Positions 1 through 64,000 of a stretch of DNA of 64,000 nt are shown here, one piece after another; within the stretch, counting starts at the first letter, position 1; each line of letters starts with the position of its first letter. Source of the DNA: the human T2T-CHM13v2.0 reference genome, Homo sapiens; assembly GCF_009914755.1 (NCBI RefSeq), contig NC_060935.1; one strand, given 5' to 3'. Under the pieces are notes generated by a model. That model did no database searches. It was not told where the DNA came from and saw only the letters and a list, made by a program, of their open reading frames with translations. The position numbers and the translations under genes are program-made.

Positions 1-79
1 TGGTAAAATAATTTCAAAGCATTATTTTCACATTTTATTTGGTTTTTATGTACGTATTTTTTTAAAGAATTTTCTTTCA

Positions 80-376
<297 letters not shown>

Positions 377-1121
377 TTAATTCTTCCTAAAAGGGAAATT
401 ACACTACTCTTTGAGACATCAAGCCTTACTGTTCTCATGGTTTTGTACCATGCCTGATGATCAAAAGTGTTTATATTGCTTGATAAAAAATAATGTCTGT
501 TTCAACTTTACTATCATTTGAACGTTACAATATCTCTAATTAGTTGAGAATGTTTTTCTTTCTTCTGAAATAAAGAGGCAATGCTTCATGTAACTTTTAG
601 AGTCCTTTAGAATGAAAACATGAATAATCACTGTTCATATTTCATATTATCATTTAAAGACTAAGGATGGTAAAGGCAAGAGTAATAGTAGGCAAGTGAC
701 CATTATGGTAATACGTAAGAGAAATGGTTGATCTACAATTGAAACATGGGCCTTAAGTTTGTTTTATATATTTAAAAACATATACCAAGTATATATCTGT
801 AAAAATAGCTTCATTAGTTAAATTTCTTGAAAATTTATTTTAATGGGATGAATCTGTGAAGTGAGGAGAGGATAGTAAAAACTATTACATGACGGAGAAA
901 GGAAAAATATTGGATTCTTTCCAACCACCATCTGCTGTCAGTTTCAGCTTCATCTATAAAACATATTTTAACATAAAATAAAGGCAATGCAAAGGTTACT
1001 ATAACTTTTCTGTTTGCAAGCAGCATTCAGAGACTATTAAGATGGGGGGGTACTCAAAATTTAGTGATCTAAATATTTTCAAGAAAAATAATGGAGTGAT
1101 TTTACAGAAATCCAGAAGTAA

Positions 1122-1270
1122 AAACCTCTGTATGCCTCAGTTATTCATTCATAAATTGGGGTGATAAATATAACCAACTTCTACTATTACTCTGAGTCTT
1201 AAATAAGTTAATGTAAGTAGAGGGCTTATAAGGACAGGTGTCATAATAAAGTCACTAAGCACTTTATTAT
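1122..1270 (+). mobile_element. MIR fragment
   Basis: AACCTCTGTATGCCTCAGTT...AAATTGGGG core similarity. Confidence 0.6.
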
Positions 1271-1721
1271 CATATGTTGTACTACTAAACTCTCCTTGGA
1301 ATTAGTCCTTCTCTATAGTGTTGTTCCACTTTGGTGAACACAAATATAAAGTTTACTCTTTAGAGTAAAGCTGAAACCATTGTAATTTTTCTAGTAATTC
1401 AGAGTATGCTCTCTGTTTCACTTTTAAACTTGAACTTAATGCTACGTCTCCTAAGTAGAATATATATATATATAATATACCTAAGCAATAAATGCCACCT
1501 TCAAATCATGTAAACAATTTTGTAATCTTGCATATATCTATCACAGGACCATACTTACTGTCTACCAAACTCCTTATGTGTTCCTGTATAGCTGTACTTT
1601 GTAATGTAAACCATTCCCAAGCAACATCTTGCCTTTCTAAACTCTCTAATTCTAGCACTTAAACTCTTTATCTAATTCTAGATTACAGTTATATACTGTA
1701 TTATATAATATAGTACCCAGT

Positions 1722-2106
1722 TGGTGTGGTTTAGAATCGTGTCCCTGACAGAATCTCATGTCGAATTGTAATCCCCAGTGTTGGAGGAGGGGCCTGGTGG
1801 GAGATGATTGGACCATGGGGGAAGATTTCCCCCTTTCTGTTCTTGTGATAGTGAATGAGTTCTCACAAGATCTGATTGTTTAAAAATGTGTAGCACCTTC
1901 CCCCACTCTGTTTTCCTCCTACTCTAGCCATGTCAGACTTGCCAGCTTCCCTTTCATCTTCCACCATGATTTTAAGTTTCCTGGGGCCTCCCCAGCCATG
2001 CCTCCTGTACAGCCTGTGGAACCAGGAGCTAATTAACCCTCTTTTCTTTATAGATTACCCAGTCTTAGGTAGTTATTTATGGCCATGCCAAGAACAGACT
2101 AATACA
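1722..2106 (+). mobile_element. MST (MSTA/B-like) MaLR solo LTR
   Basis: TGGTGTGGTTTAG...GACTAATACA ends; 5-bp TSD CCAGT/CCACT. Confidence 0.92.
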
Positions 2107-2859
2107 CCACTTATAGTTGCAGCCTAAGGAAAAAGAAGAAAAGTAATAAAGTAATGGAATGAAAGTACTACTAGACAACCCATAGCAATTCAAGTTTGAA
2201 CAAAAAGATATATGAAATACACAATTTATAGGAGACATTTTCATATAAGTTATGTGTCATTAGACTTAAGCAATATTCTGTTCACTCACTCAATATTAAC
2301 TCTCCATCTTAACAAAATATTGGGATTTTTTTAGAGTTTAAGAAAATTCGAATCTACTTTATATTAAATAAGAATTATCAGTTTGTTTTCAGTTTTTTTC
2401 TCAACCTTATTAAATCTTAGGTGACTCACATTAATTCCCCAAGTATGCATTTCTGTATTGACAAAATGAATGTGTTGTACAAATTTAACTCTTTCTAGGT
2501 TTCGACTTCTCTGAGTTTATATAATGTAAAAAGTCATTATTTTAGGGGCTCAAGGTAAACAATGAGAACAGAGGGCATTCACCTGTATACATAATCTTGG
2601 CACATCTACTCTTAGCTACTTAATTCAGTATCAAGTGAAGAACACTAACATAATTGTTTTCACTTTCTAGGCATAGTTATTTTTACTTTTACTTTTCAGT
2701 TTTCCATTTTATGGAATTAGACATTTAATAATTATTTTCATTAATAAATACATTTTTCTAAGGGTAACTATATTGTTAAAAAATCTATATTTACTCAATT
2801 ATGCTAATATGAGAAGTTTATTTTGGACTCAATCTATCACATAACTCAGTAAGTAGAGA

Positions 2860-3005
2860 TGATATGGTGGACTAAGCCTGGGCTTTGGAATATGACTGAT
2901 AAGTGCTTGAATCTTGACCCTTCCACTTTCTTAATGTCATCTTAGGTAAGGATTTTACAACTCAAGACCTACTTTTTCCTGAAGCTAAAATGGAAATAAT
3001 AGCTA
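2860..3005 (+). mobile_element. MIR fragment
   Basis: GGGCTTTGGA...TTGAATCTTGAC...AAAATGGAAATAAT. Confidence 0.55.
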
Positions 3006-4776
3006 GTCATTGGTTTGGGATTATAAGTTATAACATATTTAATTCTGACTCATGATAGCTCTTCAAAATATACTGACCTGTTTCCACTTACAATTATTTC
3101 ATAGTATAATAGGTTTATTATACATAACCATTCATTTCTTCTATGCCATTCTTAGCAAGCCATTTTCAAATACATAATCAAATAAGGCTATTCATATGTA
3201 CTACGATACTCCTCCTATTAAATATATTATTTAAGAAATACAATTTTACACAGAGCTAAATTTCTTTTAACAAATATTTGCCTAATAGGACTCATATGCC
3301 TTTCTCTGGGGAAGGGCATTATTTTATTCATTATTTACCTTTGTATTCCTGCACAAAAATTTGGTCATACTAGTCAGGGAAGCTATTATTTGATGATATA
3401 GAGGATTGCATAATATACCATTGTTGTAATAAATTGAAAGCCAATAGATATTACAAAAGATGTCTGTTATTTTTTCAGAGCAGAGGAAAAAAACCTTTCT
3501 CTCAGCTGCTATCTGTACCGTCATGCAGATTTTAGTTTTAAATTGATTGAGCCACAAATGAGCACTTCCCTAAGCTTTCAGAATTGCAGATTATTAGATC
3601 TGAGGTTCAGAAATAATTGCTTTCAGAGAGAGAATTTGTCATCTATTCAATTCCATATTTTTATGACAGCCTGTTTACTTTGGTTTAGAATTAAGGTAGC
3701 CTTATTACCTCCACTATCACTGTCTGTCACTTAACATGTCTGGCTAGGGATAAGAACTACCAACAATGCAATAAAAAAGAAGAATGCCTAAACCTCAGAG
3801 TTTATTGGGCTATTCACTTTTCACAGATACAGAGGACAAGAATAAATTTTGAAAATATGTGCAAAGAATGGAGGACTGAGAATATAACAAGGAAAACAGA
3901 GGTTTCATTAGATTTTCAGAGACCACAGTCTACATGAAAAGAACTTCAGAAAAAAAATGATGTTTTTTCTGTGTGGAAAAACGTTCAGAAGAAAATGATA
4001 GTTTGCACAGTGATAGCAGGGAGCGGCAATGACCAGGTTGAAACCTTGGGTATAATTTCTCTGCTAATGTTTCATGGGGATGAAGAAACATTGCTCTGGC
4101 TACAAGGCTGAGAGCCATCCCTTAAAAATTTTGGATCAGTAAAGAAAAAAAGAAAGAATTCTGGATCACTGATGTCAAAATTCAACTTCATGAGCTCTTC
4201 TCCAGCAGTATTGCTCTACTCATTATTCCCTGAATATGCCAAGATTTCCTGCCTCGTATATTCACGCTCAGCAACAAAATTGCATCAACTTACCAGAAGC
4301 TGTTAAGAAATCTATCTATGCTACCCCAAACCCTAAAAGGATGAATTGTATGTCAAAAAAAGCAATGCGCTTATTTATACTGGCTAATCAGCTTGTGTGA
4401 TGAGTTAGAAAGCAGTGTCACCTGAATAAGCACACATACTATTTTTGTGCAGGAAAGCCTACTTAGAAACCAAGGAGTAATATAAACACGTATTACAAGT
4501 AAGAGAGCTGGATGTATAAAAAGGTAGAGTTATGGTTGATATTAATCGAGTAAAATGGAATTATCACCACCTGATATACCCATGTCACTAATGATGTACC
4601 TTATTAAGTGCCTTAAAATTAGGTGACCACGCATCCCAGGTGTGCCAAGGAAAGTCCTGCTTTATATCTACCATCCCGGGACAACTTTAACTCAAATCTT
4701 TCCCACTTTACCCACTTTAGATTGTTAAAATATTCACCCTTATATGGTTTTGACCACAATGTGATAAATTATGACC

Positions 4777-5065
4777 TTTTTTTTTTTGACAGAGTCTCAC
4801 TCTGTCACCCAGGCTGAAGTACAGTGGTGCTATCTGGGCTCACTGCAACCTCTGCCTACTGGGTTCAAGCGACTCTCCTGCTTCAGTCTCTTTAGGAGCT
4901 TGGGCTACAGGCTTACCACCACACCTGGCTAATTTTTGTATTTTTGGTAGAGACAGGGTTTCACCACGTTGGCCAGGCTGGTCTCAAACTCCTGACCTCA
5001 GGTGATCCGCCCGCCTCGGCCTCCGAAAGTGCTGGGATTACAGGTGTGAGACACTGTGCCCGGCC
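4777..5065 (-). mobile_element. AluS SINE
   Basis: poly(T)...CCCGGCC; ATTATGAC flanks both sides (TSD). Confidence 0.97.
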
Positions 5066-5899
5066 TATTATGACTCTTTATATTTCTTTTTGCTTGCATG
5101 AGACAATGCAAGCAAATCTCTAAACATTTTTTCATGCCTGGTTACTATTAAGTGATTAAGTTTCTCTGCATTGGTAGTGTTCTCATTCCTTTATTTTCCA
5201 TGAAGACACAGACTATGATGGGACTCAGGAAGACATTAAATTTGAATTTACGACATATATATGACATACATTATTATCTGCTTGAGGTTTACCCCTTCTA
5301 TCCTCTAACTTCTCTAGGTATTTTATACTTGAATAATGCTTGATTAGTTAGATTGTGAACATCCACCTGTTAACCACCTGTTTTTCCAGGCAATATGCTC
5401 CTTTTGTGTATATTCTTCTCATTTATATTCTTAAGCCCACTTTCTCAGTGCTAGTTACTGCATCATTTTTATATGTGAAAATATTTTTCTCCCTAAGTAG
5501 TTACCTTATATCACCAAGTATCCGGTGGACAGCTCTGATTATATGCCTTGCAGATACCTAAACTCAACGTGTTGAAACCAAATTTTTTATTTTGGGTTTT
5601 CTCCAATAATTTTGAAAAAGTAAATAGTTGCACAAGCTGTTAGACTATTTAGTCTTCCCTGAACATACTTTGACAAATAAAACTCTGAGAAACGGGGAAA
5701 GTAAGGCTAAAATTAAATCAGATAGACACAATATATTTGGAAAAAACAGTCAGTTAGGGAGGCATGGAAGAAGAGATACTCTTCAGTGAGAGCCAGCATG
5801 TGGTGTTAAAGTCGGTAGGGGGGAATTATGAGCTTCAAAGCTCAATAAAAGCAGAATAAAAAAAGAAATCCATCATAGAAATAAAGACAAGACATACTG

Positions 5900-6440
5900 A
5901 AATATGTAATTTAAGAAACATTTTTGAAAATTAAAAGAAGAAAGTTGTAAGTGTGCACCACAATGCACAAAAGAGTAAGAAAGAACAGTCAACAAGATTA
6001 GGCACATTAAATTATCAGACATGTAAGATAAAGAAACATCTTTTCTAAAACTGCTCAGAATAATAATATTATTTTATATAAAATGGTTATTTCCCATGCA
6101 GATCTTACAACAATGACTATGTATGCACCAATTTAAATAAATCAATATTTATTAGTTAAAAATAAAGTATAGCAATACAATAAAACAGAGAGAAATGTCT
6201 TGTCATATAATTTAATTCATCTCCTCAGGTCATAATTGATAAAATAGACCAAAAATTAATAAGGATATATGAGACCATATATCCTAATGATGTCCTATAA
6301 ATATAAACTGTATCACTTTTTAAGTACTCCTTTAGTATTCATAAAATGTGATGCCATATTCTAAGTACCAAATAAAATTTTAATATATATAAAAACAAAA
6401 TTAATACCTGGAAATATTTATTAATCAGAGTCTAGTAAAA
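5900..6440 (+). mobile_element. Very old L1 (L1M/ME) ORF2 endonuclease-region fragment
   Basis: A-rich; ATGTATGCACCAA and AAAATAGACCAAAAATTAATAAGGATATA resemble the L1 EN region. Confidence 0.45.
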
Positions 6441-8168
6441 CTGGAGTAGAATTGTTCATAGTAGTCTCTAATGATCTCTTTGTATTTTTGTGGTATCAGT
6501 TGTACTTTTTTCTTTTTAATCTCTGATTTTTTTGTTTTGGTTTTCTCTCTCTTTTTCTTAGTCTAGGTGAAGGTTTATTGATTTTGTTTATCTTTTATAA
6601 AACCTTTTTTGATCTTTTGTTTTTTTCAGTCTTAATTTTGTTTATTTCTGTTCTGAACTTTATTATTTAGTTTCTGTATTAATTCTGCATTTTTTTCTCA
6701 CTTTTTTTGTAGTTCCTTTGGGTGCATCATTAGGTTATTTGAATTTTTTTATGGTTTTTATGTAGGTGTTTATTGTAATAAGGCCTCTTAGCACTGCTTT
6801 TGCAGTATCCCATAGGTTCTAATGTTTCTATTTGTTTTAAGAGAAACATTTTTAATTTTCTTTTATATTTTTTCATTGACTCCTTGGTTATTCAGAAACA
6901 TGTTTAATTTTAATGTATTTTTACAGTTTCCAAAGTTCCTGTTGTTGTTGAGTATAGTTTTATTTTGCTACGATCAGGAAAGGTACTTGATATAATTTTG
7001 ACTCTTAAATTTGTTGAGACTTGTTTTGTGGCCTAACAAATGGTGTATCCTGGACAGTGTTCTCTGTGCAGATGAGAAGAATGCATATTCTGGAGAAGCT
7101 GGATACAATGTTCGATAACTGTCTATTAGGACCATTTGGTCCAGAATATAGTTTAACTTCAATGTTTCTTTGTTCATTTTCTGTCTGAATGATCTCTCCA
7201 TTGACAAAAGTGGGGTGCTGAATTCCTTTAATATATTGTACTGCAGTTTATCTCTCCCTTTAGATCTATTAATATTTGCTTTATGTATTTGGGTGCTACA
7301 GTGTTGGGTACATATGTATATATGTTTATGTTTACATACACATATATATTTAGTAGTATTATATCCTTTTGCTGAGTTGACCCTTTTATCATTATGTAAT
7401 AACCTTTGATATCTCATTTTACAGTTGTTGATATAAAGTCTATTTGGTCTTATATGAGTGTAGCTACTCCTGCTTTTTTTTTTGTTTCCATTTGCATGGC
7501 ACATATTTTTTCATGCCTTCACTTTTGGCCTATGTGTGTCTTTACAGGTAAAGTGAGTTTCCATAGATGGCATATAGTAGTCACATATTTTTAATCTATT
7601 CAGCCAGTCTATGTCTTTTAATTAGAGAATTTAGTCCACTTACATCCAATGTTGCTATTGATAGTTAAGGACATACTACTGCCTTTTGTTATTTGCTTTC
7701 TGTTTTGTTTTTTTTTTTAACTCCTCTCTTTCTTCCTTTCTTATAGCTTTTCTTTGTAATTATTTGATTTTCTCTTGGAGTATGTTTTAATTTGTTGCTT
7801 TTAATTTGTAATGTCTCTATTATAGGTTTTTACTTTTTACCATGAGGCTTACAAAAAACATCCTATAGTTATAACTAGTTATTTAAAACTGATACCAATT
7901 CAACCTTGATCACAAAAAAACTATAAAACAGGTGCACACATTAATTCCTTTCTAGTCCTACATTTTGAATTTCTGACGTCACAACTTACATTTTTTATAT
8001 TTCCTGTCCCTTAAAAGTTTTTTGCAGTGATAATTTTAATATTTTGCCTTGTATTCTTCTTAAGAAGGATAAAAGTGGCTTATGCACCACCATTACAATA
8101 TTAGCATAATGATCACATTAGTGGTTTTTTCCTTCAGTTTGAAGAACTCTCTTTAACATTTCTTGTAG

Positions 8169-8758
<590 letters not shown>

Positions 8759-10460
8759 ACCAAGAATATTTTAACTCACTCATATCTGATTTGCTTCCTT
8801 TCTCTCACTGCTTTTAGGATCATCTCTTTGTCATTGAAATTTGAGAGGTTGATTATAATATGTCTTGAGATATTTTTATTTTGCTTTAATCTGATTGGTA
8901 AACTTTGATCTTCTTGCACCTGAATACTTATATATTTCTCCAGGCTTAGAAACCTCTCTATTATTATTTCTTTTAATATGTTTTCTATCCTTTTGTCTTT
9001 CTCAGTTTCCTCATTAACTCCATTAGCCCAAATATTAGAACTTTTGATGTCCTGTAGATCATGTAACCTTTATTTCTTTTCGTGTTTTGTTATTTTCTCT
9101 CTTCTGTGTATTTTCCAATCATCTGTCTTTGAGCTCATGCTTCTTTCTTCTGTCCAATCAATTCTACTGTTGATGCTCTCTACTGCATTTGTAAATTTCA
9201 TTCATGGTACTTTTCAGCTCCAAAATTGTTTGCTTTTTTGAAATTATTTCAATCTTTTTGTTAAATTTCTCTGATACATTTCTACACCGATTTCTTGTGT
9301 TTTCTTGAAGTTGTTGAGCTTCTTTAAAATAGCTATTTTGAATTCTTTGTCTCAGGGATGACAGATTTTCCTTGCTTTAGCATTGGTCTGTGTCACATTA
9401 TTTTGTATATTTGTTGAGTTCACATTCCCTGACAGTTCTTGATGCTTGTGATGACATCTGTACATTGATGAATTAGGTACCTAATGTGGTCTCAGTTGGT
9501 TTTTATTAATTTATTTTTTATTTCAATAGGTCTTTGGGGAACAGATGGTGTTTGGCTACATGAATAAGTTCTTTAATGGTGATTTCTGAGATTTTGGTGT
9601 GCCCATCACCCAAGAAGTGTACACTGCACCCATTGTGTAGTCTTTTATCACTCACCCCTTCCCACCCTTTTTCCCAAGTACCCAGAGTCCATTGTATCAT
9701 TCTTATGCCTTTGTGTCCTCATAGCTTAGCTCCCAATTATGAATGAGAACATATGATGTTTGGTTTTCCATTGCTAAGTTACTTCACTCAGAATAATAGT
9801 CTCCAGTTCCATCCAGGTTGTTGTGAATGCCATTATTTCATTCCTTTTTATGGCTGAATAGTATACCATGGTATATATATAGCATATATTCTTTATCCAC
9901 TCATTTATTGATGGGCATTTGGGCTAGTTCTATATTTTTGAAATTGCAAATTGTGCTGCTATAAACATGCATGTGCAAATATATTTTTTGTATAATGACT
10001 TCTTTTCCTCTCAGTAGATACCCAGCAGTGGGATTGCTGGATCAAATGGTAGATCTATTTGTAGTTCCTTAAGGAATCTCCACACTGTTTTCCATGGGAG
10101 TACTAGTTTACATTTCCACCAACAGTGTAAAAGTGTTCCCTTTCACTACATCCAGGCCAATATCTATTTTTTTTTTTATTTTTTGATTATGGTCATACTT
10201 GCAGGTCTAAGATGGTTTTGCATTATGATTTTGATTTGCATTTCCCTGATAATTCGTCGTGATGTTGAGTATTTTTCCTTTTGTTTGTTGGCCATTTGTA
10301 TATCTTCTTTTGAGAATTGTCTATTCGTGTCCTTAGCCCATTTTTCGATGGGATTCTTTGGTGTTTTCTCACTGATTTGTGAGTTCTTTGTAGATTCTGG
10401 ATATTAGTCCTTTCTCAGATGTATAGATTGTAAAGATTTCCTCCCACTCTGTGGGTTTTC

Positions 10461-10556
10461 TGTTAACTCTGCCATTTCTTTTGCTGTGCAGAAGCTTTTT
10501 AGTTTAATTGTTAACTCTGCTATTTCTTTTGCTGTTCAGAAGCTTTTTAGTTTAAC
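10461..10556. repeat. 48-bp tandem duplication inside L1 ORF2
   Basis: TGTTAACTCTGCCATTTC...AGTTTAAT x2 with 3 mismatches. Confidence 0.95.
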
Positions 10557-13500
10557 TAAGTCCCACCTATTTATCTTTGTTTTTCTTGCATTTGCTTTTG
10601 AGTTCTTGGTCATAAAGTTGTCGTCTAAGCCAACTTCCAGAAGAATTTTCCAATGTTACCTTCTAGAATTTTTATGGTTTCAGGTCTTGTATGTAGTCCT
10701 TGATCCATCTTGAGTTGATTTTGTATAAGGTGAGGGACGAGGATCCAATTTCATTTTCTACGTGTGGCTTGCCAATTATCCTAGCACCATTTGTTCAACA
10801 GGGTGTCCTTTCCCAACTTTGTGTTTCTGTCTTCTTTGTCGAAGATCAGTGGGCTGTAAATATTTGGCTTTATATCTGGGTTCTCTATTCTGTTCCATTG
10901 GTATACATGCTTATTTTTATGCCAGTACCATGATATTTTGGTGACTTTGGCCTTATAGCATAGTTTGAAGTCAGTTAATGTAATGCCTCCAGATTTCTTT
11001 ATTTTGCTTTGCTATGTGGGCCCAATTTTGGTTCCATATGAACTTTGGAATTGTTTTTTCTGATTCTGTAAAGAATGACAGTGGTATTTTGATGAGAATT
11101 GTCTTGAATTTGTAGATTGTTTTTGGCAGTATGATCATTTTCACAATATTGATTCTACCCATCCACAAGTATGGGATGTGTTTCCATTTGTTTGTGTCAT
11201 CTATGATTTCTTTCAGCAGTGTTTCATAGTTTTCCTTGTAGAAGTCTTTCACCTTCTTGGTTAGGTATATTTCTAAGTATTCTTTTTTTGCAGCTATTGT
11301 AAAAGGGGTTGAGTTGTTGATTTGATTCTCAGCTTGGTCACTGTTTGTATATAGCAGAGCTATTAATTTGCATACATTAATTTTATATCCAGAAACTTTG
11401 CTGAATTTATTTGCCAGTTCTAGGAGCTTTATGGAGGAGTGTTTAGGGTTTTCTAGGTATACAATCATATCATCAACAAACAGCAACAGTTTAACTTCCT
11501 CTTTACTGATTTGAATGCTCTTTATTTCTTTCTCTTTTCTGATTGCTCTGGCTAGGACTTCCAGTACTATGTTGAGTAGAAGTAGTGAAAGTGGGCATCC
11601 TTGCCTTGTTCCAATTATCCGGGAGAATGCTTTCAACTTTTCCCCATTCAGTATAATGTTGGATGTGGGTTTGTCATAGATGGATTTTATTACCTTAAGG
11701 TATGTCCTTTATATGCCAATTTTTCTGCAGGTTTTAATCATAAAGGGATGCTGGATTTTGCCAAATGCTTTTTCTGCAACTATTGAGATACTCATGTGAT
11801 TTTTGTCTTTAATTCTGCTTATGTGGTGTATCACGTTTATTGACTTGTGGATATTAAACCATCCCTGCATTCCTGGTATGAAACCCATTTGATCATGGTG
11901 GATTACTTTTGGATATGCTGTTGGGTTCTGTTAGCTAGTATTTTGTTGAGGATTTTTTGATCTATGTTCATCAGGGATATTGGTCTGTAGTTTACTTTTT
12001 TTTGTTATGTCCTTTCCTGGTTTGGTATTTGGGTGATACTGCCTTCATACAATGATTTAAGAAGGATTCCCTCTTTTTCTATCTTGTGAAATAATGTCAA
12101 CAGGATTGGTACCCATTCTTCTTTGAATGTTTGACACAATTCAGCTATAAATTTGTCTGGTTCTGGACTTTCTTTTTATGTTGGCATTTTTTTAAAATTA
12201 CCATTTCAATCTCACTGCTTTTTATTTGTCTGTTCAGAGTTTCTATATCTTCCTGGTTTAATCTAGGAAGGTTGTTTATTTCCAGGAATTTATCCATATC
12301 CTCTAGGTTTTCTGGTTTATGCATGTAAAGGTGCTTACAGGAGCCTTGAATAATCTTTTCTAATTCTGTGGTATCAGTAGTATTATCTCCTGTTTCATTT
12401 CTAATTGAGCTTATTTGCTTCTTCTCTCTTCTTGTCTTGGTTAATCTCATGAATGGTCTCTCAATTTATCTTTTCAAAGAACCAGATTTATGTTTCATTT
12501 ATATTTTGTATTGTTTTGTTGTTGTTGTTTCAATTTCATTTAGTTCTGCTCTGATCTTTATTATTTCTTTTCTTTTACTGGGTTTGGGTTTGGATTGCTC
12601 CTGTTTCTACAGTTTCATGAGGTGTGAAACACAATAGATTGTCTATTGTCTCTTTCAGTTTTTTTTTTTATGTAGGCATTTAATGCTATAAACTTTCCTC
12701 TTAGTACTACTTTTTCTGTATCCCAGAAGTTTTGATAGGCAGTGTCACTATTGTCATTAAGTTCAAAGAATTTTCAAATTTCCATCTTGATTTCATTCTT
12801 GACCTAACAATCATTCAGGAGCAGGTTATTTAATTTCCATGTATTTGCATCATTTTGAGCATCCCTTTTGGAGTTGATTTCCAATTTTATTCCACTGTGG
12901 TCTGAGAGAGTACTTGATATAGGTTTGATTTTCTTAAATTTACTGAGACTTGTTTTGTGGCCTATCATATGGTCTATCTTGGAGAATGTTCAATGTGCTG
13001 ATGAATAGAAAGTATATTCTGTAGTTGTTGGGTAGAATGTTATGTAAATATCTAGTAAGTATATTTGTTGTAGGGTATAGTTTAAGTCCATTGTTTCTTT
13101 GTTGACTTTCTGTTTTGATGACCTGTCTAGTGCTGTCAGTGGAGTATTGAAGTCCCCCACTATTATTCTGTTGCCATCTATACCTTTTTTTAGGTCTAGT
13201 AGCAATTGTTTTATAAATTTGGGAGTTCTGGTGTTAGGTGCATATATATTTAGGATTGTGATATTTTCCTGTTGGACTAGTCCTTTCATCATTATATAAT
13301 GTCCCTGTTCTTTTTAACTGCTGTTGCTTTAAAGTTTGTTTTGTCTGATATAAGAATAGCTACTCCTGCTTCTTTTTGGTGTCCATTTGCATGGAATACC
13401 TTTTTCCATCCCTTTACCTGAAGTTTATATGGGTCCTTATAAGTAAGGTGAGTCTCCTGAAGATGGCAGAAACTTGGTTGGTAAACTCTTATCCCATCTG

Positions 13501-14208
13501 CCATTCTATATATTTTAAGCAGAGAATTTAGGCCATTTACATTCTGCATTAGTATTGAGAAGTGAGATACTATTCTATTCATCATGCTATTTGTTGCCTG
13601 AATATCTTGTTTTGTTTTGTTTGTTTCATTGTGTTATTCTTATATAGGTCCTGTGAAACTTATGGTTTAAGGAGGTCCTATCTTGGTGTATTTTGAGGAT
13701 TTGCTTCAAGATTTAGAGCTCCTTTTAGCAGTTCTTGTAGTGCTGGCTTGGCAGTGGTTCATTGTCTCAGCATTTGTTTGTCTGGAAGAAAAATTGTATC
13801 TTTCTTTCATTTGTGAATCTTAGTTTAGCTGGATACAAAATTCTTGACTGATAATTGTTTTGTTTAAAGAGGCTAAAAATAGGACCCAAGTCCCTTCCAG
13901 CTTGTAGGATTTCTGCTTTTTCTGTGATAGGTTTTAGGTTTTTCCTTTGTACATTACCTGATGCTTTTGCCTCATGGCTCTTAGGATTCTTTCCTTTGTC
14001 TTGAATTTTGATAACTTGATGACTGTATGACTAGGTGATAACCTTTTTGCAATAATTTCCCAGGTATTTTTTAAGCCTTCTGTATTTGGATGATTAGATC
14101 TCTAGTAAGGCTGGGGAAGTTTTCTTCAATTATTCTCTCAAATATGTTTTCCAAACATTTTGATGTATCCAAACACCAATTATTCCTAGGTTTGGATGTT
14201 TAATATAG

Positions 14209-14838
<630 letters not shown>

Positions 14839-16045
14839 TGAATTCTTGCTCTGGAAATTCGAAGAATTCATCTTGGTTTGGATCCATTTGCTGGTGAGCT
14901 GTTGTGATTTTTTGAAGGTGTTAAAGAAGCTTGTTTTATTACCAGAATTCTTTATCTGATTCCATCACATTTGGGTGGATTATGTCAGAGAGAAGATCTG
15001 GGACTCAAGGGATGCTGCTCAGATTATCTTTTGTCCCACAGAGTGCTCCCTTGATGTGGTGCCCTCCCCCTTCCCCTAGGTATGGGGCTTCCTGAAAGCT
15101 GAACTGCAATGATTGTTTTTGCTCTTTTGGGTCCAGCCATCCATAGGAGCTACCAGGCTCTGGGCTGGTACTGGGGAGTGTCTGCAAAGTGTTCTGTGAT
15201 GTGATCCATCTTCATGTCTTTCAGCCATGGATACCAGCACCTACTCCAGTGGAGGCAGCAGGGGAGTGAAGTGGACTCTATGAGGGTCGTGGTTTGTATT
15301 TTTGTTTAGTGCACTTGTTTTGTGTTGGTTGGCCTCCAGCCAGGAAGTGGCACTTTCAAGAGCACATCAGCTGTGATTTCATAGGAAGGATGCAAACTTG
15401 CCCTATGATTGCCTGGTTAAGTATTGAGAGGCCTCAGGTGGTGGGTAGGGCCACAGAGCCTCCAAGAGATTCTGATCTTTGTCTTTGGCAACCAGGGTGG
15501 GTAGAGAAAGACCACCAGGTGGGGGCAGGGATAGGAGTGCCTGAGCTCAGACTTCCCTTGGGTGGGGATCCCTGCAGCTGCTCTAGGGGATGGAGTGTGG
15601 TTTCTAGGCCAATGGAGTTATGTTCCCAGGATGATTATGGCTGCCTCTGCTGAGTCATAAGGTCACCAGGGAAGTGTGGGAAAGCCCTCAGCCTCATCCC
15701 ACTCCCACACAGCCTGCAGTCTTTAAGGCCAATCTCATTCCCGTTGTTACCCTGGAACAGCACCAAGTCTATTTCCAGGTAGCCGGTGGCCAGGGCTGAG
15801 AAATTGCCCCAGACCACCAGTCTCTCCACTGAGAAAGTAAGCAGACACAGTTTTTCAGCATTTCGGGCAGCCTGCAGTGGAGATCCAGTTCCTTCAAAGG
15901 GTCTGTGGATTCTTTCAGCTTTCCTGGTATGTTCCTGCAGCAGTTTTGGGAGCAAAAGTTCACAATGTTACTCTCCACATCCTGCTCTGTCTGAGTGGGA
16001 GCTGCAAGCTAGTCTTGCCTCCTATCTGTTATCTTAATCTTACCT

Positions 16046-16330
16046 TTCAGTCTGGGTTTTTTTTTTTTTGTACCTGTTCTTCAGAAGGTTTACCAGGAAT
16101 TCTAAGTATACTAACTGTTTTATTTCCTGATCCTCTAACCACTGTAGCCATCTCTGCACTAAAGGATGCTCTAAGCCAAGATGTACTGTATCATGAAGAC
16201 TTACTTGATGATTGACACGGATTTTTGGCTGAGATGGACTTGGAGAAAACCCAAGAATGGTACTGTGGCTGTGTGGAAATGCTCTGCTGTGGGAAGGAGC
16301 CCCAGCAGGTCCCTGAAAAATTAACGTAGT
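16046..16330 (-). mobile_element. Continuation of the old L1M 5' region
   Basis: CAGTCTGGG..TTTGTACC..GAAGG..CCAGG follows the GAATTAGGTA.. segment at ~9470 in the L1M 5' consensus as I recall it. Confidence 0.65.
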
Positions 16331-16925
16331 TCCCTAACTACAAGAGGGGATAGAGCTTAGATTGGGCCCCTTGGGATCTACTGTCAAATGGAGGCTGGCA
16401 TCTTTGTAAATCGATGTAAGTCATTATAGTACACACACTTAATATGCATTCAAAGAAATGTTTATTAAAAATAAATATTAATAAACTGCAGACATGTTTA
16501 TGCTCCCCACATATTATATTCATATCATGGTTTCTTTATTTTCTATAGAAAAACATTTTATATTCTAAAAATGCGTACATACAGAGCCCGCCCCATTTAT
16601 ATTCCTTGTATCATTCTTTTTTTTTCCTCTCCTCTTTATAAACAAAACTTTGCTGTAATTCCTTGACTATGTAATGTTTTAGACATAATATTCCCTATTC
16701 CTGGAATATACTGCTCAACTGTTCTCCATCTGGCAAAGGTATGATTATACCTCAAAGACCAGTGAACACATTACTCCATACATCACCAATACCAAGCAAA
16801 AATAAAACAAAACCAAAAACAGCAACAAACAAACAGTTTCAGGGCATAATTACATCATAGCCTTATTTTTACAGCTACATAATTTGCACACAGTTATGCA
16901 AAAGTATATTTGACAATAAATTAAG

Positions 16926-17221
16926 TTTTTTGAGAGGGGATCTTTCTCTGTCACCTAGGCTGGAATGCAGAAGTGCAACCATAGCTCACTGCACCCTTGA
17001 ACTTTGGGGCTCAAGCAAGCTTCCTGCCTCATGCTCCTGAGTAGCTGGGACTACAGGAACATGCCACCACACCTAGTTAACATTAAAAAATTGTGTTTTG
17101 TTTTGTTTTTTTACATCTTGCTATGTTGCCCATGCTGGTCTCAATTCCTTCCCTGAAATTATCCTCCTGCTTCAGGTTCCTGAGTAGCTGAGATTACAGG
17201 AATATGTCCTCTCCCCTGGGT
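16926..17221 (-). mobile_element. AluJ SINE
   Basis: Diverged dimer with J-type ATAGCTCACTGCA..GGCTCAAGC and GCTATGTTGCCC. Confidence 0.9.
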
Positions 17222-17289
17222 TGAGTTAATTTCTTACATGGATGACTTGTCCCCTTCAGTGATTGGTGAGACACATTATATATAACTAA

Positions 17290-17610
17290 AAGCATAAACA
17301 TTTTGTGGTTAAGGCAGGCTTGTTTGAAATATGTATCAGCCAATGGCAGGTTAAATACCTTAGATAATTTAATCAACATTTTTGCATCTTCTTTCCACAT
17401 CTTTAAAATAATAATATTATATTCACGAAGTTAATGTAAAGATTAAACAGAGATACATGCAAAATGCAGAGTTCAATGCTTGAGTTTTCAATAAATGCTA
17501 GTTGTCAGATGATTCCCTTTTCAAGAGTAAGAGTTTTTTTTTTATTAATTTTCATGTCCTTGACACAGCCCTTGGCACATAGCGGGTACACAATAAATGC
17601 TGAATAATAA
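17290..17610 (+). mobile_element. MIR followed by an L2/MIR 3' end
   Basis: TTCCACATCTTTAAAAT..GATTAAA..CAATAAATGCTAG; TGGCACATAG..CAATAAATG. Confidence 0.6.
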
Positions 17611-19744
17611 ATGGTATGATATTATTCTGTCTCAATGTCCTCCTATTACTAGATGCTGGACAGCGAAGACACCTGGATGTTTGCTATTTGAACTCCTTTA
17701 ACCCATTTGATTTTATGTTATGCTGAGTTGAGTTTCATGACATCTCATACTGCGAATGATGCAAGGTTTATGCCAAGATATACAATGTCAAAACACTGTT
17801 GCTCTTTTCAATTCCAATATTACACTAGCTTTTCTGACCTGAATTTAAAACAAGTCTCAGAAGAGAAAATATCCAAAAAGCTAAGATATTCTCAATCCTT
17901 CTGCAAATAGGTTTTGTATTTTTCACTACCTATGATGAAGCAAAGTGCAAATCTTCAGAAAATTACTTACACTTTTTCAACACCCTGGGAAAACATTTGT
18001 GTGGTACTTACATCATAGAATGGAAAGGAAGTTACATAAACCGGTCATTCCATTTCACCAGTGTGTGTATGCCTTGGAAAGCAGACTTGGTACCACAAGA
18101 GTTTTGTAAATTAAAATGATAAATAAGAAGCAAATGCAAAAAATAGAATAAACCCAACAAGTTGTTATCCTGAGCATAAAGTATACCAACATTTCATTTA
18201 CTTACCTCCGTTTTGAACCCTCGCTTTCTTCCTATCTTGGAAATGTTATTGTTGGACACCTGTTTATTCTTCTTTTCATTCAAGTTGTTCTAACACAGGG
18301 AATTTTCTTGGGTTTAAGAGAAAATACAATGTAGCAATTCAGTTGCCTAAAGGCAATGGTAAAACAGAAACATTGTTTTACCAGTTGTTTTTAAGTAATA
18401 TTTCAAATTCTGAGATATAATATATGTGTGTGTGTTCTCACTATATGTCCTAAAAGATATTTCTCTTTCTATATTTTCTAGCTCTTTTATGTTTAACTTT
18501 TTATATTTATATATTCAATAGGAATTTGTTTTGTCATAATAAAATATAATAAAAATAATAATAGAATATTTGTTAGCTAGTATTCTCAGTGGTCAAGGCT
18601 GGTTTTATGTTCACATACTATTATATTTATCTTATTTTTATATCATTTATGTTAAGTAACCTTGATATCAAAATATTCTTGTGTATTTTTATTGTGTACA
18701 AAAATCATTAAATAATCAGTCTTGGACCTTTCTGAAATGGGAGAGGAAATCCAAGTTATAAAAACAAAAACAAAATAAATCTAATGTTAATTGCTTTAAT
18801 ATTAATAAAATGTAATGCATGCTGTGCACATACTGGCAGACAGAGCTCTTTTAAACTCAGTGAACATGTAATCTTGGGTCCTTTCTGAAGCAAATACTAT
18901 TACTATCCTGATTTATAGGTTTAAAAATAGTAATTATATTGACGCAAAAATTTACACAGGCAGACACAGAAAATGTAAGATCCAACACCAGGCGGGCTGA
19001 CACTAGTGGCTATGCTATCAATTACTACACTATATTTTCCCATAAATAAAAAAATAAGAGAGAGGAAGAAAGAGGAGGAGGATGAAGTGGAAGGGAAGAG
19101 GGACAGGAGAAGGAAATGGCTGGGGTAGAGAAAAAAGAAAAGAAAAATAAACTCAATGAATTTATAAATCAAAAACATATCTTCCTTTTTTTTTCTTCCT
19201 TGCAAAGACCTAAAAAGACAAACACTAGAAGTAGTTAGCATTAAAAATGAAAGCATGTTTTCAGACAAGTTTGGTCAAAAGCAAAGAGAAGCAATTTCCA
19301 AAACAGACAAGAATGTAAGTTATTAGTGGTCTGATTTACAAAATGTTGCTAAAGCATGTATAACGATTAAGGTGATATTAGATTAAATTCTTCCCCTAAA
19401 TATCACAATAGATATTTCAATATAGTGAACTTTTGATCAAGATGAATATTTTAGTGCATCAGCATCAAATGAAAAGAGATTTTTAAAGTTGCTAATTGTA
19501 CAATATCACAGAAGTATTTCTCAAACATGTTTCTACTTTAAAACAATAATATTCACAACTACAAGTTATGAGCTGTTTCATAGAAAAGTCAGTAATTAAT
19601 GTAAAATATTCTGAGGAGGCAACAGGAACAGGACAATATAGAAATATCCAATAATATAGAAATCCAATAATATATTAAATAATATATAAATATATCCAAG
19701 AATACATATTATATATTATTGTACAAATATCCAATAATATATAA

Positions 19745-20051
19745 CATTTGCTTTGCTTAATGACAGAGATATGTTCTGTGAAATGAGCTAGACGATTTCA
19801 TTGTGAGTACACAGTAGTACTTACAAAAACCTAGATGGTATAGTCTACAATACAAATCTAGGCTATATGGTGTATGTAGTCCAATGCTCCTAAAAACTTG
19901 TACAACATATTACTGTACTGAATAATGTAGGCAGTTGTAACTGAATGGTTATGATATATTTAGGCATTAAGAATTTTTCAGCTCCATTGTAATGTTACGA
20001 GACCACTGTTGTGTAAGAAGACCAAAATGTGATAATGTGAGACATGACTGT
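19745..20051 (+). mobile_element. Tigger3a (MER7-type) non-autonomous DNA transposon
   Basis: GCTTAATGACAG..ACCTAGATGGTATAG..TTACTGTACTGAATA..CATGACTG-TA. Confidence 0.85.
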
Positions 20052-20750
20052 AAATTAATCATTTTATGAATCCATCAAAATAATAATTGTGTGAAAATAT
20101 TATTGGTATGTAAAAATGCTCACAAAAGGGAGGAAGTATGTTATAAATTGGTACATATAGAAAAATTCCAATTTAGTAAAATTAAATAAATGTATACATA
20201 GAAACTTCATATTTGAAAATGTATAGAAATCATAGACATGCTGATAATATTTGTTTAGTTTCTATTGGAATTGGTTATTTTACTTTTGTTCCGGAAAGAA
20301 TAGTTACCATTTTGAAATAAAACTTTAAAAAAGTCTATGTCATGTTAGGCCTAAAAGTGGAAGATAATATAAAAACCGGGAAAATAAAATGTAGCAATTC
20401 ATGTCAGGCAGGGCTGGCGTTAAAAATGCTTGTCACTAATTGGCAGTTAGGCCAACATTTATTTTACTATCTGAACCTCAATTATTTTAAATACAAAATG
20501 GACCTAAATTTTCAAATGGCACCTACCAAATCTACCTGTTCTTTCACTTTCTCCCTTTTGTTAACGTGGCAAATTAATTATTTCTGTGGTTGTTGTTAAA
20601 AAGCAATGAGTCCTTAGAAACACTGCCAGATATTCAACAGTCACAATTAGCATGGTGTATAACATGTTGTATCGCTTGTTTGAGAGAAAGTGATACAGGT
20701 ACTGTGTTTCATAAATTCCAAAAGAGATAGCTTTTAAGGTTGCCTATGTT

Positions 20751-22450
20751 TTTTAAAATATAAATTTAAGGAGTACAAGTACAGTTTTGTTATGGATATA
20801 TTACGTAGTGATGAAGCCTGGGCTTTTAGTGTAACCATCACCCAAACAATGTACCTATTAAGTCATTTGTCATACCTCACCTCCCTCCCACCCTACCCTC
20901 TTTCTGAGTCTCCAGGATCTATTACTACACACTCTATGTCCATGGGCACACATTATGTAGCTTCTACTTATAAGTGAGAGCATGAGGTATTAACTTTATT
21001 TCTGAGTGTTTTTGTTAAAGATAACTGTATCCAGTTCTATCCATGTTGCTACAGATCATAACATTTTATTCTTTTTTTTAAATGGCTGAATACTATTACG
21101 TTTTGTGTGTGTGTGTATATAGTGTATATATATATATATAAAATGTATATATATATTCTGTATGCATACATATATAGCTCTTTTGTAAAAGAGCTGTACA
21201 TATGTATAAATATAAAAGAGCAGTATATATGTATATACAGCTTTTACTAAAATAGCTGTGTATGTGTATATGTATCTATATATACATATACACATATATA
21301 CATATATACATATATGGCTTCTTTGGTTTTTGTATATTACCTTTTACAATGCATTGATTTATGTTTGCTTGTTTACCTGTTGAAGTTTTCAGCTCTTTTT
21401 TTAAGTAAAAGAGCTATATACATATATAGCTATATATATTTATATGTAAAAGAGCTATATATGTATATATGTGTATATGTAGCTCTTTTATAGTATGTCT
21501 ATGTATACATCTGTATACATGTATACGTATGTATACATGTGTACATCTGTATATATGTATATGTATGTATATGTATGTATATATGTATATATATGTATAT
21601 GTATGTATATATATGTATATATATGTATACGTATGTATATGTATGTATACATATATACATACGTATGTCTATGTGTATATATATATAGTATGTCTATGTA
21701 TATGTCTATGTATATAGATGCATACATACATCTATACATAGATACATAGATACAGGTATACATATGTATACATCTATACACAGACATACTATAAAAGACC
21801 TATCTATACATACATATGTATACATACATACATATATATGTATGCACGTATGTGTGTGTGTGTATATATATAGCTCTTTTATTAAAAATGAGCTGAAAAC
21901 TTCAATAGGTAAACAGGCAAACATAAATCAGTGCATTATAAAAGAAAATATATGAAAAACAAGAAAATGAAAGCACTTCCAGCATCACCAATAATCAAGA
22001 AAATGTCAATCAAATCCCTAGGATAGTTTTTTTTTAATAAGATAGTCAAAGCTATTCTTTTTTACACAGTCTTATTCGCTTTTAGAAATAATATGGATTG
22101 GGACATGGGTGCTGTTATATCCTATTGATGAAAATATAAATGGTTAAAAACTTTGGGATAATAATATAACAAAATATCTGTAACTTGAGAAATGTATGGA
22201 TATGTGAAGTGTATATGAAATGTATATAGAAATGTGATATATATATTACATTTTCTTTATTCAATCATTCATTGATGTATACTTAGAGTGATCCCATATC
22301 GTCGCTATTGTGAATAATGCTGTGATAAACATATGAGTGAAGATCTCTTTTTACATAATGTATTTTCCTTTGGGTAGATACAGATCATATGCTTTTCCAT
22401 TTGTATATCTTTTAAAAATGTCTATTTGTGCTCTTTGCCCACTTTTAAAA
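20751..22450 (-). mobile_element. L1PB4-like 3' end interrupted by a ~1.1-kb complex insertion (21110-22240)
   Basis: GTACAAGTACAGTTTTGTTA..GGGCTTTTAGTGTAACCATCACCC; L1 sequence stops after ATGGCTGAATACTATT and resumes at ACATTTTCTTTATTCAATC. Confidence 0.85.
21105..21970. repeat. TA/TATG low-complexity tract with a ~100-bp inverted repeat (arms ~21318-21420 and ~21866-21968)
   Basis: GATTTATGTTTGCTTGTTTACCTGTTGAAGTTTTCAGCTC vs GAGCTGAAAACTTCAATAGGTAAACAGGCAAACATAAATC. Confidence 0.95.
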
Positions 22451-23156
22451 TTCTCTTACATTTCCCAGCATCATTTATTTTCAAAATAACCTCACTTTGT
22501 AAAACATGTCATTGTATAATAGACTCTCACTTTGAAATCTATGCAATTTCTGAAATTATATATATGAGAATATATATGTGTGTGTGTATACTTAAATGTA
22601 CATATGTGTGTTATTTTCATATATACACATACACACATTTATTTATTTATTTCAGTTTTAACAGACTTGGCTTATATCATGTGTATCTCCGAATACATCA
22701 GAATATCTCAACTAAAATGTTCACACAAAACTTTATGAATGATTGCTTAGACAACAGATTTCTTTCCAAGATTTTTTTGACAAGAGAAATGCATTTAAAT
22801 TAAGACATTTAAATTTCAATGATTATAGCCAACCATATATGGTTGTGTATACATAAAATGTGTGTATTCATTGTTACAGAAGAAAGCTTAGTCCAAAAAT
22901 GTTTAAACTCTCTCTATAAATTTGATTCAATTACAGTATAATAATATTCACGTGTAGCCTCTTTAAGTAAAAAATATTGAAAATAGAACCTAATTTTCAT
23001 CCAGCATTCAATTCTTCTGGAATTTTAATGTTTGACTTTTATTTCATCAATGAATTATTGATTTCCTGATATTGACTCGCTAAGTTCTTGGGCTTTCTGT
23101 AATTCTATTGAAGGTAATGTTTTATAGTCCACACTAGATATTGCTTACCCAAATAT

Positions 23157-23497
23157 AGTCATGCCATGCGTAACAATGTTTTGGTCAGTCATGGACTGCA
23201 TATACATCAGTGGTCAAATAAGATTATAATACCATATTTTTACTGTACCTTTTCTGTATTTAGATATATTTAGATACACTAATACAATTGTGTTATAATT
23301 GTATACAATAGTAAGTACAGTAATATGCTGCACAGATTTGTAGCCTAAGAGTAATAGGCTATACCGTATAACCTGCATTTTTAGTAAGCTCTACCATCTA
23401 AGTTGGTTTGCACAACCAATGACATTTGCATAACCATAAAATTGCCTAATGATGCATTTCCCAGAATATATCTCAATTGTTAAGAAACGTGTGACTG
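23157..23497 (-). mobile_element. Tigger3a DNA transposon
   Basis: TAGTCATG...GTGACTG-TA termini; internal TTTGTAGCCTAAGAGTAATAGGCTATACC. Confidence 0.88.
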
Positions 23498-24859
23498 TAT
23501 TTATATTGCTCTACAGGAAAACTGAGTCATTCAATTTTCAATCTCTGTTTATATAGAGAGAGACTGATAGATATAGAGACAAAGATAGATAATAAGGGGC
23601 TAAAAAAATTGAAAATAATATGCTTTCTTAAAGGATTTAATTTGTATGGTTTTATAATAATTCTTACAAGAGTATGCCCACTCACACTTGCAGGCTGGAT
23701 TACTCAGCCTATGCATATGGGTTTTAAACTCTAGTTAGCTCTATCTGTAAGGTACCAGGAAAGGAATCTATCTACACGTATGTCACCTCCATTTCCTGGA
23801 AAATACTTGCTTCCTATTATATAGCTCCAGAAGAAAGAAGAGACCATTAATGTGTTTCTTTTTCTCTGAGATGATCATATGCCCACTGCCATGATTTTCT
23901 CCTCTGGCAATTTTGAAATTACTGAATGAAAACTAGTAAATATATATATATAAAATTTAAAAAATAAACTAGCTTCAATAAAATTCTGAAAATTTCTCTT
24001 TAAAGATGACACACCTTAATGACTCTTAGCTTTTTTATATAACTCAACTTCTCCAGTACTTAGGAAAATCAACAATCTGATCTTAATTTCTGATCTACCA
24101 CCCTTCTCACTGTGAAGCGTGAATTCGGCATGCTTAATTCTGAATCTCCTAGGGTGTGATATTGGCTTCTGTTCTTTACCTGTCTCTCCTGGATTTTTCA
24201 AGTCACAGAGTCTTACAGTTTTCTTTCTTCTCAATTTTCATCTCTCACTGATCCCAGACTCACATAATTAATTCCGTGACTTCTGATATGGCTTCTGTCC
24301 TCTATCACAAGTTGTTTCTGTAACAAATAGTATACGGCTGCTAAGCTGATGTTAAACATGCTTCTCATTCTTGATCCTTTTTAGCTGTTTAGAGAAGAGT
24401 TTAAATACTCTCTGATTCGGTGAAGAATATTGACTAGTTAGTCTCTGCTACCTTAGATGTGTATCTAGAATGAATCAATCTAAATACTTAGGTTCTGACA
24501 GTCTATAGATTCTGATAGTCATAGAGTTTGTGCAGAATTATGGTAAATCATATATTTTCTAAGTTTCTCATTTGTGACATTGTCACACTCTCTGTTTTGT
24601 ACGAGCATGAATACTTTCCCTGTATATAGTTTATGGTCTTTCATTGCAGGATACTTATACCTCATACAGTGAAATTCCTCCAATTATTTTAACACTTAAA
24701 TAAACACATGTACACATACATATGAACACACATGTCTGTAATGGAGCAAGCTCGCCTCTCCTATTCGCCAGTCTTATAAAAAATAGATACGCATGAAGGA
24801 AGGAAATAAGTTAATAATTCTAAATCATAGTAGACTAAAAATGGGCAAGTCTTTAGCTA

Positions 24860-25190
24860 TAAACAGAATTAGCTTTCTGCTGTTCTGCCATTTGCAAGTC
24901 TGGTAAGGCAAATTACTTAACCTCTATAAATATCAGTATTTCAATATCTAACAGGAAAAGAGTGATCTCTAACTAAAAAGGATTGTTATTAAGATTAAAT
25001 AACAGTGTATAAGTCACCTTGCAAATCTATTTCAAACTCCACTTGATGCTTCACTCAGAACCTCAGTTTCCTCATCTTTAAAATAGTCATAATTTGCACC
25101 ACATAGATATGTCAAAGAGGAAAAATAAAATAATAGTCCCTGGAAATAGTCCCTGGAAAATTGCAGGTGCTTAATAAAACTTAGCTTACT
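24860..25190 (+). mobile_element. Two MIR fragments
   Basis: GGCAAATTACTTAACCTCT; CCTCAGTTTCCTCATCTTTAAAAT. Confidence 0.6.
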
Positions 25191-26371
25191 CTTCTCATAC
25201 AACAGAAACTTTAACTCAGTTTATATCCAGTAACAGATGGGAAAGTAGACTATAATATGATTGTACAGTTTCTGTCAGTATTGAATGTAATATTTTTATA
25301 TTACAAAAGACTAAATAGAGCTTTTGATTGAAACTTCCTGGTAAAGATGTTATTTTACATTTCTGTAAAGTAGACAACTAGTAGAATTAAATTAAGCCTG
25401 AGTTGCCAACAAAATATCCACATGTAGAATAGCACACAAATGAGTAATTCTCTCCATATGTCTTTTTAAAGTATATTCACAAAATATTTCCTAAGCATAT
25501 TTACGAGAAAAAATAATATCTGGAGAGAGTAACAGTTACAAAATGTCAATTCTGGGTTGTCAAGTTATTCCATAATAAATTGTAGAATGTCCCTAATTTT
25601 ATGACTTTGTATTTCTTCTTGAATGATTCTCTTAAATCTCGGAAATGGGAAATTTCATTAGGTTTAAAGTGATAGAAAACGTTTCTTTCAGTACCATCTT
25701 GCCCCCACAAAAAATCAGTCTGTAAACTTAGAATCAGAATGTTAATGTTAGGAGAAACATTTTAGTTACTCTCATCAACCCTTTAGAGTTCATAAATCTG
25801 AAATTCAGATAGATTTAATATCTCACCCAAAATCATGCAAGTAGAAGATTTTTCATAGTTTTTTAATCATTTATTTTCTCAACTAATAATAACTGGAAAT
25901 TAAAAAATTACAAACACATAAAAAGATATGACAAACACAAAATGCTTTCAATTACTCTAAGACTAATAGAAACTCTTATAAAGAGGGCTGCCTTAATCAA
26001 GTGAAAATTTTACAGAATGTATGTGGACACGAAGCAAGAAATTGCAATTATTTTTGCAAACATTTTTAGCTGTTTAAAATCAATCTAGAACTAAACAGGA
26101 TCTTGGTCAAATAGTGACAATAACATGATGCATTGTGAGGCAATAGAGAAAATGCACACACACACACACACTCCACTATGCATTGGAATATTCTCTTGAA
26201 TGTGGAGGGAATAAATAGTGCACTTGAAAATATTTGTGTAAATCCTATACAGATTTTAATTTGTAATTATGCCATTCATGAATAAGAGCTATAGTGTTTA
26301 CAATACTGTATTGGCTATGTGTGTAAAGTGTGTGTGTCTCCTCTTGACTTTAGAAAGATTTGAAGACTATA

Positions 26372-27244
26372 TAAGGGGTCTTCAAAAAATTAATGAAAAA
26401 GGTTATGAAAATATTACGAAAAAAACTGCATGGATTTCAAAACCTTTTTGAACCAAAACAAACTCATACTAAGTTATATCATGTCTGAAAAATATCTAGT
26501 TTGTGGTTCTAAGAAGGTTAAGACATCAGTTTGAAAACAGCCCCTATCAGAGTAACATACATTCTGCTAAAATTGAAGCAGGAACAAACATCAAATTTAT
26601 GGTGAAGCTTGGGTGAAAGAATGGTGAAATTACTGATGCTTTGAAATGTTCTATTCAAAAAGAAATGATAAATGCTTCATGTGATGGATACCCAAAATTA
26701 AAAATACCTAATTAGGATTAATAAAATAGTGACTTCGTGTGTAAAAACAGGAGAGAAAGGTTTATGGGACAATGCCCCCTTCCACCCCCTGCCACCTAAA
26801 GAAATCAGTAGTTTACAAACAGATAACTCATTTTGAGAAAATGATGCCTGGAAAAGCTTCATCAGAGAGTCCTTCTCCTTGAGGATGATGATTCTGCTCA
26901 TTCCTATCATCAAACAAGAGCAATTTTATGAGAGTTTTAATGATAAAGTGGTAAGCATACACCTTACCATCCTGAATTGGCTCTTGCTGACTTCTTTTTG
27001 TTCCCTAATCTTAAAAAAATCTGTAAAGGGCACCCACTTTTCTTCAGTTAATAATGTAAAGAAGACTGCAGGACATGGTTGAATTCCCAGGACTTTTAGC
27101 TCTTTATCAGTTAAATAAATGGCTGTTGTCATCGTTTGCAAAAGTGTATTGATCTTGAAGGACCTTATGTTGAGAAATAGTTTGTATTTTTTTTACTTTT
27201 ATCTTTTAGTTCCATTTTTCCATGAACTTTTTAAAGTCCCCTCA
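26372..27244 (+). mobile_element. HSMAR2 mariner transposon, internally deleted, both TIRs present
   Basis: TA-TAAGGGGTCTTCAAAAAATT...CATGAACTTTTTAAAGTCCCCTCA-TA; transposase N-terminal sequence ATCAAATTTATGGTGAAGCTTGGG. Confidence 0.93.
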
Positions 27245-27989
27245 TATGTTTCAAAATCCTGGCTTTGCTTCATTATATACTACACCTGTAAAAGTCCATA
27301 TATGAGCTCCAAAATGCATTCTCTATAGTTGCTTACTATGTTTGTTTTTGCATGTTATTTTCGACTGTATTTCTGCTCCATTAGTGTTTTACATACCTAT
27401 TCCATTTCAAACTGCTTCCTGTATCTCCTATTATTACTTCTTAGGCAGCAACCATATTTCCACTTCATTTCTTCCCAAGAAAAGTTAACTCTGATATGTA
27501 AACAGAAAAAAAGATTAAATAGATACTGGGTTGTTTTGAAAATGTGTTAGATGGCTTGACAATTAGGCTCAAACTACAGTTCACAACTAGCCTAGAGAGG
27601 AAACAGCTGCTCCTGCCAGCAGGCTGGAGCTTGGTTCTGTCTCTACTTCTGCTTCAGGATGCGACTTTCCAGTTGTGTTACTATCCTCGCAATAAGGAAA
27701 AGACAGCTTCTAACCCTTTCTTTCTCTTGAATCATCATCCCCAGAGTCAAAGTCTATCATAGGCCTCATAATTTTGCCCTAGCTGTAGGGAAACTGGAAA
27801 GAAGAGAGTAGAGTTTTCAGTGGACCTAAAGAGCGATGGTCTTTGCCCTTCAGTAGGATTCATGTGAAGAGGAACTTCACAAATGTAAACTGGAGCTCAG
27901 TTGTGAGCAACCAAACTGAATCAAAATGTTCACCCTGCATGTTATTATTATTTTCATTTTTTGATGGACTGGATTATACTTTCTCATCA

Positions 27990-30060
27990 ATTTTTTTAAA
28001 TATATAAAATTAAAGTGATTAACATAAACATTTTATGAACATCCTACTCAAATCTAACTCAATCTAAGAGTTTGACATAGGTGTTGCCATCATTTTAAAG
28101 AAATAAAACATGAAAAATATTGTTAAATTCTTGCTTAGAATGTTCATTTTCCCATCATTTCTTGCACCCTGTCATTGATATGTATAACTGTTATGCAGAC
28201 TTTTCCAATTTTAAGGCATATGCACCTGCCGTGTTTGGTATGTTCATAAACTTTAAATAAGTTATAACAAATTGAATATATTATTGTGAATTTTTATTTT
28301 GTTTCTCAATATTATTAATTTATGATTCCCCTGATGATATACGTATGTCTGCTTCACTCATTTTTTTAACCATGACTATACAACAATAATAATACATACA
28401 TCCTATTGATGCATGCTGACTAGTCCCAATTTACTTCTTAGTGCAAACAATATGATGTGCATGTTTTCCTGTCTTCTATGCTGTGGAAGTTTCCCCAAGG
28501 TTCTATACCTACAAGTGGAAGAGACATAGGATATACACATTAGCTATCTAATAACCATCCTCCATCTTTCGGTATAACACTCTAACTTTTAATCCTTGTG
28601 GAAGTGTGCCCATTCAGAGACCACATTTCTTAGTCTGTTCTTTAGTTAAGAATGGCCAATTAAATGTGAATGGAGCTTTTTGGGTGTGATTTCTGTAAAA
28701 CAGCCAGAACAGCATAATGGTTGAGCAGATGGATGCTGGAGTGAGATGGCCTAGACTTTATTAAGCCTCTAAGACTTAATCAGCTGTTTGACCTGGAGGT
28801 TATTATTGCTTCCTTTACCTTACTTCTATCATGTGTAAAATAATAGTACAAGATCATAATATTTTGAAAGAATTTAATAAAATGATACATGAACAGCATT
28901 CATAGCAGTACCTGGCAAGCATACCTAAAATGTGAGATTTATTAATTTACTTCCTTGTCAACATTTTATGTTTCCAGACTTTTAATTTGTTCTGAAATAA
29001 TAGATGTGAAGTAATATTCCATTTGTTTTTAATATTCCCCCTGTGATTACTAGTGTGGTTAAACATTTTTTAAAAAAATTTATTCTCTACTTGGTTTACT
29101 TTTTTTGAGAATACATAATCACATTCTTTGTCCTTTTTAGGGGAGTTGTTTATCTTTTTATTATATATTTATATGCCTTATGTATATTTATGAAATTTAT
29201 GAAAGTTAGAAAGATGATTTCTAACTTTAATGTAATAGTGTTTTTAATAGTTCTTGCTCCTGTATATACATCTCCACTACATGTTCTTTAAAAAAAAGAT
29301 ATATATATATGTATCTATACATTTTAAAGTATATTTACCTTTTTTTAGGCATATAATTCCCTAGATTATTCTTTTATATGTGGATTGTGATATATATATA
29401 TATACACACACACACACAGTATATACATATAGTATATAGTAAATACACACACATATATAAATATATAATATATAAGCCTGTTTCTTAGAGTGCCATTTGT
29501 TCAATAGTTCAACTGTAACTGTGAATTTGTAATACTACTACTCTGTTATATATCTGATTTCAATATGGTGGGTTTGTTCCTGAACTTTCCATCCATATGG
29601 TCTATTTTTCTATTTTCACACCACTATTATGTTGGCTTAATTATTATAGATTTAAAATAAATCAATACGATTTTACAAAATAAGTACAGCAATCTTATTT
29701 CAAAGCTATTTTTATTTCCTAGACCTTTTATGTTTCCATGATATGTTAGAGTTACATTGTCATGTCTCAGAAAAAAAAATTATTTTGAAGATGGATTGAG
29801 ATACACTGAGTTTAAAGGTATATTTGGGAAAATACATTTTATTGTATTAGTTTTCCTATTTATGAACATGTATCTAACTTGTTCAGCTTCTCATTTTTAT
29901 CATTAAAATGTTTTACATAATTTTCTCTATAAAGATCTTGCATGTTTTATGTTAACTTTACTTCCAGATGCCGTAGACTTTTATGGCTATCAGACTGAAT
30001 ATCACATTGTAAAAGAAGCTGTTGCTGACTTGTAGAAAGTACATTTAAATTTTATGTAAA
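27990..30060 (-). mobile_element. Degraded L1ME-type fragments with an embedded + strand MIR (~28705-28930)
   Basis: T-rich antisense L1 3' motifs (GATTACTAGTG..GTTAAACATTTTT; TTCCTATTTATGAACATG). Confidence 0.55.
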
Positions 30061-31009
30061 TTTATTACAATAAATCAATAATTCGGTGCAAAATTGCTAA
30101 CCTGGGGCATTTTTTATCTTAAATGAAAAAATTATTATTATATATTATACATCAACTTAAAAAATCCCAAACTGATATAAAAAAGTAACTGAAAAACATG
30201 TAGAAAAATGACTATATGTGACTTAAATACACGTGTCTCAAAATAGATAATGATTAAAAACTACTCCCTGATTAACAATCAATATTTTGTTATGAAGTAG
30301 TTACTTTGTATAAAGTAAATTTTAAAATTCACATGCAATTTACAAAATGGTGCAATAAATAACACACAAAGCTAGGAACATTTATTTTCCAAACACAGAG
30401 CCAAAATTAATAATGGGAAATATATTCATTTCCTGAAATAAACTTATTCATCAAAGGAAGTAGTGACTTACGTTTTAAAGAATATTGAGAAAAGAGGAAG
30501 AAATGAGACTTGAAGGAATCCTTATTCACTGAGGAAGATGATGTAAAGTAAGGTAAATTAAGGGCAATTTCAGGCAAATGACAGGACTACGAGAAACTGA
30601 TATGGATTTTTAATAAATCATTTTGGAACTAATATAGAAATTATGTAGTAGAGAGGATTTTAGAGAAGGTAGTTAAGGCTCTCGAATAAAATTCTGTCTA
30701 TCTATCGATGTTCTTTTTATCTATTATTTAGCTATCTAATGAATCCCTATTTTAACTTTTACATAAACGTCTTTGAATAGTGCTATAAAAATATTAGACT
30801 ATTAGGCAAAATAAATAAATTTCATTCTACGTGATACATTCAAATACTACATCATAATGTTGTCAAAACCCAAAACTCTTAAAATTAGACATGTCCAGGG
30901 GACAAAGTCAAGACTTCATCATCTCTAATTGAGGAAAAAAAATTGTGGTGGTTATAATAATCAGGGGAGATTTGGAATGTAGCTTTGGTGGCGAGTCAAA
31001 AATTATTAT

Positions 31010-31295
31010 TGAATGGGGAAATGTCCAAAGAGTATGAAGTTTCAGTTAGATAAGATGTGTAAATTTTAGAGATATGTTGCACAGCATGAGAACTATAGTT
31101 AATTATAATGTATTGTACTTTTTAAATTGCGAAAAGAGTAGATTTTAAATGTTCTCACCATAAAAAAAAGTGATAAGTAGGTAGGTGATAGATCTCCTAA
31201 TCAGCTTGATTTGATCATTCCACAATATAAACATATATTAAAATATCACATCATACCACATATATTTCTGCATTATTTGTTAATTAAAATAGAAA
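31010..31295 (+). mobile_element. L1MA 3' UTR fragment
   Basis: GTTTCAGTTAGA..CAGCATG..ACTATAGTTAA..AGAGTAGATTTTAAATGTTCTCACCA. Confidence 0.85.
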
Positions 31296-31716
31296 ATTAG
31301 AAATATATATTCATTTTTACAATCCTAGAACTATTTATCGATGCTTTCATTAGCCAAGACTTTCTGTAAATGTGTGGATGCCACATTTTTACTAGTTTCC
31401 ATTTTTCCTAAATAGATGAATTATTTGATAATTTCAATTTCATTGTTACTTAATTGCCCTAGGAGGAAATGAAAGACAAGACAAAAATATACATCTGAAA
31501 TATTCAGAATGACCATATGAGTTTTTATATTTTACTAAAATGTAACCTTATAAATTTTTTATCCAAGTAACCTTTGTACATAATTTAAATCATTAAACAG
31601 TAAAAATTATCAGACTTATAATGGAAACAGCACAACCCTATATACCACCATTTCTCATCCCCAACACCATTTCCTCACACTATTTCTTTAATTTTTGAGG
31701 TTTAGATATTATATAT

Positions 31717-32094
31717 CATGATGGCTAATTTTATGTATCAACTTGGTTAGAATAAGGTACCAAACTATTTGGTTAAACATTATTCTAAATGTTTCTCGGC
31801 AGGTATGTGTTAAATGAGTTTAGCATTTAAATCCGTAGGCTTTCAATGAAGCACATTACCTTTCCTGTTACGGGAGGGCTTCATTCAGTCAGTTGAAGGC
31901 CTTTGTACAAAGAAAAAGACTGAGCCACCCAAGCAAGAAGAATTGCCTTTGGACTCGAATTGCAGTTCTTCCCTACGTCTCCAGCCTGATGGCCTAACCT
32001 GCAGATTTTGGACTTGCCAAGCCTCCAAAATCAGTAAACCCAACCTTAAAACATATCTATCATTCTGTTTATCTGGAGAACCATGACTAGTCCA
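31717..32094 (+). mobile_element. MLT2 (ERVL) solo LTR
   Basis: TGATGGCTAATTTTATGTATCAACTTGG...TCTGGAGAACCATGACTA. Confidence 0.88.
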
Positions 32095-32109
32095 TATATT
32101 GACTTCTAA

Positions 32110-32418
<309 letters not shown>

Positions 32419-35044
32419 CATTCTTTCCTTTCATAAACATTTCCTTTCCTCATCCTTGTAATATGATGACATCACAATTGTTATTTAAACCCTTATTTTT
32501 GGTGAATGCATTTTTGAGGACTACATAATTATTGTTCACAACCATACCATATAATGAACAATAAACATGATTTCATTTTTATACAATATTTTGTTTCTCC
32601 TAGTATTGATTTTTGTCATAGTTGTTTTGTTCGTTTTGTTTGCTTCCTTTTCTACATTTTCTATCAATGTCAGGAGACACTTTTCAATATGCGCTTATGT
32701 CACTGCCTCTGAAAAAATAAATGTAATTACTACTGACTCTCTCATCATTGCCAGAATGTTATGCACATTTTTTCTGCTTGTATGTATCTCTGGCTTACAA
32801 GTCTGGACTGGGTGCATCTGACTGGTTGAATCAAAGTTGTGTTTATATATTTAAAGTGCAAGTGGAGCTTGTAAGAAAAATATTCAGCTTTACAGCTAGC
32901 ATGAGTGGGACTCTGTTTCATAGGCCTAAAAATTTCCAAAATTATGGAAGAAGCTTTAATTTATGAGTGACCAAAACAAATTATCAATGGTAAATTCATT
33001 CTGATACTGTCTTCATGTTAGGAAAGTTCTTGGCCTTGATAACCAACTGCATTCATTCGCATTGCATGCATAGCAGCAGCATGATAAATGGAAATAATTT
33101 GGGAAATTAGATTTAAATCTCACCTCTAATGTTTATAAAGATTGATCTAGACTATTGCACATAATGAAAGACAGCTATTTCTAGTGAAAGTCAAAGTCTG
33201 GCTTTAATTTTCACTTACCAAGTTAACAAAGTTTTATAAATTATAAGTATTTTACAAACCTCAGAAAAATGTTAACAGCTCAAAAAAGTAGACCAGATAT
33301 CTTCTAAGAATATCTTGAAATTGTAAATTTTCAGCTTCATCTTCTATGTCAGTCATATATAGAAGGGGCAAATATATGGGGGAAATGAAGAGACATGAAT
33401 TAAAAGATTTATTTTTTGGTATCCAAAACTAAATGAATCTAATATAAGTTCCAAGTGAAACTATATTAGATTTCAACATGTGCGCTCATCCATAATGTAC
33501 CCACCTGTATTTGTTAAGACATCAGTGAATCTTAGATTTCTCAAAGAATCCCATATGTAAGTGAATAAATGAGACAGTTAAATGGTAGCAACCTTAATTT
33601 AGAAAGAGAAACTCCAGGAACCAACAAAATGTTTTGTTCTCTGAGGAACGAGAACATTTATTTTTAATGTATACTTCATAAATTTCAATTGTTTCAAACT
33701 TAATCATTTTCATGTGTGAAGGTGTTTTATTTTCTCATGATGCAAGTCGAAATAATTGCCTGCAAATCCAAAGGGAACATTTTAGCTCCATGTTTACCTG
33801 TCCATTAATTTTTTAAAATACATAATTTTAAGAAAATAGTATTGGTAGAAAATGATTCAAAGCTTAGAGAGGTGTTGCTTTACTTCAAGTTTCCTATTAG
33901 TTATTTTGAAAACCTGGATGTCAAATTAGAATGTTTCATTCATGTTTTGAATACAAGACTGAAGCAATTAAATATTGGGCAGAATCATATTTAGGAAGCT
34001 AATAAAAAAAGTAATTGTACACATACATACAACACTTTTCATTTGAAAAAATGTGTCATACTATTTTTAAAATATACATTAAGTATAAATGTCTTCAGGG
34101 AGAACAATCTCTTAATTGCTAACAAAAACTGCTGAAGTAGACTAATGCTTTCAGAGTGCATTCATTCATTCATCTAAGAAATATTTTGAATATCAATTAA
34201 ATGCTGTGTAAAATGCATGCACACTACTCTGCTTAATCTACTGTAATTCAATATTATACACAAACACATATACATTATAAATCACAAGTTTGCCTATCTT
34301 AGGTAAAATTTTGAATGGTTCCTGCTTTTTGCAAAAGAGAAATACTAATTATTTTTTTCTGAGAAGGAAAATGAGGTCTATAATCATCCATCACAGGTCT
34401 GGTGTACATTTATATTCAAATTGGGAAAAAGTTCTATGAACAGATAATATTTCATATACCTAGGATACAAGTTCAGACTGAAAAAAGTAGCATTCTGTGA
34501 TGATAATATGTTAAATTTGAAAGTGATGCAATTTGTATTGACAGCATCTGTTCCTTGTCCTGGCCCAGAGGGTGTCGAACTAGGTATAAATTACAAAACG
34601 CAAATTTTATTGCTTTCTTTCAAAGCTAAATTTTCACATTATACCTCAAAACATGAATACATTCTATAGATTTACACTTTCTTCCCCATCATCTCTTCAT
34701 TAATCCTCTTTGTACATGAAAAATATGCTTGACTCTGTAAGTGTATGTATTTTAAATTTCCATTTAGCAAAATTATGGAACAGAGGTGTATTTGTAATTC
34801 TGACAACAATGATCACAATGATAATAGTGATAAAGAAAATGATATTGATGATAATTATTATAATGTAATTTCTGACAGCAGTTCCGAATTCTTACTTGTG
34901 TCTACATTATTTATTGGAGAGAAGCTATAGAAAACCATTAGGATTATCAGGCAATTGTAGAGAATTGGTAAATCAGAGAAGTTACTATCATAAAGAAACT
35001 TCGTATCCATTCTTTTCATTGTCATCATTAATTTTTATACCCAA

Positions 35045-36170
<1,126 letters not shown>

Positions 36171-37179
36171 TACTTGGAAAGGAGTACACTTACTCTATAA
36201 CAAGTTATAAATTAAAAAATTATATAACTTTATGCCTGGGATTTTTCATGGCCAGCTGCTAAGTTTAATAAGAAAGTTTGAGAGATAAAGTAACTTTTAT
36301 AATTACTGACAATTGATTTAAAACAACCAAAACTTACATTAATTCCAAATATGTTGTTTTCATGATATATTGACATATGTTTATTAGATATTCTATCCAA
36401 ACTAGCTAAAATGTTTGCGCTCTTTGATCATTTGTGTCATATTTTACTTTCGATGTTTCTTCACATAGTTTCTTATGGCCCGCCACTTCTTGCCTCTCCA
36501 TCCACTGCGCAAAAAGGTGATGTCTTAACACTCTCAATGTCAATGCAATTTGTGTAGGTTCTACTTGCACACTTCCAATATGTGATAACTTATTCAAAAA
36601 ACAGACTAATTTTTTCTAACACACTGCAAATTTTGTGGGCGTAGCAGTAATAATTTGATGTTTTCCTTTCACTGATTCTGACTTGATGTCTTGATGTCAT
36701 AAGTAGTTAAAGATAATGCTTTAAAAATTGTTAATATTCTTTACCAATACATTACTTTATATTATTGTATATTTCTGAAAGCATTACCTCCTACATAAAA
36801 CATTGCCTTATTGAACAATATCAAAAAAGAAGTGACCAGTTTTACCTAGTACAAAAGTTTACCAGGCTAAGTTTGGAAATCCTAGAGAGGAGAGAGGAAA
36901 TGAATTCGGGACATATATTCCTCCTATTTAGGAGAAATAGAATTTTTAGTTTTAATAAAACCATTTGGGGTCAGAAAGGTTTGTCAAGGTAGGCATATAT
37001 ATTTTTAACCATTTTGTAATTGTAAGAGAATCATAATACAGCCATAAAATTCAGTTATTCTAAAAGCCAACATAGTTTTTTTTATAAATGTGAATCAAGC
37101 AATATTGTTCTACTTAAAACTCTTCAATAAATTATCATTACACATAGATTAAAATACACATTTGTTACTACACATAATA

Positions 37180-37632
37180 TGATCCTACACGATGAAGCTC
37201 CTGTCTCATTCCTTACTACTCTCCCCACAATACTATGCTTAAGCTGCCAGGTCTTAAATATGTCAAGTTCATCTCTGCTTTGAGACCTTGGCACTTGCTC
37301 TTCCCCTCTCTGAACTGTTCTTCCCACAGAGCCTCATAGGTCTGAATTCTTATCACTTACACCTAAGCTGAAATATGAGCTGCCTTCCATGAGCCTTCCA
37401 TGAGCACTTCCAGTCACCCTTTATCACATTACACTGTTATATATTGTTCCTAGGACTTCTCATTATTTAAAATTATCATATTTATGTATTTGCTTATTAT
37501 CTGTCTTCTTCCATAAATAGATGTTCCCTAAAAACAGACAATGTATCTATCTGGTTAACTATTTTACTTCCAGAGTTACCTGTCCTCTAGCAATACTCAA
37601 TAAATATTTGTTAGATAAGAAAACGAGTGAAC
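37180..37632 (+). mobile_element. L2 3' end
   Basis: CCTTGGCACTTGCTCTTCCCCTC..CTCAATAAATATTTGTT..GAGTGAA. Confidence 0.8.
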
Positions 37633-38142
37633 AAGTAACTAAATAAATCACACCATTCTAAGGTCTCCTCTGTACCACTACTTCAATGCAGTTGCAGCCA
37701 CACATGATTACAGATCTTTTCATTAACAAAATTCACAATGCTTATTTACTTTTCAGTTTATGATTAAATATGTTCAGAAATAAATATACAGAATTTTATG
37801 GCATTATCTGATAAATAAAACAAAGAGATTCAAATAACTATTTTTATCTGATGGGAGTAAAATTTATATCAATATATTTCAGACAAATCTAATTATTTAG
37901 TAATCCATGCCTTCACAGAACTATAAAGGGCAGCTATTTTTCAAAAAGTATGTTAGTTTGGATATTACTAAGTGTAAAAGAAGAAAGATTGAGAGGGTAA
38001 AACATTAAGAAAACACTTCAGGTTACCTGCTATACTAGATTAAATTAATATTCAAGCTGTGATTGATCACGATTGTTTGAAAATAAAATGGTGACTTAAA
38101 ATTTTCCTAAGTGTCAAATTAATTGTGATATTTTATTTATCC

Positions 38143-38846
38143 TGTTATAGGTAGATAGACAGACATGAGTGGAGCAAGAGAGGGCTCTCCCCTCACCACC
38201 CACTAGAAATGTTGGGTGGTGGATTCCACAATTTATTGCGTTGCCTCTCCAAAAGTGATAAACTGGCTGTGGCGCCAGAAAGAGGCCATTTCCTGATGGT
38301 CCACACCTGTTAACATCAAAAAATTAATTGAATGTAGGCCTCAGGCAGAAGCAACATCCTCGGCATCCACATTAAGAGACAAAAATGATGAAGTATGATC
38401 TTCCAGGTACACGCCTCTGGAAAAGGGAAGAAAGCCCTCAGATGGGCCTGCCTGTAACTCCCTACACACACTGCCATGCTCAATTCCAAAGGATGAGGAA
38501 CACACTGCGCATGTGGGAAGCCCACCCTAAGGAGGGAAGAGTCGCGGGAAAGAGGCAAGCCTGTAAAAGTCTTAGGATCACGGATAAACGGACACTTGAC
38601 CAGCTCTCAGTTTAACCTTCAGGTGCCCTCTTGGATCCCTTCCAAGTGAACTTTCCTTTCTTCCTGTTCTAAAGCCTTTTAAGTAAACTTCCACTCCTGC
38701 CCTGGAATTTGCCTGATCTCTTTTTCGGCTTTATGCCCCTCGGTTGAATTCTTTCTTCTGAGGACGCAAGGGCTGAAGTTGCTGCAGATGCCTATGGATT
38801 CCCTGCTGGTAACTCAGGATAATTTAGATCTCTTCCACTGCTAATA
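38143..38846 (+). mobile_element. MER50-family ERV1 solo LTR
   Basis: TGTTATAGGTAG..GAGAGGGCTCTCCCC..GGCCATTTCCTGATGGTCCACACCTG; perfect 4-bp TSD ATCC. Confidence 0.88.
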
Positions 38847-38959
38847 ATCCTATTCACATTAACCGGAGGGCCAAATGGATCCAGTGGATCCCTAGCCAGA
38901 CAATCAGTCAGCAGACACCCACTGAGTAATCATTATACAATGTGTTTCGTTAACATGAG

Positions 38960-39175
38960 AAAAGCAAATGTTTACATATGTGCCAGTTAGGGTTCTAAGA
39001 ATTTCGCATATATTAACAAATGTAATCTTCATGATAACCCTTCACAATAACTGTAACTATCCTTATTAACAGACAAGGCGAAGTGACCTGCCCAAGATAA
39101 AACTCATCAGAGCTGGGATTTGAACTTAGGCAGTCTGACTACAGCTTTACACTCTTGACCACTGTACTATCCCAC
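38960..39175 (-). mobile_element. MIR
   Basis: AAGTGACCTGCCCAAG..GCTGGGATTTGAAC..GGCAGTCTGACT. Confidence 0.85.
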
Positions 39176-39904
39176 TTCTCACTCAATCCTCTTTTTTCTG
39201 AAAATCAAAATAAATAGCTGAAGAATAAAGTCAGATGTGACTGAGAGAGCTGGAGACTTTTAAAGTCATATCCGGAAAGTCAGAACACTGGGAAATACAG
39301 AAATAAGAGTAATTATGTACACTTTTAAATGATTCAAAGAAATTTAATTGAATTTCGAAGAGATAGATTTTTGGCTGTTGTCTCTCCAACTAATTTTGCC
39401 CAGCATTATTTGAACTTGTAGACAGATTTGTCAAGTTCTACAAAAGACAGCAAATAACTTTCGGATAACAAGTAAACTTTGCTGTATTTTTTTAGGCAAG
39501 TTCATCATGCATGAATTTCACATCCTCTTTTAAAAAAGTACTGCAGTGTAAACACATTTATGAAATGTCTACTGCTAAAGAAATCATGTAGCCTAGTTTA
39601 CATGGTTTTACACATATTTACACATTAATTGGACATTATAAAAACCCTACTTTTATTAAAAATGAATTTAAAATTCTACAGTGACATGTGAAAACAAAAT
39701 AAAGATATGGGTACCAGTCCCAGCAATATTACCATTTGTGAATTAAACTTTTACCAAAATGCTTAGTTTCCTTAGAAACTATTTTTCTAATTTTATGATG
39801 AGGTATGGTACACTGCCACTGCTTTCATCTGCTCAGTATCATGTTCTCTGGGGAATTTTCCAAGTTTATTCTTTTTAATTCTGGTAGTTCTTATACTCAT
39901 GAGT

Positions 39905-39906
<2 letters not shown>

Positions 39907-39970
<64 letters not shown>

Positions 39971-40027
39971 GTCTCTGTCTCTCTCTCTCTGTCTGTCTTT
40001 CTGTCTCTCCCCCCTCTTCTCTCTCTC
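39907..40027. repeat. (CT)n polypyrimidine microsatellite
   Basis: Direct observation. Confidence 0.98.
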
Positions 40028-40266
40028 CTGGAAATGTTAATCTTTAGGAATTTATCCAGTGCCAGAAAGCAGGCAGCTGGTGATGAGTATTTTGTAGCAT
40101 GTAGAATAAGGTACACTAGTCTCTGCTACTAAGATTCCTGAAGCAGTTGTGTGTCCTGTCTTTTCCAAACATGACTGGACAATTTCTCCAGCACTGTAAT
40201 TTACCCTCTATCTTCTAAAAGTCGACATATTTATGCTGGTATCAATCAGAATTTCTTTAAACCTTC

Positions 40267-40622
40267 TTATATGGTTTGGCTGTCTCCCCACCCAAATCTC
40301 ACCTTGAATTGTAATAATCCCTATGCGTCAAGGGTGGGGACAGGTGGAGGTAATTGAATTATGGGAGCAATTTACACCATCCTATTTTGGTGGTAGTGAA
40401 TAAGCCTCACAAGATTTGATGGTTTTATAAGTGGGAGTTCCCTGGCACAAGCTCTCTTGCCTGCCACCATGCAAAACATGCCTTTGCTTCTCCTTTGCCC
40501 TCCACCATGATTGTGAGGCCTCCCTAACCGTGTGGAACTGTGAGTCCATTAAACCTCTTTCCTTTATAAATTACCAAGTCTTGGGTATGTCTTTATTAGT
40601 AGTGTGAGAACAGATTAATACA
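40267..40622 (+). mobile_element. THE1 (C/D-like) MaLR solo LTR
   Basis: ATATGGTTTGGCTGT..CCCACCCAAATCTC...TAATACA; perfect TSD CCTTC. Confidence 0.95.
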
Positions 40623-41978
40623 CCTTCCATCTTCTTTAATTAATTAATGACAGAGGTAAATTAGAAGAAGTGCTTTGTTAATTACAAGACTCCCAATGAT
40701 TTTACAGTAGCTTATTTACCTTGGGCAAACTATAAGGAAAACAGAAAACTTAGATGTACATTTTATGAAAATATAAATATAAATGCCTTAATTATCAGAC
40801 TAAGGATATATTTCATTCACAACTATGAGATTTTGAGTATTTATAATGTTGAAAATAAATTTGCTAAAAGCCTTGGTTCTCAATAACTAGCTCTACAACA
40901 CTGAAAAAGGTAAGATTTTTGTATGTCTTTTTTCTTATACCTCAAAAAACTTCAGTTTTCCACTTTTTATCTCACTGGCAGTGGTGATAATAAAATGTGA
41001 ATTTCTTGAAATTGTGCAAAACACTATACAAGTAAGGTAAAAGCAATGCTGTTGCTCTTATTTTATTGTAATTATGTTCCCGTGTCACTCTCTAGATATT
41101 AAATGCCCAGGATGAAGGCAGTAAGCTAAAATTGTGGTATTTGAAGTTTTTGCTAAGACAAATTTCATAAAAGAATTAGAGAAAAAACTTTTTTGAATGA
41201 TTTATAAAGCCCAGGTAATAAGACATATTTTTCTAAACAAAGATTGTGTTTTCTTTATATGAAAATATCAACAGTGTCTAGCACAGTACTAGGCATGTAG
41301 TGCTAAGTACTATAAGTAAAGTTTTGCTCCCTGGCACATCCAAAATCTAACTTTAAAATGATTCCTTGTGTTATATATTTGTTGATATGTGTTAATTGCC
41401 TCTGATATATTAATAAAGTACTTACCTAGGAGCTTTGAACGCTTCCTGTTGCTACATTTTGATTTGCCACTCATTTGCCAATCTCTCTTGGTTTGCTTTT
41501 ATTTTTGAAATGCAGGTTTTTCTTAGTTTTTCTAAGTATAGGTAGTTATAAAAGAGCATTGTGGGTTTCTATTTTTCATATGTGAGTTAACACCATTACA
41601 TGCTGCCATGAAAGTGGGTGAGCCACCATTAATCATAGAATCATGCTGCTGGAAGGAAACTCCAAAGGTCAGATAGTTAATCCTCTTGACTCCACGTAGG
41701 CTGCCTTGAAATTAACCTAGACAAATAGGTGTCTGTCTAAGCACTTAAAGGTTGAATGGCACCATGAATGTATAAACAATCATAGCCAAGTGGAGTATGA
41801 GCTGATCATTTAGATAATTCAAGCAGCATATCTTCACATTGGTTCAATCCCCTAAATATATCAATATTTCCATTTGAACAGTGGTGTAGTTTATCAGGAG
41901 AAGGTGACTGGACCATCAGAAAAATTATCTTAGAATATTTTGTTGAGAATGAAAGAAGAAACTACATATAAAGTGCCT

Positions 41979-44617
<2,639 letters not shown>

Positions 44618-46075
44618 TGCCAATATAATTCTGGACATATATTGGGTAATCAATAAGCATCAGTTGTTGTCCCCATCTTCCAGATGACATAGCATTACTC
44701 CTTTTGTACAAGGAATGTATTTATTATATAATCATTTATAAAATAAAATGAATTTTACCCTCTCAGTTTACTTATTATAGTGATTAGAATTTCATTTTTA
44801 AGTTTCTTTTTTTCAAAATAAAGGCACCATCTTCAATGACAAAAGATTTTGGGAGATCAAGTAGTATGATGATAACAAAGACAATGCTGGATTTTACAAT
44901 TGCAAAATGTTATTGATACACATCTTTTTATATGGCTTAGAACCCTCTTCCTTAGTTTGAGGACTAAAGGAGGATGAGATATAGTAGAATCATGAATAAG
45001 AACTTTTCAAGCTTAGGTGCTTAAAATAATATGGGATGTGGGGGAGAGAGATTGTTATGAGGGAGGTCTCTTTCTACTGTCTTAACTTTACGTATATGCA
45101 AGGAATTTAAATTTAACAATCTAAAACTTTATATGTGCTTCCCACTCTCTCTTTTTTCAGCCTTTGATTACTTGTTCCAGCCAATAAAGATATATGCAGT
45201 GTAGGTGAGATGAAGTCATCATCTATATTTTGTATAAGTGCAGGTAACACATGCAGATTAGATGGAATTTTAAACTAATACCATATGGTCTGATTGTTTA
45301 CTTTTTTTTTTATAAGAGGGGAAATGTTTTATTTTTCTAAGAGTTTCCTTAGAGTATAGGACAAGGAATTTCTGGATGAGTACATTCAGGCATATTGACA
45401 TCTTGATCCTTTGGTGTGAGGCTTCAGGGAATGAGTCTAAAAGGCCCTGGAAGCACCAATGGTTGGTAAACTTGAGCTGACATATTGACTGTGACAAAAG
45501 AAGCACTACGCACAGTGTTACCAGTTGTGGGAGTAACTGCTTCTGGAAGGGTGGTCTCTACTGGAAAATAACTGGGTGGTGATAGGAGGCACTTTTATCT
45601 GTATGAGTTTCAGAAGCATTTCAGAAAATATTTTCAAAGTTCTTTGTGTTGGCAATAGTGAGAAAAACGACATGAAAATGTGTTTTCAAGAATGACAGTG
45701 GAGATTCCTCTGGTCACCAAAAGCTTCACAAGGAGCGATGAAGAGAGTTGTGTATTCTTGTCTTTTACCCCAATTGCTTCACTCAGTCAGCACAATAGTG
45801 TTCATAGAGTGAACAGGAAAAGGAAGGCAGTAAAAGACATCTTAACATAGGGACAAGGGTAGTGTTAGGTGCCAATGAAAGTCCTCAGTGAATCCAATTC
45901 ATGTGCATAGATCAGAAGAGGCTTAGAAAGATTGTAACAGTGAATTATAGGTGATAGAAAAGCAAAGACTGGGAGGACATTCCTGTAGACTTAGGGTAAG
46001 ACAAAAAATGAAGCTTAGTTACATTATTAGAGGGAAAGTAAAAGTTTCATACACTAGTCTCCGTGTTTATGTAAG

Positions 46076-46499
46076 TAATATGGTTTAGATCTGTGTCCCC
46101 ACAGAAATCTCATGTTCAACTGTAATCCCCAGTGTTGGAGGTGGGACCTGGTGGGAGGTGATTGGATCATGAGGGTGGTTTCTCACGAATCGTTTAGCAC
46201 CATCCCCTTGGTGCTGTTCTCATGATAGTGAGTGAGTCTTTGGGAGATCTGGTTGTTTAAAAGTATGTAGCACCTCCTTCCTCTCTCTTGCTCCTGCTCT
46301 CACCATGTAAGATGCCTAGCTCCCCTTTTGCCTTCTGCCATGATTGTAAGTTTCCTGAGGCCTCCCCAGAAGCCAAGCAGATGCTAGAATCATGTTTCCT
46401 ATAGAGCCTGCAGAACTGTAAGCCAATTAAACCTCTGTTCTTTATTAATTACCCAGTCTCAGGTATTTCTTTATAGCAGTGTGAGAATGGACTAATACA
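46076..46499 (+). mobile_element. MSTA-like MaLR solo LTR
   Basis: TAATATGGTTTAGATCTGTGTCCCCAC...GGACTAATACA; TSD GTAAG/GTAAT. Confidence 0.94.
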
Positions 46500-47438
46500 G
46501 TAATATGTTAAACCCTACAGGGGAGGATCAACATGGGATGTGAAAGGAGTGGTGAACGGACTCCACCAGACTATTAGAAATAAAATGCACAATGATAAAA
46601 CAAAAGAAAAAAAGAAAGATGGGAAGTGATGAAAACTTGAGTCACATAAGGGCTCATGTTTTATTCAGGCAAAAAAATTATTAAGTTCTTCTTTTATGTC
46701 AAACACTTTATTGAGCAAAAAGAAGAAAGACCTTTAATTTTGAGGTAAATTATTTTTTATATTGTGAAAACAGGCACTCAAACAGTTATGATTCAATACT
46801 CAGATAAATAGATCATTTAATATTGTAAGTTATATTCATCCTCAGTTTACATCTTTATGTATATATATACACACACAAATTAATGTATTACACATTAATG
46901 TATCCAGTACTATTAAATTTTTGTTTTTTAATATGAGCAGCATGTTATAATTTCTTTCATTTTTCAATCGGTCTGCTAAATTTTTTGATAGCTCATTCAA
47001 TCCATGGAGTGTTTTCCTTTGAGATAGATTTCTTCTTGAAATTTTCCTGTACATATTGTAAATTTTCTACCCTTATAAATAACTTACCTCCACAAAGCCA
47101 ATCCTTTTAATTCATCACATATACATTTAATTCTGCTGTTCATATTACCACTTGAACTTTCCTGAAACTTTCCTTTCCACTGTCAGTTCAAGCTGCCAAC
47201 TCAAAAACACACACAGAAAGGCACAAAGGAAAGAACCAGATAAGTCATATAATAACAATATTGCCATATATATTCACCATAATCCGTAATGAGCTCATAA
47301 ATTCACCTGCAGTACTGTATTTCATATTTCCATCAACCTGTATGTTCAATTTTTTTTCCAATTTTATGTATAAGGAAATTGAGGTTTGATGAAATAAAGT
47401 AACTTGACCAATATTAAAGATTCAGTAAGTGACACATT

Positions 47439-47732
47439 GAATTTAGGAACTTACACTCTATGTCATAAAAGGTTACCTATTTTGCCAAGCTTAAAATGTT
47501 TTTACATAAAATGGAGAATATATAAAAGGATTTATAATATATTGAAGGATATTTTATATTCATAAAAAAAAACTATGGAAAATTGGAATTTAAGAACTTA
47601 CATGCTATGTCATAAAAGGTTACCTAGTTTGCCAAGCTTAATATGTTTCTACATAAAATGAAGAATATATAAAAGGATTTTTGATACATTGAAGAAGAAT
47701 ATTTTATATTCGTAAAAAATAAATTATGGAAA
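47439..47732. repeat. ~147-bp diverged tandem duplication (2 copies)
   Basis: CTATGTCATAAAAGGTTACCTA.TTTGCCAAGCTTAA recurs with period 147. Confidence 0.95.
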
Positions 47733-47959
47733 CCTTGTATCTCTAGCAGTAGCAGCACAATTTAGGTTAATGAATAAAAGCATTTGTCCTTCAAAACAAA
47801 ATTTTCAGTTAAAGATAAAAAGAACTATCTATTTAAAAATAGTATCAGGTTTCTCCTTCTAGGAATATGAAGTAGACACACTTTTCCCTCTTTCTTCTGC
47901 TAAGTAGCCCTTAGTTTTAGCCCAACTAAAAACCTTGGACATTATATGAAAGAGAACAA

Positions 47960-48070
47960 AGGAAGACGGAGAAGGAGAAGGGGAAGGAGGAGGTGGAGGA
48001 GGAGGAGGAAGGGGGGGAGGAAGAAGAGGGGGAGGAGAAGGAAGAGGAGGAGGAGGAGGAGGACGAGAGG
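47960..48070. repeat. (GGA)n purine tract
   Basis: Direct observation; source of the poly-R and poly-S ORFs. Confidence 0.95.
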
Positions 48071-48388
48071 AATCTGTAAAGTGGAGAAAAGGAAGACCAG
48101 CGAGGACTATCAGGACCCAAAGAACAACATGGTAGTGATGATATTCTTGTGTTTCCTTTTTTGCCTCATATATTACAGACTTGGAGTTACAGAAGCTGGC
48201 AATTTAAAAACACCAATGGACACAGACAACATAAAGCCCTACCAAAAACCTGCTCTCTCTAGTCAAACTAGAAAAATAACTGCCTAAGAAGACAAAAAGC
48301 TTCTAGATCATAACTGCTCAACTCCACCCAAACTCCATAGAAAATTCTGTCACCTCAATTAACCCTGGCAGAGAGGCTGTGTAGGTAG

Positions 48389-48897
48389 TGTGAAAAGAAA
48401 AGTAGAATCTTTGGACCCCAGACTTGCTATGCCAAAAGGAAAGTTAAGCTTGGGAGCTGAGCCACACAAAAGCTGCCTTTGTTTTGTTGCCAAACAGACA
48501 GCTGTTTTCACGTTTATCTTATGTAAAATGTAGATTTATAGAGCTCCAGACAAATGCATAATTGACTTCCTTCCACTCCCTTCTTTTCACATGTAAAATG
48601 TAGATTGACTGACCACTAATCGGAGCCTCACAAGAATGTAACTACTTGCCTCATTGCGTACCCCGTCCCCCCTTACTCCACGCTCCCCCCACCCCCGGCT
48701 TTTTCCAGCTTTTTCTTCTTCCCTTCCTGCTTACTCTTTACTCTTTAAACATTACAGTTGCCAAAACTCTCTTTGGAAAAAATGTAGGTCACAGATCTTA
48801 CTGTGATTTGTGTTTAATTTTTCCAATTATGTCTGCAACCTTGGGAAAATAAACCACTAATTGATGGAAATCTGCCTCAGTCACTTTTTGGTTGACA
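48389..48897 (+). mobile_element. MER4-group ERV1 solo LTR (MER72-like)
   Basis: TGTGAAAAGAAAA..GGACCCCA..GCCAAAAGGAAAGTTAAGCTTGGGA...AATAAA...TTGACA. Confidence 0.8.
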
Positions 48898-49133
48898 CTT
48901 GTCTAGACCTGTACCTTTCCCAGGCTACAACTAGATGCTCCAATCCCCCACCAGGTTAGAATTAGGGAAGGCCAAGTGGGAACCCTGGACTTTTATTCCT
49001 GCTGCGCAATGACAAAAGGCCCCCTGTGCAGGGTCAGTGGAGTACACATAAGGAACCTTACCTTTCACCCCAGCAAGCAGTAACAAACTGCTACTCCTCC
49101 TCTTCACCAGGTGTTAGAAATGTCTAAAGGAGA

Positions 49134-49509
<376 letters not shown>

Positions 49510-49706
49510 TCAGTAGAGACCACATGTGGAAATAAAACTTCTATCCTTGCTGGGCAAAAATCAGGAGCCACCCTCTCCCTTCCTCTTGAGTGTCATAGGA
49601 GGCTAAGTGGAAAATATGGACTCCTGTTTCTACTCAGTAATTATAGAGTGACATTCTACCCCCTACCCTATCTCCTTTCCTGCTGGAACAGTGTCAGAAA
49701 AAGCCA

Positions 49707-50210
49707 GTGATCAAAATGTCCTTAACATTTTCCTTAGCTTGACCAATTTTGTGACCAGCTTCTGTAATTGCAAATTCTTCCCTGCCATTATGAGATGTAC
49801 ATTTTTTTTAAAAGCCTCCTGCCAGATTTGCAATGCAGGATTGTCTTTCTCAAGGACTAAGAGCCTTCTCTTTCAAATGTAATAACCAAGGAAGAGATCA
49901 TTCTTGTGTCCCAGTCTCTATGACAGGATAGGAGACTAAATCAGGTGCCTGGTAGGCAACCTGCTCCAAGTTGTAAAACTGCCTCCTCTCATGAGATTCC
50001 AGAAAGTTTACTTTGCCTTTGGTAAGGACAATTAGTAAACACAGATTGACTAAGCACCTACCATTCCCAGTTATTAAAGACTCTCCAGCCCTTCACTTCT
50101 TGAGTTGAATTTAGACCATGTTCTGATCTCTTCCTCTGAAGCAATAGCCTTGAATAAACTTAAAGTATCACTTGCCTGTTTCATGTTGTTGGGTGGCTTT
50201 TGTTTTGAAA
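49707..50210 (+). mobile_element. MER67-like ERV1 LTR
   Basis: CTTTCTCAAGGAC..GAGCC..TCTTTCAAATGTAAT..CAAGGAAGA, with AATAAA near the 3' end. Confidence 0.6.
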
Positions 50211-50349
50211 CCAGCTAAAATATAACCTGTCTCAAAAAAATCATTCATTATACAAAAAAAAAAAAAGATTTGACTTAAAAGTAAAAAATCAATAGATGTC
50301 AGCAGCATGATGGCAGAAATGTTAGAATTGTCTCATAATGATTTCAAAG

Positions 50350-50902
50350 TGTTACCAAAAAGACATCTCGATCCAGAAGCCAAGAGAGGGTTCTTGGATC
50401 TCGCACAAGACAGAATTCTAGGCAAATCCACACAGTAAAGTTAAAGCAAGTTTATTAAGAAAGTAAAGGAATAAAGAATGGCTACTCCAAAGGCAGAACA
50501 GCCCTGAGGCTTGCTGGTTGCCCATTTTTATTGTTCTTTCTTGATTATATGGAAAACAAATGGTGGGTTATTCATGCCTCCCCTTTTTAGACCATATAGG
50601 GTAACTTCTTGACATTGTCATGGCATTTGTAAACTGTCATGGCACAGGTAGGCATGTAGCATTGTGGACAATTAGAGGTCACTCTTGTTGCCATCTTGGT
50701 TTTTAGGGGTTTTAGCCAGCTTCTTTACTGCATCCTGTTTTATCAGCAAGGTCTTTATGACCTGTATTTTATGCCGATGTCCTATCTCATCTTGTGACTT
50801 AGAATGCATAGCTGTTTGGGAATGCAGCCCAGTAGGTCTCAACCTTATTTTATTCAGCCCCTATTCAAGGTTGAAGTCACTCTGGTTTGAGCGCCTCTGA
50901 CA
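50350..50902 (-). mobile_element. MER41A-type ERV1 solo LTR
   Basis: TGTTACC..CCAAGAGAGGGTTCTTGGATCTCGC...CCTCTGACA; 553 bp; TSD AAAG. Confidence 0.93.
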
Positions 50903-53074
50903 AAAGTAGCCATGGTTTTTAAAAAATGCTTCAGTAGGCAATTAACAACATGCTTGAGGTAAATGAAGGAACAATTAGAAAGTCTCAGCAAAGAAACAGA
51001 AATTCTTAGCAAATAAATAGACTAGATAAATATTAACCAAAAGGAAATTTTAGAACTGAAACACACAAAAACTTAAATAAAACTTAGCAATGGATTCATC
51101 AGCAAAACAGAGGTGTAGTATTCCTGTATGTTTTAGAAACTTTCTAATTAATATTAATTACATACTCTTTTATAACAGTTAAATTTCTTCTAATAACTTT
51201 GTGCTGCTGGTCCTTATTTTATTACACCAGACAGATGTCTGAAAGAGGAATACTATATCTGGCCTATGAAACAAATTAGATTGTTTATTAAAATAGAGAT
51301 GAATCATTCTAGAAACAGATCCCAGTAAGATTACTTTACTCTAATTGGATTGGTGACAATCTTTAATTTAGTAAAATTAACATCTTAGGTTTGTATCACA
51401 CTTAAGTTATAAGACATTTGGCAGGTACTGTGTTAAACCTCTTAGGTTTATCATTCAAATATTTCACAAAGTTTGGTATACATAAAATTGTTGTTGTTAT
51501 AGGGATAAGTGTTTTTTTATCTTACTGTTAAATAGCATTGAATCACAGAGAAAGAAACATATTATTTTTCATTTCTCTTCCTGACTTTCTTATTACACCA
51601 AAGAGAACATTTCTGTTTAATACCACTATTTCTTTATAATTTCTCCCTGTTTTAACAAAGATAAAGCCCCAGGCTCAGAATTTTCAGCTGGCACTGCATC
51701 TATCTAGGATTTATTTTAGCATTACTTTGGTTTTAAAGTGTTTTTTTTTTTTGTTATCTGGTTTTTATGCAAAGCGTTCTTGTTTTCCATTTTAAAGTTG
51801 ATATAAAGTTTCTTTTTAAAAAATATATTTAATTTTTTAAGCACTTAACTTAAAGAAAAATAATAAGTAATAAGAATACATATGAAATGAAAACATAGCC
51901 AAACTCATGATGGCTTCATACTCATGCAGAATTTTAATTATTGTGCTTTAACTCATTGGCTCTCCCGAAAGACGTTAGATTAATGTCAATTGTGGAAACT
52001 GAGGGCAGTGATTTATTCCAAGTTCTAAAGATCATTATAAATAGATCCTAGGTTTTACACTTTTAGCTTCTCAACCAGTGTCTCTTATGAAACAATGCCT
52101 CCATAAATTAAGAAGTCACATTTTTCTCCCATAGGGATTCTAGTCCAGGTTGTGTAACTCATTGTCTCCAACACTGACAAAATATCTGTGGGAATCTTAA
52201 GTCATTCCCTCTATTAAAAACATGCATTTTTTAGTAGTAATCACAGAATTGGGATTTTAAAAAATAAAGTAGAAATAAAGTCATTTTTAATCTCTCTAAA
52301 GACACCTCTGATTAATTTTTTTTTTGATCGTTACAATAAAGATCACTTAATAAAAAGTCTGGCAGGAAAATAACTTAAGGGATTCTTTTGTTCTTTCTTC
52401 TGATAAGTCATCCATTTATAAAGATTGTAATTCAGAAAAATAATAAAAGAAAAGATGTGATTAAATTAAAGGAGAAGACCTAAATAAATCTAAAATGCTG
52501 CATTTAATAAAATGATGCAATAAAATCTACAAGATTGAAAGGCATGGGCTAGGTTGGTTAGGAGAAAACACAAAGAAATGTATTTGTATAAGTTTTGCTT
52601 TAGAATTGAATTAAATGTTATAGCTTCTCAAGTTTCAGGGCAAAAATGACAGATATAGCCGTGATTAAGAAATAAAAATGGATAGCTTTTATTATTCAAA
52701 GAAGTAGACTGTGACATTAAACAAAAGTAACCAAAGAGAATGCATTTCACTTATTTGATGAGCATATTTGGACAGAATTTAATGTTCAGAATGGGTGTTA
52801 GTACATTAAAATGTTCAATTTCCTCCACCCCTAATTCTACGGATGCATAAATCATTTTTGGTTGGGACATTCATTTAAGATATTCGTCTTTCAGATTTTT
52901 CTGAAAAAAATTGTAAAATTGTACATAAAAGGACGTTTTTAATGGTTTGGTTTTTACAATATTTCCAAATATTATCTTCTAGGACTAGCATTTTGACCCT
53001 TTTCAAGATGTTATAAAGACCAAAAAAAATGTATTTGTAGTTTCCAAATATTTCTTCATCAAATCTTGTTTTGC

Positions 53075-53357
53075 ACAGAAGCAGAAAACCAGATGCCCCA
53101 TGTTCTTACTCATAACTGGAAGCTAAACATTGGGTACACATGGATATAATGATAAGAACAGTAGACAATAGGGACGACAAAATAGGGAGGGAGGAAAGGG
53201 GGTAAAGGTTGAAAAAGTACTTATTGTGTACTATGCTCATTACCTGGATGACGGGTTCAATCATACCTCAAACCTCAGCATCACACAGTATATACATTAT
53301 AACAAACCTGCACATATACCCCTGAATCTAATAGATGAATTGAAAAAAAAAAAAAAC
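53075..53357 (+). mobile_element. L1PA15/16-like 3' end with poly(A)
   Basis: GCTAAACATTGGGTACACATGG..AAACCTCAGCATCAC..CCCTGAATCTAA. Confidence 0.88.
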
Positions 53358-54876
53358 TTTAGAAGCATTGCTTTAAAGTGATTAAAGGCTCTGCCCACAT
53401 GAGAAAAATAACTAAAGTAGGAAAGCAAATTAGTTGTTACATTTCAGTAAGTAAAGTTAAAATTTTCTATTATGTTAATATTTTCACCTCTGGTGCTATA
53501 CTTAGGATGCATGTTATCAGTTTCTGAATATATAGACTAAAATAAGTCCATGATCTAACTTTCATAAGTCTGTAAACTAATATTCATAGAACCCATCTAG
53601 AAGTTAGAAATAATTCATTAGACAGTATAGTGAATTGACTTTATTAAAGAGTCTATAGTTAATAAGTGCATTGTTACTTAATTTGGTCATACCACATCCA
53701 TATAATCAAAGTGAGATTCAAAGGTATTAAAATCTAATTAATGTTTCCAATGTATTCTCCATAAATATTAAGACACATCTAGAATAATTATGAGATCAAT
53801 GGACTCACAGAGATGTTTGAACAGTTGAAATTCTTCATGCTTTCACAACATACATTGTGATGCAGACATGCTCAATCTAATTTTCAAAAACATTTGCAAT
53901 TTAAGCAATTAAATGAAGAAGATATACAACTGATATGTAAAAATTTGTGAAAGACTACTCCCAAAATAATGTTTCTGTTATCTGAGTTACAGTTGAGTAT
54001 TTTCTGAGGGGTTTCATGTGCTTTGATGTGTATCCTATGCTCAAGCTTAAAGATTTTGTGATATGAGCTAGAATTTTCCAACAAAGCAGAGATAGAATCA
54101 GAGTGAGGATTTTAGGCACATATCAAAAATGTTCTTATTAATAATCAAATTTTGGGCAAATTAGTCAATGTTTCCCCAAGACAAATAAGTTAGAAAATTT
54201 ATACATCATATAAAAATGATTGGTATTCATTCTATTTCAATCATCATGACAGAAAATACAAATGAGCTGTCTCACCCATGTCTTTAACTCAAGATTTCTC
54301 CTGTTATCACTATTCTAACAAATGATAAGTAATTTTCAGGCCTGTATTAATCTGATATGATACCTATCTCTTGGGGCCCCAAAACGGTCATTTTATATTA
54401 AAATGTTAGGGGAATCTCTGATTTGATATGCAATTGATTACAGGTGCCTAGGTTATGATTCAACAAGACAGGTGGTGAGAGATGAATGGTATAAAATCTA
54501 GCCTCAAGCACAGCAACATGCTACAGAAGGTTATGATTTTACATCTTAAGAGATTTCTAGGAAATGTTACCCAGAGTTAAGAAAAATGATTGGTTTACCA
54601 TAAAATTATGCAATATTTTAAAGTTCTGTTATAAAAATCTTCCTAAAATGTTGGGAGCTATAAAATGAAGGATGGACTTACACAGAATTGTCTTGGTTAC
54701 AGAAAAAAAGGCATGTTTAAAAACAGATATAATGTCATCAGCTACAAAACTATTTATCAACAATTTATTATATTGTCTGCATTATAAAATCTTAGATTAA
54801 ATATCGATTAGGATGAATTACAATGCAGAACATCTTTTCAGTAATAACAGCATCACTTAATATATTTTATATTTTG

Positions 54877-57800
54877 GAGCAACAGCAAACAAATTCAAAA
54901 TCTAGCAAAAGACAAGAAATAACTAAGATCAGAGCAGAACTTAAGGAGGTAGAGACACGAAAACGAAAAACCCTTCAAAAAATCAATGAATCCAGGAGCT
55001 GTTTTTTTTTTTTTTTGAAAAGATCAGCAAAATAGACCGTTAGCCAGAATACTAAAGAAGAAAAGAGAGAAGAATCAAATAGATGCAATAAAAAATGATA
55101 TACCACAGAAATACAAACTACCATCAGAGAATACTATAAACACCTCTATACAAATAAACTAGAAAATCTAGAAGAAATGGATAAATTTCTGGACACATAC
55201 ACTCTCCCAAGTCTAAACCAGGAAGAAGTCGAATCCCTGAATAGATCAATAACAAGTACTGAAATTGAGGCAGTAATTAATAGCTTACCAACAAATAAAA
55301 GTCCAGTACCAGAAGGATTCACAGCCGAATTCCACCAGAGTTATAAAGAGGAGCTGGTACCATTCTTTCTGAAACTATTCCAAACAATAGAAAAAGAAGG
55401 ATTCCTCCCTAACTCATTTTATGAGGCCAGCAACATCCTGATACCAAAACCTGGCAGAGACACAACTAAAAAAGAAAATTTCAGGCCAATATCCCTGATG
55501 AACATCTATGTGAAAATCCTCATGAAATACTAGCAAACCGAATCCAGCAACTTATCAAAAAGCTTATCAACCACGATCAAGTTGGCTTCATACCTGGAAT
55601 GCAAGGGTGGATCAACATACGCAAATCAATAAATGTAATCCATCACATAAACAGAACCAATCACAAAAACCATATGATTATCTCAATAGATGCAGAAAAG
55701 GCCTTCGACAAAATTCAACACCTCTTTATGTTAAAAACTCTCAATAAACTGGGTATCGATGGAACGTATCTTGAAATAATAACAATCTATGACAAACCTA
55801 CAGCCAATATTATACTGAATGGGCAAAAATTGGAAGCATTCCCTTTGAAAACCGGCACAAGACAAGCATGTCCTCTTTAACCACTCCTATTTGACATAGT
55901 ATTGGAAGTTCTGGCGAGTGCAATCAAGCAAGAGAAAGAAATAAAGGGTATTAAATTAGGAAAAGAGGTAGTCAAATTGTCTCTGTTTACAGATGACATG
56001 ATTGTATATTTAGAAAACCCCATTGTCTCAGCTGAAAATCTCCTTAAGCTGAGAAGCATCTTTAGCAAAGTCTCAGGATACAAAATCAGTGTGCAAAAAT
56101 CACAAGCATTCTTATACACCAAAAATAGACAAAGAGCCAAATCATGAGTGAACTACAATTCACAATTGCTGCTAACAGAATAAAACACTTAGGAATACAA
56201 CTTATAAGGGATGTGAAGGACCTCTCCAAGGAACACTACAAACCACTGCTCAAGGAAATAAGAGAGGACACAAACAAATGGGAAAACATTCCATGCTTAT
56301 GGTTAGGAATAATCAATATTGTGAAAATGGCCATAGTGCCTAAAGTAATTTATAGATTCAATGCTATCACCATCAAGCTACCATTGACTTTCTCCAGAGA
56401 ATTGGAAAAAAACTACTTTAAACTTCATATGGAACAAAAAAGAGCCCTTATAGCCAAGACAATCCTGGGAAAGAAGAACCAAGCTGGAGGCATCATGCTA
56501 CCTGACTTCAAACTATACTACAAGGCTACAGTAACCAAAACAGCATGTTACTGGTACCAAAACAGATATAGAGATCAATGGAACACAACAGAGGCCTCAG
56601 AAATAACACCACGTATCTACAACCATCTGATCTTTGACACACCTGACACAAACAAGCAATGGGGAAAAGATTCCTTATTTAATAAATGGTGTTGGGAAAA
56701 CTGGCAAGCCATATGCAGAAAACTGAAACTGGACCCCTTCCTTACACCTTATACAAAAATCAACTCAAGATGGATCAAAGACTTGAACATAAGAACTAGG
56801 ACCATAAAAATCCTAGAAGAAAACCTGGACAATACTGTTCAGGACGTAGGCATGGGCAAAGGCTTCATGTCTAAAATACCAAAAGCAATGGTAACAAAAG
56901 ACAAAATTTACAAATGGGATTTAATTAAACTAAAGAGCTTCTGCACAGCAAAAGAAACTATCATCAGAGTGAACAGGCAACCTACAGAAAGGGCGAAAAT
57001 TTTTGCAATGTATCCATCTGACAAAAGGCTAATATCCAGAATCTACAAAGAACTTAAACAAATTTATAAGAAAAAAAAAAACAACCCCATCAAAAAGTGG
57101 ATGAAGGATATGAACAGACACTTTTAAAACGAAGACATTTATGTGACCAAAAAACATATGAAAAAAAGCTCATCATCACTGGTCATTAGAGAATTGCAAA
57201 TCAAAACCACAGTGAGACACCATCTCATGCCAGTTAGAATGGCGATCATTAAAAAGTCAGGAAACAACAGATGCTGAAGAGGATGTGCAGAAATAGGAAC
57301 ACTTTTACACTGTTGGGAGTGTAAATTAGTTCAACCATTGTGGAAGACAGTGTGGCAATTTCTTAAGGATCTAGAACTAGAAATACCATTTGACCCAGCA
57401 ATCCCACTACTGGCAATATACCCAAAGGATTATAAATCATTCTGCTATAAAGACGCATTCACACAAATGTTTATTGCAGCACTATTCACAATAGCAAAGA
57501 CTTGGAACCGTTCAAATGTCCATCAATGATAGGCTGGACAAAGAAAATGTGGCACATATACACCATGGAATACTATGCAGCCATAAAAAAGGATGAGTTC
57601 ATGTCCTTTGCAAGGACACGGATGAAGCTGGAAACCATCATTCTCAGCAAACTAACACAAGAACAGAAAACCAAACACCGCATGTTCTCACTCATAAGTG
57701 GGAGTTGAACAATGAGAACACATGGAATAGGGAGGGGAACATCACACACTGGGGCCTATTGGGGAAGGGGGCTAGGGGAGGAATAACATTAGAAGAAATA

Positions 57801-57916
57801 CCTAACATAGAGGATGGGTTGATGGGTGCAGCAAACCACCATGGCACGTGTATACCGATGTAACAAAACTGCACGTTCTGCACATGTACGCCAGAACTTA
57901 AAGTATAATAAAAAAG
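54877..57916 (+). mobile_element. 5'-truncated L1PA7/8-type LINE-1 (~3 kb, disrupted ORF2 and 3' UTR)
   Basis: ORFs 55177..57708 are L1 ORF2 pieces ([30 protein letters not shown]); AACTTAAAGTATAATAA end. Confidence 0.97.
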
Positions 57917-58380
57917 TAAATATATGTATAATATTTTAATTTGTAATAATAGCACCTACATAAAAATGTTTTTGCTTCATTTTATATTTGCCAATACTAG
58001 GTAAAGAGAAGGGAGAATTACCAAAAAGAATGCTAAGTTTTGCACTTTAACAGAGAAGTAGCAAAAAATAACAAGGAAAGAAAGGGAAAGTAATTTTCTT
58101 CAAACCACGGAAGGTTTATGTGATCAAAGGAATTATACACTTTTTTTTTTTAATTTAGGATATTGAAAGAAAGTATAATATATTGCTATACTTTAGATTG
58201 GTTATGTTTTAAATAATTTGGGGTAGAGATATTTTGGTATTTGCTGTATGTGTCACATAAACGCTTATGTTAACAATAAAAAAACAACTTAAGTTTGCAG
58301 CTATCTGCACATTCTCCAAATTTTGTTTTCCAAGGAAAAGAGCAAGGTGGAAGACTTTTCAACTTGGGATGAAAACCACA

Positions 58381-60750
58381 TGTCTTAGAAAGTTCAGAAG
58401 GCTATAACAGAATACCATAGACTGGGTAGCTTAAAGAACAATCAATTTCTTACAGTTCTGGAGGCTAGAAATTCCAAAATCAAGATGCAGGTATCTGATG
58501 AGGGCATTGTTTCTGGTTAATAGACAGCGGTCTTCTCACTGTCCTCACATGGCAGAAAAAAAGCTAGAGAGCATACTGGGATCTCATACAAGATCATTAA
58601 TCTCTTTCATGACAGCTCCACCTCATGACTTAATTATAGGCATACTTTATTTCATTTCATTTCATTATTCTTCACAGATACTGCATTTTTTTGTTTGTTG
58701 GTTTTTCACAAATTGAAGGTTTGTGGCAAACATATCTTGAGCAAGCATATTGGCACCATTTTTCCAACAGCATGTGGTCACTCATTTTCTTGTGTAACAT
58801 TTTAGAAATTCGTGCAATATTTCAAGATTTTCTTATTATAATTACATCTTTATGGTGATATATGATGAATAATCTTTGCTATTATTATTGTAATTGTTTT
58901 GAGGCACCATGAATTACGTTCATATCCAACAGTGAACTTCATTGATAAATTTTGTATGTGTTCTGACTGCTCCATCAACAAGCCATTCCCTGTCTCTCTC
59001 TCTCTCCTTGGACTTCCCTATTTCCTGAGCCACAGTAATTTGGAAATCAGGCCAATTGATAACTGCACAATGGCCTCTAAGTGTCTAAGTTAAAGAAAGA
59101 GTCACAAATCTCTCTTTTTAAATTAAAAGCTAGAAGTGATTAAGCTTAATGAGAAAGGCATTTCAAAAGCCACGATAGACCAAAATCTAAGCCTCTTGTG
59201 CCAAACAGTTAGCCAATTCGGAATGCAAAGGAGAAGTTCCTGAAGGAAATTAAAAGTGCTACTCCAGTGAACACACAAATGATAATAAAATGAAACAGTT
59301 TGATTGCTTATATAAAAAAAGCCTTACTGGTCTGGATAGATCATCAAATCAGCTGCAGCATTCCCTTAGGCCAAACCCTAATCCAGAGCAAGGCTCTTAG
59401 TTTTTCCCATTTTATGAAGGGTGAGAGAGGTGAGCAGCTGCAGAAGAAAAGTTTGAAGTTAGAAGAGGCTAGCTCATGAGTTTGAAGGAAAGAAGCTGTA
59501 GCCATACCATAAAGGTCCAAGTGGATGCAATAAGTGCTGATGTGAAAGCTGGATCAAGTTATCCAGAGGATCTAGTTAAGACAAATGATGAATGTGTCAA
59601 CACTAAATAACAGATTTGCAATGTAGATGAAACAGCCTTATATTTGATGATGCCATCTAGCACTTCCATAGCTGGAGAGAACTCAATGCCTGGCTTCAAA
59701 AATTCAAAGGACAGGGTGACTTTCTTGTTAGGGGTCAATGCAGTCAGTGATTTTAAGTTGAAGCCAATGTTCATTTACTATTCCAGATATCCTAAGGGCC
59801 TTAAAGATTATGCTAAATATATTGTCTGTGCTCTATAAATGGAAAAACAAAGCCTGGATGATGGAACAGCATGGTTTACTGAATGTTTTAAGCTCACTGT
59901 TGACACTTACTTCTGAGAAAAAAAAATGCTTTACAAATATTACCGTTCATTGAAAATGCACCTGGTCACCCAAAAGCTCAGATGGAGAAGCACATGGAGA
60001 TTAACGTTGTTTCCATGCCTGCTAACACAATATTCATTCTTAAGTCCATGGACCAAAGAGTCATTTCAACTTTCATGTTTTATTATTTAAGAAATATATT
60101 TTATAAGGCTCTAGCTGCCATAGGTAGTGATTCCTCTAATGGATCTTGGCAAAGTAAATTGAAAACCTTCTGGAAAGCACTTAACATTTTGGAAGGCATT
60201 AGGAATATTCATGATTCATGGAAGGAGGTGAAAATATCAAAATACTTGCTATGGAGACATTTTTGTGCTTGTGAAAGGAGGAGTCAGTTGATGTGAAAAA
60301 TGTCATTGTCACATTGACAAGAAATTGTCACAGCTACCCCACCCTTCAGCAACCACCACCCTGATCAGTCGAGAGCCATCAACTTTGAGACAAGACCCTT
60401 CACCAGTGACAAGATTAGCACTCACTGAAGGCTCAGATGATTGTAGGAAATTTTTAACAATAAAGTATTCTTAATTAAGGTGTGTACAATTTTGAACATT
60501 ATCCTAGTACACACTTAATAGACTACAGTATACTGTAAACATAAATTTTATATGCATTGGGCAACCAAAAATTTTCTGTGACTTGCTATATTGTGATGTC
60601 TACTTTTTTGTGGTTGTCTGGAACTGAACCCATAATGTCTCTGAGGTATGCCTGTGTATACCAAGGGCTCTAACTCCTAATACCATTACATTAGGAGGTT
60701 AGGATTTCAAAATTTAAATTTGTGAAGTCACAAACATTCAGTTCACAGCA
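58381..60750 (-). mobile_element. MLT1A-type LTR split by Tigger1 (pieces 58381-58636 and ~60657-60750)
   Basis: TGTCTTAG..GCTATAACAGAATACCATAGACTGGG...CTCATGACTTAATTA | CTCCTAATACCATTACATTAGG..CATTCAG..CA. Confidence 0.85.
58637..60654 (+). mobile_element. Near full-length Tigger1 DNA transposon with decayed transposase
   Basis: TIRs (T/C)AGGCATAC...GTATGCCTG; ORFs 59644..59838 ([19 protein letters not shown]) and 59982..60296 are pogo/Tigger DDE pieces. Confidence 0.96.
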
Positions 60751-61254
60751 TGTCTTTTATTGACTTAAAAAGTTGACTTATCTAAAAGTCTTTGAAGATT
60801 AAAAACAAAATGGAAACACAGGAAATATTAATATTTTAGTAACCAAACATTATGTATCTAACTGACACGTATTTAAATATTAAAAAAGAGAGAGCATCAA
60901 AAAGGAGAATCCAGGGTTTACAGTTTCAACTTTAATTTTTATTCTTCTGTTATGTTCAGCTATGTGTACTTTGTGTCTGGCTAGAATCTCATCACCTACA
61001 GGTCTATGCTGCTACATTTGAAGAGATCTAAGTAAGTTATATAAGAATATGTAATACTGTTTTCAATGTGTCAAATTTATTTTTTGCAAGGTCACAAAGA
61101 AGAAAAACAAACAAAAAAAGATGTAATATAAAAACCGTATATTCTCTGTAATCTTTTTTTAATATTATATAATTATTTTTTCTACAAAATAATAAAAATA
61201 GAAAACTGCAACTTCAGAAAAAAGTGATAAGTATCTTGATTGATAATACGATAC

Positions 61255-63350
61255 ATATTTTATTAATACAAATTAATTGTACATATTTATGGGGTGTATG
61301 TGAAATTTTGATACATGAATATAATGTGTAGTGATTAAATCAGGGTATATGGAATAAGAACATAAACTAGACTTGCATAGCAAATGTGTAAACTAACTGT
61401 AATATCACCACCCTTATAATTTTGTCTAGTTACTAGAGCATTATGAATACAATTTCAGCTAACCACGTTTCTATCCCCTATTCTATCACCTGTGTTTCCC
61501 ATAGAGCTTATTACCTTCTTGAATTCTATTGTTATCACTTCCTTTTTAAAAAAAATTGGATTATATGAATTTATATAAGGTATCATGTTTCCTTGCTTTT
61601 CATATATATATGTGGCATTATATTATAGGTTGTATTCTGTGACTTTTTCTTTAATAGCATCTGTATAAGATTATTATTATTATTTCGACGTTTACTTCAT
61701 TTGTTTTCATGGTTGTGTAATACTCAATCAAACCAGTTTCTACAATTTACTTTTCAGTTTTGCTTTATGGTGTTGAGGTTTGTTGTTAAATGTATTTGCT
61801 TTACTAAATAGCGTTGCTAAGAACTTTTCAGGGAATGTTTCTTGGCCCTTACTTGCAAGAATTCATCTAAAGTGTATAATAAGAGAAAATGCTGGGTTAT
61901 AGGATATTGCAGTGCTAGAGCATGTGAAATTGTTTTCAAAAGTGTTCTAATTTATCTATTATTGGCATTAAATGAGTATTCCATTCAATTTACAATATCT
62001 TCCTGAACAGGAGTTACTACATTTCTAATTTTTGCTTTTCATGTTAGTGTAAAATACTGCTTATCATGTTCTTCATCTGCATATTCTTATAACCAATGAG
62101 GAAGATACTTTTCACTAATAGACTACTTATTTGTGCTTCCTTTTTAATAAAATTCCCATGCATGTCTTTTGTCTGTTTTTCTATGAGGTGCTTATTCTTT
62201 TCTTGGTTATATTTGTAGTTGTTCTATATTTGCTGCATGTATTTTAGTTATATAAAGTTACAAATATCTTTTCCCATACTGTAAACTATTTTTTATTTTC
62301 TTCATGTTGGATTGTGATGAAACCAAGATCTTAATATTAATGTATTTACATTTTCTAATCTTTTTATTTGTGATTAGTTTTTATTATTATTAAAGAAATA
62401 AATTTGTTACAAAAGATTATGAGATTATAAAAGTATACTTCTGTAATTTCTTCTAAAAGATAAAATTATTGCTTTTACATTTAAGTCTTTAATCCATCTT
62501 CAAATTTTTCACAAAGCTGTCAGTTATGGGCCCAAGATTCTATTTTCCTCACAGAAATAGTTATCCCACCTTCATTTATTGAACATTTCCTCCTTGATCC
62601 AGTAATGTAAAATGCACCTGTATTAAATAGCAAGTTTCCATATATGACTGTATCTCTATCTGGGCATGTGTATCTTCACCAATACTATACTCAATATTTG
62701 TGTCTTATTAAAAGGTGAAGTACCTCTAATTTTAAAAAAACTGATTGTCTTGGCTGCTTTTCTTTAATTAGATTTTTTATTGAAGAATAGCAAATAAATA
62801 AAAATGCACCAAATGACTATATATAACTACCAAATATAAATGTCATAATATGGCATCATAAATATCACAAAGGGGATATAATCATCTAAATATCATGGAT
62901 ATAAAGAAATAGACCATAATCAGTACTGGAAAAATCTTCTGGTATTTTTCCACATTTTTATGCCCACAGTATTCCACAAAGGCAACCATCATCTTGGCTT
63001 CTAATAACATAAACTAATTTTGCTAGACGTTGAAATCCAAGTTCATTAAATAATATGATGTTTGTTATGGCATGACTTCATTCTTCAAAATAATACTTGC
63101 AGATTTATCCATATTGTTGGTGTGTAGCAGCAGGATATTCCTGAAATACACAGCTATATTCATTGAAGACATTTAGCTGTGTATTTATCCATTCTATTGT
63201 TTAGATATTTAGCCTGCTTTGAGTTGAGGGTATGGCATATAACACCGCCATGAGCATGCATTTTTGTTAGGCATATGTTTTTGCCTTTAGTAGTATATTG
63301 TACCTGTTAGTTTTTACTTTTTTTTTTTAAGTGACAAACTGTTCAGCAAA
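61255..63350 (-). mobile_element. L1MA 3' tip plus degraded L1ME-type fragments
   Basis: ATTGTACATATTTATGGGGT; TTTTACATTTAAGTCTTTAATCCATCT; TTTATCCATTCTATTG. Confidence 0.65.
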
Positions 63351-63603
63351 AATGCTCTCATTTTTTGATCAGCCTGGGAGCATCATTTTGCCTTTGTTTT
63401 TTAAAAATATTTTGAACTTTTATTTCATATTTATTTAAAAACCTAACATTCAAGTGAAGAATCAGTTATGTTTTTGATTTAATAAGTAATAAATAGAAAA
63501 TTTGTGGTTTTAAACTTTGGTTGATGAATATTATATATTTTTATTATACTTTAAGTTCTAAGATACAAATTAAAATATAAAACATATATATATATGTATT
63601 TAC

Positions 63604-64000
63604 TTTTTAAATTATACTTTAAGTTCTGGGGTACATTTGCAGAACATGCAGTTTTGTTCCATAGTTATACGCCTGCCATGATGGTTTGCTGCATGCATCA
63701 ACCCGTCATCTACATTAGGTGTTTCTCCTAATGTTATCCCTCCCCTAGCACCCCACCCCCCTACAGGCCCCAGTGTGTGATGTTCCCCTCCCTATGTCCA
63801 CATGTTCTCATTGTTCAACTCCCACTTATGAGTGAGAACATGTGGTGCTTGGTTTTTGGTTCTTATATTAGTTTGCTGAGAATGATGGTTTCCAGCTTCA
63901 TCCATGTCCCTGCAAAGGAAATGAACTCATCCTCTTTTATGGCTGCATAGTATTCCATGGTGTATATGTGCCACATTTTCTTTATCCAGTCTATCATTGA
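63604..64000 (-). mobile_element. L1PA7/8-type 3' UTR running off the window
   Basis: ATTATACTTTAAGTTCTGGGGTACA..GCAGAACATGCAG..CCCACTTATGAGTGAGAACATG. Confidence 0.95.

What the first reader, a model, noticed from the sequence alone, without database searches (positions are those of the whole stretch)
835..47192. Candidate fossil multi-exon coiled-coil gene on the minus strand (possible unitary pseudogene)
Seen: in unique DNA between repeats, minus-strand segments have splice-site-like ends and read as E/K/L/Q-rich helical peptide. In order they are LELTVERKVSGKFKW*YEQQN*; KTLHGLNELSKNLADRLKNERNYNMLL; EKLRKTCISKIKANQERLANEWQIKM*QQEAF; LRHHLFAQWMERQEVAGHKKLCEETSKVK; EDEAENLQFQ; EAVT*AHIEKCLLTLIENVEK; NNLNEKKNKQ..GFKTE; IKSLSARIRE/LERQ..IQEHIRSLVD; NEAETDSRWWLERIQ. 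I noticed three AG|GTAAGT sites, each closing such a segment, and the last five junctions can be read with matching phases (1, 0, 0, 0, 1). Inference: an intron-containing gene inactivated long ago, possibly still spliced as a lncRNA. Caveat: A-rich DNA yields K/E/N-rich peptides by chance, and I chose the boundaries by eye.
Basis: partly seen in the sequence, partly recalled or inferred. Interest (0 to 1): 0.8.

Follow-up and report, generated by a model that had tools for sequence, protein, structure and literature searches.

The report
Chance reading frames beside a lncRNA
The supposed fossil coiled-coil gene is most likely a set of short chance reading frames in purine-rich patches of a human gene desert, a few of which coincide with exons of an already annotated non-coding RNA.

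Summary
The peptides and the three minus-strand AG|GTAAGT sites are in the sequence. They do not stand out from chance.

- **Size and breaks:** the segments are 10-32 codons long, carry four in-frame stops and need one frameshift. The path from segment S1 to its "closing" donor crosses four stops.
- **Background pool:** 179 minus-strand and 110 plus-strand stop-free runs in the same region are at least as E/K/L/Q-rich.
- **Splice-like sites:** 59 minus and 43 plus AG...GT intervals with an open frame exist by chance. Three AGGTAAGT sites against 1.3 expected gives P=0.15.
- **Composition:** the segments are purine-rich (67% against 51% background), which explains the E/K/N/Q-rich translations.
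- **Homology:** none found in Pfam, PDB sequences, two large protein libraries or the human genome itself.
- **Published gene losses:** no relic lies near this place.

The real feature is the annotated minus-strand lncRNA LOC101928563. The spliced RNA has stops at random density in all frames. Cross-species conservation could not be tested here.

The parts
47127..47192 (-). Reader segment S1 (LELTVERKVSGKFKW*YEQQN*). A chance frame that does not stay open to the donor-like site at 47088.
   Evidence: The frame from 47192 to 47088 holds 4 stops.
47082..47089 (-). AG|GTAAGT donor-like site (exon-last base 47088). It is unannotated and lies outside the lncRNA span.
   Evidence: It is one of 3 such sites on the minus strand against 1.3 expected.
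46845..47066 (-). 74-codon stop-free run holding reader segment S2 (46935-47015). It is the most heptad-like of the segments.
   Evidence: No Pfam hit, no PDB-sequence hit, no paralogue and no real hit among 1.84 billion representatives. Crude heptad score is in the top 19 of 722 runs.
41425..41568 (-). Reader segment S3 (41437-41532). It has one in-frame TAG at 41452-41454 and ends at the AG|GTAAGT site with exon-last base 41426.
   Evidence: No hit. DNA is single copy.
36409..36615 (-). 69-codon stop-free run holding reader segment S4 (36442-36528).
   Evidence: No Pfam hit, no PDB-sequence hit, no paralogue. The only library hit is a 63-aa near-identical frame (60 of 63 residues) from an unnamed contig. 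No longer protein matched.
33260..34892 (-). Annotated first exon of lncRNA LOC101928563, with donor GAG|GTTTGT at 33260. Reader segment S5 (33315-33344) lies inside it.
   Evidence: Hub annotation.
32647..32709 (-). Reader segment S6, with one in-frame stop. It lies in an annotated intron of the lncRNA.
28400..28508 (-). Annotated alternative internal lncRNA exon. Canonical AG/GT ends, 60% purine.
   Evidence: Hub annotation.
27397..27490 (-). Annotated internal lncRNA exon. Canonical AG/GT ends, 66% purine.
   Evidence: Hub annotation.
24180..24317 (-). Annotated internal lncRNA exon. Canonical AG/GT ends, 67% purine.
   Evidence: Hub annotation.
18206..18346 (-). Annotated internal lncRNA exon with the consensus donor GAG|GTAAGT at 18206. 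Reader segment S7 (18206-18289) is its 3' part.
   Evidence: Hub annotation.
1509..1671 (-). Reader segments S8a (1642-1671) and S8b (1560-1589) in two different frames, so a frameshift is needed. A donor-like ACA|GTAAGT has its exon-last base at 1559. Not annotated as an exon.
910..954 (-). Reader segment S9. The acceptor TTTTATAG| at 953/954 is the annotated acceptor of the last lncRNA exon (942-953).
   Evidence: hub annotation.
10784..16039 (-). Old L1 element in minus orientation: ORF2, ORF1 and 5' region, interrupted by an inserted repeat. It supplies many of the K/E-rich minus-strand frames and underlies annotated lncRNA 3' exon material (14835-14837 and the end of 15959-17285).
   Evidence: Pfam RVT_1, Exo_endo_phos, Transposase_22 and Tnp_22_dsRBD hits. 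Stretch 14900-16039 is repeated at 78-82% identity with 9205 candidates.

Best explanation
There is no fossil protein-coding gene here. The window lies in an AT-rich (34% G+C) human gene desert.

Purine-rich DNA (A 43%, G 23% in the segments) is made mostly of codons such as GAA, GAG, AAA, AAG, AGA, CAA and AAT. Any open stretch in it therefore translates as E/K/R/Q/N-rich, helix-looking peptide. Runs of 10-30 codons without a stop are routine at a stop frequency of about 7% per codon.

The real biological object under part of the finding is the annotated, spliced, minus-strand long non-coding RNA LOC101928563 (942..34898). Its internal exons are themselves purine-rich, as exons with purine-rich splicing enhancers commonly are. 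That last point is established knowledge, not tested here. This is why a search for purine-rich, splice-site-flanked segments picked up three of its exons, one of its donors (18206) and one of its acceptors (953).

Shown: the sequence facts, the chance pools, the absence of homologues and the random stop density in the spliced RNA. Inferred: that the six segments outside annotated exons (S1-S4, S6, S8) are neither expressed nor conserved.
For: - **Composition.** Window G+C is 0.341. The four annotated internal exons are 60-67% purine.
- **Chance pool of rich frames.** In 835-47192 there are 179 minus and 110 plus stop-free runs with at least 45% E/K/L/Q in 20 residues.
- **Chance pool of exon-like intervals.** There are 59 minus and 43 plus YYNYAG...GTRAG intervals of 30-300 nt with an open frame.
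- **AGGTAAGT count.** Three observed against 1.31 expected, P=0.145.
- **Heptad score (my own crude measure).** Of the four segments long enough to score, S2 is in the top 3%, S3 16%, S4 36% and S7 54% of 722 minus-strand runs.
- **Breaks.** There are four in-frame stops in about 200 codons, one frameshift, and four stops between S1 and its donor.
- **Pfam.** 0 of 11 segment frames have a family at E<0.1. Among 122 minus-strand and 97 plus-strand long frames, only L1 and Tigger-type transposon remnants are recognised, none at a reader segment.
- **Other homology searches.** PDB sequences: 0 of 3 below E=0.66. Human genome six-frame search with the S2 and S4 frames: self only, next best E=0.4-0.6. 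S2 against 1.84 billion representatives: its own copy plus a spurious tandem-repeat translation. S4 and S3 against longer proteins: none.
- **Annotated lncRNA.** Every internal exon end inspected has AG or GT. The spliced model has 45-48 stops per 673 codons in each frame, and the longest ATG frame is 40 codons.
- **Literature.** The partial- and complete-loss sheets of Wen et al. 2023 (PMC10195156), which hold its 155 human gene-loss events, have no chr11 entry nearer than 48.1 Mb. Passages of Chapman et al. 2026 (bioRxiv 10.64898/2026.03.27.714728) list LRRC4C among 'lonely genes' that sit in gene deserts and argue that this architecture is ancient in vertebrates, though for LRRC4C's own paralogue set they could not date the desert. 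That LRRC4C is the gene flanking this window is recalled, not shown by a call.
Against: - **Residual minus-strand excess.** Outside the L1 block (15000-47192) the minus strand has 39 E/K/L/Q-rich runs of at least 25 residues. The plus strand has 21, and Markov order 1-5 simulations give 19-22 (sd 4-5).
- **How far that excess is explained.** By my reading of the list, about 11 of the 39 fall in a GA microsatellite, in poly-A tails of masked repeats or in the L1 5' region. About 28 remain, against 19 on the plus strand after dropping its two microsatellite rows. A modest excess is unexplained.
- **Strong donor-like sites.** AGGTAAGT sites are all on the minus strand (3 to 0). Two of them (47088, 41426) lie upstream of the annotated gene and directly follow purine-rich sequence.
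- **S2's heptad pattern.** It is in the top 3% of minus-strand runs.
- **What was not tested.** Conservation and RNA-seq could not be examined. The large protein libraries may under-represent vertebrate proteomes, and the two 'longer' searches are described by the tool itself as weak evidence.
- **Old repeats.** Repeats more than about 30% diverged would escape the genome search.
Confidence: 0.9

Rival explanations
1. One reading: a multi-exon coiled-coil protein gene was inactivated long ago (a unitary pseudogene). Its eroded exons survive as S1-S9, and some were reused by the lncRNA.
For: - The segments are collinear on one strand.
- Three overlap lncRNA exons, and two junctions are annotated splice sites.
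- S2 has a good heptad pattern.
- There is a modest minus-strand excess of E/K/L/Q-rich frames.
- lncRNAs born from gene-loss relics are documented: 33 of 88 partial losses in Wen et al. 2023 (passages).
Against: - No homologue was found in any search.
- There are four stops and a frameshift in about 200 codons made of pieces of 32 codons or fewer.
- The boundaries were chosen freely from pools of dozens to hundreds of equivalents.
- Six of the nine segments are outside annotated exons.
- The spliced lncRNA shows random stop density.
- No such relic appears in the mouse-anchored loss lists.
- From recall only: the interval between RAG2/IFTAP and LRRC4C holds no protein-coding gene in mouse or chicken.
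Confidence: 0.03
2. Some of the unannotated segments (S1, S3, S8b), each followed by a GTAAGT donor-like site, are non-coding exons of longer or alternative LOC101928563 isoforms or of a neighbouring unannotated transcript. They would be real exons but never coding.
For: - The donor-like sites are consensus-grade: GAG|GTAAGT at 47088, TAG|GTAAGT at 41426 and ACA|GTAAGT at 1559.
- The segments are as purine-rich as the annotated internal exons.
- The gene has 4 predicted transcripts with varying exons (hub annotation).
Against: - Sites 47088 and 41426 lie 6.5-12 kb upstream of the annotated start at 34898.
- GTAAGT occurs 23 times on the minus strand and 15 times on the plus strand of the window, so most copies are not used.
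- No transcript evidence was available.
Confidence: 0.12
3. The segments are eroded coding remnants of very old transposable elements, for example the coiled-coil part of an ancient LINE ORF1, rather than of a host gene.
For: - The window carries L1 ORF1 and ORF2 remnants on the same strand at 8198-14101.
- Sense-strand L1 is A-rich and supplies many K/E-rich frames.
Against: - All six DNA stretches searched around the segments are single copy, while a control repeat gave 4043 candidates at 77-81% identity.
- The S2 and S4 frames find only themselves in a six-frame search of the genome.
- No Pfam transposon family hits any segment frame.
Confidence: 0.04

Closest known systems
LOC101928563, a RefSeq-predicted lncRNA (XR_007082046.1 and 3 other models)
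   Same: Same strand and overlapping span (942..34898). S5, S7 and S9 overlap its exons. It has canonical AG/GT at the internal exon ends and no long ORF.
   Different: It omits four annotated internal exons (28400-28508, 27397-27490, 24180-24317, 14835-14837). It also uses a different acceptor for the 18206 exon. No paper in the library names this gene (0 papers).
lncRNAs derived from gene-loss relics, or unitary pseudogenes (Wen et al. 2023, PMC10195156; Zhang et al. 2010, PMC2864566)
   Same: The concept is the same: an intron-containing gene dies in place and its remains are transcribed as a lncRNA.
   Different: Those cases are defined by an alignable functional orthologue in another species and conserved synteny. 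No orthologue or homologue was found here. No chr11 entry in the Wen et al. partial- and complete-loss sheets lies nearer than 48.1 Mb. For Zhang et al. I saw only passages of the main text, which do not mention chromosome 11. Its supplementary list was closed, so that list was not checked.
Chance open frames in purine-rich or A-rich DNA
   Same: The frames are short (stop-to-stop runs of 74 codons or fewer). Their E/K/N/Q/R-rich composition follows from 67% purine content. Equivalent frames are abundant on both strands and in simulated sequence.
   Different: Three of the segments coincide with real non-coding exons, so the set is not purely random DNA.

Membership tests
Unitary pseudogene / gene-loss relic | Detectable homology to a functional protein-coding orthologue in another species | tested here: not met
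   No homologue for segment frames in Pfam, PDB sequences, 1.84 billion representatives (S2) or the 5.8-billion library (S4 and S3). Vertebrate coverage of the large libraries is unknown, so a targeted vertebrate search remains to be done.
Unitary pseudogene / gene-loss relic | A collinear reading frame across exons, broken only by a few disabling mutations | tested here: not met
   The pieces are 10-32 codons long, with 4 in-frame stops and 1 frameshift in about 200 codons. S1 has 4 stops before its donor. The boundaries of S2, S4, S5 and S6 lack a GT.
Unitary pseudogene / gene-loss relic | A gene present at the syntenic position in other vertebrates | not testable with these tools
   No vertebrate genome other than the window's own is held. 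The published mouse-anchored loss sheets have no entry near chr11:39 Mb. My recollection that the RAG2-LRRC4C interval is gene-free in other vertebrates comes from no call.
Unitary pseudogene / gene-loss relic | No functional paralogue in the same genome | tested here: met
   The S2 and S4 frames hit only themselves in the six-frame genome search. This is trivially met by random sequence too.
Coiled-coil protein | Heptad periodicity of hydrophobic core positions sustained over several heptads in most segments | tested here: not met
   A crude heptad score of my own was applied to the four segments of 21 residues or more. S2 is in the top 3%, but S3 is at 16%, S4 at 36% and S7 at 54% of 722 background runs. 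No standard coiled-coil predictor was available.
Spliced long non-coding RNA | Canonical splice sites at exon ends and no long conserved ORF in the spliced product | tested here: met
   All internal annotated exon ends show AG or GT. The spliced model has 45-48 stops per 673 codons per frame, and the longest ATG frame is 40 codons. Expression itself rests on the RefSeq prediction and was not tested.
L1 ORF1p-derived sequence | Match to L1 ORF1 profiles, or multi-copy status in the genome | tested here: not met
   No Transposase_22 or Tnp_22 hit in segment frames. The segments are single copy, with a working positive control.

The most novel reading that the evidence does not exclude
Several of the segments would be the last traces of a protein-coding gene that sat in the LRRC4C-side gene desert in an early vertebrate or early mammal. 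It would have died before the rodent-primate split, so it would be invisible to mouse-anchored loss screens. Its splice sites and purine-rich exon cores would then have been recycled into the present lncRNA and into still unannotated upstream exons.
Probability: 0.02. Interest if true: 0.5.

Novelty: not a real feature. Interest (0 to 1): 0.06.

Why it matters
If it had been true, it would have added an old gene death to a desert that one preprint counts among those housing 'lonely genes', an architecture it argues is ancient in vertebrates, and it would have given a lncRNA a protein-coding ancestry.

As it stands, the value is methodological. Purine-rich patches in AT-rich DNA imitate helical E/K-rich exons. 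Reading such DNA by eye picks out real non-coding exons and chance frames alike. The consensus donor at 18206 and the acceptor at 953 show that splice sites of a real lncRNA can be recognised from sequence alone. The coding interpretation adds nothing to the existing annotation.

Tried and rejected
- **Literature by gene name:** 'LOC101928563' gave 0 papers. 'unitary pseudogene' plus '11p12' gave 0 papers.
- **Rfam on the whole window:** 0 matches at gathering thresholds.
- **P0003** (885 aa, E=1.5e-11 to the S2 frame): rejected as a homologue. It is a translation of a tandem repeat, and the score sums 10 copies of one 19-residue stretch at 58% identity.
- **P0001** (63 aa, 60 of 63 residues identical to the S4 frame) and **P0002** (identical to the S2 frame): near-identical frames called on unnamed contigs. 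They say only that the same DNA, or that of a very close relative, was sequenced. They say nothing about coding.
- **TE-derived lncRNA start:** in the search of 33260-35400, only 35250-35400 next to a masked repeat is multi-copy. Only 40 of 3456 candidates were scored, so the start region is unresolved.
- **Internal lncRNA exons within repeats:** in 24000-28600, only 26367-27267 is multi-copy and no exon overlaps it (40 of 1334 candidates scored).
- **Phrase search for chr11 coordinates in the supplement:** found nothing because of the colon. The sheets were read directly instead.
- **Structure prediction and ESM Atlas:** not used. Short helical peptides fold as helices regardless, and nearest-cluster lists carry no significance.


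Full report
**Setting.** The window is human T2T-CHM13 chr11:38998001-39062000 (hub note; confirmed as G000:C11). It has 34.1% G+C and contains no N. The hub annotation shows one gene, the predicted minus-strand lncRNA LOC101928563 (942..34898), and no other gene within 100 kb.

**Is the observation there?** Mostly yes.
One search found nine of the nine it could search exactly (it skipped the two strings shorter than 6 residues). GFKTE and LERQ are visible in the open frames printed.
- The twelfth string (NEAETD...) reads DEAETD... in the genome. It becomes N only by joining donor 1559 to acceptor 953 as a split codon.
- AGGTAAGT occurs three times on the minus strand (exon-last bases 47088, 41426, 18206) and never on the plus strand.
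- The DNA around the segments is single-copy in the human genome at the sensitivity of the genome search. A Tigger-type (DNA transposon) control fragment from the same window returned 4043 candidates at 77-81% identity, so mid-age repeats would have been seen.

**Is it more than chance?** No, on every measure I could compute.
- *Length.* The stop-free runs holding the segments are 9-74 codons. From the base composition, a stop is expected at about 7.5% of minus-strand codons. That figure is my arithmetic. Runs of 10-30 codons are therefore routine: the window has 589 minus-strand and 598 plus-strand runs of 30 codons or more.
S8a and S8b lie in different frames. S1 meets four stops before its 'closing' donor at 47088.
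- *Composition.*
  - Outside the L1 block, using 25-residue windows, the four reader frames that qualify score 0.48. Unchosen frames reach 0.60-0.68, for example at 43246-43374 and 16043-16333.
- *Splice-like ends.*
  - There are 59 minus and 43 plus YYNYAG...GTRAG intervals of 30-300 nt with an open frame.
  - Three AGGTAAGT sites against a Markov-1 (dinucleotide-based) expectation of 1.31 gives P=0.145.
The 'matching phases' argument therefore rests on boundaries picked by eye.
- *Heptads.* With a crude score of my own, S2 is in the top 19 of 722 runs. S3, S4 and S7 are at 16%, 36% and 54%.

**One result runs the other way.**
- Outside the L1 block the minus strand has 39 E/K/L/Q-rich runs of 25 residues or more. 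The plus strand has 21, and Markov order 1-5 simulations give 19-22 (sd 4-5).
- By my reading of the list, about 11 of the 39 lie in a GA microsatellite (39878-40125), in poly-A tails next to masked repeats, or in the L1 5' region.
- That leaves about 28 against 19 on the plus strand after dropping its two microsatellite rows. The excess is modest and unexplained.

**Why the peptides look helical.** The segments are purine-rich: A 43% and G 23%, or 67% purine against 51% background. Only 5.6% of 81-nt windows reach 65%. Purine-rich codons encode E, K, R, Q, N, D and G, so any open stretch there reads as charged 'helical' peptide.

**Homology.**
- *Pfam.*
  - 0 of 11 segment frames have a family at E<0.1; the single E=0.17 match is to a tautomerase family, far below its cut-off.
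  - Among 122 minus-strand frames of 55 aa or more and 97 plus-strand frames of 62 aa or more, the matches to real protein families are all transposon remnants: L1 ORF1/ORF2 at 8198-14101 (minus), L1 reverse transcriptase at 55470-56144 (plus) and a Tigger-type DDE_1 domain at 59611-60293 (plus).
  - Two further weak sub-cut-off matches are noise: E=0.003 at the GA microsatellite (39907-40125) and E=0.005 at 38344-38526.
  - None of these lies at a reader segment.
- *PDB sequences.* For S2, S4 and S3 there is nothing below E=0.66.
- *Human genome, six frames.* S2 and S4 find themselves only; the next best hits are E=0.45 and 0.65.
- *S2 against 1.84 billion representatives.* The search returned an identical 70-aa frame and an 885-aa tandem-repeat translation. 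The latter's score is the sum of ten short stretches, and I reject it.
- *S4 against the 5.8-billion library.* The only hit is one 63-aa frame identical at 60 of 63 positions, from an unnamed 2.3-kb contig. It is most simply the same locus from a very close relative and says nothing about coding. No longer protein matched.
- *S3 read through its TAG as X.* No candidate.
- *Limits.* The vertebrate content of the two large libraries is unknown. The tool itself rates the 'longer' searches as weak evidence.

**What is really there.**
- The annotated lncRNA's internal exon ends all carry AG or GT.
- S5 lies in exon 1, S7 in exon 18206-18346 and S9 at exon 942-953. The other six segments are intronic or upstream of the gene.
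- The spliced model has 45-48 stops per 673 codons in each frame, and its longest ATG frame is 40 codons. That is the density expected from composition alone.
- The four internal exons are 60-67% purine. This fits the known purine richness of exonic splicing enhancers, which I cite as established knowledge and did not test.
- The 3' part of the gene runs into an old minus-strand L1.

**Literature.**
- No paper in the library names the gene.
- Wen et al. 2023 (PMC10195156) describe exactly the proposed route, lncRNAs born from gene-loss relics (passages). I read parts 1 and 2 of its supplementary file, which hold the partial-loss, complete-loss and exonerate sheets. The chr11 entries lie at 3.6-8.0, 48.1-71.9, 112.4 and 124.2-125.7 Mb, and none is near 39 Mb. 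That screen is mouse-anchored, so older losses escape it.
- Zhang et al. 2010 (PMC2864566): the main-text passages do not mention chromosome 11. The supplementary list was closed and could bear on the claim.
- Chapman et al. 2026 (bioRxiv): passages list LRRC4C among 'lonely genes' that sit in gene deserts and argue that this architecture is ancient in vertebrates, though for LRRC4C's own paralogue set they could not date the desert. That LRRC4C is the gene flanking this window is recalled, not shown by a call.

**Verdict.** The fossil coiled-coil gene is not a real feature on present evidence (confidence 0.9). The real element, a spliced lncRNA, is already annotated. Two questions remain open: cross-species conservation, and whether donors 47088, 41426 and 1559 are used by unannotated non-coding isoforms.

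Noticed in passing
window 6977-9069 and 10784-16039 (minus strand), possibly to 17073: There are two old L1 elements or fragments in minus orientation. Pfam-recognisable ORF1 (Transposase_22, Tnp_22_dsRBD), endonuclease and reverse-transcriptase remnants are present. The 5' region (14900-16039, plus 16926-17073) matches thousands of genomic copies at 78-82% identity. Annotated lncRNA 3' exon material overlaps it.
   Followed up: partly
window 55099-57124 (plus strand): A younger-looking L1 ORF2 remnant with a 332-codon open stretch (56129-57124) and RVT_1 hits at 55470-56144.
   Followed up: partly
window 59611-60293 (plus strand): A Tigger/pogo-type DNA transposon remnant (Pfam DDE_1, E=8.8e-13). 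The genome search gave 4043 candidates at 77-81% identity. I used it as the positive control.
   Followed up: yes
window 26367-27267: A mid-age interspersed repeat in two blocks (1334 candidates, 74-84% identity) lies just downstream of the lncRNA exon 27397-27490 without overlapping it. The family is not identified and the stretch is not in the hub's masked list.
   Followed up: no
window 39800-40130: A GA/TC dinucleotide microsatellite gives RERERE (minus) and LSLSLS (plus) frames in all three phases and inflates counts of 'charged helical' frames.
   Followed up: no
window 47862-48284: A purine/pyrimidine-skewed low-complexity tract reads as an R/K/G-rich 127-codon frame on the plus strand and a P/S/L-rich 114-codon frame on the minus strand.
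   Followed up: no
window 21050-21950: A TA/CA-rich degenerate simple-repeat region gives Y/I/H/T-rich open frames of 60-100 codons on both strands.
   Followed up: no
window 17286-17294 and 14835-14837: There are oddities in the predicted lncRNA models. One is a 9-nt gap between 'exons' 15959-17285 and 17295-18346. The others are a 3-nt exon (14835-14837) and a 12-nt last exon (942-953). They look like model-building artefacts rather than biology.
   Followed up: no
P0003: The representative library holds an 885-aa 'protein' that is a translated tandem repeat. Multi-stretch summing gave it E=1.5e-11 against a 74-aa random human frame. This is a caution for reading E-values in that library.
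   Followed up: yes
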